Shown here: positions 1-19,912 of the stretch, piece after piece | Layout: each line of letters starts with the position of its first letter | Position numbering within the stretch: position 1 is the stretch's first letter | Source: a virus | Lineage: Duplodnaviria > Heunggongvirae > Uroviricota > Caudoviricetes | Reading direction: 5' to 3' (one strand) | Length of the DNA stretch: 19,912 nucleotides | IMG/VR virus record: IMGVR_UViG_2744054627_000004 | Made by a program: the position numbers and the translations under genes | Notes under the pieces: generated by a model | The model's input: only the letters and a program-made list of their open reading frames with translations | What the model was told of the DNA's origin: nothing | Databases searched by the model: none

Positions 1-31
1 TTTTCCTTGCCATAGACACCATCCCTGTCTT

Positions 32-58
32 CCCCCACATGATGTGGGGGGTTTTTTT
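32..58 (+). terminator. Rho-independent terminator-like hairpin in the host-side flank
   Basis: Perfect 9-bp inverted repeat CCCCCACAT (32-40) / ATGTGGGGG (42-50) followed by TTTTTTT (52-58). Confidence 0.55.
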
Positions 59-142
59 ATCAAATACTTACATGCAATCAAAAGTAAAACAGTTACTTAT
101 CGAAAGCTGTAAGGGTTTGGAGCGGTTTTAAAATTTCTTGAG

Positions 143-163
143 TGTGGACACTATGTGGACACT
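143..163. other. attL P'-arm: two direct TGTGGACACT repeats, putative Int arm-type binding sites
   Basis: Direct repeats at 143-152 and 154-163 (11-bp period), 14 nt beyond the int stop; contains the TGTGGACA motif that I recall as the P2 Int arm-site consensus. Confidence 0.5.
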
Positions 164-176
164 CAGAGGGGGAAAT

Positions 177-1157
177 TTATAACGTCACTCCGCCTTTTAG
201 TGGATTCAGAGCGACGGCATTTTGCAGATAGTCAGGCGCAAGGTGCGCATAGGCCATCGTCTGCTGAATGCTCGCATGTCCCAGAATCTGTTGCAGTGCG
301 ATTATATTGCCACCATTCATCATGAAATGGCTTGCGAATGTATGCCGCAGGATGTGGGTTGCCTGATTGGGTGGTATATCAGGTTTCACTCTGCGTAAAA
401 TCCCGCAAAATTTCTCATAATCAACTTTGAATAATTTGGCGCTGGCCTCCTCTTTAACTTTTTTCTCCAGTTCCTCAGAAATCGGCACGGTTCGCTTTTT
501 ACCGTTTTTGGTTTTCAGGAAGGTAACCCTGCAATTTGTAATCTGTGCTGGTTTTAGCGTGGCAACTTCCGTCCATCTTCCTCCAGTGCTCAGACATAAA
601 AGCGCGACAAGTAAGTCATCACCAGCCAAAACATTTAACAGTTTTTCGATTTCTGCTTTTTCCAGGAACGTCATTTCAGGGTTGGCCTCCGCCAGTGGCG
701 GCAGTCCGTGAATTGGGTGTTGCCCGGAAAATTCATCCAATTGAATTAATTTTGTGAACATGCCGGATAATCTGTACATGTCACGGTTTATCGTTGCGGC
801 ACTGATACCATCACGTAGTCGCATGGAACGATAATCCATCAAAGCCCTTTTACTCATCCTGCTCACTGGTATATCACCTATGCCGCTGATGGTTTTGAGT
901 AGATGATTAAACTCTTTTGTTCCATGATCGTGGTTTTGCCCGTGATATTTCCACCAGATGTCCAGCAACTCACTCAAAGTCCGGCGGTCTGCTCGCTGGC
1001 CTCCCCATTCTTTCTGACTGGCATTGGCGATTGTGTATCGCTCAAATGCTAGTGCTTCAGCTTTTCTTTCGAATTTCCTGCGGATGCGTTTTCCGTCGCG
1101 ACCGCGAGGTCTAATGTCCACTTCATAGCGACCATCATCGAGCTTCTTAATTGCCAT
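177..1157 (-). CDS. int: Tyrosine integrase, P2 Int-like
   Basis: Listed ORF 177..1187; likely true start is the Met of MAIKKLDDGRYEV at 1157, preceded by GGAGG. C-terminal catalytic region HILRHTFASHF ... LGHASIQQTMAYAHL is typical of tyrosine recombinases. Confidence 0.9.
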   Translation of the reverse strand: MAIKKLDDGRYEVDIRPRGRDGKRIRRKFERKAEALAFERYTIANASQKEWGGQRADRRTLSELLDIWWKYHGQNHDHGTKEFNHLLKTISGIGDIPVSRMSKRALMDYRSMRLRDGISAATINRDMYRLSGMFTKLIQLDEFSGQHPIHGLPPLAEANPEMTFLEKAEIEKLLNVLAGDDLLVALLCLSTGGRWTEVATLKPAQITNCRVTFLKTKNGKKRTVPISEELEKKVKEEASAKLFKVDYEKFCGILRRVKPDIPPNQATHILRHTFASHFMMNGGNIIALQQILGHASIQQTMAYAHLAPDYLQNAVALNPLKGGVTL

Positions 1158-1226
1158 AAGAAAGCCCTCCGGCGCTGTATTCACCATCTTGGTAGCAAAT
1201 GGTGAAAATGTAATCTTTATATAGAG

Positions 1227-1519
1227 TTAGCCAATCCTTTTCGCGGAGTGGTTGGACTCTGTTGACTCTGGCCCAATGTGCGCGAGAGCCGGTGCGATTT
1301 GTCCTGCGTCCGGCGCGGTTTTATCTGTCATAAGCCATAGAGCATATTTTTGGAATGTGGGATGCATAGTGATTTTTAGCAAAGCTGTGCCACCGGGTTC
1401 AAAGTTTCCTCCTTCATATTTTTAAGTGTGCTTAGCGGTAACTCTATGATTTCACAGAATTTTGATTGGCTTAGCCCTTCAGCCTCACGCAAGGCCTTAA
1501 TCTTTTCGCTTAATTTCAT
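1227..1519 (-). CDS. C: Immunity repressor C (P2 C-like), interrupted by an apparent 1-nt frameshift
   Basis: Manual translation: ATG at 1519 gives MKLSEKIKALREAEGLSQSKFCEIIELPLSTLKNMKEETLNPVAQLC, stop at 1375-1377. The shifted frame continues ...KYALWLMTDKTAPDAGQIAPALAHIGPESTESNHSAKRIG to a stop at 1227-1229. Span is 293 nt, one short of a multiple of 3. Divergent from cox as in P2. Confidence 0.7.
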
Positions 1520-1640
1520 TTGACATGGTGCCTATATAGGGACTAAATTCCCTCAAAACTGGAACCTATATAGGTTCCATTGATTTGAGAATAAACCAGC
1601 GTCTAAACGGTTTTGAGTGGTTTAGAAAGAGCTGGATCCT
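1520..1640. promoter_or_regulatory. Immunity/early switch region (Pc/Pe promoters and operators) between C and cox
   Basis: TTGACA at 1520-1525; palindrome CCTATATAGG at 1531-1540; perfect 18-bp palindrome GGAACCTATATAGGTTCC at 1561-1578; related CCATATATGG at 1650-1659 over the cox start. Confidence 0.55.
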
Positions 1641-1928
1641 ATGAGGGTACCATATATGGACGCTGAAAATTATGTGATTCAGTATCCGCTTGATGCGGTT
1701 CATGTGGATAAATTTGCTGATTTATTAGGGAAGCCAAAGACAGCCGTCAGTGAAATGGTGAAGGCAAATAAATTACCAATTATTGAATTGCGTGATCCTT
1801 GCAAACCGAAGGCTCGTGCCGGTGAAAAATGGGTTTTCATTCCTGAGTTTAATCGCGCTGTACGTGAGGCGTTTTATAACCGACCGGTTGAACAGCGTGA
1901 TGCATGGCTTTTGTGGATGGGGTTGTGA
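1641..1928 (+). CDS. cox: Cox-like excisionase / early-switch regulator
   Basis: 95-aa ORF with P2 Cox-like features (...KLPIIELRDP...RAGEKWVFIPEFN...RDAWLLWMGL). Alternative start at 1656 (MDAENY) has a better GAGGG RBS. Stop at 1926-1928. Confidence 0.8.
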   Translation: MRVPYMDAENYVIQYPLDAVHVDKFADLLGKPKTAVSEMVKANKLPIIELRDPCKPKARAGEKWVFIPEFNRAVREAFYNRPVEQRDAWLLWMGL

Positions 1929-1930
1929 TT

Positions 1931-2101
1931 ATGAATGAGCCGCGTTGTATTGCTCAGTTATTGCGTAACGAAAGCCCCAGGGCGATTGACTTCACCATCA
2001 CCCACGGTAAGGGGCGTAAGGGAATCATTATCCGCACCAAAAAACAGAGTCCGTTAAAGAAGGCTCTGACCTTTCTGAAAAGCCGGAGGGTCTGGAAATG
2101 A
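1931..2101 (+). CDS. Small early hypothetical protein (position of P2 orf78)
   Basis: ATG at 1931 right after the cox stop; 56 aa (MNEPRCIAQLLRNESPRAIDF...); the listed ORF 1904..2101 is in the same frame. Confidence 0.5.
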   Translation: MNEPRCIAQLLRNESPRAIDFTITHGKGRKGIIIRTKKQSPLKKALTFLKSRRVWK

Positions 2102-2596
2102 CAGTGATGACGCTCAATCTCGTCGAAAAACAGCCAGCAGCTATGCGCCGGATAATTGGTAAGCATCTTGCCGTCCCTCGTTGGCAGGATACATGTGATT
2201 ATTATAATCAGATGATGGAGCGCGAACGGCTAACAGTTTGCTTTCATGCGCAGTTAAAACAACGTCACGCAACGATGCGTTTTGAAGAAATGAACGACGT
2301 CGAACGTGAACGGCTGGTTTGTGCAATTGATGAATTGCGTGGGGCATTCTCAAAACGCCGTCAGGTTGGCGCAAGTGAGTATGCATATATTAGTTTTTAA
2401 CAGTCAGTCAGCGTCGTACTTTATTTATGCATGCCGGATTGACTGAAAAGAATTCAATCAGCCATACTGGCGAATTAATGAAGAGTCATGTTACTGGCGT
2501 GATGCTTTATTCCGTGCATTACGTGAACTATTCAGTCTGTTTGAGTATGCACCGACAATTCTGACGTCGGTAAAACCAGAGCAATATTTGCATTAA
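2098..2596 (+). CDS. B: Replication gene B-like protein, two apparent homopolymer frameshifts
   Basis: ATGA-coupled start at 2098. The 100-aa ORF ends at 2400 inside a T5 run (2394-2398); the reading continues in other frames (MHAGLTEK then EFNQPYWRINEESCYWRDALFRALRELFSLFEYAPTILTSVKPEQYLH) to a stop at 2594-2596. Total about 166 aa, matching P2 B in size and position. Confidence 0.6.
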
Positions 2597-2657
2597 ATAA
2601 TTAACCAGAGTTTTTAACGCACTTAATCGTGCGGGCTTCTTTTGCCTGGAGAAAGTC

Positions 2658-2882
2658 ATGCATACAGTTTCTGAAAATCAGTGCGGTAAATACGCATTAC
2701 TGCTGCAACAGGCCAGAACCGAAGCACAGGCCGACGCTGCGACGCGCTTTTCTTCTCATCTTGACGCCATGATTCGCCATATCACAAAGGCGGAGTTATC
2801 CCGCGTGGAGATAGTCGAGCTGCTCAGTCAGGAGTCGGAAAAATTTCACAATATCGGATTGTCTCGCGGGGAGGTGCTTTGA
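2658..2882 (+). CDS. Hypothetical early protein (position of P2 orf80)
   Basis: 74-aa ORF with RBS GGAGAAAGTC upstream of the ATG. Confidence 0.6.
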
Positions 2883-3181
2883 TGTCCTGTTCTCATTCAG
2901 TTGTATTACTGAATAACGCCTTAAAAATCGCCGTTATGAAAAATGGCGATTTGTCTCTTATTCAACTTTGTCTTGATAAAGAAAAACGCGACATCACTGA
3001 ATCTGTTATCGCGATTTATCAGAATGAATTAAACCTCCTGTCTGATGTGGTCAATTTACTTGTTAAACGCGCTGTATTCCACAAGCAAATTTCCTCAGTG
3101 GATGAACTGACAAAATTAACGACAGAACTTGCCAGTTATTGCGCTGATGTATCCAGGAAACTTAACGATAAAAGGAGCTGA
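2879..3181 (+). CDS. Hypothetical early protein (position of P2 orf81)
   Basis: 100-aa ORF, ATGA overlap with the preceding ORF. Confidence 0.6.
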
Positions 3182-3183
3182 TA

Positions 3184-3408
3184 ATGCCGGACAACGTAGA
3201 TTTTATTCAGGAACAACAGGCTGAATTACTGGAGCGCCAGATTAACGCGGCAAGGGTAAAACATTGCGGTGCTTCTGCGCTGGTTTGCGAAGAGTGTGAC
3301 GCGCCAATACCTGCTGCCCGTCGTGCGGCTTATCCGTCAGCCACGCGTTGTGTTTCCTGTCAGTCAGTCTTTGAAGCAAAAAACAAACATTACCGGAGAA
3401 CGGCATGA
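3184..3408 (+). CDS. TraR/DksA-family C4 zinc-finger protein (position of P2 orf82)
   Basis: 74-aa ORF with AGGAG RBS; paired Cys motifs CEECD ... CVSCQ. Confidence 0.75.
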   Translation: MPDNVDFIQEQQAELLERQINAARVKHCGASALVCEECDAPIPAARRAAYPSATRCVSCQSVFEAKNKHYRRTA

Positions 3409-3679
3409 GTATTCGTATTGAAATTGGCGAACGTTATGTCGTTACCAGTGACAGCTTCCAGTTTATTCTCCACGAGAAAAGAGAGCGGAAAGCGGTAAAA
3501 ACGCCGGTCAGGAATGGCTGGCGGTGGTTGGTTATTACCCGAAATTAAGCCAGCTCGTTTCCGGCCTGATGCATCACGATATTCTGACCGGAAGCGCAAA
3601 GTCTTTTGCTGATTTAAACGCGCAGGTTGAGCAACTCAGCAAGCGTTGTTCAGAGGCTTTTGGCTCATATGGCCGTTAA
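3405..3679 (+). CDS. Hypothetical protein (position of P2 orf83), apparent A-run frameshift
   Basis: ATGA-coupled start at 3405 (MSIRIEIGERYVVTSDSFQFILHEKRERKAVK...). The frame breaks at the A5 run in GTAAAAACG and continues QEWLAVVGYYPKLSQLVSGLMHHDILTGSAKSFADLNAQVEQLSKRCSEAFGSYGR to a stop at 3677-3679. Confidence 0.55.
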
Positions 3680-5934
3680 AGCCTCCGGGCGTTTTGTCCC
3701 TCCGTCAGCATTTGCTGCAGGCACCGGTAAGGCGTTTACCGGTGCTTATGCATGGAACGCGCCACGCGAGGCTGTCGGGCGCGAAAGACCCCTTACACGT
3801 GACGAGATGCGTCAGGTGCAAGGTGTTTTATCCACGATTAACCGCCTGCCTTACTTTTTGCGCTCGCTGTTTACGTCACGCTATGACTACATCCGGCGCA
3901 ATAAAAGCCCGGTGCACGGGTTTTATTTCCTCACATCCACTTTTCAGCGTCGTTTATGGCCGCGCATTGAGCGTGTGAATCAGCGCCATGAAATGAACAC
4001 CGACGCGTCGATGCTGTTTCTGGCTGAGCGTGACCACTATGCGCGCCTGCCGGGAATGAATGACAAGGAGCTGAAAAAGTTTGCTGCCCGTATCTCATCG
4101 CAGCTTTTCATGATGTATGAGGAACTCAGCGATGCCTGGGTGGATGCGCATGGCGAAAAAGAATCGCTGTTTACGGATGAGGCGCAGGCTCACCTCTATG
4201 GTCATGTTGCTGGCGCTGCACGTGCTTTCAATATTTCCCCTCTCTACTGGAAAAATACCGTAAAGGACAGATGACCACGAGGCAGGCATATTCTGCCATT
4301 GCCCGTCTGTTTAACGATGAGTGGTGGATTAGTCAGCTTAAAGGCCAGCGTATGCGCTGGCATGAGGCGTTACTGATTGCTGTCGGGGAGGTCAATAAAG
4401 ACCGTTCTCCTTATGCCAGTAAACATGCCATTCGTGATGTGCGTGCACGCCGCCAGGCAAATCTGGAATTTCTTAAATCGTGTGATCTCGAAAACAGGGA
4501 AACAGGCGAGCGCATCGACCTTATCAGTAAGGTGATGGGCAGTATTTCTAATCCTGAAATTCGCCGGATGGAGCTGATGAACACCATTGCCGGTATTGAG
4601 CGTTACGCCGCCGCAGAAGGTGATGTGGGGATGTTTATCACGCTGACCGCGCCGTCAAAGTATCACCCGACACGTCAGGTTGGAAAAGGCGAAAGTAAAA
4701 CCGTCCAGCTAAATCACGGCTGGAACGATGAGGCATTTAATCCAAAGGATGCGCAGCGTTATCTCTGCCGTATCTGGAGCCTGATGCGCACGGCATTCAA
4801 GGATAATGATTTACAGGTCTACGGTTTGCGAGTCGTCGAGCCACACCACGACGGAACGCCGCACTGGCATATGATGCTTTTTTGTAATCCACGCCAGCGT
4901 AACCAGATTATCGAAATCATGCGTCGCTACGCGCTCAAAGAGGATGGCGACGAAAGAGGAGCTGCGCGAAACCGTTTTCAGGCAAAACATCTTAATCGGG
5001 GCGGTGCTGCGGGGTATATCGCGAAATACATCTCAAAAATATCGACGGCTATGCACTGGATGGGCAGCTCGATAACGATACCGGCAGACCGCTGAAAGAC
5101 ACTGCAGCGGCTGTTACCGCATGGGCGTCAACGTGGCGTATCCCGCAATTTAAAACGGTTGGTCTGCCGACAATGGGGGCTTACCGTGAACTACGCAAAT
5201 TGCCTCGCGGCGTCAGCATTGCTGATGAGTTTGACGAGCGCGTCGAGGCTGCACGCGCCGCTGCAGACAGTGGTGATTTTGCGTTGTATATCAGCGCGCA
5301 GGGCGGGGCAAATGTCCCGCGCGATTGTCAGACTGTCAGGGTCGCCCGTAGCCCGTCGGATGACGTTAACGAGTACGAGGAAGAAGTCGAGAGAGTGGTC
5401 GGCATTTACGCGCCGCATCTCGGCGCGCGTCATATTCATATCACCAGAACCACGGACTGGCGCATTGTGCCGAAAGTGCCGGTCATTGAGCCTTTGACTT
5501 TAAAAAGCGGCATCGCCGCGCCTCGGAGTCCTGTCAATAACTGTGGAAAGCTTACCGACGGTGATACTTCGTTACCGGCTCCCACACCTTCTGAGCACGC
5601 CGCAGCAGTGCTTAATCTGGTTGATGACGGTGTTATCGAATGGAATGAGCCAGAGGTCGTGAGGGCGCTCAGAGGTGCATTAAAACACGAACTGAGAACA
5701 CCAAATCGTCAGCAGAGAAACGGAAGCCCGTTAAAACCACATGAAATAGCGCCATCGGCCAGACTGACCCGGTCGGAACGAACGCAAATTACCCGTATCC
5801 GCGTTGACCTTGCTCAGAACGGTATCAGGCCGCAGCGATGGGAGCTTGAGGCGCTGGCGCGTGGGGCAACAGTAAATTATGACGGGAAAAAATTCACGTA
5901 TCCGGTCACTGATGAGTGGCCGGGATTCATATAA
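3669..5934 (+). CDS. A: Replication initiation endonuclease A (rolling-circle HUH nickase), two apparent A-run frameshifts
   Basis: Three listed ORFs (3627..4274, 4271..5095, 5173..5934) in three frames join into one protein of about 755 aa. HUH motif PHWHMMLF and tyrosine pair YIAKYISK are present. Breaks are at A5 runs 4251-4255 and 5047-5051. Likely start is MAVKASGRF at 3669. Confidence 0.88.
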
Positions 5935-6212
5935 ACTGAAATGAACAGCGTTGCAAGTGTGATAAAAATCATTATACTGTTTTTATATACAGCACCTTGA
6001 TCTGGAAAGATGCTATAAATGTATATTTCTATAAAAATATATGGTTTATTGATTGTGTATGCTCACTATCAAATTTATACTCCGCGCGCAATGTTGAGTA
6101 TGCTTAAGATATAGCGTTTACAATTCCAGGCTTGAAGGCTCGGGTATAGGTAAAAATTGAGTGTTCTCGGTTGCTTTTCGTGACATAAGAGGACAGCAAA
6201 GGAGGTTGAGTA

Positions 6213-6682
6213 TGTACAGCCCATTGAACATCGCGAATAAGTTTATAGAACTTGCTTGCGCGGCTGGTATGCCAATCACCCAGATGCAGGCACAAAAGCT
6301 GACCTATATAGCACATGGTATAAATCTGGGTTACAAAGGGACGCCTTTGTTAACGACACCAGTTTGTGCATGGCGTTATGGTCCAGTGGTTCCAGTTCTG
6401 TATAACCATCTTAAAGTTTATGGCCGTAGTCCCATAACACAACCAATACAAGTTCCATCGGCAATTTCTCAGGAGTTTGACCCTATGACTGAGCAGTTGC
6501 TGCAGAACGTTTATAACGTTTACGGTAAATATACCGCTGAGGATTTATCTGCTTTCACACATCGTGAAGGTACTCCTTGGAAGCAAGCAATGGATAGTCG
6601 TATGGATATCATTCCTGATTCCGTTATTCAGGATTACTATCAAAAGCTGCTACACGGCGATAGCAATTGCATCGGACTATGA
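6213..6682 (+). CDS. Panacea-domain (DUF4065 / GepA / PanA-like) protein, putative antitoxin-type component
   Basis: 156-aa ORF with strong RBS AAGGAGG 6 nt upstream of the ATG at 6213 (listed ORF starts earlier, at 6161, in the same frame). Signature KLTYIAHG...AWRYGPVVPVLY...YG...THREGTPW resembles what I recall of DUF4065; not checked by HMM. Confidence 0.6.
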
Positions 6683-6696
6683 GTCCGAATTAAGAT

Positions 6697-6722
6697 AACC
6701 CCGTCTATGTACGGGGTTTTTT
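6697..6722 (+). terminator. Intrinsic terminator between the Panacea-like gene and the next ORF
   Basis: Stem ACCCCGT (6698-6704) / ACGGGGT (6711-6717), loop CTATGT, then a T6 tract (6717-6722) that runs directly into the ATG at 6723. Confidence 0.6.
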
Positions 6723-7106
6723 ATGCCTGACGATAATAAGAAAGTGACAGCTGAATTTGATAAAGACCTTCTCAGACGATTGCAGCAAGCTGAGCAGAAT
6801 CTGATAACTGCCTCTGCGGCTTTGGGAGATGAGGGCTGTTGGGATGAAGAATCTCATGAGCCTGAGTCTGTTGAGGACGCTGTTGATGAAATGCAAAAGG
6901 AAGAAGAGGATGCTGCGACCATGCAGCGTTTGGATTTATCCAGTCTTAATTTTCAAATTGCTGAATTGAGTCGCTGTGTTGAAACTATAAGCACTAACCT
7001 TGAAAGCGTACAGGCAGAAACCAAAAGAAAAATGCGGAAACCGACGGCCTGCTTACGGACAATGAGCTCCGTAGAACTATGGCTGATAAAACATATCAAT
7101 TCATGA
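6723..7106 (+). CDS. Acidic, coiled-coil-like hypothetical protein (127 aa as read)
   Basis: Listed ORF; very D/E-rich central segment (DEGCWDEESHEPESVEDAVDEMQKEEEDAATMQ). The 3' end may be frameshifted into the downstream TM ORF at the A5 run 7029-7033. Confidence 0.5.
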   Translation: MPDDNKKVTAEFDKDLLRRLQQAEQNLITASAALGDEGCWDEESHEPESVEDAVDEMQKEEEDAATMQRLDLSSLNFQIAELSRCVETISTNLESVQAETKRKMRKPTACLRTMSSVELWLIKHINS

Positions 7107-7165
7107 TTGTTTGGTGTTGTTTTGTCGGCTGGGTCATATTTATGTATGTATTGAAAAAGATTTGA
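7103..7165 (+). CDS. Tiny hydrophobic single-TM peptide (20 aa; 28 aa if started at ATG 7079)
   Basis: Manual translation MIVWCCFVGWVIFMYVLKKI; ATGA overlap with the stop of the 127-aa ORF; not in the ORF track because under 60 aa. Confidence 0.35.
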   Translation: MIVWCCFVGWVIFMYVLKKI

Positions 7166-7193
7166 TCCACCAGAAACAATTATCATTGCGCTT

Positions 7194-7292
7194 ATGGGAA
7201 CCACAACTGTGAGTATTGTGGGATTGGTTGGGTTTGTTGTTAGTGGTTTGTTCAAAAGCAACAATAAACCTTCTGGCGACAATAAAAATTAA
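7194..7292 (+). CDS. Tiny hydrophobic single-TM peptide (32 aa)
   Basis: Manual translation MGTTTVSIVGLVGFVVSGLFKSNNKPSGDNKN. The same frame is open upstream (KRFDPPETIIIAL...), so it may be the second TM helix of one frameshifted two-TM protein. Confidence 0.3.
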   Translation: MGTTTVSIVGLVGFVVSGLFKSNNKPSGDNKN

Positions 7293-7300
7293 TCATCAAA

Positions 7301-7327
7301 GTGGCACCTTTGGGTGCTATTTTTTTG
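7301..7327 (+). terminator. Intrinsic terminator closing the cargo module
   Basis: Stem GGCACC (7303-7308) / GGTGCT (7313-7318), loop TTTG, followed by ATTTTTTT. Confidence 0.6.
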
Positions 7328-7477
7328 CTTTTTCCGCGATTTCACTGTTTTTTCCGTGCATCATGTGATGCATGAGTTTGAATGTGCTTTAGTCGAGCTC
7401 ACTTGCTTTCTGCTGCCAATGCTAGCTAGGTTTGACGGTGTTCATGCAACTGCATTAAACCGACCATGAAGCGGGCG

Positions 7478-7494
7478 GGCGAGGCGGAAAGCAC
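7478..7494. other. cos: cos site (cohesive-end sequence) of the P2-like phage
   Basis: GGCGAGGCGGAAAGCAC matches my recollection of the P2 19-nt cohesive end GGCGAGGCGGGGAAAGCAC except for a shorter G run; it sits between the cargo and Q as in P2 prophages. Confidence 0.65.
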
Positions 7495-7662
7495 TGCGCG
7501 CTGGCGGTGGTGCTGATTTTATTTTTTCGGCGTCTCAGCGCGTCGTGATGGCGTTTAGATTGTGTGCCGGGGCGTCGGTGTGTCTGCGGGCTGTTTTGCG
7601 TGGAGGTGAGCGTGTGAGGGCGTGATGACGGGGTGTAAAAAGCCGCCCGCAGGCGGCGATGT

Positions 7663-8692
7663 TCAGCCGTTGTCAGTGTCCAGTGAGTAGTTTTTAAAGC
7701 GGATGACCTCCTGACCGAGCCAGCCGTTTATCTCGCGGATCCTGTCCTGTAGCGGGATAAGCTCATTGCGGACAAAGACCTTTGCCACTTTCTCAATATC
7801 ACCCAACGACCCGACGTTCTCCGGCTTGCCGCCCATCAACTGAAAGGGGATGCGGTGCGCGTCCAGCAGGTCAGCGGCGCTGGCTTTTTGATATTAAAAA
7901 ATCGTCCTTCGTTGCCACTTCACTGAGCGGGATAATTTTAATGCCGTCGACTTTCCCTGCGGGGCATAGAGAAACAGATTTTTAAAGTTGTTGCGGCCTT
8001 TCGACTTCACCATGTTTTCGCGAAGCATTTCGATATCGTTGCGATTCTGCACGGCATCAGTGACGTACATGATGTATCCGGCATGTGCGCCGTTTTCGTA
8101 ATACTTGCGGCGAAACAGCGTGGCCGACTCATTCAGCCAGGCAGAATTAAGGGCGCTGAGATATTCCGGCAGGCCGTACAGCTCCTGATTAATATCCGGC
8201 TCCAGCAGGTGAAACACGGAGCCGGGCGTGAAGGCTGTCGGCTCGTTGAAGGACGGCACCCACCAGTAAACATCCTCTTCCACACCACGGCGGGTATATT
8301 TTGCCGGTGAGGTTTCCAGTCTGATGACCTTACCGGTGGTGCTGTATCGCTTTTCCAGAAACGCATTACCGAACACCAGAAAATCCAGCACAAAGCGGCT
8401 GAAATCCTGTTGCGAAAGCCACGGGTGCGGGATAAACGTTGAAGCCAGAATATTGCGTTTGACGTAAATCGGTGAGCTGTGATGCACGGCAGCACGCAGG
8501 CTTTTGCCAGACCGGTAAAGCTGACCGGTGGCTCATACCATCTGCCGTTACTGATGCACTCGACGTAATCCAGAATGTCACGGCGGTCGAGTACCGGCAC
8601 CGGCTCACCAAAGGTGAATGCTCCATTTTCGGGGCGCTGGCGGTCATTGTTTTTGCCGCAGGTTGCGGTGTTTTCCCTTTTTTCTTGCTCAT
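7663..8692 (-). CDS. Q: Portal protein Q, multiple apparent frameshifts
   Basis: Start [19 protein letters not shown] at 8692; listed fragments 8366..8692, 8133..8600 and 7894..8487 lie in different frames; C-terminus ...EVIRFKNYSLDTDNG ends at 7663. Span 1030 nt against about 1035 expected. Confidence 0.85.
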
Positions 8693-10458
8693 CAGTAAAA
8701 CTCCAGAATGGTGGATGTCAGCGGAGTGCTGATACCGGCGGTGAGTGGCTCATTTAACAGGGCGTGCATGGTCGCCCAGGCGAGGTCGGCGTGGCTGGCT
8801 TCCTCGCTGCGGCTGGCCTCATAGGTGGCGCTGCGTCCGCTGCTGGTCATGGTCTTGCGGATAGCCATAAACGAGCTGGTGATGTCGGTGGCGCTGACGT
8901 CATATTCCAGACAGCCACGACGGATAACGTCTTTTGCCTTGAGCACCATTGCGGTTTTCATTTCCGGCGTGTAGCGGATATCGCGCGCGGCGGGATAGAA
9001 CGAGCGCACGAGCTGGAACACGCCGACACCGAGGCCGGTGGCATCAATCCCGATGTATTCAACGTTGTATTTTTCGGTGAGTTTGCGGATGGATTCCGCC
9101 TGGGTGGCAAAGTCCATGCCTTTCCACTGGTGACGCTCAAGTATTCTGAATTTGCCACCGGCCACCACCGGCGGTGCCAGTACCACGCATCCGGCGCTGT
9201 CGCCACGGTGTGACGGGTCGTAACCAATCCATACCGGACGTGAGCCGAACGGATTGGCGGCAAACGGCGCATAGTCTTCCCATTCTTCCAGCGTGTCGAC
9301 CATGCAGCGTTGCAGCTCCTCGAACGGGAACACCGACGCCTTGTCGTCAACAAATTCACACATGAACAGGTTTTTAAAATCGTCGGCGCTGTTTTCACGT
9401 TTGAGCTGCTCAATGTCGAACAGTGTGCAGCCGCCTTTCAGGGCATCCTCAATGGTGACAATCTGCCGCCACTGGCCGTCCGCACAGAGAAGACCTCCGG
9501 CAAGGGCGTTATGACTGACGTCGATTTCCACACGTTCGGCTGCGCTGGCGCGTCCCCGGTTGAACAGTTCACCCGACCAGAACGGGTAGGCGTCGTGCGC
9601 CAGCGTGGACGGGGTGGAGAAATAGGTCGAACGCAGGTGACTCTGTGAGGCCATACCTGATGCCACCTTACGCAGTACCTGAAAATTCGGGATCCAGAAA
9701 ATCTCGTCGACGTACAGGTCGCCGTTATGGCTCTGCGCGGTGTTGGAGTTGGTGCCGAGAAAATCAGTTTTGCGCCGTTATTGCCCAGGACAATCGGGTC
9801 ACCGGTCAGGTCAACGTCAACCAGCCGGGCAAAGGCGATGATGTATTCGCGGAACACATACGCCTGCGTTTTACTGGCCGACAGAAAAATCTGGTTATGA
9901 CCGGTTTTCAGGGCGCGCAGCAGCGCCTCGCGGGAAAATAAAACGTCGCGCCAATCTGGCGGGATTTCAGGATATCGCGGATGCGGTGCTCAAGCCCGGC
10001 GCGATACCAGTGCAACTGATAGTCGAAAGACTGCTCAAAGAAAATCTGCTCCAGCTTTTCGATGGCCTCGTCACTGAAAAATTCTTTTCGGTTTGCGACG
10101 CCCGCCTTTGTTGCGGTTAGCGATGTTCGGATTAAGGTCTGCCTCGTTGCCGGTCTGGCTGTAGCGGTTTACCCGTGCCAGTCGTTCAATCTGGCGTCCG
10201 AGCAGGTCAATTTCCTTGAAGTCACCGCCGGTTTTCTGCGGTTTGATGATGAGCTGGATCAGCCGCGCTTCCAGACTCATTTCGACACGGCTGATGGGGG
10301 CAACACTGTCCCAGCCGTCGCGCTGTTTCCAGCTCTGCACCGTCGGGCGTTTCATCTGCAACATGGCGGCAATCTGCGGCACGGAAACCCTGCCAGTACA
10401 GCAGCGCCGCCTGACGACGCGGGTCGTGTAAAAGAGTGGTGTCTGTGGTGATGGTCAT
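8692..10458 (-). CDS. P: Terminase large subunit (ATPase) P, multiple apparent frameshifts
   Basis: Start [25 protein letters not shown] at 10458 with a GAGG RBS; fragments 10222..10488, 10071..10382, 9438..9857 and 8692..9666 in different frames. Example break: plus-strand A4 run 9760-9763. Confidence 0.85.
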
Positions 10459-10631
10459 GAATACCTCGCCGTGATGAATACACGGCAAGGCTACTGAGTC
10501 GCGCCCCGCGATTCGCTAAGGTGCTGTTGTGTCAGTGATAAGCCATCCGGGACTGATGGCGGAGGATGCGCATCGTCGGGAAACTGATGCCGACATGTGA
10601 CTCCTCTAATCACTATTCAGGACTCCTGACA

Positions 10632-11485
10632 ATGGCAAAAAAAGTCTCAAAATTCTTTCGTATCGGCGTTGAGGGTGACACCTGTGACGGGCGTGTCATC
10701 AGTGCGCAGGATATTCAGGAAATGGCCGAAACCTTTGACCCGCGAGTCTATGGTTGCCGCATTAACCTGGAACATCTGCGCGGCATCCTGCCTGACGGTA
10801 TTTTTAAGCGTTATGGCGATGTGGCCGAACTGAAGGCCGAAAAGATTGACGATGATTCGGCGCTGAAAGGCAAATGGGCGCTGTTTGCGAAAATCACCCC
10901 GACCGATGACCTTATCGCGATGAACAAGGCCGCGCAGAAGGTCTACACCTCAATGGAAATTCAGCCGAACTTTGCCAACACCGGCAAATGTTATCTGGTG
11001 GGGCTGGCCGTCACCGATGACCCGGCAAGCCTCGGCACGGAATACCTGGAATTCTGCCGCACGGCAAAACACAACCCCCTGAACCGCTTCAAATTAAGCC
11101 CTGAAAACCTGATTTCAGTGGCAACGCCTGTTGAGCTGGAATTTGAAGACCTGCCTGAAACCGTGTTCACCGCCCTGACCGAAAAGGTGAAATCCATTTT
11201 TGGCCGCAAACAGGCCAGCGATGATGCCCGTCTGAATGACGTGCATGAAGCGGTGACCGCTGTTGCTGAACATGTGCAGGAAAAACTGAGCGCCACTGAG
11301 CAGCGCATCGAAGAAATGGAAACCGCCTTTTCTGCACTTAAGCAGGAGATGACTGACAAGGCGGATGAAACCAGCCAGGCATTCAGCCGCCTGAAAACAG
11401 TCTCGACCACACCGAAAGTCTGACCCAGCAGCGCCGCAGCAAGGCCACCGGCGGTGGCGGTGACGCCCTGATGACGAACTGCTGA
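10632..11485 (+). CDS. O: Capsid scaffolding protein O, frameshift near the 3' end
   Basis: Listed ORF 10566..11423; likely start MAKKVSKFFRIGVEG at 10632. The A4 run 11394-11397 truncates the reading; the shifted frame continues ...LTQQRRSKATGGGGDALMTNC to a stop at 11483-11485. Confidence 0.85.
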
Positions 11486-11543
11486 CCGGCGTCAGCCAGT
11501 CCGGGAAAACCTTCACGATTAACCCTTAATTTCAGGAAAAACT

Positions 11544-12616
11544 ATGCGCCAGGAAACCCGCTTTAAATTTAATGCCTACCTGTCCCGTGTTGCCGAACTG
11601 AACGGCATCGACGCCGGTGATGTGTCGAAAAAATTCACCGTTGAACCGTCGGTCACCCAGACCCTGATGAACACCATGCAGGAGTCCTCTGACTTTCTGA
11701 CCCGCATCAACATTGTGCCGGTCAGCGAAATGAAAGGGGAAAAAATTGGTATTGGTGTCACCGGCTCCATCGCCAGCACCACCGACACCGCCGGTGGCAC
11801 CGAGCGTCAGCCGAAGGACTTCTCGAAGCTGGCGTCAAACAAGTACGAATGCGACCAGATTAACTTCGATTTTTATATCCGCTACAAAACGCTGGACCTG
11901 TGGGCGCGTTATCAGGATTTCCAGCTCCGTATCCGTAACGCCATTATCAAACGCCAGTCCCTTGATTTCATCATGGCCGGTTTTAACGGTGTGAAGCGTG
12001 CCGAAACCTCTGACCGCAACAGTAATCCGATGTTGCAGGATGTGGCGGTCGGCTGGCTGCAGAAATACCGCAATGAAGCCCGGCGCGCGTGATGAGCAAG
12101 GTCACTGACGAGGAAGGCCATACCACCTCTGAGGTTATCCGCGTGGGTAAGGGCGGTGATTATGCCAGCCTCGATGCACTGGTGATGGATGCGACCAACA
12201 ACCTGATTGAGCCGTGGTATCAGGAAGACCCTGACCTTGTGGTGATTGTGGGACGTCAGCTACTGGCGGACAAGTATTTCCCCATCGTTAACAAGGAGCA
12301 GGATAACAGCGAAATGCTGGCCGCTGACGTCATCATCAGCCAGAAACGCATCGGTAACCTGCCGGCGGTGCGCGTCCCGTACTTCCCGGCAGATGCGATG
12401 CTCATCACGAAGCTGGAAAACCTGTCCGTCTACTACATGGATGACAGCCATCGCCGCGTGATTGAGGAAAACCCGAAACTCGACCGCGTGGAGAACTACG
12501 AGTCAATGAACATTGATTACGTGGTGGAAGACTACGCCGCCGGTTGTCTGGTGGAAAAAATCAAGGTCGGTGATTTCTCCACACCGGCTAAGGCGACCGC
12601 AGAGCCGGGAGCGTAA
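11544..12616 (+). CDS. N: Major capsid protein N, one apparent frameshift
   Basis: ORFs 11544..12092 and 12089..12616 join to about 357 aa; break at the C3 run 12079-12081. Confidence 0.88.
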
Positions 12617-12619
12617 CCG

Positions 12620-13407
12620 ATGACGAGTCCCGCACAGCGCCACATGATGCGGGTCTCGGCAGCGATGACCGCGCAGCGGGAAGCCGCCCCGCTGCGACAT
12701 GCAACTGTCTATGAGCAGATGCTGGTTAAGCTCGCCGCAGACCAGCGCACACTGAAAGCGATTTATTCAAAAGAGCTTAAGGCCGCGAAAAGCGCGAACT
12801 GCTGCCGTTCTGGTTGCCGTGGGTGAACGGTGTGCTGGAGCAGGGCAAAGGTGCACAGGATGACATTCTGATGACGGTCATGCTGTGGCGTCTGGATACC
12901 GGCGATATTGCCGGTGCGCTGGAGATTGCCCGTTATGCCCTGAAGTACGGTCTGACCATGCCGGGTAAACACCGCCGTACCCGCCGTACATGTTCACCGA
13001 GGAGGTGGCGCTTGCGGCCATGCGCGCTCACGCTGCCGGTGAATCCGTGGATACCCGCCTGCTGACGGAGACCCTTGAACTGACCGCCACGGCAGACATG
13101 CCTGATGAAGTGCGCGCAAAGCTGCACAAATTACCGGTCTGTTTCTGCGTGACGCTGGTGATGCTGCAGGGGCACTGGCGCACCTGCAACGTGCGACACA
13201 GCTCGACTGTCAGGCAGGCGTCAAAAAGAGATTGAACGACTGGAGCGGGAGCTGAAACCGAAGCCGGAGCCGCAGCCCAAAGCAGCGACCCGCGCCCCGC
13301 GTAAGACCCGGAGCGTGACACCGGCAAAACGTGGACGCCCGAAAAAAGAAAAGCCAGTTAACAACCCCCGAATGCGCCCCGCGCCAGGGCGGCACGCCGG
13401 TCAGTGA
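12620..13407 (+). CDS. M: Terminase small (endonuclease) subunit M, multiple apparent frameshifts; 3' end uncertain
   Basis: Fragments 12620..12826, 12814..13065 and 12990..13235 plus a further frame ending at 13405-13407; N-terminus MTSPAQRHMMRVSAAMTAQREA. Confidence 0.75.
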
Positions 13408-13463
13408 GGGTGAATCACCTGACACTGCACCGGCGTCCACCGCCCGACTTTTCAGAGGTAGTC

Positions 13464-13970
13464 ATGATGACGCTGATTATTCCGCGAAAGGAGGCTCCCG
13501 TGTCCGGTGAGGGTACGGTGGTCATCCCGCAACCGGCAGGCGATGAGCCGGTGATTAAAACACGTTCTTTTTCCCGATATCGACCCGAAGCGCGTCCGGG
13601 AACGTATGCGCCTTGAGCAGACCGTCGCCCCCGCCCGTCTGCGTGAGGCCATCAAGTCAGGCATGGCGGAAACAAATGCGGAGCTGTACGAGTACCGCGA
13701 ACAGAAAATTGCCGCCGGTTTTACGCGTCTGGCGGACGTTCCGGCGGACGACATCGACGGTGAAAGTATCAAAGTTTTTACTACGAGCGCGCCGTGTGTG
13801 CGATGGCGACCGCGTCGCTTTATGAGCGTTATCGCGGCGTGGATGCCAGTGCGAAAGGCGACAAGAAGGCTGACAGCATTGACAGCACCATTGATGAACT
13901 GTGGCGGGATATGCGCTGGGCGGTGGCGCGTATCCAGGACAAGCCGCGCTGCATCGTGAGTCAAATCTGA
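13464..13970 (+). CDS. L: Head completion/stabilisation protein L, apparent frameshifts
   Basis: Start MMTLIIPRKEAPVSGEG at 13464 with a GAGG RBS; continues in ORF 13606..13959 (MRLEQTVAPARLREAIKSG...) and a third frame ending ...RCIVSQI at 13968-13970. Confidence 0.8.
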
Positions 13971-14173
13971 TGAAGACCTTTGCGCTACAGGGCGACACGC
14001 TCGACGCCATTTGTGTCCGGTATTACGGGCGCACTGAGGGCGTGGTTGAGACCGTGCTCGCCGCAAATCCGGGACTGGCTGAACTGGGTGCGGTGCTGCC
14101 ACACGGCACCGCCGTCGAACTGCCCGACGTTCAGACCGCGCCCGTGGCTGAAACTGTCAATCTGTGGGAGTAA
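13970..14173 (+). CDS. X: Tail protein X
   Basis: MKTFALQGDTLDAICVRYYGRTEGVVETVLAANPGLAEL... (67 aa); the ATG overlaps the L stop; stop at 14171-14173. Confidence 0.85.
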   Translation: MKTFALQGDTLDAICVRYYGRTEGVVETVLAANPGLAELGAVLPHGTAVELPDVQTAPVAETVNLWE

Positions 14174-14176
14174 CGC

Positions 14177-14457
14177 ATGACAGCAGAAGAAAAAGCGTCC
14201 TGTCGCTTTTCATGATTGGGGTGCTGATTGTTGTCGGCAAGGTGCTTGCCGGTGGTGAACCCATCACCCCGCGTCTGTTTATCGGGCGCATGTTGCTCGG
14301 TGGTTTTGTCTCGATGGTTGCCGGTGTTGTTCTGGTGCAGTTTCCTGACCTGTCACTGCCTGCGGTGTGCGGTATCGGCTCCATGCTGGGTATCGCCGGT
14401 TATCAGGTGATTGAGATTGCCATTCAGCGCCGTTTTAAGGGCAGGGGGAAACAGTAA
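14177..14457 (+). CDS. Y: Holin Y, apparent A-run frameshift near the 5' end
   Basis: ATG at 14177 (MTAEEK...); break in the A5 run 14190-14194; continues as listed ORF 14164..14457 (SVLSLFMIGVLIVVGKVLAGG...), a multi-TM protein. Confidence 0.85.
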
Positions 14458-14952
14458 TGCCGGTAATTAACACGCATCAGAATATCGCGGCCTTTCTCGA
14501 CATGCTGGCCGTGTCAGAAGGGACGGCGAATCATCCGCTGACGAAAAACCGGGGCTATGACGTGATAGTCACCGGACTGGACGGGAAGCCGGAAATTTTC
14601 ACTGACTACAGTGACCACCCGTTTGCGCATGGCCGACCGGCGAAGGTGTTTAATCGTCGCGGTGAAAAATCCACGGCCTCCGGTCGCTATCAGCAGCTTT
14701 ACCTGTTCTGGCCGCACTATCGCAAACAGCTTGCCCTGCCGGATTTCAGTCCGTTGTCACAGGACAGACTCGCCATTCAGTTGATCCGCGAACGCGGTGC
14801 ACTGGATGACATCCGGGCGGGACGCATTGAGCGCGCCATTTCACGCTGTCGCAATATCTGGCGTCCCTGCCGGGTGCCGGTTACGGTCAGCGTGAGCATT
14901 CACTGGAAAACTGGTCACCGTCTGGCGTACCGCTGGCGGCGTACCGGCTTAA
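14457..14952 (+). CDS. K: Endolysin K, two apparent frameshifts in the 3' part
   Basis: MPVINTHQNIAAFLDMLAVSEGTANHPL...; the listed 253-aa ORF is an artefactual read-through. Reconstructed C-terminus ...KLVTVWRTAGGVPA ends at 14950-14952. Confidence 0.85.
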
Positions 14953-14966
14953 ACGGAGTAAACACC

Positions 14967-15451
14967 ATGAAGAAATTATCCCTTTCACTGATGCTGAACG
15001 TGTCGCTGGCGCTGATGCTGGCACTGTCCCTGATTTACCCGCAGAGCGTGGCTGTCAATTTTGTCGCCGCCTGGGCGATTCTGGCGACGGTTATCTGTGT
15101 GGTTGCCGGTGGTGTCGGGGTGTATGCCACTGAGTATGTGCTGGAACGCTACGGGCGGGAACTGCCGCCGGAATCGCTGGCCGTGAAGATTGTCACGTCG
15201 CTGTTTTGCAGCCGGTGACGTGGTGCAGGCGGGCGGTGGGTCTGGTGGTGATGGTGGTGACGTTTATCTCGCTGGTCGCTGCCGGGTGGATTTTTACCGC
15301 GCTGATTTATCTTGTGGCGTCGCTGTTTTTCCGGCTGATACGTAAAGCCTGTCGTCAGCGTCTTGAGGGCGGGAACCATGTCAAAGCTGATGATTGTGCT
15401 GGTCGTGTTGTTATCGCTGGCGGTGACAGGTCTGTTTCTGGCGAAGCATGA
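14967..15451 (+). CDS. lysA: Lysis accessory membrane protein LysA, apparent T-run frameshift; 3' end uncertain
   Basis: ATG at 14967 with a GGAG RBS; MKKLSLSLMLNVSLALMLALSLIYPQ... (multi-TM); continues in ORF 15206..15451 after a break near 15195-15205. Confidence 0.75.
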
Positions 15452-15802
15452 AAACGCCAGCCTGCGCGCCTCGCTGGACAGGGCGAACAACGTCGCCAGC
15501 GGTCAGCAGACGACCATCACCATGCTGAAAATCAGCTTCATGTTGCCATCACCAGGGCAGACAAAAACGAGCTGGCGCAGGTGGCACTGCGTCAGGAGCT
15601 GGAGAACGCCGCGAAGCGTGAAGCACAGCGCGAGAAAACCATCACGAGGTTACTTAATGAAAACGAAGATTTTCGCCGCTGGTACGGTGCTGACCTGCCT
15701 GATGCTGTGCGCCGGTTGCACCAGCGCCCGGCCTGCGCCGACGCCAGTGATTGTCCACAACGCCTGCCCGAAAGTGAGCCTTTGCCCGATGCCGGGCAGT
15801 GA
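15378..15802 (+). CDS. lysB: Rz-like spanin LysB, one apparent A-run frameshift
   Basis: MSKLMIVLVVLLSLAVTGLFLAKHENASLRASLD... (N-terminal TM); break at the A4 run near 15525-15530; continues ...ALRQELENAAKREAQREKTITRLLNENEDFRRWYGADLPDA to a stop at 15800-15802. Confidence 0.8.
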
Positions 15803-15947
15803 CCCGGAGACGAACGGCGATTTAAGTGCCGATATCCGGCAGCTTGAGAACGCGCTGGCACGCTGTGCCAGCCAGGTAAAAATGATTAAACACTGTCAGG
15901 AAGAAAACGATGCTCAAACCCGACAGCCTGCGCAGGGCGCTGACTGA
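15657..15947 (+). CDS. lysC: Rz1-like outer-membrane lipoprotein LysC, embedded in and overlapping the 3' end of lysB
   Basis: MKTKIFAAGTVLTCLMLCAGCTSARPAP...: signal peptide with lipobox LCAGC, Pro-rich mature part. Confidence 0.75.
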   Translation: MKTKIFAAGTVLTCLMLCAGCTSARPAPTPVIVHNACPKVSLCPMPGSDPETNGDLSADIRQLENALARCASQVKMIKHCQEENDAQTRQPAQGAD

Positions 15948-16376
15948 TGCCGTCACGGTGCTGAAAACTAACCCCGATATGCTGCGGATATTCGTGGATA
16001 ACGGGAGTATTGCCTCCACACTGGCGGCGTCGTTGTCATTCGAAAAGCGTTACACGCTCAATGTCATTGTGACCGACTTTACCGGTGATTTTGACCTGCT
16101 CATCGTGCCGGTGCTGGCGTGGCTGCGGGAAATCAGCCCGACATCATGACCACCGACGAAGGCCAGAAAAAGGGCTTCACGTTTTATGCGGACATCAACA
16201 ATGACAGCAGCTTTGATATCAGTATCAGCCTGATGCTGACCGAACGCACGCTGGTCAGTGAGGTGGGCGGCGCGCTGCATGTGAAGAATATCCCGGAACC
16301 CCCGCCGCCGGAGCCGGTCACCCGCCCGATGGAGCTTTATATCAATGGCGAACTGGTGAGTAAGTGGGATGAATGA
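15910..16376 (+). CDS. R: Tail completion protein R, one apparent frameshift
   Basis: ORFs 15910..16149 and 16119..16376 join to about 155 aa; break at GGGAAATC near 16128. Confidence 0.85.
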
Positions 16377-16818
16377 GTTTAAGCGTTTTGAAGACCGGCT
16401 GACCGGGCTGATTGAATCGCTGTCACCGTCAGGGCGTCGGCGACTGAGCGCCGAACTGGCGAAACGTCTGCGTCAGAGTCAGCAGCGTCGGGTGATGGCA
16501 CAGAAAGCCCCGGACGGCACCCCCTACGCGCCACGTAAGCAGCAGAGCGCCAGAAAAAGACCGGTCGCGTTAAGCGAAAATGTTTGCGAAACTTATCACC
16601 AGTCGTTTTTGCATATCCGCGCCAGCCCTGAACAGGCAGCAATGGAGTTTTACGGCGGGAAGTCACCGAAAATCGCCAGTGTGCATCAGTTCGGTCTGTC
16701 GGAAGAAACCCGGAAAGACGGTAAGAAAATTGATTATCCGGCGCGTCCTCTGCTCGGCTTTACCGGTGAGGATGTGCAGATGATTGAAGAGATTATTCTG
16801 GCTCACCTCGACCGTTAG
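16369..16818 (+). CDS. S: Tail completion protein S
   Basis: 149-aa ORF overlapping the R stop (ATGAATGA). Confidence 0.85.
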   Translation: MNEFKRFEDRLTGLIESLSPSGRRRLSAELAKRLRQSQQRRVMAQKAPDGTPYAPRKQQSARKRPVALSENVCETYHQSFLHIRASPEQAAMEFYGGKSPKIASVHQFGLSEETRKDGKKIDYPARPLLGFTGEDVQMIEEIILAHLDR

Positions 16819-16884
16819 TTGTGCCATTCCTGACACCTCATCGTCACATTGCCGCCGGTATGACCCGGCGGCATCCTTCCCGTT

Positions 16885-17550
16885 ATGAACACTCTCGCAA
16901 ATATTCAGGAACTCGCGCGCGCACTGCGCAACATGATCCGCACCGGCATTATCGTCGAAACCGACCTTAACGCCGGTCGCTGCCGTGTGCAGACCGGCGG
17001 CATGTGCACTGACTGGCTGCAGTGGCTGACCCATCGCGCCGGGCGTTCGCGCACATGGTGGGCACCTTCCGTGGGGGAACAGGTGCTGATTCTGTCCGTG
17101 GGCGGTGAACTCGACACGGCGTTTGTTCTGCCGGGGATTTATTCCGGCGATAATCCCGCGCCGTCTGCGTCGGCGGATGCCCTGCATATCCGTTTCCCTG
17201 ACGGGGCGGTGATTGAGTATGAACCCGAAACCAGTGCACTTACGGTAAGCGGAATTAAAACGGCCAGCGTGACGGCTTCTGATTCTGTTACTGCCACGGT
17301 GCCGGTGGTCATGGTGAAAGCATCAACCCGCGTCACCCTGGACACACCGGAGGTGGTCTGCACCAACAGGCTGATTACCGGCACGCTGGAAGTGCAGAAG
17401 GGCGGGACGATGCGCGGCAACATTGAACACACCGGCGGTGAACTCTCATCAAACGGTAAGGTACTGCATACCCATAAACACCCCGGCGACAGTGGCGGCA
17501 CAACAGGGGACCTCTATGACAGCGCGTTATCTCGGAATGAATCGCAGTGA
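16885..17550 (+). CDS. V: Baseplate assembly / spike protein V; probable frameshift near the 3' end
   Basis: 221-aa ORF as read; an alternative frame stops at 17517-19, overlapping the W ATG. Confidence 0.85.
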   Translation: MNTLANIQELARALRNMIRTGIIVETDLNAGRCRVQTGGMCTDWLQWLTHRAGRSRTWWAPSVGEQVLILSVGGELDTAFVLPGIYSGDNPAPSASADALHIRFPDGAVIEYEPETSALTVSGIKTASVTASDSVTATVPVVMVKASTRVTLDTPEVVCTNRLITGTLEVQKGGTMRGNIEHTGGELSSNGKVLHTHKHPGDSGGTTGDLYDSALSRNESQ

Positions 17551-17863
17551 TGGCCTGACTGTCACTGACCTTGAGCATATCAGCCAGAGTATCGGCGATA
17601 TCCTGCGCACACCGGTCGGCTCACGGGTGATGCGTCGTGATTACGGCTCGTTGCTGGCGTCAATGATTGACCAGCCGCAGACCCCGGCGCTTGAGTTGCA
17701 GATTAAAGTCGCCTGTTACATGGCAGTGCTGAAATGGGAACCCCGCGTCACCCTGTCATCCGTCACCACGGCGCGCAGTTTTGACGGGCGAATGACGGTC
17801 ACGTTAACCGGCCAGCACAACGACACCGGCCAGCCACTTTCGTTAACCATCCCTGTGAGGTGA
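17516..17863 (+). CDS. W: Baseplate wedge protein W (GPW/gp25-like)
   Basis: MTARYLGMNRSDGLTVTDLEHISQSIGDILRTPVGSRVMRRDYGS... (115 aa); the listed ORF 17423..17863 starts upstream in the same frame. Confidence 0.85.
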   Translation: MTARYLGMNRSDGLTVTDLEHISQSIGDILRTPVGSRVMRRDYGSLLASMIDQPQTPALELQIKVACYMAVLKWEPRVTLSSVTTARSFDGRMTVTLTGQHNDTGQPLSLTIPVR

Positions 17864-17867
17864 AATC

Positions 17868-18775
17868 ATGCCGATTATCGACCTGAACCAGCTACCCGCA
17901 CCGGATGTGGTCGAGGAGCTGGACTTTGAAACCATTCTCGCCGAACGCAAGGCGACACTGATTTCCCTTTACCCGGAAGACCAGCAGGAGGCGGTCGCCC
18001 GTACCCTGACGCTGGAATCTGAGCCTCTCGTCAAACTGCTGGAGGAAAATGCTTATCGTGAGCTTATCTGGCGTCAGCGTGTGAATGAGGCCGCACGGGC
18101 GGTAATGCTGGCCTGTGCCGCCGGTAATGACCTTGATGTGATTGGTGCCAATTACAACACCACGCGCCTGACTATCACTCCGGCAGATGATTCGACCCTC
18201 CCGCCGACACCGGCAGTGATGGAGTCTGACACCGATTATCGTCTGCGTATTCAGCAGGCTTTTGAGGGCTTAAGCGTCGCCGGGTCAGTGGGAGCTTATC
18301 AGTATCATGGTCGCAGTGCCGACGGGCGTGTCGCCGATATTTCTGTCACCAGTCCGTCTCCTGCCTGCGTCACCATCTCTGTGCTGTCACGTGAAAATAA
18401 CGGTGTCGCATCCGAAGACCTGCTGGCCGTGGTGCGTAACGCCCTGAATGGCGAGGACGTCAGACCGGTGGCCGACCGCGTGACCGTGCAGTCTGCCGCC
18501 ATTGTTGAATACCAGATAAACGCCACGCTTTACCTTTACCCTGGTCCCGAAAGCGAACCCATCCGCGCGGCCGCCGTGAAAAACTGGAAGCATACATCAC
18601 GGCACAGCACCGGCTGGGGCGCGACATCCGTCTGTCTGCCATTTATGCCGCTTTGCATGTGGAAGGTGTGCAGCGTGTCGAACTGGCTGCACCGCTGGCC
18701 GACATCGTGCTCAACAATACGCAGGCGTCTTTCTGTACCGAATACCGCGTCGTGACCGGAGGCTCGGATGAGTGA
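17868..18775 (+). CDS. J: Baseplate protein J, one apparent A-run frameshift
   Basis: Listed ORF 17868..18755; break at the A5 run near 18580 (GTGAAAAACTGG); the shifted frame continues ...ITAQHRLGRDIRLSAIYAALHVEGVQRVELAAPLADIVLNNTQASFCTEYRVVTGGSDE to a stop at 18773-18775. Confidence 0.85.
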
Positions 18776-19300
18776 TTCGCGACTGCTGCCGACCGGCTCA
18801 TCACCGCTTGAAGTTGCCGCCGCAAAAGCCTGTACGGAAATTGAAAAACACCGGTCAGTATTCGTGAGCTGTGGAACCCGGACACCTGCCCGGCAAATCT
18901 GCTGCCGTGGCTGGCGTGGGCGTTTTCGGTCGACAGGTGGGATGAAAAGTGGCCGGAAGCGACAAAACGCGCCGTTATCCGCGATGCCTATTTCATCCAC
19001 TGTCATAAAGGCACTATCGGCGCAATCCGGCGTGTGGTGGAGCCGCTAGGCTATCTCATCAACGTGACGGAGTGGTGGGAAAACAGTGACCCGCCCGGCA
19101 CTTTCCGGCTTGATATTGGTGTACTGGAAAGCGGTATCACAGAGGCAATGTATCAGGAAATGGAACGGCTGATTGCTGATGCCAAACCTGCAAGCCGCCA
19201 CCTTATTGGCCTGAACATTACCCGGGACATTCCCGGCTACCTGTTCGCCGGTGGTGTGGCTTATGACGGCGATGTAATTACGGTTTACCCGGATAAGTGA
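18768..19300 (+). CDS. I: Baseplate protein I, apparent frameshifts
   Basis: ORFs 18768..19049 and 19034..19300 in different frames; N-terminus MSDSRLLPTGSSPLEVAAAKACTEIEK; C-terminus ...ITRDIPGYLFAGGVAYDGDVITVYPDK. Confidence 0.8.
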
Positions 19301-19306
19301 GGAATA

Positions 19307-19912
19307 ATGAGCACAAAATTCAGAACCGTTATCACCACTGCCGGTGCAGCAAAGCTGGCAGCGGCAACCGCGCCGGGAGGGCGGAAGGTCAACATTACCA
19401 CGATGGCCGTCGGGGATGGCGGTGGTAAATTGCCTGTCCCGGATGCCGGACAGACCGGGCTTATCCATGAAGTCTGGCGACATGCGCTGAACAAAATCAG
19501 CCAGGACAAACGAAACAGTAATTATATTATCGCAGAGCTGGTTATTCCGCCGGAGGTGGGCGGTTTCTGGATGCGTGAGCTTGGCCTGTACGATGATGTG
19601 GGAACATTAATTGCCGTGGCGAACATGGCCGAAAGTTATAAGCCAGCTCTTGCCGAAGGCTCAGGGCGTTCGCAGACCTGTCGCATGGTCATCATCGTCA
19701 GCAGTGTGACCTCAGTGGAGCTGACCATTGACACCACAACGGTGATGGCGACGCAGGATTACGTTGATGACAAAATTGCAGAACATGAACAGTCACGACG
19801 TCACCCGGACGCCTCGCTGACCGCAAAAGGTTTTACTCAGTTAAGCAGTGCGACCAACAGCACGTCTGAAACACTGGCCTGCAACGCCGAAAGCGGTTAA
19901 GGCCGCAACTGA
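19307..19912 (+). CDS. H: Tail fibre protein H, N-terminal part; continues beyond the window
   Basis: GAGG RBS then MSTKFRTVITTAGAAKLAAATAPGG... The stop at 19898-19900 is probably a frameshift artefact, since tail-fibre genes in this family are about 2 kb. Confidence 0.8.

What the first reader, a model, noticed from the sequence alone, without database searches (positions are those of the whole stretch)
1..19912. Pervasive single-base frameshifts in homopolymer runs across essential phage genes
More than 25 P2 core genes here (C, B, orf83-like, A, Q, P, O, N, M, L, Y, K, lysA, lysB, R, V, J, I, probably H) cannot be translated in one frame. Almost every break I traced sits in a short homopolymer that is one base too short: A5 at 4251-4255 and 5047-5051 in A, A5 at 14190-14194 in Y, T5 at 2394-2398 in B, C3 at 12079-12081 in N, A4 at 11394-11397 in O, A4 at 9760-9763 in P. 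That is the signature of homopolymer under-calling in the assembly, not the random decay expected of a degenerating prophage, so the phage may well be intact and inducible. It also means any ORF call in this window, including the cargo genes, needs care.
Basis: partly seen in the sequence, partly recalled or inferred. Interest (0 to 1): 0.6.

Follow-up and report, generated by a model that had tools for sequence, protein, structure and literature searches.

The report
Sequencing-error frameshifts in P2-like prophage
The dozens of broken phage genes in this contig are almost certainly base-calling errors that shorten runs of identical letters, not real mutations, so the underlying P2-like prophage is probably intact and the finding matters only as a data-quality warning.

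Summary
The window is one whole draft contig (LSBR01000234.1, assembly GCA_001641855.1). It holds the left two-thirds of a P2-like prophage inserted just downstream of cpxP.

I count 53 indel events, and 21 of 31 genes are affected.

An intact relative (L032, GCA_019369645.1) aligns to window 1-16648 with only 3 mismatches but 48 indel events. 46 of those events are deletions, and nearly all shorten a homopolymer.

The chance that a run is shortened rises steeply with run length:
- length 1: 0 of 9167
- length 4: 7%
- length 5: 22%
- length 6: 58%

Coding and non-coding DNA are hit at the same rate. None of the 48 events is shared by any of 154 related loci. A conserved host terminator is also miscalled: G6T7 here, and none of the 5424 matching complete E. 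coli genomes is identical over that stretch.

The ratio of indels to substitutions is incompatible even with a mismatch-repair-deficient mutation spectrum (P about 4e-36).

Verdict: homopolymer miscalling in a draft assembly, so this is not a biological feature.
- "more than 25 genes" is overstated
- one coordinate is off by 12 bases
- nothing here supports "inducible"

The parts
1..176 (.). Host DNA downstream of cpxP (terminator hairpin) plus attL. It has two run-length anomalies: G6T7 at about 46-58 (relatives have G5T8) and A4 at 86-89 (relatives have A5).
   Evidence: Bases 1-61 match 5424 of 5426 complete E. coli genomes, and none of them is identical.
177..1157 (-). Integrase, intact (326 aa).
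   Evidence: The exact protein is found in many assemblies.
1227..1519 (-). Repressor C, broken by T6->T5 at 1419-1423.
1656..2101 (+). cox and the orf78-like gene, both intact.
2098..2596 (+). B, broken by T6->T5 (2394-2398) and A5->A4 (2446-2449). Two more deletions lie in the following spacer: G4->G3 at about 2633-2635 and T5->T4 at 2640-2643.
2658..3408 (+). orf80 (DUF2732), orf81 (DUF5405) and orf82 (TraR-like), all intact.
3405..3679 (+). orf83-like gene (DUF5405), broken by A5->A4 at 3477-3480.
3669..5934 (+). Replication endonuclease A, broken by A6->A5 at 4251-4255 and A6->A5 at 5035-5039.
6212..6682 (+). Cargo gene 1, a SocA/Panacea-domain protein, intact.
6723..7292 (+). Cargo gene 2 (190 aa in relatives, weak DUF2975 match), broken by three -1 deletions at 7028, 7154 and 7161.
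7293..7662 (.). Non-coding spacer between the cargo genes and Q. It has five deletion events: 7348 (T7->T6), 7457 (A4->A3), 7464 (C3->C2), 7486 (G4->G2) and 7637 (A6->A5).
7663..8692 (-). Portal Q, with five -1 deletions at 7885, 7896, 7955, 8502 and 8621.
8692..10458 (-). Terminase large subunit P, with deletions at 9760, 9935, 10077, 10085 and 10388. The last one is A4C4->A3C3.
10632..11485 (+). Scaffold O, broken by A5->A4 at 11394-11397.
11544..12616 (+). Major capsid N, broken by C4->C3 at 12079-12081.
12620..13361 (+). Terminase small subunit M, with four -1 deletions (12788, 12980, 13128, 13223) and two +1 over-calls near its 3' end (A5->A6, A3->A4).
13342..13370 (.). Cluster of homopolymer over-calls: A5->A6, A3->A4 and C2->C5. 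None of the 24 relatives with this region has it.
13464..13970 (+). Head completion L, with three -1 deletions at 13557, 13568 and 13775.
13970..14173 (+). Tail protein X, intact. It has no runs of 4 or more.
14177..14457 (+). Holin Y, broken by A6->A5 at 14190-14194.
14457..14952 (+). Endolysin K, with deletions at 14860 (G3->G2) and 14907 (A5->A4).
14967..15947 (+). lysA (deletions at 15204 and 15367), lysB (deletion at 15528) and lysC (intact).
15910..16376 (+). Tail completion R, broken by A4->A3 at 16130.
16369..16818 (+). Tail completion S. Three -1 deletions (16554, 16577, 16606) fall within 52 bases and restore the frame. The ORF stays open (149 aa against 150), but the residues between the first and third deletion are read out of frame.
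16885..17550 (+). Baseplate V. G5->G4 at about 17506-17509 extends the ORF to 221 aa. It returns to 211 aa when one G is restored.
17516..17863 (+). Baseplate W, intact.
17868..18773 (+). Baseplate J, broken by A6->A5 at 18579-18583. It is 302 aa once corrected.
18768..19296 (+). Tail protein I, broken by A6->A5 at 18844-18848 and C4->C3 at about 19288. It is 176 aa once corrected.
19307..19912 (+). 5' part of tail fibre H, cut by the contig end. A +1 insertion at 19878-19880, 33 bases from the end, creates a stop. This is the only event that is not clearly in a homopolymer.

Best explanation
The frameshifts are errors in the deposited consensus sequence, not mutations in the bacterium's DNA.

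The contig comes from a fragmented draft assembly. Its base-caller or consensus step systematically under-counted runs of identical bases. The longer the run, the more often one base was dropped. In one short stretch it over-counted instead.

Each lost base shifts the reading frame, so 21 of 31 phage genes look broken. The real prophage is most likely identical, or nearly so, to the intact P2-like prophage found next to cpxP in other E. coli assemblies such as L032.

Shown here: the pattern, the statistics and the existence of an intact near-identical relative.

Inferred: that the cause is the sequencing chemistry or low coverage. A flow-based platform such as Ion Torrent or 454 fits best, but I could not establish the platform.
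For: 1. The window is one whole 19912-base contig of a draft assembly whose contig numbering reaches at least 234.
2. L032 has every gene intact. It differs from window 1-16648 by 3 mismatches against 48 indel events. Two of the 3 mismatches are themselves run-length shifts.
3. The fraction of runs shortened rises with run length: 0/9167 (length 1), 1/2297 (2), 2/566 (3), 12/175 (4), 15/68 (5), 15/26 (6) and 2/4 (7).
4. 46 deletion events against 2 insertion events (P = 8e-12).
5. Coding and non-coding runs of 4 or more are hit equally (Fisher P = 1.0). Per-gene counts fit the Poisson expectation from run content, so the spared genes are spared by chance.
6. None of the 48 window versions occurs in any of 154 related loci, while the L032 versions occur in a median of 51 of them.
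7. The window's 44-mer with two shortened runs has no hit in three public collections. The same stretch with both runs restored has at least 120 hits in IMG/VR alone.
8. Host DNA is affected too. The cpxP terminator reads G6T7, and none of 5424 matching complete E. coli genomes is identical over bases 1-61.
9. Restoring four single bases gives V, J and I their canonical lengths of 211, 302 and 176 aa.
10. The C2->C5, A5->A6 and A3->A4 cluster within about 25 bases is typical of a poor read, not of slippage.
11. There is a published precedent: about 240 under-called homopolymers produced false frameshifts in a finished genome, and Sanger sequencing showed them to be errors (PMC4687164).
Against: - No reads, quality values or coverage are available, and I found no paper or platform for LSBR01.
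- I could not examine other contigs of the same assembly. Evidence that host genes are equally affected rests on two run-length anomalies in 176 bases of host/attL DNA.
- The density of events is mildly uneven: 9 observed against 17.9 expected in the first 6 kb. I attribute this to coverage but cannot show it.
- A runs are hit about twice as often as T runs (25/114 against 12/105, P = 0.047), which I cannot explain.
Confidence: 0.95

Rival explanations
1. This is a genuinely decaying (cryptic) prophage. The indels are real mutations that accumulated after the phage lost function.
For: Many genes are interrupted. Prophage decay is common in E. coli (general knowledge).
Against: - Decay should leave substitutions, nonsense codons, larger deletions and IS insertions. 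Here gene order and content are complete, and there is one clean substitution against 48 indels relative to an intact relative.
- The indels sit almost only in homopolymers, and their rate depends on run length.
- No event is shared with any of 154 relatives.
- Host terminator DNA is affected as well.
Confidence: 0.01
2. These are real slippage mutations made in a mutator background (mismatch-repair deficient), which is known to raise indels in mononucleotide runs, and they were tolerated because prophage genes are dispensable.
For: In mismatch-repair-defective E. coli the indel rate depends on homopolymer length (PMC8510543). Length dependence alone therefore does not separate this from an artefact.
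Against: - Those experiments gave 30,061 base substitutions against 5,324 small indels, about 5.6 to 1. The window shows 48 indels against 3 mismatches, and P(at least 48 of 51) is about 4e-36 under that spectrum.
- The 46 to 2 deletion bias and the C2->C5 jump do not look like slippage.
- For more than half of all 6-base runs to be hit, the same process would have wrecked host genes across the genome.
Confidence: 0.02
3. This is biological recoding. The genes are expressed despite the frameshifts through programmed ribosomal frameshifting or transcriptional slippage at the runs.
For: P2-like phages do use one programmed frameshift, in the tail chaperone E/E' (general knowledge). That gene lies outside this window.
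Against: - The runs are only 3 to 6 bases long.
- All relatives encode the same proteins in a single frame.
- The same kind of event occurs in non-coding DNA at the same rate.
Confidence: 0.005

Closest known systems
Homopolymer under-calling errors in draft or long-read assemblies (for example the Clostridium autoethanogenum case, PMC4687164)
   Same: - Single-base deletions concentrated in runs of 4 or more.
- A strong bias towards under-calling.
- False frameshift and pseudogene annotations that disappear when compared with accurate sequence.
   Different: - The density here is much higher: about 2.9 events per kb, against about 240 in 4.35 Mb.
- There is also a small over-call cluster.
- The platform is unknown. 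The short contig and the complete absence of errors in runs of length 1 fit flow-based chemistry at low coverage better than early nanopore data (inference).
P2-like prophages (Peduovirus) integrated next to cpxP in E. coli, for example in strains CUVM3 and ETEC-2265 and in assembly GCA_019369645.1
   Same: - The same insertion site.
- The same gene order: int-C-cox-B-...-A-cargo-Q-P-O-N-M-L-X-Y-K-lysABC-R-S-V-W-J-I-H.
- 96-98% identity to many such prophages, and only 3 mismatches plus 53 gap positions over about 16.7 kb to L032.
   Different: Apart from the run-length errors, only one private substitution (7950). The contig lacks the right third of the prophage.
Mutation spectrum of mismatch-repair-deficient E. 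coli (mutation-accumulation experiments, PMC8510543)
   Same: Indels concentrate in mononucleotide runs, and their rate rises with run length.
   Different: - Substitutions outnumber indels about 5.6 to 1 there, while the window shows roughly the reverse by more than 15 to 1.
- The near-exclusive deletion bias here is not explained by that process.

Membership tests
Homopolymer miscalling artefact | Indels are confined to homopolymer runs. | tested here: met
   52 of 53 events change the length of a mononucleotide run. 44 of the 47 shortened runs are 4 bases or longer, although such runs hold only 7.4% of the bases (P = 2e-46).
Homopolymer miscalling artefact | The error probability rises with run length. 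| tested here: met
   0%, 0.04%, 0.35%, 6.9%, 22%, 58% and 50% for run lengths 1 to 7.
Homopolymer miscalling artefact | The differences are private to the record and absent from near-identical relatives. | tested here: met
   No window version occurs in any of 154 loci. L032 differs by 3 mismatches only. Exact-pattern scans give 0 hits against at least 120 for the restored version.
Homopolymer miscalling artefact | The events ignore function: the same rate in coding, non-coding, essential and accessory DNA. | tested here: met
   Fisher P = 1.0 for coding against non-coding. Per-gene counts fit the Poisson expectation.
Homopolymer miscalling artefact | The rest of the assembly, host genes included, is affected as well. 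| tested here: inconclusive
   Only 176 bases of host/attL DNA lie in the contig. They carry two anomalies, including G6T7 in the cpxP terminator, where none of 5424 matching genomes is identical. Other contigs could not be fetched.
Homopolymer miscalling artefact | Read-level support: low coverage or discordant reads at the sites, and a platform prone to homopolymer errors. | not testable with these tools
   No reads are available, and no paper or platform was found for LSBR01.
Degenerate (cryptic) prophage | Mixed lesions: substitutions including nonsense codons, larger deletions, insertions and gene loss. | tested here: not met
   The gene order is complete. There is one clean substitution, and no indel longer than 3 bases.
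Mismatch-repair-deficient mutation spectrum | Base substitutions outnumber small indels (about 5.6 to 1). | tested here: not met
   48 indels against 3 mismatches, P about 4e-36.
Programmed frameshift or slippage recoding | The shift site is conserved in relatives, which also need the shift. | tested here: not met
   All relatives encode each gene in one frame.
P2-like phage (Peduovirus) | P2 gene order and high nucleotide identity to recognised Peduovirus genomes. | tested here: met
   92% of the window is covered at 95-97.5% identity by Peduovirus records. Gene-by-gene synteny holds.

The most novel reading that the evidence does not exclude
The shortened runs really exist in the strain's DNA. 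That would mean a burst of near-exclusively -1 slippage events across a prophage and its flank with almost no accompanying substitutions. This implies an unknown, strongly deletion-biased, run-length-dependent mutational process, for example replication of this segment by a slippage-prone polymerase that escapes mismatch repair.
Probability: 0.01. Interest if true: 0.6.

Novelty: not a real feature. Interest (0 to 1): 0.08.

Why it matters
There is no new biology here. The value is practical.

- **Prophage status:** this prophage should not be scored as defective. Pseudogene or prophage-decay statistics that include this assembly would be inflated.
- **Database contamination:** the artefactual protein fragments are already in public protein collections. 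The 221-aa 'V', the 295-aa 'J' and the 149-aa 'S' were each retrieved by exact look-up from this contig only.
- **A hidden trap:** gpS shows that an ORF can remain open and still be wrong, because three errors cancel out. Checking ORF length alone would miss it.
- **Wider caution:** any gene call from GCA_001641855.1 should be treated with caution until the assembly is polished with accurate reads.

Tried and rejected
- **Locating the source by exact pattern.** Scans in genome contigs, viral contigs and metagenome contigs found nothing. The source was found instead through the unique frameshifted V and J products. Looking up the frameshifted O ORF from its upstream ATG failed.
- **Finding the platform.** Searches for a paper naming LSBR01 or GCA_001641855, and then for neighbouring accessions, gave nothing relevant. 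The platform remains unknown.
- **Finding a closer relative among complete genomes.** The best complete RefSeq E. coli genome is only about 98% identical over Q-M. The near-identical relative came from draft GenBank assemblies, reached through the integrase and Panacea proteins.
- **Extending the near-identical relative past gpS.** gpS in the window is itself altered, so its look-up returned only the source contig. gpX is too common. The last 3.3 kb was therefore judged against 14 more distant relatives and 154 loci.
- **Other contigs of the same assembly.** I considered fetching them to test host genes.
- **Selection sparing certain genes.** I considered this, for example for int (0 hits against 2.8 expected), and rejected it as not significant.
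- **The public phage record ON470601.1.** I suspected it of the same error type because N and M are split. The splits are caused by runs of N, not by homopolymers.


Full report
**What the window is.** The 19912-base window is an entire contig, LSBR01000234.1 of the NCBI draft assembly GCA_001641855.1. Two ORF products unique to the window, a 221-aa 'V' and a 295-aa 'J', were each found on that record only, and the contig length is exactly 19912.

The sequence is the left two-thirds of a P2-like (Peduovirus) prophage:
- 92% of it aligns at 95-97.5% identity to Peduovirus genomes.
- It aligns to prophages in 882 complete E. coli genomes over at least 80% of its length.
- In annotated relatives the prophage sits immediately downstream of cpxP. 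Window base 1 lies about 10 bases after the cpxP stop.
- The gene order is int, C, cox, orf78-like, B, orf80-83, A, two cargo genes, Q, P, O, N, M, L, X, Y, K, lysA/B/C, R, S, V, W, J, I and the start of H.

**Checking the observation.** The mechanical ORF list is visibly fragmented. Against an intact prophage from strain CUVM3 (L003) the window shows 416 substitutions and 52 indel events, nearly all single-base deletions in homopolymers.

The decisive comparison came from relatives that carry the identical integrase and cargo protein. Locus L032 (GCA_019369645.1, contig JAEOCO010000012.1) has every gene intact. It aligns to window 1-16648 with only 3 mismatches but 48 indel events: 44 of -1, two of -2, one +2 and one +3. 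Two of the three mismatches are themselves run-length shifts: G5T8 read as G6T7 at position 51, and part of A5GA3 read as A6GA4 near 13349.

In the last 3.3 kb, 14 more distant relatives and k-mer checks across 154 loci identify five more events:
- G5->G4 at about 17506
- A6->A5 at 18579
- A6->A5 at 18844
- C4->C3 at 19288
- a +1 at 19878-19880, 33 bases from the contig end

Restoring four single bases returns V, J and I to their canonical 211, 302 and 176 aa.

The second break in A is the A5 run at 5035-5039, not 5047-5051. The number of genes hit is 21 of 31, not more than 25. gpS and the 190-aa cargo gene were missed.

**Is it more than chance?** Using L032 as the truth, the fraction of runs shortened in the window by run length is:

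| Run length | Shortened / total | Percent |
|---|---|---|
| 1 | 0 / 9167 | 0% |
| 2 | 1 / 2297 | 0.04% |
| 3 | 2 / 566 | 0.35% |
| 4 | 12 / 175 | 6.9% |
| 5 | 15 / 68 | 22% |
| 6 | 15 / 26 | 58% |
| 7 | 2 / 4 | 50% |

- Runs of 4 or more hold 7.4% of the bases but 44 of the 47 shortened runs (P = 2e-46).
- Deletions outnumber insertions 46 to 2 (P = 8e-12).
- Coding and non-coding runs are hit equally (Fisher P = 1.0).
- The number of hits per gene matches a Poisson expectation computed from each gene's run content. Intact genes such as X (no runs of 4 or more) or Panacea (expected 0.24) are intact by chance. No gene is significantly spared; int has 0 against 2.8 expected, P = 0.06 uncorrected.

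**Real mutations or errors?** Four lines of evidence point to errors.

1. *The events are private.* None of the 48 window versions occurs in any of 154 related loci, while the L032 versions occur in a median of 51 of them. A 44-mer from P that spans two shortened runs has no exact match in the genome, viral or metagenome collections.

2. *The mutation spectrum is impossible for replication errors.* Even in mismatch-repair-defective E. coli, where run-length-dependent indels are most frequent, mutation-accumulation experiments gave 30,061 base substitutions against 5,324 small indels (PMC8510543). Under that ratio, seeing at least 48 indels among 51 differences has P about 4e-36.

3. *Host DNA is affected.* Bases 1-61 match 5424 of 5426 complete E. 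coli genomes, yet none is identical. L032 and the other relatives read G5T8 in the cpxP terminator where the window has G6T7.

4. *The over-call cluster looks like a poor read.* At 13342-13370 the window has A5->A6, A3->A4 and C2->C5 within about 25 bases. None of the 24 relatives with this region has it. This does not look like slippage.

A published precedent shows the same signature. Under-called homopolymers created about 240 false deletions in a finished Clostridium genome, and they were shown to be errors by Illumina and Sanger sequencing (PMC4687164).

**Most likely mechanism.** The consensus of a fragmented, probably low-coverage draft assembly under-counted homopolymers. Each lost base shifts the frame, which fragments 21 genes.

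- Shown: the pattern, the statistics and the existence of an intact near-identical relative.
- Inferred: the technical cause. I could not establish the platform, because no paper was found. Three things fit flow-based chemistry (Ion Torrent or 454) better than early nanopore data: no errors at all in runs of length 1, the short contig, and a contig number of at least 234. This is my inference, not a result.

Two minor points remain unexplained:
- The event density is lower than expected in the first 6 kb (9 against 17.9).
- A runs are hit about twice as often as T runs (P = 0.047).

**Rivals.**
- Genuine prophage decay is rejected. There are no larger deletions, insertions or gene losses, and only one clean substitution.
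- A mutator origin is rejected by the indel-to-substitution ratio and the deletion bias.
- Recoding by programmed frameshifting or transcriptional slippage is rejected. All relatives encode the proteins in one frame, and non-coding DNA is hit equally.

- The core interpretation, an assembly artefact rather than decay, is supported.
- 'May well be intact' is supported for the part present here. Once corrected, this part matches L032, in which all genes are intact. The contig ends in H, so completeness of the whole prophage is unknown.
- 'Inducible' has no support. The repressor is a 97-aa helix-turn-helix protein without a self-cleaving peptidase domain. By general knowledge, P2-type immunity is not SOS-inducible.

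**Novelty and score.** This is not a biological feature, so interest is low (0.08). Its practical value is as a quality flag for assembly GCA_001641855.1. It also shows that artefactual protein fragments from this contig already sit in public protein collections. That includes a gpS whose ORF stays open because three errors cancel out, while its internal residues are wrong.

Noticed in passing
window 16554-16606 (gpS, 16369-16818): Three -1 deletions within 52 bases add up to -3, so the ORF stays open (149 aa against 150 in relatives). The residues between the first and third deletion are read out of frame. Checking ORF length alone would not catch this. The altered protein is on record only from this contig.
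   Followed up: yes
window 13342-13370: This is the only place where runs are too long rather than too short: A5->A6, A3->A4 and C2->C5 within about 25 bases, at the end of M and in the M-L spacer. None of the 24 relatives with this region has it. It looks like a single poor read that dominated the consensus.
   Followed up: yes
window 46-58: The host cpxP terminator reads G6T7. Relatives such as L032 read G5T8, and none of the 5424 complete E. coli genomes that match bases 1-61 is identical. So the miscalling is not restricted to phage DNA.
   Followed up: yes
window 6212-7292: The cargo between A and Q is a SocA/Panacea-domain protein (156 aa, intact) followed by a 190-aa protein with a weak DUF2975 match (three deletions here). 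This may be a Panacea-type toxin-antitoxin or defence pair. Relatives carry quite different cargo at the same spot: GmrSD+HEPN+methylase in L005, a TIR-domain protein in L004, DUF4209 in L001, a reverse-transcriptase-like gene in L021, AAA ATPases in L020 and L027, HipA/HIRAN-like genes in L024 and L026, and DUF7380 in L025.
   Followed up: partly
between S and V: window 16819-16884; L002 17947-18732; L020, L023 and L025 12931-13716: Some relatives carry an extra 261-aa gene of unknown function on the opposite strand between S and V. The window and L003 lack it. This looks like a second variable cargo site in these prophages.
   Followed up: no
window 1-6000 against 6001-16648: Given the run content, deletions are fewer than expected in the first 6 kb (9 observed, 17.9 expected) and somewhat more frequent afterwards. 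This may reflect uneven read coverage, which I could not check.
   Followed up: partly
window 7950: This is the single clean substitution relative to L032 (A here, G there). It lies 5 bases from a deletion site, and its 15-mer is absent from all 154 relatives. It may be another local consensus error.
   Followed up: partly
L001 (ON470601.1, phage vB_EcoM-569R9) about 9700-14300: This public phage record annotates N and M as split genes and Q as shortened. The cause is runs of N (assembly gaps), not homopolymer errors.
   Followed up: yes
window 19878-19912 (contig end): The contig stops in the conserved 5' part of tail-fibre gene H, just after a +1 insertion that creates a stop. Relatives diverge strongly in the rest of H, and some have an invertase next to the fibre genes (L019, L021, L024). 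That variability may be why the assembly broke here.
   Followed up: no

Follow-up and report, generated by a model that had tools for sequence, protein, structure and literature searches.

Where does host chromosome give way to phage DNA at this locus, and which sequences at the boundary would the phage integrase use? The window, by which we mean the whole 19,912-nt stretch of DNA that was analysed, begins with 176 nucleotides that lie beyond the 3′ end of an integrase gene read on the minus strand. A preliminary description had taken this end for the attL of a P2-family prophage, probably inserted just downstream of a host gene, and had put the junction near 95–125. The identity of the element holds and its neighbour can now be named: we conclude with high confidence that positions 1–176 are the attL (B-O-P′) of a prophage that belongs to the P2 family (Peduovirus) and has the integration specificity of the WPhi/L-413C class, lying between cpxP, which is the host gene in question, and fieF. 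As an attachment site it is the known attL of the WPhi/L-413C class and has already been described; it is a further example of a recombination module whose characteristics are well established, in which arm sites of P2 type go with the WPhi core. To this the present analysis makes two modest additions, namely that the attachment core coincides with CpxQ, a small RNA discovered later, and that the crossover can be assigned, from natural SNPs, to the 27 bp at the left of that core.

The boundaries follow from a megablast comparison of the left window end with 5,426 complete E. coli genomes and with the phages in GenBank. Free phages, among them L-413C, WPhi, FSLSP004, P2_AC1 and R18C, match from base 15 rightward through int at 94–99% identity, and bases 1–14 are without a match in any of the phage genomes. 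About 4,600 of the E. coli genomes match bases 1–61 only, and 794 of the 5,426 match the whole of 1–176. Since phage homology starts at 15 and homology to empty chromosomes ends at 61, the common core (O) is the 47 bp from 15 to 61, GACACCATCCCTGTCTTCCCCCACATGATGTGGGGG(T/G)TTTTTTTATC, which is common to attB, attP, attL and attR. To its left, bases 1–14 (plus strand) are the host B arm, which belongs to the cpxP 3′UTR and the 5′ part of CpxQ and is matched in empty E. coli sites. When attL, attR, attB and attP are compared by anchoring them to each other, they show the BOP′, POB′, BOB′ and POP′ relationships of the textbook. The length of 47 bp was obtained here independently, from the homology boundaries; a 2006 study of WPhi integration (J Bacteriol) reportedly gave 47 nt of identity. 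The core of the window is identical at 46 of 47 positions to the attP core of WPhi and L-413C, and the sole difference is G51 of the window, where every other attL, attR, attB and attP copy that we examined has T. WPhi and L-413C have been described as identical in their attP cores and as having one and the same site in E. coli (PMC3448106, Nilsson et al.), and the WPhi prophage of E. coli W has been placed at cpxP-fieF (PMC3032704).

The surrounding chromosome fits this arrangement. At an empty K-12-like locus (L001) 10 nt separate the cpxP stop codon from the base that corresponds to window position 1, the core begins 24 nt past that stop codon and fieF is next. In the lysogens Yu5 and CUVM3 the order is cpxP, prophage, fieF, and each prophage end carries the same 47 bp. 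Among complete genomes the closest relative is CUVM3, which is collinear with the window over 1–19200 and has a prophage of 29.6 kb flanked by identical core copies. The 47-mer occurs once in the 19.9-kb window, and the attR of the source genome itself must therefore lie beyond the right end; the matching end was read outside the source window, in close relatives (97.6–99.6% identity). There, in Yu5 and CUVM3, attR carries the matching core together with the P-arm repeats, as would be expected if the left end is attL.

Other phages touch the same sequence. SEN4, SEN5, phiT5282H and ESSI2_ev239, from Salmonella, Enterobacter and Escherichia, match only window 16/17–70/72 and have unrelated arms, and it appears from these alignments that the CpxQ attachment core is used by several phage lineages. 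In PhiR44_1 and ENT4, which have other cores, homology to the window begins at about base 56.

The earlier placement of the junction had been guided by GCTGTAAGGG, a motif taken to resemble part of the P2 attP core, and it implied that the crossover lies at about 95–125, with everything to the left, including a terminator hairpin, being host DNA. The 27-bp P2 core, AAAAAATAAGCCCGTGTAAGGGAGATT, had been given correctly, and TGTAAGGG (108–115) is indeed an exact 8-mer of it, in a motif that sits between int and the host gene; GCTGTAAGGG itself lies at 106–115 rather than 107–116, and only the 8-mer within it matches P2. The window contains two copies of the 8-mer, where 0.32 would be expected. 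With about 20 core 8-mers, two strands and a spacer of about 80 bp, however, a hit of this type has a chance probability of about 5%, so that the match is not more than chance would give, and the full 27-bp P2 core has no match anywhere in the window at up to three mismatches. Between the motif and the arm sites there are 28 bp, as opposed to a core-to-arm distance of about 95 bp in P2, and no inverted repeat surrounds the motif. WPhi shares the core and the arm sites and has a 98%-identical Int of the same specificity, yet it reads TATAAGGG at the homologous position. Above all, bases 62–142 are phage-only: they are present in free phages and absent from attR and from empty chromosomes, which match 1–61 only, so that the comparison with unoccupied sites moves the junction away from 95–125, and phage homology runs on down to 15. 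The boundaries at 15 and 61 thus refute a crossover at 95–125, and we give that placement virtually no credence. A relationship of this integration site to that of P2, which had also been suggested, is not borne out, as the two sites share no sequence. The resemblance of TGTAAGGG to the P2 core is, on these alignments, best treated as coincidence. We also considered whether the 8-mer could be a relic of an ancestral P2-type core and rejected this: it is without flanking similarity or an inverted repeat, its distance from the arms is wrong and it is not conserved in WPhi.

Within the 47-bp core the position of strand exchange can be narrowed further, by means of one polymorphic position. Position 42, in the loop of the terminator hairpin, is C in K-12-like hosts and A in the attP of WPhi and of L-413C, both read directly. 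An attP with C in the loop has no exact match in any GenBank phage record, and the exact attP pattern of P arm, core and P′ has no match among IMG/VR viral contigs. In each of the lysogens E308, M217 and Sanji this position is A at attL and C at attR. Exact matches (100% identity) to an attR with loop C are found in at least 30 genomes, and an exact attL with loop C, sought with both common P′ variants, in 0 of 820 lysogen genomes. As attR holds the host allele and attL the phage allele, position 42 travels with the right-hand partner, and strand exchange therefore falls within 15–41, which is the interval containing the overlap region of Int. The mapping covers at least two independent lysogenisations, since M217 and Sanji have one shared prophage lineage and the three lysogens represent at least two prophages with different cargo. 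For annotation this means that the prophage starts within 15–41, not at about 100. The cleavage positions themselves would lie in this interval, and two arrangements of core-type Int sites are candidates: an inverted repeat, GACA-N7-TGTC, at 15–29, or the terminator stem, with the overlap just left of the loop. The SNP at 42 is compatible with both.

What does the host keep at this site? The intrinsic terminator of cpxP/CpxQ lies at 31–58 on the plus strand (terminator scan; RNA fold −18.3 kcal/mol), with a G+C-rich stem of 8–9 bp (32–40/42–50, or 31–51 with a wobble pair), a 3-nt loop and a T-run to 58. The same hairpin directly follows cpxP at empty E. coli sites and is wholly within the 47-bp core. 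The hairpin that had been noted at 32–58 is therefore real, but it is not simply host-side as had been supposed, being inside the core, with its loop and 3′ half derived from the phage in lysogens. It belongs to cpxP/CpxQ and to the phage attachment core alike. CpxQ is an Hfq-dependent sRNA of about 60 nt, processed from the cpxP 3′UTR, comprising nearly the whole UTR and ending at the terminator (PMC9438474; PMC4817254). The end of cpxP 10 nt before base 1 and the terminator at 31–58 fit such a segment of about 60 nt, CpxQ being taken as described in the literature, and judged from this alignment the core is roughly the 3′ three-quarters of CpxQ including the terminator. As strand exchange takes place within 15–41, the loop, the 3′ stem and the U-tract of CpxQ are phage DNA in lysogens. 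The literature searched refers to the site solely by coordinate or as ‘cpxP-fieF’ and contains no paper linking CpxQ to an attachment site; the overlap of the WPhi/L-413C core with CpxQ is a modest point that has apparently gone unremarked before.

The terminator is slightly variable. G51 changes its run from 5 G + 8 T to 6 G + 7 T in the window, and this could be either a real CpxQ terminator variant or a sequencing error at a homopolymer boundary; the attL of E308 also has a 7-T run in the terminator. An Rfam scan gave no family match to CpxQ on the plus strand. On the minus strand, opposite to CpxQ, Hrs1 (RF02628, ‘Hfq-regulated sRNA 1’) matches window 1–58 and L001 2486–2558 at 45.3 and 41.4 bits, below the gathering score of 56.4, and we draw no evidence from this match. 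The Hrs1 model starts with an A-run followed by a hairpin and resembles the reverse complement of the CpxQ terminator, and the family may be mis-stranded.

Could the exchange of CpxQ sequence matter to the host? Lysogeny with a WPhi-class phage, as found in about 15% of complete E. coli genomes, would swap the loop, 3′ stem and U-tract of CpxQ, an sRNA of the envelope stress response, for phage DNA. The phage allele, with A in the loop in place of the K-12-type C and a T-run of variable length, might then measurably alter the abundance, termination or Hfq binding of CpxQ, as might the additional copy of its 3′ part that is linked to the P arm at attR and attP; a phage-expressed CpxQ-like RNA would be another conceivable outcome. 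We regard such an effect as improbable and put it forward as speculation; if it were true, the 47-bp core would be a case of ‘sRNA conversion’, not a neutral landing pad.

On the phage side of the core lies a pair of direct repeats. TGTGGACACT occurs at 143–152 and again at 154–163 (plus strand), 11 bp apart, at exactly the positions first noted for it. The 19.9-kb window contains no further exact copy, against about 0.04 expected by chance, and a pair at 11-bp spacing is far beyond chance. The P2 record NC_001895 has an annotated P′-arm Int site which reads TGTGGACACT-G-TGTGGACACT, that is, the same 10-mers at the same spacing as in the window. The block 143–164 is invariant between the window, L-413C, WPhi and P2 except for the base between the repeats, and its flanks are barely alignable to P2. 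The pair also fits the P2-type arm-site consensus tgTGGaCa (PMC3448106). A second repeat pair, TGTGGACGCT-A-TGTGGACAG, is found on the P arm, in the attR of Yu5 and CUVM3 and in the attP of WPhi and L-413C. That the TGTGGACACT pair represents the P′ arm-type Int site (143–163), as had been proposed, is thus well supported by its homology to the experimentally annotated P2 site, and this Int would be expected to bind it.

The repeats adjoin int, ending 13 nt from its stop codon (TAA, minus strand, 177–179), not 14 nt as first counted, and this proximity raises the question of whether they could serve mainly another purpose, be it regulating int expression or termination or binding Cox. In P2 the repeats even overlap int itself, at the 3′ end of its coding region, where bound Int could also affect int expression. 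Such a main role is nevertheless very unlikely, since P2 has exactly this sequence annotated as the Int-bound P′ arm, the motif recurs as a second pair on the P arm, at a distance from int, as arm sites used in recombination must, and it is retained both in P2, where it falls within the coding sequence, and in the WPhi type, where it does not. Additionally, the Int N-terminal segment that would contact it is nearly identical to that of P2. The repeats are therefore best understood as recombination arm sites, perhaps with a dual role, in recombination and in int expression.

The integrase itself agrees with this assignment. The gene int (177–1157, minus strand) encodes a 326-aa tyrosine integrase of WPhi specificity with the Pfam domains Int_N and Phage_integrase. 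It is 98% identical to WPhi Int over the 326 aa and 52% identical to P2 Int, and its first ~40 residues, the arm-binding part, are those that are nearly the same as in P2 despite the overall divergence. Next to it, collinearity with annotated relatives places the C immunity repressor gene at 1227–1519 on the minus strand, and cox, which encodes a predicted excision directionality factor and switch repressor (Pfam Phage_Cox), is at 1656–1928 on the plus strand.

Between core and arm repeats lies a P′ arm spacer, 62–142, which includes GCTGTAAGGG and is less conserved than its surroundings. Its length is conserved at 81–82 bp, and it is only 64.6% identical to the WPhi spacer, compared with 98% for the core, 100% for the arm sites and 97% for int. 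Cox is 82% identical to WPhi Cox. Since the spacer has diverged together with Cox and has the same position as the Cox footprint of P2, the analysis suggests that 62–142 is the Cox-binding region. A search for Cox-box motifs common to this spacer and the Pc/Pe switch region (1520–1655) returned no shared 10-mers at up to one mismatch, where 0.68 are expected from shuffles. At the boundary of core and P′ arm, TATCAAATACTTA (58–70, plus strand) is a candidate IHF site by its perfect match to the consensus WATCAANNNNTTR; its WPhi homologue is also perfect, and the window, WPhi and L-413C differ here only at the NNNN positions. Another candidate, TATCATCAGGTTA, lies between the P-arm Int sites and the core in the WPhi attP and matches the IHF consensus with one mismatch, the total number of IHF matches being not above chance.

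Is this attL still part of a mobile element? The window could represent a decayed, immobile prophage whose attL is a functionless fossil, and several observations point that way: genes A, P, C and others are split into short ORFs, the prophage that M217 (L009) and Sanji (L010) share at this site is broken by IS21-, IS66- and IS150-family insertions, and ECCWS199 keeps only a remnant, with attL- and attR-type junctions about 1.9 kb apart at the same site (NZ_CP032237.1, 4512357–4514355). We nevertheless consider decay unlikely for the prophage of the window. Its core, arm sites and int (326 aa) are intact, and the collinear genes of CUVM3 are intact throughout. The window has 52 indels relative to L-413C, spread over the whole length (for example at 86, 1419, 2394, 4251, 7637, 9760, 13223 and 18579), and 36 of the 52 are single-base deletions in homopolymers of at least 3. 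Such homopolymer deletions account for the broken reading frames of genes A, P and C, and in the C gene the frameshift comes from a 1-nt deletion of this kind near 1419. Because the collinear CUVM3 prophage is intact, the frameshifts look like long-read assembly error rather than prophage decay, and the same explanation may hold for G51 and for the shortened A-run at 86.

Further into the prophage, the cargo (6161–7300) that separates replication gene A from the portal gene consists of a SocA/Panacea antitoxin-domain protein (PF13274) followed by a DUF2975-type protein. Just 11 of the 5,426 complete E. coli genomes have this cargo, which is probably a toxin-antitoxin or defence pair of PanA type in the P2 variable hotspot. 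Collinearity with CUVM3 ends at about 19200, inside the tail-fibre region, which is the usual variable host-range module (window 19200–19912).

From these elements a recombination mechanism can be proposed. Int would act as a heterobivalent tyrosine recombinase, its N-terminal domain on the TGTGGACACT repeats at 143–163 and its core-binding and catalytic domains on the 47-bp core at 15–61, with strand exchange expected in the left part of the core (15–41). The phage carries an exact core copy, and integration would therefore restore CpxQ and the cpxP terminator intact at attL, with a second core copy left at attR, beside fieF. In excision, Int on the P′ arm repeats would be expected to bridge to the core, probably assisted, as in P2, by Cox on the 81-bp spacer (62–142) and by IHF-induced bends. 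The sequence relationships, the boundaries of the core, the side on which the crossover falls and the identity of the repeats to the annotated P2 Int site were read from the sequences; the binding of Int, Cox and IHF at these places, as well as the exact cleavage positions, we infer.

How does this site compare with the known systems? In P2 the annotated order (NC_001895) is Int P-arm, IHF, core, a 74-bp Cox site and Int P′-arm, and the elements here, the IHF and Cox sites among them being candidates, follow that order in the same general architecture. The P′ 10-mers (TGTGGACACT twice, 11 bp apart) are also shared, the N-terminal segment of Int is near-identical and the P-arm repeats are similar. 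In contrast, the 27-bp P2 core is unrelated, the host site is another one and Int as a whole is only 52% identical. The P′ sites, which in P2 lie inside the int coding sequence, are here 13 nt past the stop.

With lambda the principle is shared, in that the N-terminal domain recognises arm-type sites, the overlap has core-type sites on both sides and accessory bending proteins set directionality (established knowledge and PMC3448106). There is, however, no sequence similarity, and the P1, P2 and P′1-3 sites of lambda contrast with two arm sites per arm here. The directionality factor is Xis in lambda, whereas here it would be Cox, which is also the repressor of the lysis-lysogeny switch.

Much closer is WPhi (Peduovirus Wphi), in which the core (46/47), the P′ repeats (identical), the spacing (81 vs 82 bp), Int (98%) and the host locus are the same. 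The spacer (64.6%) and Cox (82%) differ, which indicates that the regulatory and RDF module is another variant. The closest sequenced phage is the Yersinia phage L-413C, at 97.5% identity over window 15–5928, with the same core and identical arm sites, a spacer at 94% and int at 99%. It differs in the interval from gene A to the portal gene, whose cargo in the window is the Panacea-domain protein with its DUF2975 neighbour, and in its state, L-413C being a free phage (POP′) and the window an integrated one (BOP′).

In its choice of target, the site resembles those of 186 (tRNA-Ile), Fels-2 (ssrA) and the P2-like prophages at the sRNA genes cyaR and rybB (PMC3032704). There too, phage and host are identical over the 3′ end of a non-coding RNA and its terminator, and the crossover is at the 5′ side of the identical block, so that the phage copy restores the gene. 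The target here differs in being CpxQ, which derives from a 3′UTR and is without a promoter of its own. The supply of the CpxQ terminator by the phage in lysogens fits the pattern of prophages rebuilding the 3′ ends of non-coding RNAs, without changing it.

Follow-up and report, generated by a model that had tools for sequence, protein, structure and literature searches.

The two palindromes between C and cox in the window (the whole 19,912-nucleotide stretch of viral DNA analysed here) are, with a probability of about 0.8, operators (O1 and O2) that control Pe, the early lytic promoter of a P2-like prophage of the L-413C/R18C/'P2-T22' immunity type. We identify them as operators because of their geometry, the homology of C, two natural operator mutants, conservation, the function of the C protein of the EC12 prophage and the dyads found in the same family; the mapping itself is drawn from homology and natural variants. 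Judged by sequence comparison, the design is the WPhi plan with a different, self-complementary recognition unit. The locus is known and very common: it is an ordinary lysis-lysogeny switch, whose sequence has been public since the L-413C genome. That genome was reportedly described by Garcia et al. in 2008.

Layout of the C-cox switch

The window is of P2-like (Peduovirus) prophage type, with the gene order int, C, cox, then orf78, B and A (Table 1). PADLOC gave no match for its cargo ORFs. The start codon assigned to cox matches the annotation in NC_041848 and in the E. coli RefSeq records, and leaves a C-cox spacer of 136 bp. A promoter scan returned a single sigma-70-like site in the region, Pe, composed of TTGACA, an 18-bp spacer and TAAATT; by analogy with WPhi, transcription from Pe would start at about 1554–1555. 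O1 lies inside the Pe spacer and covers the first 2 nt of the −10 hexamer, and O2 occupies approximately +6 to +25, its centre 34 bp from that of O1. The order is CAT-TTGACA-tggtg-CCTATATAGG-gac-TAAATT...CCTATATAGG.

For the opposing promoter Pc, the standard scan found no minus-strand promoter in the region. A relaxed scan gave weak candidates only, the best by position being ATCACA-18-TATGGT, with the −10 on the minus strand at 1654–1649; this weak TATGGT candidate is positionally homologous to the mapped Pc of WPhi. A Pc reporter was silent in HQ103 (PMC10321612).

Table 1. Features of the int-C-cox region, in window coordinates.
Feature	Position	Strand	Basis and remarks
int	177–1187	−	Gene order and Pfam
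C, immunity repressor gene	1227–1519	−	97 aa once the missing T at 1419 is restored
Pe −35 hexamer, TTGACA	1520–1525	+	Promoter scan; adjoins the C start codon (CAT, 1517–1519)
O1, imperfect 20-bp palindrome TGGTGCCTATATAGGGACTA	1526–1545		Putative operator; core decamer CCTATATAGG at 1531–1540
Pe −10 hexamer, TAAATT	1544–1549	+	Promoter scan; aligned with the WPhi −10, TATATT
Predicted 5'-terminal stem-loop of the Pe transcript	1554–1587	+	RNA folding; upper stem is O2
O2, perfect 20-bp palindrome TGGAACCTATATAGGTTCCA	1560–1579		Putative operator; core decamer CCTATATAGG at 1565–1574
Third palindrome, CCATATATGG	1650–1659		Includes the cox ATG (1656–1658); role as operator only putative
cox	1656–1928	+	Pfam Phage_Cox, E=1e-23; Shine-Dalgarno GAGGG at 1643–1647

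The palindromes are also direct repeats

We recovered every element that an earlier, sequence-only reading had picked out in this spacer (TTGACA, two copies of CCTATATAGG, and CCATATATGG), each in its place. The decamer CCTATATAGG occurs exactly twice in 19.9 kb, the copies being 34 bp apart; when up to one mismatch is allowed, the window holds 3 matches against 0.13 expected, and in no shuffled version of the window was the decamer as frequent as observed. The decamer is self-complementary at 10/10 positions. Over 20 bp, self-complementarity reaches 20/20 positions at O2 and 16/20 at O1. The O2 palindrome had been described as a perfect one of 18 bp (1561–1578), and perfect it is, but its full length is 20 bp.

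The two copies of CCTATATAGG are identical at 10/10 positions and flank the Pe −10 as direct repeats. Because the repeat unit is itself self-complementary, O1 and O2 are palindromes as well as direct repeats. The earlier proposal that the region is built from palindromes rather than from direct repeats of the P2 kind was thus a false choice, since the decamers are identical and have the length, spacing and position of the WPhi repeats.

The geometry is that of the mapped WPhi operators

As of 2007, operators had been located for P2, P2 Hy dis and WPhi only (PMC1904268). Those of P2 are 8-bp half-sites that lie 22 bp apart, centre to centre, and flank the Pe −10; those of P2 Hy dis, also of 8 bp, are 26 bp apart and flank the Pe −35; and those of WPhi, mapped by mutagenesis, are 10-bp half-sites 34 bp apart that flank the Pe −10 (PMC1904268). 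The WPhi work is that of Liu and Haggard-Ljungquist (1999), here as summarised in PMC1904268 and PMC1904263. Our repeat-finding procedure, which takes the best pair of 10-mers, recovers the mapped operators of both P2 and WPhi and picks the CCTATATAGG pair in the window's class.

WPhi shares with the window a collinear C of 97 aa, a TTGACA abutting the C start codon, 10-bp repeats 34 bp apart on either side of the −10, and an O2 enclosed by a dyad where the Pe transcript begins. Its order is CAT-TTGACA-gtaacc-TATTGGTGAC-t-TATATT...TATTGGTGAC. The recognition units differ: the WPhi half-site is TATTGGTGAC instead of CCTATATAGG, and it is self-complementary at 0/10 positions, whereas the unit here is a perfect palindrome that extends to 20 bp at O2. 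The WPhi C-cox spacer is also longer (152 bp versus 136 bp), with about 19 bp extra upstream of the cox ATG, and the position of its Pc −35 falls inside cox in the window.

The likeness to P2 is more general. P2 has a C of the same protein family, convergent Pe and Pc that oppose C and Cox, a repeat on each side of the Pe −10, and Pe followed by cox, orf78 and B. Its half-sites, GTTTAGAT, are however 8 bp long, 22 bp apart and non-palindromic, and its C is only 43% identical. We found no P2-type pair (two copies of GTTTAGAT 22 bp apart) at the Pe of the window, where the only comparable feature is a pair of unrelated inverted 7-mers, TCTAAAC/GTTTAGA, at 1603–1624. A switch of the 186 type (CI/Apl/CII) was ruled out by the 97-aa P2-C-like repressor and its Phage_Cox partner, there being no large CI with cII and apl. 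The comparison with P2, 186 and WPhi to which the sequence-only reading had pointed thus comes out as a match to the WPhi geometry, and to neither the P2 repeats nor the 186 switch.

Non-palindromic half-sites have been presented as a hallmark of the C family (PMC2995052), a feature that the CCTATATAGG sites do not show. In P2, a symmetric dimer reads an asymmetric site; in the window's type, the two arms of a site are equivalent. Structurally, P2 C resembles Esp1396I C and P22 c2 (Massad et al., PMC2995052). As in the C.Esp1396I, P22 c2, 434 and lambda cI systems, the palindromic sites here are directly repeated; in those systems each site takes one HTH dimer and the dimers contact one another, a likeness by analogy and not by homology, and the C.Esp1396I sites are 15 bp apart as opposed to 34 bp here. 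A dyad site of 14–20 bp is the usual footprint of one HTH dimer.

The C repressor belongs to the P2 C family and its frameshift is a probable sequencing artefact

In the window, the C region appears as two ORF fragments, split by a 1-nt deletion (T6 to T5 at 1419) relative to L-413C and NC_041848. Alignment of the window with NC_041848 revealed some 50 single-base gaps, almost all of which shorten a homopolymer run by one base in the window. Because this under-calling is systematic across the window, the frameshift, as far as sequence can tell, is a homopolymer sequencing error and not biology, and a genuine C pseudogene is ruled out on the same ground. The need for a 'frame-corrected' repressor, raised by the sequence-only reading, thus disappears as an artefact. 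The other copies of C that we examined are intact, with the sole exception of that of HQ103, which combines the exact operators of the window with a C truncated by a 7-bp deletion.

The restored protein of 97 aa is 100% identical to the C of L-413C, R18C, FSL SP-004 (FSLSP004), P2_AC1, NC_041848 ('P2-T22') and many prophages, and identical to WP_000777029.1. It matches Pfam HTH_3, as expected for an N-terminal HTH family of about 100 aa, and it matches the P2 C structures PDB 2XCJ and 2L49 over residues 3–97 (phmmer, E=1.9e-21). Identity is 66% to the C of P37, 56% to that of WPhi and 43% to that of P2. In helix 3, the window's C and WPhi C differ at aligned positions (K34 versus N, and N39 versus H), and these positions correspond to base-contacting residues of P2 C. 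The base-contacting residues of P2 C are poorly conserved (PMC2995052).

The C-terminal half had been noted as P2-C-like. The likeness is real and family-wide: the family alignment has 34 invariant columns, and the C-terminal half, including the GQIAPALAH region, is conserved throughout. The C-terminus of P2 C is disordered, and repression does not depend on it (PMC2995052). Since this half is conserved across the family and dispensable in P2 C, its likeness to P2 is uninformative about operator specificity.

What does a C of this class do? By analogy with its relatives, it would act as the repressor of Pe and confer immunity. Consistent with this role, plaque formation by HQ103 was blocked when intact C from the EC12 prophage of E. 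coli was expressed (PMC10321612), and the EC12 protein is of the same class as the window's C.

Two lytic phages carry substitutions in both probable operators

We set the 742-bp C-cox region of independent phage isolates against the prophage consensus. R18C has been published as a 'virulent' P2-like phage, its inability to lysogenise being stated and not dissected (PMC6823313). It shows exactly two differences over the 742 bp, one in each decamer (1539 G>T in O1 and 1565 C>T in O2), and one substitution per decamer would arise by chance with a probability of about 4e-4. In L-413C, described as a clear-plaque mutant (PMC3448106), O1 is altered by 1531 C>A and the outer arm of O2 by 1577 C>A; a further change lies in the −10 (1548 T>C) and another in cox. 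C is wild-type in both phages. Elsewhere in the R18C and L-413C genomes, other changes may contribute to lytic behaviour.

When the substitutions are placed in the numbering of the 20-mer, several features emerge: (i) they fall at positions 6 (hit twice, independently), 14 and 18, which suggests from sequence that the operator extends beyond the decamer; (ii) all four affect G:C pairs in the arms and none lies in the TATATA core; and (iii) a search of 5,426 complete E. coli genomes found none of the four variants. Repression in WPhi survives unless both half-sites are mutated (PMC1904268), a rule that the R18C and L-413C doubles would mirror.

Alternative readings of the palindromes

Could the palindromes and the repeat be chance features of an AT-rich intergenic spacer? 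The spacer is indeed AT-rich, and TATATA-like strings are common near promoters. In 20,000 dinucleotide-preserving shuffles of the 136-bp C-cox spacer, however, a perfect palindrome of at least 18 bp arose with P=6e-4, an exact direct repeat of at least 10 bp with P=3.4e-3, and a palindrome and a direct repeat, both of at least 10 bp, with P=2e-4; moreover, O1 and O2 are near-invariant across 420 genomes, and a chance origin is scarcely credible. A second possibility is that O2 serves mainly as RNA, a 5'-terminal stem-loop of the Pe transcript for mRNA stabilisation or attenuation rather than a repressor site. A leader that starts at about 1554 folds with −11.5 kcal/mol (z=−4.0), and the O2 region contains a 26-nt imperfect inverted repeat and a wider imperfect dyad (1547–1592). 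The mapped +1 of WPhi Pe, taken from the promoter features of AJ245959 and in agreement with the published 82-nt transcript overlap, lies at the base of an equivalent hairpin that encloses the non-palindromic WPhi O2. In most WPhi-like loci the dyad begins just after the −10 (z<−2 in 19/41), the stem is kept through a G-U pair in Photorhabdus (L013), and a terminator scan flagged the site. Nevertheless, the decamer recurs at O1, outside the Pe transcript, both lytic variants are mutated in O1 as well as in O2, and spacing and position equal those of the mapped protein-binding sites of WPhi. An intrinsic terminator formed by 1560–1579 and TTGATTTGAG was rejected as the main role, because the T-tract after the stem is poor and because an essential early operon would hardly be terminated at +6 to +25. 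A predominantly RNA function for O2 is thus improbable; the hairpin is best taken as an added layer, and part of the symmetry may serve RNA.

The TATATA cores may also be read as nucleation sites for H-NS or another nucleoid protein, in which case the palindromes would serve a host protein and not C. Pe and Pc fragments of HQ103, whose operator region is identical, were bound by H-NS in EMSA, and Pe was repressed at 21°C (PMC10321612), but this binding was demonstrated for whole fragments and not for individual sites. The repeats, by contrast, are exact 10-mers with G:C arms and WPhi spacing, the lytic variants leave the AT core untouched, and intact C alone blocked the HQ103 plaques, all of which makes a host-protein role for the palindromes very unlikely. 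More can be said for CCATATATGG as a third, weaker C operator (O3) that would autoregulate Pc or occlude the initiation of cox translation. The motif CC(W)6GG, to which it conforms, occurs only four times in 19.9 kb, three of them in the C-cox spacer; GGTACC, its left arm, is similar to GGAACC in O2; the cox ATG and the weak Pc −10 candidate both overlap it; a Serratia locus (L018) contains three sites with cores of the CCATATATGG type, of which the third is between O2 and cox; and P2 C autoregulates Pc (PMC3448106). Yet its AT core is out of phase with those of O1 and O2, so that 6/10 decamer positions differ in register, and only 12/20 positions are self-complementary when it is extended to 20 bp. 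P37 has a similar cox start but lacks this palindrome, as does L009, the nearest relative whose operator differs, and none of the lytic-variant mutations falls in it. An O3 function is therefore doubtful. The sequence-only reading had called CCATATATGG a related palindrome that contains a possible cox start: its position and the ATG within it stand, but its kinship to O1 and O2 is limited to the CC/GG ends and the GGTACC arm, and it is not convincingly an operator. Nothing was found in support of a Cox-binding site at the palindromes. The Cox sites of P2 are direct repeats near Pc.

A common switch with its own immunity type

The operator region assigned here to O1 and O2 is widespread. The C-cox region is 98.7–99.7% identical to those of L-413C, R18C, NC_041848, P2_AC1, HQ103 and FSL SP-004, and up to 99.9% identical in E. 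coli prophages; NC_041848 is the record named 'Escherichia phage P2' from O157:H43 T22. Among 5,426 complete E. coli genomes, 401 carry a C-cox region that is at least 99% identical and 420 (~8%) carry the 61-bp Pe/operator block. Within these 420 carriers, a 30-nt block with the −35 and O1 is identical in 407 and a 30-nt block with O2 in 415, and the whole 61 bp in only 315, so that most of the variation lies between O1 and O2. Sampled prophage variants affect the −35, the −10 or single positions at the periphery of an operator, and prophages with single-site operator variants do occur (L092, L132). In IMG/VR, the exact O2 20-mer is found in 34 contigs, with O1 intact in 34/34, and a second pattern scan returned 36 contigs.

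Karlsson et al. are said to have distinguished seven immunity classes in 2006 (J Bacteriol). Within one published immunity group, C identity is at least 95% (PMC3448106). With C at 56% identity to that of WPhi and 43% to that of P2, the window's C and operators are, on this sequence yardstick, a separate, heteroimmune type. The suggestion of a repressor-operator specificity different from that of P2 therefore holds good, given a C 43% identical and operators that differ in sequence and spacing. An immunity group is defined, however, by operator sequence and not by palindromy.

Candidate operators differ in symmetry among relatives of C

One scan of species-representative genomes yielded C homologues at 80 loci. 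Within their WPhi-like subfamily the layout is conserved: C start codon, TTGACA, O1 in the spacer, TAtAtT, and a dyad that encloses O2; WPhi and the majority of WPhi-like loci show the CAT-TTGACA arrangement. When the best pair of 10-mers was sought without bias, it gave direct repeats matching at 9/10 positions or better in 19/42 regions, compared with 0.8% of shuffles. The repeats of most enterobacterial loci are 29–34 bp apart, those of P2 and the Pseudomonas loci 22–25 bp, and those of a Marinobacterium locus 33 bp. Perfect dyads with 7-bp arms lie near Pe in 35% of 40 WPhi-like switch regions, compared with 3% of shuffled controls.

The symmetry of the unit differs from one locus to the next. 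Palindromic units are present in the window's class, in Dryocola (L027), Enterobacter (L023), Trabulsiella (L034, GGTTCCTTATAAGGAACC) and Serratia (L018), and also in Pseudomonas, Ferrimonas and Marinobacterium loci. Asymmetric direct units characterise WPhi, P2, Sodalis (L020) and Kosakonia (L009), and asymmetric inverted units P37, Serratia (L028), Kosakonia (L015) and L012. In L009, C is 82% identical to that of the window and has the same recognition helix; its direct repeats, TGGAACCTATATGTGT, have an inner core that is asymmetric in the same way in both copies. Thus, perfect dyad symmetry is not required by this type of repressor.

Massad et al. proposed that one C dimer binds per 'half-site', with a single monomer reading the repeat (PMC2995052). 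Palindromic classes are consistent with each unit being a whole dimer site. We therefore put forward, as a serious if still tentative possibility, that every C-family 'half-site' is a complete one-dimer site, of which the window's class would be the undegenerated form, a 20-bp palindrome with equivalent monomer contacts, and several relatives the intermediates.

Proposed mechanism and significance

How would the two sites silence Pe? Each operator would be a dyad-symmetric site of about 20 bp, with the consensus TGGAACCTAT-ATAGGTTCCA, that takes one dimer of the 97-aa HTH repressor C. O1 would be occupied between the −35 and −10 of Pe and O2 just past the start, their centres being 34 bp, or about 3.2 helical turns, apart. 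Once bound, the two dimers would probably interact and bend the DNA, as the C proteins of P2 and WPhi have been shown to do, and would exclude RNA polymerase from Pe. With Pe silenced, cox and the replication genes would be off and the lysogen immune to superinfection by phages that share the operators. Physical binding, the occupancy of each site by one symmetric dimer, and cooperativity are what we infer for this switch.

In the literature that we reached, which stops short of Karlsson 2006 and Garcia 2008, neither the dyad-symmetric operator nor the operator mutants of R18C and L-413C are described, and a full-text search for CCTATATAGG returned no phage paper. For an immunity type with operators still unmapped as of 2007 (PMC1904268), the analysis provides a concrete map of them. 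It also offers a simple explanation of why R18C and the plague-diagnostic phage L-413C are lytic despite an intact repressor gene: if the map is right, these two phages are natural operator double mutants, an explanation that matters for choosing or engineering strictly lytic P2-like phages. A natural, perfectly palindromic operator of the C family would be a good substrate for a C-DNA co-crystal and could settle the direct-repeat reading by the family. If each 'half-site' is indeed a complete dimer site, the puzzle of a symmetric dimer on asymmetric DNA would become a question of how far one arm has degenerated.

Changes at the Proposed Operators in Lytic Phages and at the Promoter in Prophages

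The window's immunity type includes two phages that are lytic or form clear plaques, R18C (MN016939) and L-413C (NC_004745). Both retain a wild-type C (immunity repressor) gene, and in each phage O1 and O2, the proposed palindromic operators of the early lytic promoter Pe, have one substitution apiece: at window-equivalent positions 1539 (O1) and 1565 (O2) in R18C, and 1531 (O1) and 1577 (O2) in L-413C. None of these four variants was found among 5,426 E. coli genomes. The cause of R18C virulence was left unexplained in the paper on that phage (PMC6823313).

Among the 420 E. coli genomes that carry the 61-bp Pe/operator block, 105 have at least one difference within it, and the bulk of this variation fell between the two operator blocks. 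Sampled variant copies carried either T1549C (TAAATC) or T1548C together with T1549C (TAAACC) at the 3′ end of the Pe −10 (window 1548–1549), each of which abolishes its conserved last T. Prophages with either of these −10 elements may have a weakened lytic promoter.

Leader Region and Sequences Outside the Switch

Within the Pe/Pc overlap, inverted 7-mers form stem 2 of the predicted leader fold. They are similar to the half-site GTTTAGAT of the P2 operator and may have a function connected with Cox or Pc. In WPhi, as in most loci of the WPhi-like group, a conserved dyad starting at or near Pe +1 surrounds O2 and gives the early transcript a 5′-terminal hairpin (predicted from sequence); pairing is preserved across these loci though the stem sequence differs. 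Adjoining int, both copies of a direct repeat fit the P2-type Int arm-site consensus tgTGGaCa (PMC3448106).

Compared with the ‘P2-T22’ phage NC_041848, the window has two ORFs between A and Q in place of cdt toxin genes. Pfam and PADLOC searches returned nothing for the second, and the two could form a toxin-antitoxin pair of the PanA type, sited in the cargo hotspot of P2. The same comparison revealed about 50 single-base gaps across the whole window, nearly all of them a homopolymer run short by one base, that disrupt the frames of C, B and A as well as those of many late genes. We rejected prophage decay as their source; the pattern is that of a platform under-calling homopolymers in sequencing.

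Features of the window and of related switch loci
Feature	Position	Sequence or match	Remark
Example gaps versus NC_041848	86, 1419, 2394, 2446, 3477, 4251, 7637, 9760
Inverted 7-mers	1603–1609, 1618–1624	TCTAAAC / GTTTAGA	Pe/Pc overlap
Dyad, WPhi (L003)	1068–1095 of L003	AAAGGT...ACCTTT	Starts at/near Pe +1, encloses O2
Direct repeat, two copies	143–151, 154–162	TGTGGACAC	Adjoins int
A–Q interval	6161–7106
173-aa protein	Within 6161–7106	Panacea/SocA-like antitoxin domain, PF13274	E=7e-18
127-aa ORF	Within 6161–7106	No Pfam or PADLOC match	Follows 173-aa protein
L018 site	At O1	CCATATCTGG
L018 site	At O2	CCACATATGG
L018 third site	O2–cox interval	GCCATATATGGC	12-bp perfect palindrome

A Possible Third Operator and Unit Orientation in Relatives

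In the Serratia quinivorans locus (L018), the first 100 nt upstream of the C gene contain three sites with CCATATATGG-type cores, which hints at a third operator in some C-family members. P37 (L006, ~636–680) and loci L028, L015, L012 and L013 have asymmetric operator units inverted around the −10, whereas in the Sodalis locus L020 the units are directly oriented despite an almost identical recognition helix. Because near-identical helices accompany both arrangements, unit orientation seems free to flip inside the C family.

Follow-up and report, generated by a model that had tools for sequence, protein, structure and literature searches.

The interval between the replication gene gpA and the cohesive-end site cos is where phage P2 carries orf91, tin and old, and the presence of AT-rich DNA at this position in a P2-like prophage raises the question of what it encodes. 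The window, by which we mean the whole 19,912-nucleotide stretch of viral DNA that was analysed, had previously been read from its letters alone as holding a candidate undescribed defence or toxin–antitoxin module there, with three to four small plus-strand genes. Our analysis points to a simpler answer, namely that the island is very probably a two-gene PanAT type II toxin–antitoxin operon residing as cargo at the P2-like gpA–cos hotspot. The PanAT assignment is made here by homology, and the toxicity of one product and its neutralization by the other are predicted from the sequence relationship to characterized pairs. The features of the locus are collected in Table 1.

Table 1. Features of the panAT locus and its boundaries in the window
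Feature	Position	Strand	Remarks
AT-rich cargo island	5935..7327	+	gpA stop to terminator ahead of cos; P2 orf91/tin/old position
Sigma-70-like promoter P1, TTGCAA, 16-nt spacer, TATACT	5951..5978	+	Consensus scan, 9/12 matches
LexA (SOS) box TACTGTTTTTATATACAGCA	5975..5994		Overlaps P1 -10
Second promoter-like element, TTGTGT, 17-nt spacer, TATACT (6076-6081), then GC-rich CCGCGCGC	6053..6090	+	Sequence reading
Shine-Dalgarno AGGAGG	6200..6205	+	6 nt ahead of panA ATG; read from sequence
panA, stand-alone Panacea (DUF4065) antitoxin, 156 aa	6212..6682	+	Intact in window
Intergenic hairpin, 8 bp, loop 6 (6697-6718), then T6	6697..6722	+	Terminator scan; ends directly at panT ATG
panT, membrane toxin, 190 aa intact (WP_001112381.1)	6723..7292	+	Split in window
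Operon-end intrinsic terminator	7298..7330	+	11-bp stem (7298-7323), then T-run
cos cohesive-end sequence	7478..7494		Right boundary of hotspot; compared with annotated P2 cosR

The island is distinct in composition, with a GC fraction of 0.408 compared with 0.540 in the remaining window. The gpA gene ends at position 5934; its match to P2 gpA (90–98% identity) is spread over three frames, and in the comparison with P2 proteins gpA homology was found only upstream of the island. The cos sequence in the window, GGCGAGGCGGAAAGCAC, corresponds to the annotated P2 cosR, GGCGAGGCGGGGAAAGCAC; it is 17 nt long and reads GG in place of GGGG, with two G bases missing. A tblastn search with P2 Orf91, Tin and Old against positions 5935–7480 returned nothing below an E value of 1.3. 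The island is therefore cargo at the P2 gpA–cos hotspot and not part of the P2 core, and on both its AT-rich character and its accessory nature the original prediction was right. In a set of 5426 complete E. coli genomes, 11 have the same island at this position, with an intact operon annotated between gpA and the portal gene. No match to the island was found among 50,697 phage records with megablast, and Rfam returned nothing at the gathering threshold for the whole window.

The upstream gene is the more readily identified of the two. PanA matches Pfam PF13274 over profile positions 2–113 of 113 (E value of 5.2e-18; score 66.5 bits, gathering cut-off 25.7 bits), in agreement with the Panacea/DUF4065-like protein that had been predicted, and it also matches phrog_1281 (E value of 1e-47). 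It aligns over its full length with the validated PanA WP_000287252.1 (45% identity, E value of 8e-46), and at the DNA level panA in the window is 100% identical to the gene for WP_047090264.1 of E. coli CUVM3. The strong ribosome-binding site attributed to the module is present (Table 1). Membership of the SocAB system was considered and rejected: PanA scores 98.6 bits against NCBIfam NF047745, for which the cut-off is 190, and its partner is a membrane protein. RefSeq names some members of the cluster 'SocA domain-containing'. A phmmer search among PDB sequences found no solved relative of PanA.

Downstream of panA the reading frame is broken, and it is here that the original prediction had placed an acidic coiled-coil ORF and one or two tiny transmembrane ORFs as separate genes. 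The three ORFs (6723–7106, 7079–7165 and 7194–7292) match a single profile, phrog_26171 (190 aa), at residues 1–106, 120–146 and 159–190, respectively, and are fragments of one toxin gene split by frameshifts. In comparison with CUVM3, panT in the window carries three one-base deletions, at about 7027 (A6 to A5), 7158 (A6 to A5) and 7160 (T4 to T3). There are otherwise no mismatches between the two sequences across 6000–7499 (in 500-bp bins), neither panA nor panT shows a single substitution, and the one mismatch nearby, at 5993, lies inside the LexA box. Over the 13.4 kb compared between the window and locus L001, 38 bases are deleted, nearly all in homopolymers, and gpA is broken too; two genes, and not three to four, therefore make up the real unit. 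The NCBI call on the 19,912-nt contig is a 127-aa product. That panT is a genuine pseudogene in this strain, part of a decaying locus in which the antitoxin is left as an orphan, might be argued from the three frameshifts and the short NCBI product. We consider this quite unlikely and have rejected it: each of the three changes shortens a run of A or T by one base, the same type of error recurs 38 times in 13.4 kb with gpA among the casualties, and the absence of substitutions in panA and panT relative to CUVM3 is not what decay would lead one to expect. The pattern of indels appears to fit sequencing error rather than decay, and the splitting of the toxin gene seen here most likely arose in sequencing.

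The intact PanT aligns with the validated PanT WP_000019185.1 over its C-terminal 95 residues (44% identity by BLASTP, E value of 1e-27), while the N-terminal halves of the two proteins do not align. This division runs through the family, in which the N-terminal half is variable, acidic and helical and the C-terminal two-helix membrane hairpin is invariant; 23 residues are invariant in the toxin alignment, nearly all of them in the hairpin, where they form an invariant two-helix transmembrane motif. The Kyte–Doolittle hydropathy of PanT (19-residue windows) exceeds 1.8 at residues 125–145 and 153–175. An AlphaFold2 model has helices at 53–145 and 152–180 joined by a turn, with pLDDT values of 71–86 there; its overall pLDDT of 62.7 is of low confidence, and the model is usable for the transmembrane hairpin only. 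Hydropathy and model agree in predicting a transmembrane helical hairpin, and the originally proposed toxin–antitoxin design, in which a Panacea antitoxin is joined by a membrane-active partner, is supported by the PF13274 match, the transmembrane motif and the hydropathy profile. DUF2975 (PF11188), from which the RefSeq name of the toxin derives, was rejected as a family assignment, since the score of 22.1 bits (E value of 1.6e-4) falls short of the cut-off of 27 and the match covers residues 127–179 only; the resemblance of PanT to DUF2975 is confined to the transmembrane hairpin.

The two genes travel together. In all eight distant toxin loci for which upstream DNA was available, the gene directly preceding the toxin on the same strand codes for a PanA homologue, and 12 of 12 further loci show this arrangement too. 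In P2-like prophages of Escherichia, Salmonella, Buttiauxella, Pantoea, Cronobacter, Enterobacter and Serratia, at least ten relatives occupy the interval from gpA to the portal gene, and several of them share it with RVT_1 or KAP NTPase genes. The toxin is recurrent in prophages. Among the 50,697 phage records, tblastn matched it only in the three lambdoid phages with the STEC-type pair, and it had no match in 72,556 plasmids. An earlier survey (Rousset 2022, PMC9122126) had already recorded the exact pair, WP_000287234 and WP_001112381, among the genes of the P2 hotspot, and its Table S5 gives it as 'DUF4065 + hypothetical'. The claim that the locus is not a named defence system thus holds in part. 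No defence model in PADLOC-DB v2.0.0 matched the fragments or PanA, and the intact toxin matched only CARF_TM, with an E value of 0.052; the combination itself is not undescribed, since it is PanAT and has been catalogued.

The module had been described as bracketed by two intrinsic terminators. Both hairpins are present, the second at the end of the operon; the first is internal, lying between panA and panT. A scan of the region found six terminator-like sites where 1.7 were expected. The intergenic hairpin has a fold energy of -13.7 kcal/mol, and the only Shine–Dalgarno-like sequence, GGGG, sits in its 3' arm. In an alignment of 12 distinct relatives 100% of the cells are paired, with compensatory changes in four of the eight pairs, compared with 34–56% pairing in slid controls. 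An uninterrupted T-run follows the hairpin in nine of the 12 relatives but not in the other three, and termination is therefore not universal. Relatives of the lambdoid type have spacers of 21–25 nt without an intergenic hairpin. The covarying element probably throttles expression of the toxin, a feature that is new with respect to the literature searched.

Upstream of panA, two promoter-like elements were found. The segment carrying P1 was found in no genomes other than the 11 with the panAT cargo, and P1 therefore travels with the module. The LexA box that overlaps it matches the consensus TACTG(TA)5CAGTA (PMC9578287) at 17 of 20 positions in the window and at 18 of 20 in loci L001 and L002; it is the sole match in the window, and none of 200 shuffled sequences produced one. 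Of 17 distinct enterobacterial loci (the window and L001 being treated as one), 16 have boxes of this kind ahead of panA; these fall in every case between panA and the gene before it, and the loci contain none elsewhere. Alpha-type boxes (GAAC-N7-GAAC) precede panA by 6 nt in Caulobacter and by 66 nt in Niveispirillum; none was found in Methylocystis (L013), an unclassified MAG (L009) or Bryobacterales (L011). The attribution of the box to panAT is uncertain, because in many P2-hotspot relatives it stands immediately ahead of a small tum-like ORF and/or dinI and not of panA. In the window, the box might be left over from such a tum-like/dinI operon; no remnant of a tum-like small ORF was found between it and panA. 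The second element has no LexA box and falls below the scan threshold in the window. Its -10 sequence followed by GCGCGC recurs about 130–190 nt upstream of panA in six relatives (L004, L022, L005, L006, L016 and L017) and in weaker versions in four others (L014, L015, L018 and L020). The literature searched contained no link of PanAT or DUF4065 to LexA, the two candidate papers (PMC12829572 and PMC7556043) reflecting coincidence of words or unrelated LexA sites. A LexA box over an upstream promoter is thus new for PanAT within that literature, and control of the operon by LexA is predicted from the box and its position.

A mechanism can be proposed by analogy with characterized relatives. The PanAT pair of STEC O31 was validated by toxicity and neutralization assays, and its toxin caused depolarization reported by DiSC3(5) as well as SYTOX uptake (Kurata 2022, PMC8832971). 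In a related Bartonella toxin, a stand-alone Panacea protein binds the region ahead of the transmembrane segment (Ernits 2023). By homology to the STEC O31 toxin, PanT would enter the inner membrane, depolarize it and form pores, and PanA, the product of the upstream cistron, would neutralize it by direct binding, probably through the conserved DNxLRxxMA helix just ahead of the first transmembrane helix of PanT. The operon would be driven by P1 under control of the LexA box and by the second conserved promoter. The intergenic hairpin and its T-run may end part of the transcripts and may mask the toxin ribosome-binding site; if so, antitoxin should always exceed toxin. The most likely role would be one in which the toxin is freed on infection or DNA damage, leading to abortive infection or dormancy from which the lysogen benefits.

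What the operon does for its host is a question on which several readings compete. That panAT is a dedicated anti-phage abortive-infection system, in which a phage, or the DNA damage and SOS signal that it elicits, frees PanT and the membrane is depolarized before the phage cycle is complete, is compatible with the toxin–antitoxin mechanism, and anti-phage defence is a reasonable hypothesis; we regard the dedicated form of it as a real possibility, if somewhat short of an even chance. The position is suggestive, as the P2 gpA–cos hotspot houses old, tin, retrons and other validated systems, and relatives share it with RVT_1 and KAP NTPase genes; cargo unrelated to defence, among it partition systems and a cytolethal distending toxin, is found there too. 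Membrane effectors are common in abortive infection, but the pair was catalogued outside the tested set, and of eight additional P2-hotspot systems that were tested only three protected (Rousset 2022, PMC9122126). RosmerTA, which belongs to the same toxin–antitoxin network and has a membrane-depolarizing toxin, defends against phages (Ernits 2023); for membrane-type PanAT/DUF4065 no report of phage defence was found in the literature searched, and PADLOC offers no match. The distribution of the toxin, absent from 72,556 plasmids yet recurrent in prophages, is in keeping with a defensive role.

The same distribution speaks against the view that panAT is mainly a prophage addiction or stabilization cassette, or a TisB-type SOS-induced dormancy switch for lysogen survival with no action on other phages, since plasmids are where addiction modules thrive and an integrated prophage hardly needs post-segregational killing. 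Classical type II behaviour has been validated for the homologue, LexA boxes are kept upstream, and the homologous toxin depolarizes the membrane as do TisB, DinQ and HokE; the large pores of the homologue, with SYTOX uptake, look more like killing than reversible dormancy, and on the whole we judge this reading rather unlikely. Least probable is a role of PanT and PanA as an accessory holin/antiholin pair tuning the lysis timing of the P2-like phage, which would account for the two C-terminal transmembrane helices, the large inner-membrane pores of the homologue and SOS-linked promoters suited to phage induction. It was rejected on the absence of any holin family among the Pfam (E values up to 1) and PHROG matches; moreover, panAT is not located in the P2 lysis cassette, its presence in only 11 of 5426 genomes marks it as dispensable cargo, and in lambdoid phages the family sits far from the lysis genes. 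More tentatively, T3-type PanAT modules might be exclusion cargo of temperate phages that works as an SOS-licensed switch to suicide or dormancy, a proposal for which we claim a modest chance at best. LexA cleavage, whether set off by DNA damage, by induction of a co-resident prophage or by the attack of an invading phage on the chromosome, would open the operon, the hairpin would set the amount of toxin, and read-through or unmasking, or loss of PanA, would lead to membrane collapse. The trigger of Panacea systems is an open question (Ernits 2023), and this proposal, if true, would provide the first anti-phage phenotype for a Panacea system, and likewise its first natural regulatory input and its first cis-regulatory element.

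Taken together, these results correct an over-reading: the locus is a PanAT pair with a characterized E. coli relative and not an undescribed multi-gene defence island, and the additional 'genes' most likely stem from homopolymer errors in the assembly. They identify membrane-toxin PanAT as a recurrent resident of the P2 gpA–cos hotspot in at least seven enterobacterial genera. They also yield two testable regulatory hypotheses, control by LexA and an intercistronic attenuator hairpin. E. coli CUVM3 (NZ_CP116970.1, 3301290–3302700) provides an intact, natively regulated source locus that is a candidate for phage challenge.

Several known systems resemble the locus in part. TisB, DinQ and HokE are SOS-induced small inner-membrane depolarizing toxins of E. 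coli with a LexA box at the promoter. They belong to type I systems, such as TisB/IstR-1, in which the antitoxin is an RNA and the toxin a peptide of about 30–50 residues, whereas the present locus has a protein antitoxin, a toxin of 190 residues and LexA control that is predicted. SocAB of Caulobacter, a type VI system, has an antitoxin with the same DUF4065/Panacea domain; the partner of PanA is a membrane protein and not SocB, and, from homology to validated PanAT pairs, neutralization by binding would be expected of PanA in contrast to the ClpXP adaptor function of SocA. P2 old/tin and the other cargo of the P2 gpA–gpQ hotspot occupy the same cos-proximal position, from gpA to the portal gene, and the cargo in the window is likewise AT-rich, mobile and variable (Rousset 2022, PMC9122126). 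P2 old, tin and orf91 have no sequence relation to the pair, and old and tin are transcribed leftward whereas panAT, like gpA, runs rightward.

Closer in mechanism are the PanAT pairs of Bartonella apis/choladocola (T12/D11), in which a stand-alone Panacea protein neutralizes the toxin by binding a segment ahead of its transmembrane region and the toxin, with a charged N-terminus and C-terminal transmembrane segment, depolarizes the membrane and forms pores (Kurata 2022; Ernits 2023). This toxin belongs to a different cluster and had no sequence match in our searches, and the likeness is drawn from descriptions rather than direct comparison. The closest validated relative, only about 45% identical to this pair, is STEC O31 PanAT (WP_000287252.1/WP_000019185.1, toxin cluster T3). 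There the LexA-like boxes lie just downstream of the pair's own -10 sequence, whereas the box in the window is on a separate upstream promoter; the pair is found at the end of lambdoid/Stx-type prophages and not in the P2 hotspot, and its 22-nt spacer has an open Shine–Dalgarno sequence in place of the intergenic hairpin. In other respects the two correspond well. Both have the order antitoxin then toxin and are prophage-borne with LexA-box-like sites upstream. Both antitoxins are stand-alone Panacea proteins of 156–157 residues, 45% identical from end to end. Both toxins combine an acidic N-terminal half with a two-helix membrane hairpin, in which the motif ALxGTxTxSIVGLVGFVVSGLFKS is nearly identical.

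The segment between the end of replication gene A and cos stands out by its composition, with a GC content of 0.408 over 5935-7327 compared with 0.540 in the rest of the window, 0.533 in gpA and 0.559 in the packaging genes. P2 gpA matches the window as far as position 5928 with an identity of 90-98%. The P2 reference carries orf91, tin and old in the gpA-cos interval; no homologues of these three genes were found in this interval of the window. The original prediction of an AT-richer island lying between the replication gene and cos, at the P2 hotspot, is borne out, and its positions for the Panacea ORF, the AGGAGG site and the two terminator-like hairpins are confirmed. In Escherichia coli CUVM3 (NZ_CP116970.1), the intact locus of which (L001) served as the reference, the cargo-bearing P2-like prophage is integrated beside cpxP with its integrase at the left end (L001 1-1250), and the window starts about 90 nt into this locus.

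The island holds two genes, not the three to four small genes first proposed. The ORFs at 6723-7106 (127 residues, the supposed acidic coiled-coil protein), 7079-7165 and 7194-7292 (both tiny and hydrophobic) match consecutive positions (1-106, 120-146 and 159-190, respectively) of a single 190-residue profile, phrog_26171, and are pieces of one 190-residue toxin gene. Of 5426 complete E. coli genomes, 11 carry the island at an identity of at least 99%. All 11 copies belong to P2-like prophages, where they separate gpA from the portal gene, and are annotated as two genes, encoding a 156-residue Panacea-domain protein and a 190-residue 'DUF2975' protein (WP_001112381.1). Relative to CUVM3, the window has no substitutions in 6000-7499 and one at 5993, within the LexA box, and three homopolymer runs inside the toxin gene are each one base short. 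Over the 13.4 kb compared (window 1-13465) 38 bases are deleted, nearly all of them in runs of A, T, C or G (for example at 4250, 5034, 7027, 7158, 7160, 7485 and 7884-7954); gpA is broken into three frames, and the portal and terminase regions are also affected. This pattern points to an unpolished long-read assembly, and from the sequence comparison we would attribute the deletions, including those in panT, to errors of assembly and not to decay of the genes. That panT is a real pseudogene in this strain is very unlikely, since the deletions are of the same homopolymer type throughout and split gpA too. Because they are window-wide, every ORF call in the window calls for caution.

PanA scores well over the threshold of the Pfam SocA_Panacea model and reaches 98.6 bits against the NCBI SocA equivalog, which requires 190. 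It is 45% identical over its full length to PanA of STEC O31 (WP_000287252.1). The N-terminal 120 residues of the toxin are acidic (pI 4.2), and the protein has two hydrophobic helices (125-145 and 153-175); in the AlphaFold model a long helix leads into a helical hairpin, with moderate confidence confined to that part. A database search gave 72 clusters of this family, nearly all from Enterobacterales, in which the N-terminal half is variable and almost no variation is seen in either the juxtamembrane DNxLRxxMA motif or the hairpin (ALxGTxTxSIVGLVGFVVSGLFKS). The family includes PanT of STEC O31 (WP_000019185.1), which adjoins WP_000287252.1 and is 44% identical to the window toxin over the C-terminal 95 residues. 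The RefSeq name should not be taken to place the toxin in the DUF2975 family; Pfam PF11188 (DUF2975) scores 22.1 bits against a cut-off of 27 and matches the transmembrane hairpin alone.

In all loci with sequence upstream of the toxin homologue, that gene is immediately preceded by a PanA homologue; the loci span Enterobacterales, Caulobacter, Niveispirillum, Methylocystis and Bryobacterales. The gpA-portal interval of P2-like prophages houses diverged relatives (toxins 35-75% identical) in seven genera, represented by Buttiauxella, Salmonella, Pantoea (two species), Cronobacter, Enterobacter, Serratia (two species) and a second E. coli allele. The relative is the sole cargo in some cases and adjoins RVT_1, KAP NTPase, DUF4145 or DinI genes in others; PanAT is often one part of a multi-system island in P2 hotspots. 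The remaining relatives are found at the ends of lambdoid/Stx-type prophages and in other islands, and toxin relatives were found on none of 72,556 plasmids. This distribution would suit phage cargo with a possible part in phage-phage or phage-host conflict.

Within the window the LexA box (17/20 matches to the E. coli consensus, 18/20 in the reference genomes) is unique, none of 200 shuffles gave a match, and the segment that carries it is confined to genomes with panAT cargo. Such a box lies between the preceding gene and panA in 16 of 17 distinct enterobacterial loci (the window and L001 being counted as one), with none elsewhere within the 17 loci, and two alphaproteobacterial loci have an alpha-type box (GAAC-N7-GAAC) ahead of panA, at distances of 6 and 66 nt. 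These sites suggest LexA control of the T3-type PanAT family across two proteobacterial classes, a prediction that carries the caveat that many P2-hotspot relatives have the box directly before a 62-66-residue ORF, with or without dinI next, panAT starting about 400 nt on behind a second conserved promoter-like element. The small ORF (phrog_698/8554/1993) is conserved in many P2-like prophages, where it follows a strong LexA box placed immediately behind gpA, and one such ORF shows a weak match to the N-terminal portion of a 151-residue 'DinI' PHROG. This layout resembles a split form of the tum-type SOS operon of phage 186, situated where the defence hotspot begins. The second element, about 130-190 nt upstream of panA, comprises a -10 (TATAAT or TATACT) and, directly after it, a conserved GC-rich CGCGCGC stretch resembling a GC-rich discriminator or a small palindromic operator. 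The small ORF is absent from the window, L001, L004, L022 and L026, and no terminator is predicted between the window LexA box and panA; a LexA-controlled transcript should therefore reach panAT. In lambdoid-type loci the LexA boxes lie just downstream of the -10 of panAT itself. LexA control of at least one panAT promoter is a likely prediction, and no report of a panAT LexA box was found in the literature searched.

What had been taken for the first terminator consists of a GC-rich 8-bp hairpin and a T6 run that stops exactly at the toxin ATG. The hairpin is fully paired in all 12 distinct relatives, with compensatory double changes at four of the eight pairs, whereas pairing falls to 34-56% in a slid-partner control; the T-run is kept in nine of the 12. 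Shine-Dalgarno-like purines (GGGG, GAGG) are confined to the 3' arm. Lambdoid-type relatives differ in having a short open spacer instead of the hairpin. The hairpin would partly terminate transcripts and mask the toxin ribosome-binding site, and together these effects would hold the level of PanT under that of PanA. Such throttling of the toxin is probable; no report of a panA-panT hairpin was found in the literature searched. Some database toxin entries begin 11-12 codons early (P0072 and P0073, alignment A1 columns 1-12; L027 1280-1315), and their over-long N-termini (MINPVYITGFF..., MISPVTLRGFFL...) are the translated hairpin and T-run; the ATG immediately after the T-run is the conserved start.

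The locus is very probably a type II PanAT operon, the toxin of which is an inner-membrane pore-former neutralised by direct binding of PanA. The invariant DNxLRxxMA helix may be the PanA contact, as the counterpart of the segment preceding the transmembrane region to which a stand-alone Panacea antitoxin binds in neutralising a comparable membrane toxin (Ernits et al., 2023). A biological role in abortive infection or exclusion is a tentative reading; no report of phage defence by a membrane-type PanAT was found in the literature. Prophage stabilisation or SOS dormancy is doubtful, and a function as a lysis accessory is most improbable. The conserved SOS boxes and the covarying hairpin offer direct experimental handles on the activation of Panacea systems.

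Features of the panAT island and of related loci (window coordinates unless an L number, denoting a fetched locus, is given)
Feature	Coordinates	Remark
panA	6212-6682	
panT	6723-7292; L001 6824-7396	RefSeq 'DUF2975 domain-containing protein'
cos	7478-7494	Compared with P2 annotated cosR GGCGAGGCGGGGAAAGCAC
LexA box TACTGTTTTTATATACAGCA	5975-5994	Overlaps -10 of promoter-like site 5951-5978
Second promoter-like element	6053-6090	Equivalents in L004, L005, L006, L016, L017, L022
Alpha-type boxes	L008 3416-3430; L010 578-592	Caulobacter sp. BE254; Niveispirillum MAG; sole match per locus
LexA box and small ORF	L015 2037-2274; L016 1725-1967; L017 1582-2080; L018 1812-2050; L024 1441-1669; L025 1803-2295; L027 365-576; L005 about 2958; L006 about 3078	
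Companion genes in gpA-portal interval	L016 3946-5655; L017 3964-5724; L018 4066-6189; L025 3853-4551; L024 3963-4717	Reverse-transcriptase (RVT_1), KAP NTPase, DUF4145 or DUF8209+DUF1493 genes
STEC-type pair	L014 561-1605; L003 3061-4105; L023 308-1352	L023, phage PhiR47_1 (PV340566.1); also in phages phiSTEC1575-Stx2k and 1720a-02

The module had been put forward as undescribed, which does not hold: the system type is already named and characterised as PanAT, and the locus adds a new, diverged member to an established family, at a hotspot that was likewise already known. For the P2 gpA-gpQ hotspot, Table S5 of Rousset et al. (2022) lists 'DUF4065 + hypothetical (WP_000287234 + WP_001112381)', the exact pair, which is missing from the tested-systems table and main text of that study. 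PADLOC has no model for PanA or the toxin, and the STEC-type genes are named PanA and PanT in a 2025 GenBank phage record. The toxin-antitoxin design was correctly anticipated, the Panacea antitoxin and membrane toxin being homologous to the STEC O31 pair validated by a toxicity-neutralisation assay, in which PanT stops all macromolecular synthesis, depolarises the membrane and lets in SYTOX Green (Kurata et al., 2022). STEC O31 PanAT is flagged 'NotPhage' in the Kurata et al. (2022) dataset; the pair is located at the extreme end of lambdoid/Stx2k-type phage genomes, beside a truncated dusA-type fragment. Three LexA-box-like sites separate the consensus promoter of the STEC-type pair from its panA.

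Follow-up and report, generated by a model that had tools for sequence, protein, structure and literature searches.

SocAB of Caulobacter crescentus, a type VI toxin-antitoxin system, is the founding member of the SocA/Panacea family; there SocA delivers SocB, a DnaN-binding inhibitor of the replication clamp, to ClpXP. In Escherichia coli, the PanA antitoxin WP_000287252.1 was validated together with a membrane-depolarising, pore-forming PanT of toxin cluster T3 (Kurata et al. 2022, PNAS, PMC8832971), the pair being that of E. coli STEC O31 (WP_000287252.1 / WP_000019185.1), in which the toxin arrests growth and PanA restores it. Small-peptide membrane toxins are also among the known PanA partners (PMC8832971), and complex formation with direct neutralisation has been reported for the E. 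coli pair and for other PanATs (PMC8832971, PMC10440598). Here we analysed a stretch of 19,912 nucleotides of a tailed-phage genome (IMG/VR virus record IMGVR_UViG_2744054627_000004), referred to below as the window, and conclude with good confidence that a type II toxin-antitoxin operon of two genes, panA and panT, occupies its positions 6053-7330 and is cargo of the variable gpA-gpQ hotspot of an Escherichia P2-like prophage. The sequence analysis itself shows the Panacea domain, the toxin as one gene, its homology to the validated pair, the conserved synteny, the covarying hairpin and the place in the hotspot, while toxicity, neutralisation in a complex, attenuation through the hairpin and the biological role are inferred. 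The operon and its flanks comprise the following features.

3627-5934 (+): left flank, gene A for a replication endonuclease of P2 type, broken up into three ORFs (PF05840 Phage_GPA, E=1.4e-107)
6053-6089 (+): putative panAT promoter, with -35 TTGTGT at 6053-6058, a 17-nt spacer and -10 TATACT at 6076-6081 (from conservation)
6083-6089 (+): GC-rich discriminator CGCGCGC of the putative panAT promoter, conserved (from alignment)
6200-6205 (+): Shine-Dalgarno sequence AGGAGG of panA, 6 nt 5' of the ATG (from sequence reading)
6212-6682 (+): panA, intact, encoding a 156-aa stand-alone Panacea-domain antitoxin (PF13274, identity to WP_047090264.1, AlphaFold2 model)
6697-6722 (+): intercistronic terminator-like hairpin, AACCCCGT-CTATGT-ACGGGGTT, with a T-run up to the toxin ATG (terminator scan, folding, covariation)
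6723-7292 (+): panT, membrane toxin gene, 190 aa when intact (phrog_26171, intact relatives)
7298-7330 (+): terminator-like hairpin with T-run closing the operon (terminator scan)
7440-8600 (-): right flank, cos-proximal region in common with P2-like phages (about 7440-7560) followed by the split portal gene Q (PF04860 Phage_portal; annotation of the related locus L001)

The panA reading frame extends on the + strand from an ATG at 6212 to the end of its stop codon at 6682. An earlier note on this DNA, made from the letters alone, had given 6213-6682, which is right in its end and in the length of 156 aa but not in its start, the frame from 6213 containing 8 stop codons. There are no homopolymers of 5 or more bases in the gene, and when the panA upstream regions of related loci are aligned, AAGGAG or GGAGG is kept at the Shine-Dalgarno position. 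Searching Pfam profiles with PanA gave a match to PF13274 (SocA_Panacea) with E=5.2e-18 and 66.5 bits, far above the gathering score of 25.7 bits and covering profile positions 2-113 of 113, in agreement with the Panacea (DUF4065-like) domain proposed in the earlier note. PF13274 is likewise present in all of the PanA homologue clusters found (35 of 35), the PHROG search returned phrog_1281 (E=1e-47), and the product is identical to RefSeq WP_047090264.1, named 'Panacea domain-containing protein'. The motifs that had led to the proposal all occur in the 156-aa product, namely MYSPLNIANKFIELA, KLTYIAHG, AWRYGPVVPVLY, two further YG and THREGTPW.

The AlphaFold2 model of PanA (pLDDT 93.7, pTM 0.90) consists of seven helices (residues 4-17, 24-42, 61-70, 91-104, 109-116, 122-128 and 136-147) and a beta-hairpin (strands 51-54 and 57-59). 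This agrees with the Panacea fold as published, a compact arrangement of helices alpha1-alpha7 plus strands beta1-beta2 (PMC10440598). Its closest BFVD models are phage proteins of the same size (TM 0.64-0.73). In the PDB, phmmer with the PanA sequence found no match and a profile search only a spurious one to Pumilio (E=0.008), while a Foldseek search by fold gave nothing significant, the top match being a DarTG chain (TM 0.43, E about 1); by these searches the PDB has no experimental structure of the fold. Among the residues of PanA, Y56, which lies in the model just before beta-2, and H117, at the end of helix 5, are invariant in the homologue alignment. In the Bartonella PanA, mutating Y56 or H120 abolishes neutralisation (PMC10440598), and by their place in the fold, as opposed to an alignment, Y56 and H117 appear to be the positional equivalents of these residues.

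Downstream of panA, the window as given presents the toxin in pieces, which we mapped on the intact protein WP_001112381.1 and aligned to the locus L001 as follows.

6723-7031 (+): panT segment 1, aa 1-103
7028-7159 (+): panT segment 2, aa 103-146
7161-7289 (+): panT segment 3, aa 148-190, followed by the stop codon
7028-7032 (+): frame break 1, A5 in the window and A6 in the intact gene
7154-7158 (+): frame break 2, A5 in the window and A6 in the intact gene
7161-7163 (+): frame break 3, T3 in the window and T4 in the intact gene

The three ORFs found here, a 127-aa acidic one and two of 28 aa and 32 aa, match positions 1-106, 120-146 and 159-190 of phrog_26171 in that order, and the fragments also match phrog_13343 (E=1.7e-9). 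An intact panT (WP_001112381.1, 190 aa) is found with at least 99% DNA identity in 11 complete E. coli genomes, and in the related loci examined the toxin is always a single gene. The three ORFs are fragments of one 190-aa gene, so that the 'acidic ORF and tiny TM peptides' of the earlier note describe the literal content of the window but are pieces of one coding sequence (phrog_26171, WP_001112381.1). In the reconstituted PanT, the N-terminal half is acidic and either helical or disordered, with a net charge of -17 over residues 1-120, and the C-terminus forms a two-helix membrane hairpin. Its two hydrophobic helices lie at about 126-145 and 153-175, with hydrophobic 19-mers at 125-146 and 152-178; in the AlphaFold2 model, residues 53-145 and 152-180 are helical, and 10-residue block means of pLDDT are between 84 and 89 over 121-170. 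The RefSeq name of the toxin refers to DUF2975 (PF11188), a family that we rejected as an identity, the match being below threshold (22.1 bits against a gathering score of 27) and confined to the transmembrane hairpin (residues 127-179 only), and the lambdoid PanT scoring 12.9 bits; the name apparently rests on a weak likeness between membrane helices. A 109-aa antisense ORF at 6953-7282 (-) was likewise set aside as a by-product of the toxin frame; RefSeq relatives do not annotate it.

The frame breaks in panT look like assembly errors of the unpolished long-read type, because the same shortening of runs occurs throughout the contig and affects essential phage genes too. Aligned to L001 over 14.4 kb, the window shows 50 gapped columns, of which 38 are 1-base deletions in window homopolymers and the other 12 fall in two short divergent stretches. 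Over these 14.4 kb, 54% (14 of 26) of six-base runs and 19% (10 of 53) of five-base runs are shortened, and errors of the same type split the gpA (at window positions 4250 and 5034), portal and terminase genes. One of the three panT frameshifts might conceivably be real. Programmed frameshifting was considered for panT and rejected, given that the intact relatives have a single uninterrupted frame and that the breaks fit the contig-wide error pattern; an Rfam scan of 5800-7700 produced sub-threshold matches only, one of them, to a DnaX frameshift element at 7009-7063, overlapping the first A-run (18.4 against 35 bits, E=0.43).

When comparing the intact toxin with known PanTs, we used WP_000019187.1, the partner of WP_000287252.1 in another strain and an allele of WP_000019185.1. 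The same module is annotated as PanA/PanT in phage PhiR47_1 (PV340566.1), whose PanT shows 100% identity to WP_000019187.1, the protein encoded beside WP_000287252.1. BLASTP aligns the C-terminal 95 aa of our toxin to this protein with 44% identity (E=1e-26), and the motif ALxGTxTxSIVGLVGFVVSGLFKS is nearly invariant. Over its full length, the window PanA shares 45% identity with WP_000287252.1 and the PhiR47_1 PanA (E=8e-46). The homology and the architecture of the toxin (charged N-terminus, C-terminal transmembrane region) point to membership in T3. Since the N-terminal ~85 aa of the toxin cannot be aligned with WP_000019187.1, any analogy of the PanA-PanT interface with that of the validated pair is an assumption. 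Because the toxin is homologous to the partner of validated WP_000287252.1, it is the canonical kind of partner for this PanA lineage. Thus, the earlier note was borne out in reading an antitoxin with a membrane-protein partner downstream, but its 'no obvious canonical toxin partner' and its suggestion that the toxin may be novel are not supported, the partner being a 190-aa protein with a T3 homologue.

The surroundings of the module place it in the gpA-gpQ cargo hotspot of a P2-like prophage, next to cos. On the left lies gene A, which in the intact form of L001 encodes 755 aa, and on the right the cos-proximal region and the portal gene, which lies on the - strand from 7894. In a megablast search of a phage collection, the cargo region matched only at query positions 1502-1626 (window about 7436-7560), that is, the cargo is absent from deposited P2-like phage genomes and only the cos-proximal ~120 bp was matched. 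Exactly this pair is catalogued by Rousset et al. 2022 (PMC9122126), whose Table S5A has the entry 'DUF4065 + hypothetical: WP_000287234 + WP_001112381', outside the set cloned and tested there. The two-gene PanAT architecture is conserved across diverse genomes, with PanA directly upstream of and co-oriented with a toxin homologue in 72 of the 76 fetched loci; of the other 4, three are cut off at a contig end and one keeps a mere remnant of the toxin. The paired loci come from P2 hotspots, from lambdoid phages at two different positions, and from contigs of Caulobacter, Methylocystis and Acidobacteria; in Providencia the module has the gene for antiterminator Q on one side and that for the holin on the other. 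Identical copies of the toxin occur on 338 contigs and of PanA on 212, from Escherichia, Enterobacter, Klebsiella and Citrobacter. As far as its sequence goes, the locus is a widespread representative of the T3 membrane-toxin PanAT family.

Two regulatory signals stand out in the operon. Upstream of panA, an alignment of 18 diverged P2-hotspot loci retains TTG, TATA(A/C)T and CGCGCGC as its only conserved blocks, and the promoter function that we infer for 6053-6089 follows from this conservation; a consensus promoter scanner missed the element because the -35 fits at only 3 of 6 positions. Between the genes, the spacer resembles an intrinsic (Rho-independent) terminator in its GC-rich stem-loop, its U-run and its conservation. 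The hairpin (-15.4 kcal/mol, z=-3.3 by RNA folding) occurs in all 19 of the distinct P2-hotspot spacers, with 96.5% of cells paired and compensatory changes in 7 of 9 pairs; none of 500 shuffles attained the observed score, and slid controls collapse. G-U pairs are confined to the + strand, as would suit an RNA element of the sense strand. The stem is followed by at least 4 consecutive T in 17 of 19 spacers, and since 3 of the 19 hairpins have a weak or absent T-run, its main effect may be on translation or on the stability of the RNA as opposed to termination. Its G-rich 3' arm contains the sole Shine-Dalgarno-like sequence for panT. The lambdoid versions, with a spacer of 21-22 nt, have no such hairpin. 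This covarying hairpin abutting the toxin ATG, conserved in all P2-hotspot versions, seems to be unreported.

From these elements we propose that transcription would start at the conserved promoter about 125 nt upstream of panA, and that the intercistronic hairpin with its U-run probably ends most transcripts after panA and probably sequesters the Shine-Dalgarno-like sequence of panT, which would leave the antitoxin in excess. By homology, PanT is expected to be toxic by entering the inner membrane and then depolarising and permeabilising it. PanA would bind PanT directly and keep it harmless, with the contact probably formed by the N-terminal region of the toxin and the helix preceding its first transmembrane segment.

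Among other explanations, an orphan antitoxin, with panT truly pseudogenised by three frameshifts and PanA acting alone (for example in anti-addiction or in protection from related PanTs), is what the window would suggest if taken as given, with its toxin in three frames. Toxin loss does occur in the family, as seen from split or truncated toxin calls that other assemblies contribute to the same 90% cluster, such as a 134-aa and a 124-aa piece on one E. albertii contig, and from one locus (L076) that keeps only the last 34 toxin residues, without PanA. We consider this reading very unlikely here: each of the three breaks is the loss of one base from an A/T homopolymer, like the six- and five-base runs shortened contig-wide, the essential genes for gpA, portal and terminase are broken in the same manner, a pattern of unpolished long-read assembly and not of selection acting on a single gene, and the toxin DNA outside those runs is at least 99% identical to intact copies. 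The earlier note's own reading is that of a possibly novel toxin among separate small genes, an acidic protein and independent tiny transmembrane peptides. The raw ORF list of the window shows exactly such ORFs, and known PanA partners include peptides of that sort (PMC8832971), but the fragments are collinear within one PHROG family and one 190-aa protein, every related locus examined has a single gene, and the toxin lineage has already been described and validated, leaving this proposal hardly any credibility.

A different mechanism, in which PanA would be a proteolytic adaptor and, as in a type VI system, hand over the toxin for degradation by ClpXP or a similar protease, draws on the top NCBIfam match, NF047745 'type VI toxin-antitoxin system SocA family antitoxin' (E=3.1e-28), and on RefSeq relatives of which some are named 'SocA domain-containing'. 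At 98.6 bits this match is far under the equivalog cut-off of 190, and the partner is a two-transmembrane membrane protein, not a SocB-type inhibitor of the replication clamp, on which two grounds SocA equivalog identity was rejected; with direct neutralisation in a complex reported for the homologous pair and for other PanATs (PMC8832971, PMC10440598), we give the adaptor mechanism very little chance. It would be comparably surprising if the module were no toxin-antitoxin system at all and the membrane protein were instead a constitutive superinfection-exclusion or holin-like factor, with PanA an unrelated regulator or sensor. The hotspot also holds cargo of other types, the Providencia copy is flanked by antiterminator Q and holin genes, and a sensory role for Panacea has been proposed by Ernits et al. 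(PMC10440598). Against this, adjacency and co-orientation with PanA are strict at three unrelated phage positions and in several phyla, the homologous toxin arrests growth and is countered by PanA (PMC8832971), and a second gene kept at low expression by a hairpin is in keeping with a harmful product.

As a PanA-PanT operon, the module likely serves in abortive-infection-type exclusion of competing phages and/or in prophage stabilisation. The case for defence comes from its location, as neither PADLOC-DB v2 (searched up to E=1 with PanA and with the three toxin fragments that the window encodes, giving no match) nor a literature search for phage defence by PanAT or work on PhiR47_1 (nothing beyond two PanA papers) yielded a report of it. 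To our knowledge, no defence role has been described for a membrane PanT. It is conceivable, if rather doubtful, that the P2-hotspot PanAT is a distinct attenuated variant, an abortive-infection system in which the toxin is held by the hairpin and PanA is the sensor. If so, burial of the sole Shine-Dalgarno-like sequence by a hairpin abutting the toxin start would give a very low basal toxin level, and a competing phage that inactivates or depletes PanA, or promotes read-through or unfolding of the hairpin, would free the pore-forming toxin. Among the E. coli hotspots for phage defence, the one that it occupies is the best characterised, which makes the pair an easy candidate for a defence assay, and the covarying intercistronic hairpin offers a testable handle on the antitoxin:toxin ratio in a protein-protein toxin-antitoxin operon. 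More generally, an apparently partnerless antitoxin among mini-ORFs proved to be an artefact of homopolymer errors over a standard PanA-PanT module, and in unpolished long-read contigs the same artefact gives false calls of an 'orphan antitoxin' or a 'novel small toxin'.

Set beside known systems, the window pair has the Panacea/SocA domain in common with SocAB of C. crescentus, whose toxin is the DnaN-binding SocB delivered to ClpXP, whereas the window toxin is a membrane protein for which sequestration is expected. In ToxIN-type (type III) toxin-antitoxin operons, an internal terminator between antitoxin and toxin sets the antitoxin excess, and the window operon would follow the same regulatory logic, with a terminator between its first (antitoxin) and second (toxin) cistrons; the ToxIN antitoxin is an RNA whereas both partners here are proteins, so the analogy is functional only. 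We know of no protein-protein type II operon described as using an internal terminator as a stoichiometry device. Like other gpA-gpQ cargo of P2 (old, tin, retrons, DprA-PRTase and others; PMC9122126), the module is inserted between gene A and cos/portal Q, but it differs from those systems in having no documented anti-phage activity and no PADLOC model match. With the PanT(T12/D11):PanA pair of Bartonella choladocola (apis) (Kurata 2022; Ernits 2023, PMC10440598), it shares the depolarising, pore-forming type of toxin expected by homology, the charged N-terminus and C-terminal transmembrane helices, direct neutralisation by a Panacea domain as we would predict it here, and two critical residues, a Tyr just ahead of beta-2 and a His where alpha-5 ends, corresponding by position to Y56 and H117 of the window PanA; the Bartonella pair belongs to another toxin cluster. 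Nearest in kind is the STEC O31/PhiR47_1 pair, validated experimentally where ours is known from sequence, with the same ~156-aa stand-alone Panacea antitoxin upstream of a ~180-190-aa toxin, the same charged toxin N-terminus and C-terminal two-transmembrane hairpin, and the same carriage on E. coli prophages. The STEC O31 pair closes a lambdoid prophage and has an ordinary AGGGA Shine-Dalgarno sequence in a spacer of 21-22 nt, whereas the window pair occupies the gpA-gpQ hotspot of P2 and its spacer, 40 nt long, forms a covarying terminator-like hairpin.

The Panacea-domain gene panA is present in the window as an open reading frame of 156 codons on the + strand, as an earlier note had proposed, but its ATG lies at 6212 instead of the suggested 6213, from which the frame holds eight stops.

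6200-6205, + strand: AGGAGG, Shine-Dalgarno sequence of panA, 6 nt before the ATG
6212-6682, + strand: panA, 156 codons, stop codon at 6680-6682

All of the motifs quoted for the 156-aa product were found in it, and its assignment to the Panacea family was upheld by Pfam search, with PF13274 (SocA_Panacea) matching over essentially the entire profile (E=5.2e-18; 66.5 bits, where the gathering score is 25.7). PHROG 1281 matches the protein at E=1e-47, and PF13274 is present in 35 of 35 PanA homologue clusters from a 5.8-billion-protein collection. The AlphaFold2 model, with 31 homologues as input, is very confident (pLDDT 93.7, pTM 0.90) and consists of seven helices and a small beta-hairpin, which is the Panacea architecture of Ernits et al. 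2023 (PMC10440598). Because neither sequence search nor Foldseek found an experimental structure of the Panacea fold in the PDB, the suggested comparison with known PanA structures could rest on predictions only, and in BFVD the best hits were phage proteins of the same size (TM 0.64-0.73). Mutation of Y56 (just before beta-2) or H120 (end of alpha-5) abolishes neutralisation by Bartonella PanA (PMC10440598), and the positional equivalents in the window protein, Y56 and H117, are both invariant in the family alignment.

The acidic ORF and tiny TM peptides that had been described downstream of panA exist as raw ORFs but not as separate genes, as all three (3/3) match, collinearly, phrog_26171, a single PHROG family of 190 residues. 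The same 1.5-kb cargo occurs in 11 complete E. coli genomes at 99.3-99.7% identity, where RefSeq annotates two genes only, a Panacea-domain protein and the 190-aa WP_001112381.1. The RefSeq name of the latter, "DUF2975 domain-containing protein", was set aside, the match being sub-threshold (22.1 versus 27 bits) and confined to the membrane hairpin. The window codes residues 1-103, 103-146 and 148-190 of this protein in frames 0, +2 and 0, and thus holds a single intact-type toxin gene, panT, in three fragments with three frame breaks.

6723-7106, + strand: acidic ORF of the raw window, 127 aa, phrog_26171 profile positions 1-106
7079-7165, + strand: small ORF of the raw window, 28 aa, profile positions 120-146
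7194-7292, + strand: small ORF of the raw window, 32 aa, profile positions 159-190
7028-7032, + strand: frame break by 1-base deletion, A5 in the window and A6 in the intact gene
7154-7158, + strand: frame break by 1-base deletion, A5 in the window and A6 in the intact gene
7161-7163, + strand: frame break by 1-base deletion, T3 in the window and T4 in the intact gene

When 14.4 kb of the window (1-14419) was aligned to the E. coli CUVM3 prophage (98.2% identical), 38 of the 50 gapped columns proved to be 1-base deletions in window homopolymers, and the other 12 fell within two short divergent stretches. These deletions are systematic in A/T homopolymers, with some in C/G; 14 of 26 six-base runs (54%), 10 of 53 five-base runs (19%) and 9 of 158 four-base runs are shortened in the window, and almost none of the shorter ones. 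Errors of this type also break up other genes of the phage, among them gene A (3627-5934), the terminase gene and, in the 7894-8600 region, the portal gene; panA is spared only because all its homopolymers are shorter than five bases. The window appears to be one entire NCBI contig of 19,912 bases, the 127-aa fragment being recorded from a contig of just this length. It is most economically explained as an unpolished long-read assembly, in which ORF-based readings are unreliable wherever runs have 4 or more bases, and panT should be read as an intact gene. It is possible in principle that the toxin is truly dead in this strain and PanA an orphan, given that toxin remnants and split toxin calls are known from other loci and assemblies, but the contig-wide error signature speaks against this explanation and we disfavour it. 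Programmed frameshifting at the A-run was considered because of a weak match to the Rfam DnaX ribosomal frameshifting element at 7009-7063, which overlaps the toxin's first A-run (sub-threshold, 18.4 versus 35 bits, E=0.43); we judged this match to be chance and rejected frameshifting, since every intact relative keeps a single frame throughout.

Other assemblies, too, have the toxin called in two pieces or shortened; a single contig of 158,051 bases bears a 134-aa call (P0123, named Escherichia albertii) and a 124-aa call (P0133). Whether those splits are real frameshifts or sequencing errors, slippage would be expected to favour the two A6 runs. A 109-aa ORF antisense to the toxin gene (6953-7282, - strand) has no annotation in RefSeq relatives, and we take it to be a side effect of the toxin's reading frame.

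The intact toxin begins with an N-terminal helix, followed by a very acidic, low-confidence segment (net charge -14 for residues 35-66 and -17 for residues 1-120), and a long helix that continues as the first of two hydrophobic stretches (~126-145); a short loop, KKDFDPPE, joins this to the second, a hydrophobic helix (~153-175) ending in GLVGFVVSGLFKS. This architecture is the one described by Kurata et al. (PMC8832971). The toxin's C-terminal 95 residues align at 44% identity with the PanT of phage PhiR47_1 (E=1e-26), and the window PanA is 45% identical to the PhiR47_1 PanA over its full length (E=8e-46). The PhiR47_1 module is a lambdoid-prophage locus whose Panacea protein, WP_000287252.1, carries the accession that Kurata et al. 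give for their validated "E. coli STEC O31 PanA-PanT, Membrane" pair (PMC8832971), and the 22-nt spacing of the two genes is the same in both. In the genome that we examined, WP_000287252.1 adjoins WP_000019187.1, which is 100% identical to PhiR47_1 PanT; the toxin accession given by Kurata et al. is WP_000019185.1 (PMC8832971), which we take to be a near-identical allele. The STEC O31 pair was found to shut down transcription, translation and replication simultaneously, with membrane depolarisation and a SYTOX Green permeability indicating large pores (PMC8832971). By analogy with this homologue, the window PanT would insert into the inner membrane, depolarising and permeabilising it, and PanA would neutralise it through direct binding. 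The alternative that PanA is a SocA-like proteolytic adaptor is disfavoured, its SocA equivalog score being far under the cut-off and its partner unrelated to SocB. The earlier note was therefore half right, in that an antitoxin with a membrane-protein partner is borne out, but its view of a protein with no canonical partner and a possibly novel toxin was wrong, as there is one membrane-toxin gene, homologous to a validated PanA:PanT(T3) pair.

The toxin family comprises 72 clusters at E<=1e-3, the named ones all from Enterobacterales, and pattern scans gave further relatives in Caulobacter, Niveispirillum, Methylocystis, Bryobacterales, Acidobacteriota and 53 IMG/VR viral contigs. Synteny is strict: in 72 of the 76 fetched toxin loci the gene directly upstream, in the same orientation, codes for a PanA homologue. 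Of the remaining four, three are cut off by a contig end and the fourth is a P2-like viral contig, L076 (IMGVR_UViG_2574180000_000003). In the latter PanA is missing and only the last 34 toxin codons (3001-3102, 82% identical) lie directly after gpA, apparently as the remnant of a cassette deletion, which shows turnover at the P2 hotspot. The module occupies at least three unrelated phage positions, namely the P2 gpA-gpQ hotspot in many genera, a lambdoid prophage end adjoining ea22/exonuclease genes in Escherichia, and the interval between the antiterminator Q and holin genes of a Providencia prophage, and PanAT thus behaves as a self-contained two-gene cassette. At the third, independent position, in two Providencia-type lambdoid prophage contigs (L012/L013, 3507-4495) with the late antiterminator Q gene on one side and holin/lysis genes on the other, the cassette is shorter, with a PanA of 155 aa, a toxin of 164 aa and a 26-nt spacer.

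The window is a P2-like prophage positioned as in E. coli CUVM3, where cpxP adjoins. Its cassette has gene A, ending at 5934, on one side and cos-proximal sequence common to P2 phages (~7440-7560) on the other, beyond which lies portal gene Q on the - strand. Rousset et al. 2022 established the gpA-gpQ interval as a hotspot whose cargo varies and often acts against phages, and their Table S5A lists "DUF4065 + hypothetical: WP_000287234 + WP_001112381", a pair outside the set of systems that they cloned (PMC9122126); its toxin is identical to ours and its PanA allele 99% identical. PADLOC had no model matching the window PanA or the window-encoded toxin fragments, and we found no literature report of phage defence by this PanAT. 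Enterobacter P2-like prophages (L007, 4964-6724; L008, 4994-5263) carry the cassette with other cargo in the same hotspot: immediately downstream an RVT_1 reverse transcriptase of 586 aa, or else a DUF6953 protein, and upstream a DinI gene. The cassette thus co-occurs with likely defence genes. The hotspot and the precedent of other membrane-toxin TA systems in defence, such as RosmerTA of Gordonia phage Kita (PMC10440598), suggest a biological role, which might, speculatively, be abortive infection, superinfection exclusion or prophage stabilisation.

When the regions upstream of panA from 18 diverged P2-hotspot loci are aligned, only three blocks are conserved, which we read as a putative promoter with a GC-rich discriminator.

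6053-6055, + strand: TTG
6076-6081, + strand: TATA(A/C)T (TATACT in the window), 17 nt past the -35 hexamer
6083-6089, + strand: CGCGCGC, GC-rich block

Many relatives have a second TTGAC-type element ~10-20 nt downstream of the GC-rich block, degenerate in the window. GC-rich discriminators are typical of ppGpp/DksA-sensitive promoters and, if this is one, antitoxin supply would be tied to growth state.

A covarying hairpin lies in the 40-nt spacer that separates the panA stop codon from the panT ATG.

6697-6718, + strand: panA-panT spacer hairpin, AACCCCGT-CTATGT-ACGGGGTT

It folds at -15.4 kcal/mol (z=-3.3), and the T-run 3' of it stops exactly at the panT ATG (6723). All 19 distinct P2-hotspot versions share this design, their PanAs being just 43-90% identical to that of the window, with spacers of 40-47 nt and GC-rich stems of 8-11 bp whose 3' end is 3-12 nt from the toxin ATG; by reading the sequences, at least four consecutive T follow the stem in 17 of 19. 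In the alignment of these spacers, 96.5% of cells are paired and 7 of 9 base pairs have changes on both sides (e.g. C-G to U-A, G-C to A-U, U-A to C-G), values reached by 0 of 500 shuffles, and pairing falls to ~50% when partners are slid by one column. The sense RNA is favoured as the folded strand, since on the + strand the wobbles read as G-U. No Shine-Dalgarno-like sequence was found upstream of the toxin ATG besides the GGGG/GGGA of the hairpin's 3' arm. The hairpin may therefore both terminate most transcripts after panA and occlude toxin translation initiation on those that read through, which together would yield antitoxin excess.

Lambdoid PanAT loci differ from the P2-hotspot clade in that their spacer is 21-22 nt long and carries, in place of the hairpin, a simple Shine-Dalgarno sequence, AGGGA; in distant versions the genes overlap by 4-29 nt. 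Among the T3 pairs (membrane PanTs) compared from the table of Kurata et al., most have gaps of between -26 and +31 nt and one, from Deinococcus, has +55; the words "terminator" and "hairpin" are absent from that paper (PMC8832971); the intercistronic hairpin seems to be a regulatory feature so far undescribed. Judged by sequence, the window pair belongs to the PanA:PanT(T3) family, which had been validated before, and its position had likewise been catalogued; the conserved terminator hairpin of its P2-hotspot clade may be the one feature that is new.

Follow-up and report, generated by a model that had tools for sequence, protein, structure and literature searches.

On the plus strand of the DNA analysed here (a whole NCBI contig of 19,912 bp, hereafter called the window), a GC-rich hairpin followed by a run of six T residues lies between the two genes of a toxin-antitoxin cassette, and the last T of this run is directly followed by the start codon of the second gene. 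This arrangement raises the question of how the second gene is expressed, when an element with the anatomy of an intrinsic terminator ends exactly where its coding sequence begins. An earlier note on this DNA had taken the element for a terminator placed between a putative antitoxin gene and a partner gene, the expression of which could depend on read-through or on RNA structure. The answer that we favour, and hold to be on balance probable from the conservation of the junction, is that the element acts both as the terminator of the antitoxin gene panA and as a lock on the ribosome-binding site (RBS) of the toxin gene panT, and that panT possesses in addition a separate weak promoter. PanA-PanT is a model for "hyperpromiscuous" antitoxins and is common prophage cargo.

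The panA-panT cassette and its prophage setting

The upstream gene, panA (6212-6682, + strand), is preceded by a strong Shine-Dalgarno (SD) sequence, AGGAGG (6200-6205, + strand), read from the sequence 6 nt before the ATG and kept in relatives as (A)AGGAGG or GGGGG. It encodes a 156-aa Panacea-domain protein that ends in ...D-x-x-C-I-G-L and is followed by the stop codon. This protein matches the Pfam family PF13274 SocA_Panacea (DUF4065) with E = 5.2e-18 (66.5 bits for a cutoff of 25.7), carries the RefSeq name 'Panacea domain-containing protein' and shares 45% identity with WP_000287252.1, which is the antitoxin of the experimentally validated PanAT pair of E. coli. The Panacea domain thus agrees with the role of antitoxin that the earlier note had proposed for the upstream gene.

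The downstream gene, panT (6723-7292, + strand), encodes a putative membrane toxin, the true product of which has 190 aa according to complete-genome alignment, RefSeq and homology. Intact PanT is composed of an acidic coiled N-terminal half and of two C-terminal transmembrane (TM) helices, and carries an invariant SIVGLVGFVVSGLF motif. Over the C-terminal 95 aa, PanT of the window is 44% identical to the toxin adjoining the validated PanA. The RefSeq protein WP_001112381.1 (190 aa), named 'DUF2975 domain-containing protein', shares the panT ATG; this name is a weak label that conveys no function, and the match of the DUF2975 family (PF11188) to intact PanT stays below the Pfam cutoff (E = 1.6e-4, 22.1 bits vs 27) and covers the TM region only. 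The ATG at 6723 is taken as the panT start because the conserved N-terminus M(P/S)(D/E)(D/E)N begins there. A longer start, called in P0015 and P0016 as extensions reading MINPVYITGFF..., was rejected, the upstream frame of the window containing a TAA; extensions of this type arise only where the putative -10 element described below happens to read TATGAT. We infer the functions of both proteins by homology to the validated PanAT pair.

The downstream gene had been seen by the earlier note as an acidic ORF. Its place as the toxin partner was retained, but not its description as a small acidic protein, since the window carries a broken copy of the gene for the 190-aa, two-TM PanT. The 1.3 kb region is present in 11 complete E. 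coli chromosomes at 99.4-99.7% identity, with annotations of 156 aa for the Panacea-domain protein and of 190 aa for the DUF2975-named protein after it. Relative to two of the complete E. coli genomes, CUVM3 and 120899, the window shows single-base homopolymer deletions at about 7028, 7159 and 7161 (A6 to A5 at ~7028; A6 to A5 and T4 to T3 at ~7159-7161). These three deletions shift the frame out and back, and the 127-aa 'acidic ORF' is therefore a truncation artefact; the 127-aa product is a gene call made on the window itself. Over 9.3 kb, about 30 indels distinguish the window from one complete genome, all of them homopolymer deletions of one base (two bases in two places) in the window, except in a short divergent stretch (7554-7571), and they break gpA and the portal gene as well. 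The homopolymer deletions of the window are sequencing under-calls and have no biological meaning. Programmed frameshifting, suggested by a weak match to the DnaX frameshift element (7009-7063; 18.4 bits vs 35), was rejected because in the complete genomes the run is A6 and the frame is unbroken; this match overlaps the A-run in which the window is frameshifted.

The cassette sits in the gpA-portal (Q) cargo hotspot of a P2-like prophage. In the window it is flanked by gpA ORFs (4271-5934) and by portal ORFs on the minus strand (7894-8692), and its RefSeq neighbours are a replication endonuclease and a phage portal protein. In 8 relatives the cassette has GPA on its upstream side and the portal gene on its downstream side, the gpA/portal flanks being seen in L059, L141, L143, L144, L146 and L147, and all hairpin-type loci with enough flanking sequence lie between the GPA and portal genes. 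When viral contigs were searched with PanA, this PanA clade showed no toxin partner besides PanT. Neither PanA nor PanT was recognised by the PADLOC defence models, which gave no significant match, no DNA match to the region was found in the phage collection, and the genome-contig scan confirmed one locus and no more.

The hairpin and T-tract at the panA-panT junction

The panA stop codon TGA (6680-6682, + strand) is followed after 14 nt by the hairpin (6697-6718, + strand), which is composed of a 5' arm, AACCCCGT (6697-6704), a 6-nt loop, CTATGT (6705-6710), and a 3' arm, ACGGGGTT (6711-6718). The T6 tract (6717-6722, + strand), identified in the sequence and by the terminator scan, could serve at once as the U-tract of the terminator and as the spacer between SD and AUG, and the panT ATG (6723-6725, + strand) comes directly after it. 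This layout, with the stem ACCCCGT/ACGGGGT and a T6 ending at 6722, was already described in the earlier note and is found, base for base, in the two independent complete genomes aligned with the window (CUVM3 and 120899). The T6 is therefore genuine and not a homopolymer error of the contig.

All the sequence features of an intrinsic terminator are present, namely a GC-rich stem of at least 5 bp, a loop of 3-8 nt and a T-rich tract directly after the stem. The terminator scan flagged the site on the + strand with 8 pairs (5 of them G-C), a loop of 6 and the tail TTTTATGC; in the region 5800-7700 it reported 6 terminator-like sites, against 1.7 +/- 1.4 in shuffled sequences, and another of its matches is located at 7298-7333 (+ strand). 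The isolated hairpin has a fold energy of -11.7 kcal/mol and dominates the local fold, a 91-nt region around it giving z = -2.5 relative to shuffles. The element is unidirectional, as the tail on the minus strand, ATCTTAATTC, is not T-rich, and a bidirectional terminator was rejected accordingly.

Several other candidate features of the junction were discarded. A second hairpin (6672-6688), which would cover the stop codon of panA, is paired to only 58.6% among the relatives and thus not generally shared. Mini-ORFs that overlap the hairpin or lie within it (ATG at 6679 and ATG at 6707) are treated as chance occurrences, the loops being unconserved. The Rfam search gave no match near the gathering score; the weak matches to RyhB, isrJ and anti-hemB at 6640-6724 reflect only the terminator-like 3' end.

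The conservation of the junction was examined in 27 distinct hairpin-type junctions, collected from PanT homologues and their DNA, in which PanT is 35-86% and PanA 43-90% identical. A GC-rich stem occurs at the same place in all 27, though the sequences differ: the variants include ACCCCGT/ACGGGGT, ACCCCAT/ATGGGGT and ATCCCGT/ACGGGAT, as well as GCCCCGT/ACGGGGC, ACCCCGC/GCGGGGT and GCCTCG/CGAGGC. Every paired cell of the 27-sequence alignment is complementary (215/215, 100%), and compensatory changes, on both sides, affect six of the nine pairs (22 cells). With the slid-partner control, pairing falls to only 31-56%, and none of 500 shuffles reached the observed covariation score; the shuffle controls overstate significance owing to kinship among the 27 sequences, a bias that is lessened by the slid-partner control and by the variety of independent pair types. 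In a 19-sequence alignment the helix is 99.4% paired, with both-side changes in 7 of 9 pairs, and the same helix was recovered by RNAalifold. The stems of the relatives comprise 8-10 pairs (-11.3 to -18.8 kcal/mol), and the gap between the panA stop and the panT ATG is 40-47 nt in all hairpin-type relatives.

The T-tract is kept to nearly the same extent. At least 5 T are found within 8 bases 3' of the stem in 26 of the 27 junctions, and 25 have a T-run of 6-8 directly after the GC-rich stem, with T7 in the close relatives of the window. Two loci keep the hairpin with a poor T-tract, L011 having none and L023 having TTTT after a longer stem, and both stems are strong (-16.9 and -18.8 kcal/mol, respectively); the stem must therefore have a value beyond canonical termination. 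Taken on this comparative evidence, the hairpin is very probably a selected RNA structure, and probably one that terminates transcription, in line with what the earlier note had read from the window alone.

The same hairpin holds the translation signal of panT. The only SD-like element of this gene, GGGGU (6713-6717, + strand), read from the sequence, lies in the 3' arm ~5-6 nt before the ATG. A G-run or GAGG of the 3' arm is likewise the only SD-like element in each of the 27 junctions, with the ATG ~6-12 nt downstream, which agrees with the earlier suggestion that the G-rich descending stem could double as an SD-like element. Structure prediction, proposed in the earlier note as a check on the junction, has the hairpin forming in read-through RNA, in which the probability that the SD is unpaired is about 0.00, i.e. 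essentially none; in RNA starting at 6702-6704 this probability is about 0.2-0.3, with about 0.3 for starts at 6703-6704. For the U-tract and AUG, the corresponding values are 0.1-0.7 in read-through RNA vs 0.7-0.9 in RNA starting at 6703-6704. In the folding predictions, the hairpin cannot form in RNA starting at 6701-6704, and an RNA begun at G6703 would lack the C-run and therefore have no hairpin. In such hairpin-free RNA the G-run is predicted to pair still, weakly, with codons 2-3. From these models it is fairly likely that the hairpin occludes the panT RBS in read-through RNA.

A putative panT promoter and the readings of the junction

The hairpin does not explain two other invariant blocks of the junction, TTGC and TAnnAT, and this second conserved signal changes the interpretation of the locus. 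On the basis of conservation, a putative -35 hexamer, TTGCAT (6667-6672, + strand), was located in the last panA codons (AAT TGC ATC), and a putative -10 hexamer, TAAGAT (6691-6696, + strand), 18 bp after it and abutting the hairpin. The predicted transcription start, 7 nt downstream of the -10 and within the 5' arm, is a G (6703, + strand) preceded by a C; it was deduced from the usual distance between -10 and start.

TTGC (6667-6670 in the window) is invariant in 27/27 junctions. Its first base, which precedes the Cys codon, is T in all 27, at the third position of a codon that itself varies (AAT, TCT, GCT, ACT, GTT, ATT and AGT, i.e. seven codons encoding six amino acids), and the Cys codon is TGC in all 27, while the neighbouring Gly and Leu codons are free at their third positions (0.14 and 0.36 bits). 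The four outer positions of TAnnAT (T-12, A-11, A-8 and T-7) are equally invariant in 27/27; the information content is about 0.1-0.7 bits at its two middle positions and in the intergenic columns around it, and the seven intergenic columns 5' of it are nearly free. The spacer between TTGC and TAnnAT measures 17-18 bp in all 27 junctions, in which the hairpin begins 0-1 nt after TAnnAT, and the column of the predicted start is always a purine (G in 26, A in one). In information pattern and in spacing, the two blocks look like the -35/-10 pair of a σ70 promoter.

By its match to the consensus, TTGACA and TATAAT with a spacer of 17 +/- 1 bp, this promoter would be weak (TTGCAT 3/6, TAAGAT 4/6, spacer of 18 bp). 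The pair was not reported by the consensus promoter scan. With a position weight matrix (PWM) of approximate frequencies it ranks 6th in the region, 3.2 equal-or-better sites being expected in shuffles, and the PWM score, not significant in a single sequence, was rejected as stand-alone evidence of a promoter. Since the match is weak and the PWM score not significant, the case for the promoter rests on conservation, from which we judge a functional internal panT promoter somewhat more probable than its absence.

The distribution of the two signals points in the same direction. Four lineages related to the cassette are devoid of the hairpin, namely the E. coli STEC type with the validated PanA, L025, L148 and L149. 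None of the four has TTGC with TAnnAT 17-18 bp downstream, and the Cys codon is TGT in three of them, L148 using TGC. Their junctions are short (21-26 nt), with an ordinary, unsequestered SD (AGGGA, GGAG or AAGGA). Hairpin and promoter signature, by their occurrence in these sequences, form a clade-specific, all-or-none module. The idea that all PanA junctions carry the hairpin was rejected, since in more distant PanA cassettes the junctions are overlapping or short.

We infer termination, promoter activity and the start site from these sequence patterns, and the reading that we prefer combines them as follows. panA would be transcribed from upstream promoters and translated from its strong SD, and its transcripts would reach the GC-rich 8-bp hairpin and U6 14 nt past the stop codon. 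A ribosome terminating at this stop should not melt a hairpin that far downstream, given the size of ribosome footprints. The hairpin would act as an intrinsic terminator, by which most panA transcripts would end just before the panT AUG. In RNA that reads through, it would bury the only SD-like G-run and lie against the AUG, and for this reason such RNA would be poorly translated. panT would then be made in small amounts from a weak σ70 promoter of its own (-35 TTGCAT, -10 TAAGAT, start at ~G6703), the mRNA of which, starting in the 5' arm, could use the G-run as SD and the U-tract as spacer and would carry no terminator. The T-tract would run directly into the ATG because this dual use of G-run and U-tract keeps the ATG within range of the SD in the 3' arm. 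The outcome would be that antitoxin and toxin are produced from insulated transcription units with a large built-in excess of antitoxin, which would make sense for a pore-forming toxin. Read-through, on which the expression of the partner gene could depend according to the earlier note, is thus probably not the sole route to panT, given the conserved -35/-10 pair and a start predicted within the 5' arm.

An extension of this scheme, a 'terminator-embedded promoter' that senses loss of the antitoxin by promoter occlusion, seems to us unlikely. A single stretch of 26 bp would have two readings, depending on where the RNA starts: in RNA begun at panA, the C-run would pair with the G-run and, together with the U-tract, form terminator and RBS lock, and in RNA begun in the stem, the G-run would be the SD and the U-tract the spacer. 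Polymerases that have transcribed panA would cross the panT promoter before terminating, and transcription of toxin and antitoxin could therefore be inversely coupled. The cassette would in this way sense a collapse of its own antitoxin transcription, e.g. upon phage-induced host shut-off, and make more toxin at that moment.

The preferred scheme of a panA terminator and RBS lock with a separate panT promoter was weighed against three other explanations. A simple attenuator within a single panA-panT operon, along the lines of the earlier note, in which most transcripts would terminate and panT would be expressed from read-through only, is possible but doubtful. Terminator anatomy and stem covariation are compatible with it, as are the weakness of the putative promoter by consensus and its absence from the scan, and ToxIN and HicA^T B offer precedents in which the read-through ratio is used alone. 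It implies, however, that the hairpin of read-through RNA must breathe or be melted for panT to be translated, and the predicted SD is ~0% unpaired in this RNA; toxin synthesis from read-through alone would therefore be very inefficient. It also has to assign TTGC and TAnnAT to some other cause, such as a protein operator, an RNA-processing site or an Hfq-type site, whereas the invariant bases fall exactly on T-12, A-11, A-8 and T-7 around variable middle positions, lie 17-18 bp from an invariant TTGC that is itself held at synonymous sites, and are missing, together with the hairpin, from the hairpin-less relatives.

According to another explanation, which we find quite improbable, the hairpin is not a terminator and its role is purely post-transcriptional, hiding the panT RBS or stabilising the 3' end of a processed panA mRNA, and the T-run is kept only as an A/U-rich spacer between SD and AUG or as an S1-binding site. 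The strong stems of L011 and L023, with little or no T-tract, would fit such a role, and so would the ATG being always within SD range of the G-run and the observation that the HicA^T B hairpin also cut translation of the downstream gene. Yet a spacer needs no pure T-run, the T-runs of 6-8 after a GC-rich stem in 25/27 junctions are the canonical signature of a terminator, and the hairpin, at least 14 nt past the stop codon, would not be opened by a terminating ribosome. Finally, a single terminator-like site can arise at random, as shown by the mean of 1.7 sites per shuffled 1.9-kb region, and the hairpin might be a palindrome due to chance, or a neutral remnant left when the cassette was assembled, without function. 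This is hardly credible for a stem that remains 100% paired through compensatory changes while the proteins are only 35-86% identical, and that stays in a fixed place with respect to stop codon, -10 and ATG; the covariation across 27 junctions effectively refutes a chance palindrome.

[quoted passage not shown] A fragment cloned without panA might then still express the toxin, which calls for caution. The interleaved layout of terminator and promoter may also interest designers of compact genetic insulators.

Comparison with known toxin-antitoxin systems

The closest characterised system is PanA-PanT of E. coli STEC O31, a validated pair in which the pore-forming PanT depolarises and permeabilises the membrane and PanA neutralises it (Kurata et al. 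2022, PMC8832971). In the validated PanT the N-terminus is charged and the TM segments are C-terminal; the cognate antitoxin is WP_000287252.1 (PMC8832971), a protein annotated in locus L003, where it is followed by a 182-aa protein. The cassette of the window shares with this pair the order panA then panT, the identity reported above for PanA (45%) and for the two-TM C-terminal half of PanT (44%), and the common layout of a charged N-terminus with C-terminal TM segments. The STEC O31 pair differs by its 22-nt junction with an SD AGGGA and without hairpin, T-tract or TTGC/TAnnAT, as well as by another prophage context. No terminator or other transcriptional architecture was found described in the PanAT literature searched, including PMC8832971.

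The hairpin itself finds its nearest counterpart in HicA^T B, in which an internal intrinsic terminator is located directly before the RBS of the second gene (Lin et al., NAR 2025, PMC11878559). This terminator lowers both the mRNA level and the translation of the downstream gene, and a subfamily without terminator coexists (PMC11878559). In both systems, which are type II toxin-antitoxin (TA) loci, a GC-rich hairpin followed by a U-tract stands between the two genes, immediately before the second RBS. In HicA^T B, however, the toxin comes first and the terminator raises the toxin:antitoxin ratio, whereas here the antitoxin comes first; the U-tract of HicA^T B has only 3 nt, compared with a canonical T6-T8 here; and no promoter overlapping the hairpin has been described there, while the stem of the present cassette overlaps a putative promoter and its start.

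An internal promoter is known from axe-txe, in which p_axe, located within the antitoxin coding sequence, gives rise to a separate toxin transcript (Boss et al. 2013, PMC3760812). The feature shared with the arrangement proposed here is a promoter that lies in the antitoxin gene and tunes the antitoxin:toxin ratio. The genes of axe-txe are not separated by a terminator and the promoter adds to the transcription of the operon, whereas in the panA-panT cassette it would be interleaved with a terminator. In the type III systems ToxIN, CptIN and TenpIN, the antitoxin repeats are separated from the toxin gene by a terminator, which sets the relative levels of the two (PMC3401426). ToxIN resembles the present cassette by a short palindrome between antitoxin and toxin, and the three systems are likewise phage-defence modules; the ToxIN antitoxin is an RNA and its toxin is obtained by read-through, as opposed to the protein antitoxin and the predicted separate toxin promoter of this locus.

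As regards the genomic setting, the gpA-portal (Q) region of P2 has been described as a defence hotspot (Rousset et al. 2022, PMC9122126; NAR 2026, PMC13586616), and the location of the cassette between replication gene A and cos/portal Q corresponds to it. The terms 'DUF4065', 'SocA' and 'terminator' were not found in the main text of PMC9122126 or PMC13586616, nor was 'Panacea' found in either paper, 'PanA' occurring in PMC13586616 only within the software name PanACoTA. A terminator stem interleaved with a promoter and its start, with a G-run and U-tract used twice, was not found in the literature searched, which is a non-exhaustive sample. In summary, each ingredient of the junction, i.e. 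the internal terminator, the internal promoter and the use of a terminator to set the antitoxin:toxin ratio, has a precedent in TA loci.

Homopolymer deletions and reading frames

Comparison with a complete genome (98% identity) revealed about 30 indels in the window, for example at positions 2394, 2446, 3477, 4251, 5035, 7028, 7159-7161, 7348, 7486, 7885, 8502, 9760 and 10388. Outside a short divergent stretch (7554-7571), all of them are homopolymer runs of the window that are short by one base, or by two bases at two places. Three genes are broken by these deletions: panT, gpA (split into 4271-5095 and 5173-5934) and the portal gene, which is spread over three frames across 7894-8692. Such a pattern marks the indels as systematic under-calls of the sequencing, and ORF lengths on the window contig are therefore untrustworthy. 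Within panT, the Rfam DnaX frameshift element gave a weak match at 7009-7063 (18.4 bits vs a cutoff of 35), covering the A-rich run ACCAAAAGAAAAA where the frame of the window is shifted. Programmed frameshifting was ruled out at this site, which corresponds to a sequencing error, because the frame is intact in complete genomes.

Sequences flanking panA and its junction with panT

Upstream of the antitoxin gene panA, a conserved TATAAT/TATACT hexamer (6076-6081) precedes CCGCGCGC (6082-6089), a block made up solely of G and C. Next come TTGAGT (6094-6099; TTGACA or TTGACG in relatives) and a second -10-like hexamer. The region 6053-6124 looks like a pair of promoters in tandem, of which the first has a GC-rich discriminator, and this arrangement is kept across many cassettes of the hotspot.

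At the other end of the gene (6661-6682), PanA terminates in C-x-G-L-stop, an ending that is invariant throughout the clade, validated STEC PanA included. In the loci carrying a terminator-like hairpin between panA and panT, an invariant D lies three residues N-terminal to the Cys, giving D-x-x-C-x-G-L. The panA stop codon is itself enclosed by a 7-bp hairpin, TCGGACT-ATG-AGTCCGA (6672-6688), which is probably lineage-specific, as it is kept in the closest relatives only (with one compensatory variant) and is 58.6% paired overall.

The STEC-type locus that holds the validated PanA (L003) has a hairpin-less junction. There, at 3020-3056, the Shine-Dalgarno sequence of panT (TTCAGGGA) could form seven pairs with CTCTGAA, a stretch that includes the stop codon of panA. 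This potential pairing suggests translational coupling of panT in place of a terminator; it is not conserved in the other hairpin-less relatives L025, L148 and L149.

Downstream cargo and cos region

PanAT often shares its hotspot with further candidate defence genes, since some relatives carry extra cargo there, 3' of panT (L059, 3767-5509; L146, 2353-3051; L145, 2463-3217; L143, 2096-2740). This cargo includes, for example, an AIPR-domain protein, DUF4145, DUF8209 with DUF1493, and an unannotated 214-aa ORF.

In the window, GCCGCC-TGCG-GGCGGC followed by TTTTT is found 3' of the portal gene (7642-7657, minus strand). This element, facing the cos region, probably terminates transcription of the leftward P-Q operon. 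GGCGAGGCGGAAAGCAC (7478-7494), which lacks two G's in the window where the complete genome has GGGG, matches the 19-nt cohesive end of P2, GGCGAGGCGGGGAAAGCAC, and cos is therefore placed between the cassette and the portal gene Q.

Follow-up and report, generated by a model that had tools for sequence, protein, structure and literature searches.

A probable PanAT toxin-antitoxin pair, with a toxin gene probably split by base under-calls, in the gpA-gpQ slot of a P2-like prophage

The panAT locus

The stretch of DNA analyzed here (19,912 nt, referred to as the window) contains the genes panA and panT, which occupy the P2 gpA-gpQ hotspot of a P2-like prophage together with the following elements.

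6199..6205, + strand: strong Shine-Dalgarno sequence of panA, AAGGAGG, 6 nt 5' of the ATG (read from the sequence)
6212..6682, + strand: panA, intact gene for a 156-aa stand-alone Panacea (DUF4065) antitoxin (by homology)
6697..6722, + strand: terminator-like hairpin AACCCCGT-CTATGT-ACGGGGTT, with a T run that abuts the panT ATG (terminator scan)
6723..7292, + strand: panT, gene for a 190-aa membrane toxin with two transmembrane (TM) segments (toxin by homology), present in the window as three ORFs through three one-base deletions
7298..7330, + strand: intrinsic-terminator-like hairpin with a T run, closing the panAT operon (terminator scan)

The product of panA matches WP_047090264.1 from strain CUVM3 with 100% identity and shares 45% identity, along its entire length, with the validated antitoxin WP_000287252.1. 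The Pfam family SocA_Panacea (PF13274) matches residues 28-124 with 66.5 bits, compared to a gathering cut-off of 25.7.

The hairpin at 6697-6722 has a fold energy of -13.7 kcal/mol (z = -2.6) and its 3' arm contains GGGG, the only Shine-Dalgarno-like element of panT. Equivalent intergenic hairpins with differing stem sequences were found in the Enterobacter, Salmonella, Buttiauxella and Pantoea loci and in contig L016. No such hairpin is present in the validated E. coli pair or in the Providencia pair and, therefore, the module can do without it. The hairpin that follows panT (7298-7330) has a fold energy of -15.1 kcal/mol and z = -4.5. On the opposite strand a 109-aa ORF extends over 6953-7282, which is not annotated in the two reference records examined.

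Reconstruction of panT

As read, the segment 6723-7292 comprises an acidic ORF of 127 aa (6723-7106; pI 4.55, 27 D/E vs 15 K/R) and two hydrophobic ORFs, one of 28 aa at 7079-7165 (MADKTYQFMIVWCCFVGWVIFMYVLKKI) and one of 32 aa at 7194-7292. All three are present at the coordinates given in an earlier interpretation made from the letters alone (the sequence-only reading), which had also located A5 runs at the junctions between them; the second of these runs is indeed at 7154-7158, while the first is displaced by one base (7028-7032 instead of 7029-7033).

The same locus was detected in 11 out of 5,426 complete E. coli genomes with 99.4-99.7% identity, and in all 11 it is a single CDS of 573 nt encoding the 190-aa protein WP_001112381.1. 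Alignment of the window with two complete E. coli genomes (alignment A1) evidenced that panT is 100% identical to the references, with zero substitutions, except for three one-base gaps at the positions listed below.

7028..7032, + strand: deletion site 1, A5 in the window vs A6 in the references; the frame shifts after K103
7154..7158, + strand: deletion site 2, A5 in the window vs A6 in the references
7161..7163, + strand: deletion site 3, T3 in the window vs T4 in the references

When the three bases are put back, a 573-nt gene is obtained that encodes exactly the 190-aa sequence of WP_001112381.1, and PHROG 26171 matches PanT over its full length (E 1e-135). The proposal that the three ORFs derive from one frameshifted protein, in which an acidic coiled-coil domain is joined to a two-helix membrane hairpin, is supported by the single CDS of the reference genomes; comparison with the same locus in relatives yielded one continuous gene in the 11 complete E. 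coli genomes, and three separately conserved ORFs were not found among the homologous loci of accurate genomes. Two details of that proposal were amended. The form of about 150 aa ending in KKI is no more than an intermediate, the true protein being of 190 aa; and the second junction, which had been thought to need an indel of the opposite type, is explained by two further one-base deletions at a distance of three bases, one turning A6 into A5 and the other T4 into T3. Altogether, it is very probable that 6723-7292 represents a single panT gene split by three under-called bases, which forms with panA a type II toxin-antitoxin (TA) system carried as cargo by a P2-like prophage.

Origin of the deletions

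Over the 13.3 kb that were compared with strain CUVM3, the window shows 37 single-base deletions and no lengthened homopolymer. They are not distributed by chance, as their frequency rises with run length: deletions affected 2 of 7203 single bases (0.03%), 9 of the 149 four-base runs, 8 of the 48 five-base runs, 11 of the 23 six-base runs (48%) and 2 of the 4 runs with seven or more bases. They also strike gpA, the portal gene, capsid genes, intergenic DNA and the cos 19-mer, and the one-base losses in gpA and the portal gene are of the same class as those of panT, in agreement with the earlier observation that core genes are frameshifted at similar sites. Because run-length-dependent deletions occur throughout the window, the split of panT looks like a sequencing artefact. 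The apparent oddity of the locus is resolved in this way as an artefact of the assembly, and the truncated 127-aa product in the public record should not be taken at face value.

The frameshifts could instead be real, in which case panT would be a decayed pseudogene in this isolate and PanA would be left as an orphan antitoxin. Inactivation of toxin genes is common, A6 runs are natural slippage sites and disrupted public alleles of the same protein exist, one of them frameshifted at the second A6 run (P0079) and two broken inside TM1 (P0076 and P0078). Nevertheless, deletions of the same type and with the same dependence on run length are spread over the whole window, three independent deletions in a 573-nt gene fit the rate of error observed per run (48% for A6/T6), and besides the three gaps the gene contains no substitution relative to the references, all of which makes decay an improbable explanation. 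Even less credit can be given to the possibility that the A runs direct programmed ribosomal frameshifting or transcriptional slippage, producing a soluble truncated form together with the full membrane form. The intact first site (A AAA AAT) is formally an X XXY YYZ heptamer and a weak match to the Rfam DnaX frameshift element covers 7009-7063; however, this match scores 18.4 bits vs a gathering score of 35 (E 0.45), the corrections needed in the window are of the +1 type and not -1, the Salmonella orthologue has no A6 run (AGA AAG AAT) and neither of the runs is present in other subfamilies. Programmed frameshifting was rejected on the grounds that the A6 run is not kept in orthologues. The DnaX element and PhrS were the only Rfam matches, both below threshold.

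That the frames are true as read, and the locus encodes an acidic soluble protein (perhaps a DNA mimic or an anti-restriction factor) plus two tiny one-TM peptides, is hardly conceivable. The ORFs do exist as read, NCBI holds the 127-aa product of this contig (P0082) and the N-terminal part is highly acidic. Against this, one protein of about 190 aa is encoded in 11 of 11 complete genomes and in all orthologues down to 62% identity, and no independent homologues exist for the hydrophobic ORFs of 28 and 32 aa, which correspond to TM1 and TM2 of the PanT family. The separate acidic DNA mimic, raised as an option in the sequence-only reading, had to be abandoned: all accurate genomes have the acidic part covalently linked to the membrane hairpin, and no other region of the family is less conserved.

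Architecture of PanT

The restored PanT consists of an acidic N-terminal half and a C-terminal membrane hairpin, with the following segments.

6723..6923, + strand: variable acidic N-terminal region, aa 1-67 (helix 5-35 followed by an acidic linker, aa 36-56)
6936..7010, + strand: coiled-coil heptads, aa 72-96 (a/d positions L72, L75, I79, L82, V86, I89, L93, V96)
7034..7093, + strand: conserved cytoplasmic juxtamembrane helix, aa 105-124 (G109, D113, N114, L116, R117, M120, A121, T124)
7097..7153, + strand: transmembrane helix 1 (TM1), about aa 126-144 (Kyte-Doolittle 19-residue windows up to 2.09)
7173..7253, + strand: transmembrane helix 2 (TM2), about aa 152-178 (Kyte-Doolittle windows up to 2.14)

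The N-terminal 120 aa have a pI of 4.24 and all the a/d positions of the heptads (8/8) are hydrophobic. An AF2 model of PanT, of moderate overall confidence (pLDDT 63, pTM 0.31), predicted helices at 5-35, 57-145 (a long helix that includes the coiled-coil segment) and 152-180. The pLDDT was about 85 on TM1, 80-87 on the hairpin and below 50 for aa 34-65; for the acidic linker (aa 36-56) no regular secondary structure was predicted, with low confidence. The TM analysis of the reconstructed protein is in line with the topology suggested previously, as two hydrophobic segments with Kyte-Doolittle values above 1.6 were detected, at about aa 126-144 and 153-177, and AF2 folded them as a helical hairpin. 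A Foldseek search of the PDB with this model, a long helix plus hairpin of moderate confidence, gave no match at E <= 0.001.

Conservation is concentrated in the C-terminal part of the protein. In an alignment of 54 sequences (A2) the 21 invariant columns are all within aa 113-178, and the juxtamembrane columns G109, D113, N114, L116, R117, M120, A121 and T124 are invariant or nearly so. Residues F127, M128, W131, C132 and V135 of TM1 are invariant, and conservation within the family is highest in TM2 (ALxGTxTxSIVGLVGFVVSGLF), with 15 invariant columns from A157 to F178; the motif IGLVGF..KGLF recurs in distant PanT relatives. By extension from the model of the PanT:PanA complex of Bartonella (PMC10440598), the juxtamembrane helix (aa 105-124) is the likely region of contact with PanA.

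The toxin family and its linkage to panA

The C-terminal 95 aa of PanT (aa 86-180) share 43% identity (E 1e-25) with the 182-aa toxin WP_000019186.1, an allele of the validated toxin WP_000019185.1 that is encoded 22 nt downstream of WP_000287252.1, the antitoxin of a validated E. coli PanAT; this homology is limited to the C-terminal half, the N-terminal halves being unrelated. WP_001112381.1 is thus a relative of the PanT membrane-toxin class with a toxic activity predicted by homology, and the idea of a membrane toxin working with the neighboring Panacea-like gene, put forward in the sequence-only reading, gains support from this similarity to a membrane-disrupting PanT. Homology, an acidic N-terminus and two TM segments are features that PanT has in common with cluster T3, of which it may be considered a candidate member. 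WP_001112381 was not found in the accessible part of the supplement of Kurata et al. 2022.

In RefSeq the protein is named "DUF2975 domain-containing protein". The Pfam match to DUF2975 (22.1 bits, under the gathering threshold of 27) covers only aa 127-179, that is the TM hairpin, and reaches E <= 0.01 in 27 of the 54 family members. This name reflects a weak match to a hydrophobic hairpin and, as judged from the sequence, is uninformative on function; the protein can now be tied to experimentally characterized PanT membrane disruptors. NCBIfam gave no match for the toxin.

The linkage between both genes is maintained in the family. All the members with a readable upstream context (8/8) are directly downstream of a Panacea gene of 154-170 aa, and the order A then T with gaps of 22-56 nt (40 nt in the window) was found in Escherichia, Salmonella, Enterobacter, Pantoea, Providencia and contig L016, with a gap of 107 nt in one distant member. 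The two proteins diverge in step, as PanA homologs are 42-79% identical and the C-terminal module of PanT 44-78%; N-terminal identity between PanT subfamilies is 17-30%. A search of phage genomes gave no match to the locus at the DNA level, while the protein matches were confined to the validated 182-aa type, carried by three lambdoid/Stx-type phages. Plasmids gave no match. A scan of GTDB genomes with the family alignment rendered one confirmed locus, in Buttiauxella, confirmation being by the first sequence only.

Proposed mechanism and comparison with known systems

Based on the validated homologues, a model can be put forward for PanAT. PanT would be an inner-membrane toxin whose cytoplasmic N-terminal part comprises the variable acidic region, about four coiled-coil heptads and the conserved juxtamembrane helix; the long helix would run on into TM1, followed by a short periplasmic loop (KDFDPP) and by the return through TM2, which is rich in small residues. 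PanA, by analogy with those homologues, would bind the juxtamembrane and N-terminal part on the cytoplasmic side and hold the toxin inactive. PanT free of PanA would oligomerize through the coiled coil and the TM hairpin, and the oligomers would depolarize and permeabilize the inner membrane, leading to the shutdown of transcription, translation and replication. The hairpin at 6697-6722 may sequester the sole Shine-Dalgarno-like element of panT, and together with the strong Shine-Dalgarno of panA it probably holds toxin synthesis far below antitoxin synthesis.

Among the closest characterized systems is the validated PanAT of E. coli STEC O31, with toxin WP_000019185.1 (cluster T3), antitoxin WP_000287252.1 and an A|T spacing of 22 nt (Kurata et al. 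2022, PMC8832971). This toxin arrests growth and is neutralized by its cognate PanA; it shuts off labelling indiscriminately, produces depolarization measured with DiSC3(5) and allows the entry of SYTOX Green (PMC8832971). In the same study direct PanA:PanT complexes were demonstrated by pull-downs for five other pairs, and the PanA antitoxins tested neutralized without ClpXP or Lon (Kurata et al. 2022, PMC8832971). Like the STEC O31 system, the pair in the window is prophage-borne and has a stand-alone Panacea antitoxin upstream of a toxin of about 180-190 aa with a charged N-terminus and two C-terminal TM helices. Conversely, the N-terminal 85 residues of PanT are unrelated, the genes are separated by 40 nt with a terminator-like hairpin (22 nt and no hairpin in STEC O31), and the location is a P2-like phage hotspot instead of the end of a lambdoid/Stx-type phage. 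In Bartonella choladocola (apis), a stand-alone Panacea directly neutralizes the membrane-depolarizing toxin PanT_D11 (cluster T12; Ernits et al. 2023, PMC10440598), and this PanA was modelled, with mutational support, in contact with the N-terminal region of the toxin and a short helix preceding the TM segment (PMC10440598). The equivalent position in PanT is the strongly conserved cytoplasmic helix, a putative interface.

The effector resembles HokB/TisB, RmrT and class II holins in being a hydrophobic helical membrane protein, and no homology to any of them was detectable in Pfam, NCBIfam, PADLOC and PHROG profile searches. PanT relatives collapse the membrane potential on accumulation, with a shut-off of labelling like that of HokB (PMC8832971), and RmrT of RosmerTA, a system that defends against phages, likewise has a cytoplasmic part and a C-terminal membrane part. 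Compared to the type I toxins Hok/TisB, PanT is far longer and has a coiled-coil stalk, and its class is neutralized by a protein (Panacea) and not by antisense RNA; in contrast to class II holins, panT is outside the lysis cassette. SocAB of Caulobacter is a type VI TA system in which SocA is a Panacea-domain ClpXP adaptor. The antitoxin fold family (Panacea) is common to both systems, whereas PanT, as a TM protein, bears no relation to SocB. Membership in SocAB was rejected, considering that PanA scores 98.6 bits with the NCBIfam model SocA_antitoxin (NF047745), below the equivalog cut-off of 190, and that the toxin is not of the SocB type.

Genomic slot and biological role

The annotated neighbors of panAT are the replication endonuclease gene (gpA) and the portal gene (gpQ), and a cos-like 19-mer lies 186 bp downstream. 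Rousset et al. 2022 (PMC9122126) defined the gpA-gpQ slot next to cos as the P2 hotspot, and the accessory genes of this slot protect the lysogen from other phages (PMC9122126). The pair was already catalogued in that work, where Table S5A lists "DUF4065 + hypothetical: WP_000287234 + WP_001112381" (Rousset et al. 2022, PMC9122126), and it is a relative of a TA pair validated in E. coli. The PanT class occupies this P2 defense hotspot in Escherichia, Salmonella, Enterobacter and Pantoea. The P2 genes old and tin share the same slot adjoining cos, and PanT has no sequence or mechanistic similarity to Old (a nuclease) or Tin.

Going by location only, the most likely role of panAT is the abortive-infection defense of the lysogen against other phages, with prophage addiction as the main alternative. 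It can be tentatively hypothesized, at somewhat less than even chances, that this PanAT, carried by a P2-like prophage, is an unrecognized abortive-infection system in which Panacea senses the phage, pores formed by PanT kill the cell, the hypervariable acidic N-terminus tunes trigger or partner specificity, and the intergenic hairpin, as a dosage lock, determines the threshold for firing. In the literature searched, no test of any Panacea/TM-toxin pair against phages was found. The locus offers a concrete and cheap candidate for asking whether pore toxins guarded by Panacea are anti-phage systems and what Panacea senses, the latter a question left open by Ernits et al. 2023 (PMC10440598).

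It is also possible, although one would not bet on it, that the intact PanAT is mainly an addiction or stabilization module, or a membrane protein for lysis or superinfection exclusion. Type II TA modules classically stabilize mobile elements (PMC8832971), and this module was invariably located on a prophage or flanked by recombinases; the Providencia pair is located between the Q antiterminator and the holin, the two-TM topology resembles that of class II holins, and the pair is unrecognized by PADLOC (in PADLOC v2 PanA had no defense-model match and PanT a chance-level one, E 0.05). Abortive-infection defense, on the other hand, is favored over these functions by several observations: the P2 gpA-gpQ slot is rich in proven defense genes, including old, tin, retrons and a DprA-PRTase system (PMC9122126), the P2 lysis cassette is located elsewhere, the Enterobacter pair adjoins an RVT_1 gene, and other membrane-depolarizing TA toxins, such as RmrT, defend against phages.

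Reading frames of panT

The three small ORFs that the sequence-only reading had placed at 6723-7292 are all present in the window:

6723-7106, acidic ORF, 127 aa, pI 4.55
7079-7165, hydrophobic ORF, 28 aa
7194-7292, hydrophobic ORF, 32 aa

Its main idea, a single frameshifted membrane effector acting with the Panacea gene, proved right, and one of the checks that it had proposed, alignment with the same locus in relatives, showed panT as one uninterrupted gene. A megablast search with window 6100-7400 detected the locus in 11 of 5,426 complete Escherichia coli genomes (99.4-99.7% identity). In the reference genomes CUVM3 and 120899 panT is annotated as a single 573-nt CDS, located directly 3' of a "Panacea domain-containing protein" gene and encoding the 190-aa protein WP_001112381.1, a "DUF2975 domain-containing protein". 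This RefSeq name is without functional meaning, since it rests on a sub-threshold Pfam match (22.1 bits vs 27) restricted to the TM hairpin. In a three-way alignment with both genomes, the sole differences in panT were three one-base gaps in the window (A6 to A5, again A6 to A5, and T4 to T3 three bases past the second of these), and restoration of the three bases yielded the exact reference protein. The assignment of both junctions to A5 runs was sound; the second run is at 7154-7158 as described, while the first lies at 7028-7032 and not at 7029-7033. The second junction had also been thought to need the opposite type of indel, which the alignment contradicts: as the gaps there are A6 to A5 plus T4 to T3, two deletions have to be repaired and no insertion-type error is involved.

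Sequencing artefact or genuine frameshift

Over the 13.3 kb alignable with CUVM3, the window contains 37 single-base deletions (for example at 1419, 2394, 4251, 5035, 7885, 7896, 8502, 9760, and 12793) and no lengthened homopolymers; the eight insertion calls all fall within two short, substitution-rich, poorly alignable stretches. The probability that a run is shortened climbs steeply with its length, and both A6 runs of panT are shortened.

Homopolymer runs shortened in the window compared to CUVM3
Run length Shortened
1 2/7203
4 9/149
5 8/48
6 11/23 (48%)
7 or more 2/4

The deletions strike the replication gene gpA, the portal gene, capsid genes, intergenic DNA and a cos-like 19-mer, a pattern that is the signature of homopolymer under-calling and not of selection on a single gene. 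With gpA, the portal gene and further core genes frameshifted in this way, no ORF call in this contig can be relied on. That panT is a genuine pseudogene in the isolate is very improbable, considering that the run-length-dependent deletions affect many genes as well as intergenic DNA and not panT alone. An Rfam match to the DnaX frameshift element at 7009-7063, across the first A run, raised the option of programmed frameshifting there. The match is far under threshold (18.4 bits vs 35, E 0.45) and was judged to be due to chance, as the Salmonella ortholog lacks the A run and reads AGA AAG AAT at this site; this candidate was rejected.

The truncated 127-aa product of this very contig (P0082, 6723-7106) has entered NCBI's public protein set, where it shares a cluster with the 190-aa protein, thus the artefact has spread into annotation. 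The cluster of WP_001112381.1 also holds disrupted alleles of the same toxin from other public assemblies (P0076, P0078, and P0079): one loses its frame at the second A6 run, and the other two are broken within TM1 and followed by unrelated sequence. Some of these may be genuine toxin-inactivating events.

Architecture and conservation of PanT

The 190-aa PanT has a pI of 4.40, with 30 D/E vs 13 K/R in residues 1-120. An AF2 model built on a 54-sequence alignment (pLDDT 63 overall, 80-87 on the last two helices) predicted helices at 5-35, 57-145 (one continuous) and 152-180, with a low-confidence acidic linker (36-56) and a turn at 146-151 (KDFDPP); solved structures resembling this model were not found. 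Residues 72-96 form a coiled coil of four clean heptads (L72 L75 I79 L82 V86 I89 L93 V96), and Kyte-Doolittle hydropathy passes the membrane threshold in two segments (about aa 126-144 and 153-177). Given the absence of a signal peptide and the size and acidity of the N-terminal part, an N-in, short periplasmic loop, C-in topology is expected.

Conservation is extremely uneven. The invariant columns (21/21) lie between D113 and F178, in the juxtamembrane helix, TM1 (F127 M128 W131 C132 V135) and, most of all, TM2 (ALxGTxTxSIVGLVGFVVSGLF), and the N-terminal part shares only 17-30% identity between subfamilies. A profile run against 1.84 billion representatives retrieved 655 relatives at E <= 0.001, of which 77 reach E <= 1e-10. 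Many of the relatives are just 110-150 aa long and match the juxtamembrane helix and hairpin only, with IGLVGF..KGLF as a recurring motif.

The Panacea partner and validated PanAT pairs

The panA ORF (6212-6682) is intact, 100% identical to the CUVM3 protein and encodes a stand-alone Panacea domain (Pfam 66.5 bits vs cut-off 25.7). A 154-170-aa Panacea gene lies directly upstream of every PanT family member with readable upstream context (two types in E. coli, and those of Salmonella, Enterobacter, Pantoea, Providencia, and two further contigs), and both proteins diverge in parallel (42-79% identity for PanA, 44-78% for the PanT C-terminal module). The two genes have travelled jointly as a module.

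A PanAT pair of E. coli STEC O31 was validated by Kurata et al. (2022; PMC8832971). The toxin WP_000019185.1 is assigned there to cluster T3 with the mode of action "membrane", the antitoxin is WP_000287252.1 (order A then T, 22-nt gap) and the supplementary table flags the pair 'NotPhage'. In complete genomes WP_000287252.1 is encoded 22 nt upstream of the 182-aa WP_000019186.1 or WP_032209643.1, which are therefore alleles of the validated toxin. PanT aa 86-180 is 43% identical to WP_000019186.1 (E 1e-25), and PanA is 45% identical end to end to WP_000287252.1. The validated toxin simultaneously inhibits transcription, translation and replication, causes strong depolarization (DiSC3(5)), lets SYTOX Green into cells, which was interpreted as a sign of large pores, and is neutralized by PanA; ClpXP or Lon were not needed for neutralization by the PanA antitoxins assayed (Kurata et al., 2022; PMC8832971). 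The present pair is most likely a divergent member of the known PanAT class with a T3-like membrane toxin, carried in a known hotspot.

For a Bartonella membrane PanT, modelling and mutagenesis placed the contacts of stand-alone Panacea on the N-terminal region and on a short helix before the TM segment (Ernits et al., 2023; PMC10440598). The position of this helix matches that of the invariant cytoplasmic helix G109-T124 of the present family, on which basis the latter is proposed as a candidate PanA-binding site.

The 'NotPhage' flag notwithstanding, the 182-aa toxin type accompanying WP_000287252.1 also occurs in phages. In PhiR47_1 (host ECOR13; PV340566.1, 308-1352) it occupies the left end and the annotation reads PanA/PanT; a Stx2k phage and phage 1720a-02 carry it too, and in 79 complete E. 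coli genomes it lies beside PrtN and exonuclease prophage genes.

Genomic setting

On one side of panAT lies the P2-type gene for replication endonuclease (gpA, which is also frameshifted here), and on the other that for the portal protein; the cos-like 19-mer follows 186 bp beyond the stop codon of panT. Window 7478-7494 resembles the P2 cos 19-mer, GGCGAGGCGGGGAAAGCAC, with two G's missing (GGCGAGGCGGAAAGCAC); CUVM3 has the full G4 run. The missing G's are probably the same artefact; if real, their loss would affect packaging.

The interval between gpA and the portal gene gpQ is a hotspot of anti-phage cargo (old, tin, retrons, DprA-PRTase system; Rousset et al., 2022), and the arrangement is already catalogued, as Table S5A of that work contains the entry "DUF4065 + hypothetical: WP_000287234 + WP_001112381"; reports testing this pair were not found in the literature searched. 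P2-like prophages of Salmonella, Enterobacter, and Pantoea carry PanAT relatives in the same slot, the Enterobacter one adjoining an RVT_1 gene; the Providencia relative occupies a moron position in a lambdoid prophage and another lies between recombinase genes. No PADLOC models recognize the panA/panT pair, and papers testing a Panacea/TM-toxin pair against phages were not found in the literature searched. The locus would be a convenient test case for abortive-infection defence vs addiction and for what Panacea senses.

In Enterobacter P2-like prophages, a DinI gene is found in the hotspot together with PanAT. One of these loci (L010, 3964-5724) further contains a reverse-transcriptase (RVT_1) gene of 586 aa, and two others (L011, 793-1488, and L012) a gene with only a faint MethyltransfD12 match, hence PanAT co-resides with other defence-type cargo.

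Hairpins and expression signals

The following signals were detected:

6199-6205, strong Shine-Dalgarno sequence of panA (AAGGAGG)
6697-6722, GC-rich terminator-like hairpin plus six T's, in the gap after the panA stop, abutting the panT ATG
7298-7330, second terminator-like hairpin, closing the operon

The only Shine-Dalgarno-like element for panT is a GGGG in the 3' arm of the 6697-6722 hairpin. As a possible dosage lock, this hairpin would hold toxin output below antitoxin output through attenuation ahead of panT and occlusion of its RBS. The intergenic hairpin is absent from the two subfamilies with 22-26-nt gaps, among them that of the validated E. coli pair, whose gap is 22 nt. Hairpins with other stem sequences occupy the same position in five subfamilies (Enterobacter, Salmonella, Buttiauxella, Pantoea, and L016 loci), at L010 2975-3000, L020 2974-3000, L016 2969-3000, L018 2969-2991, and L022 about 3475-3500.
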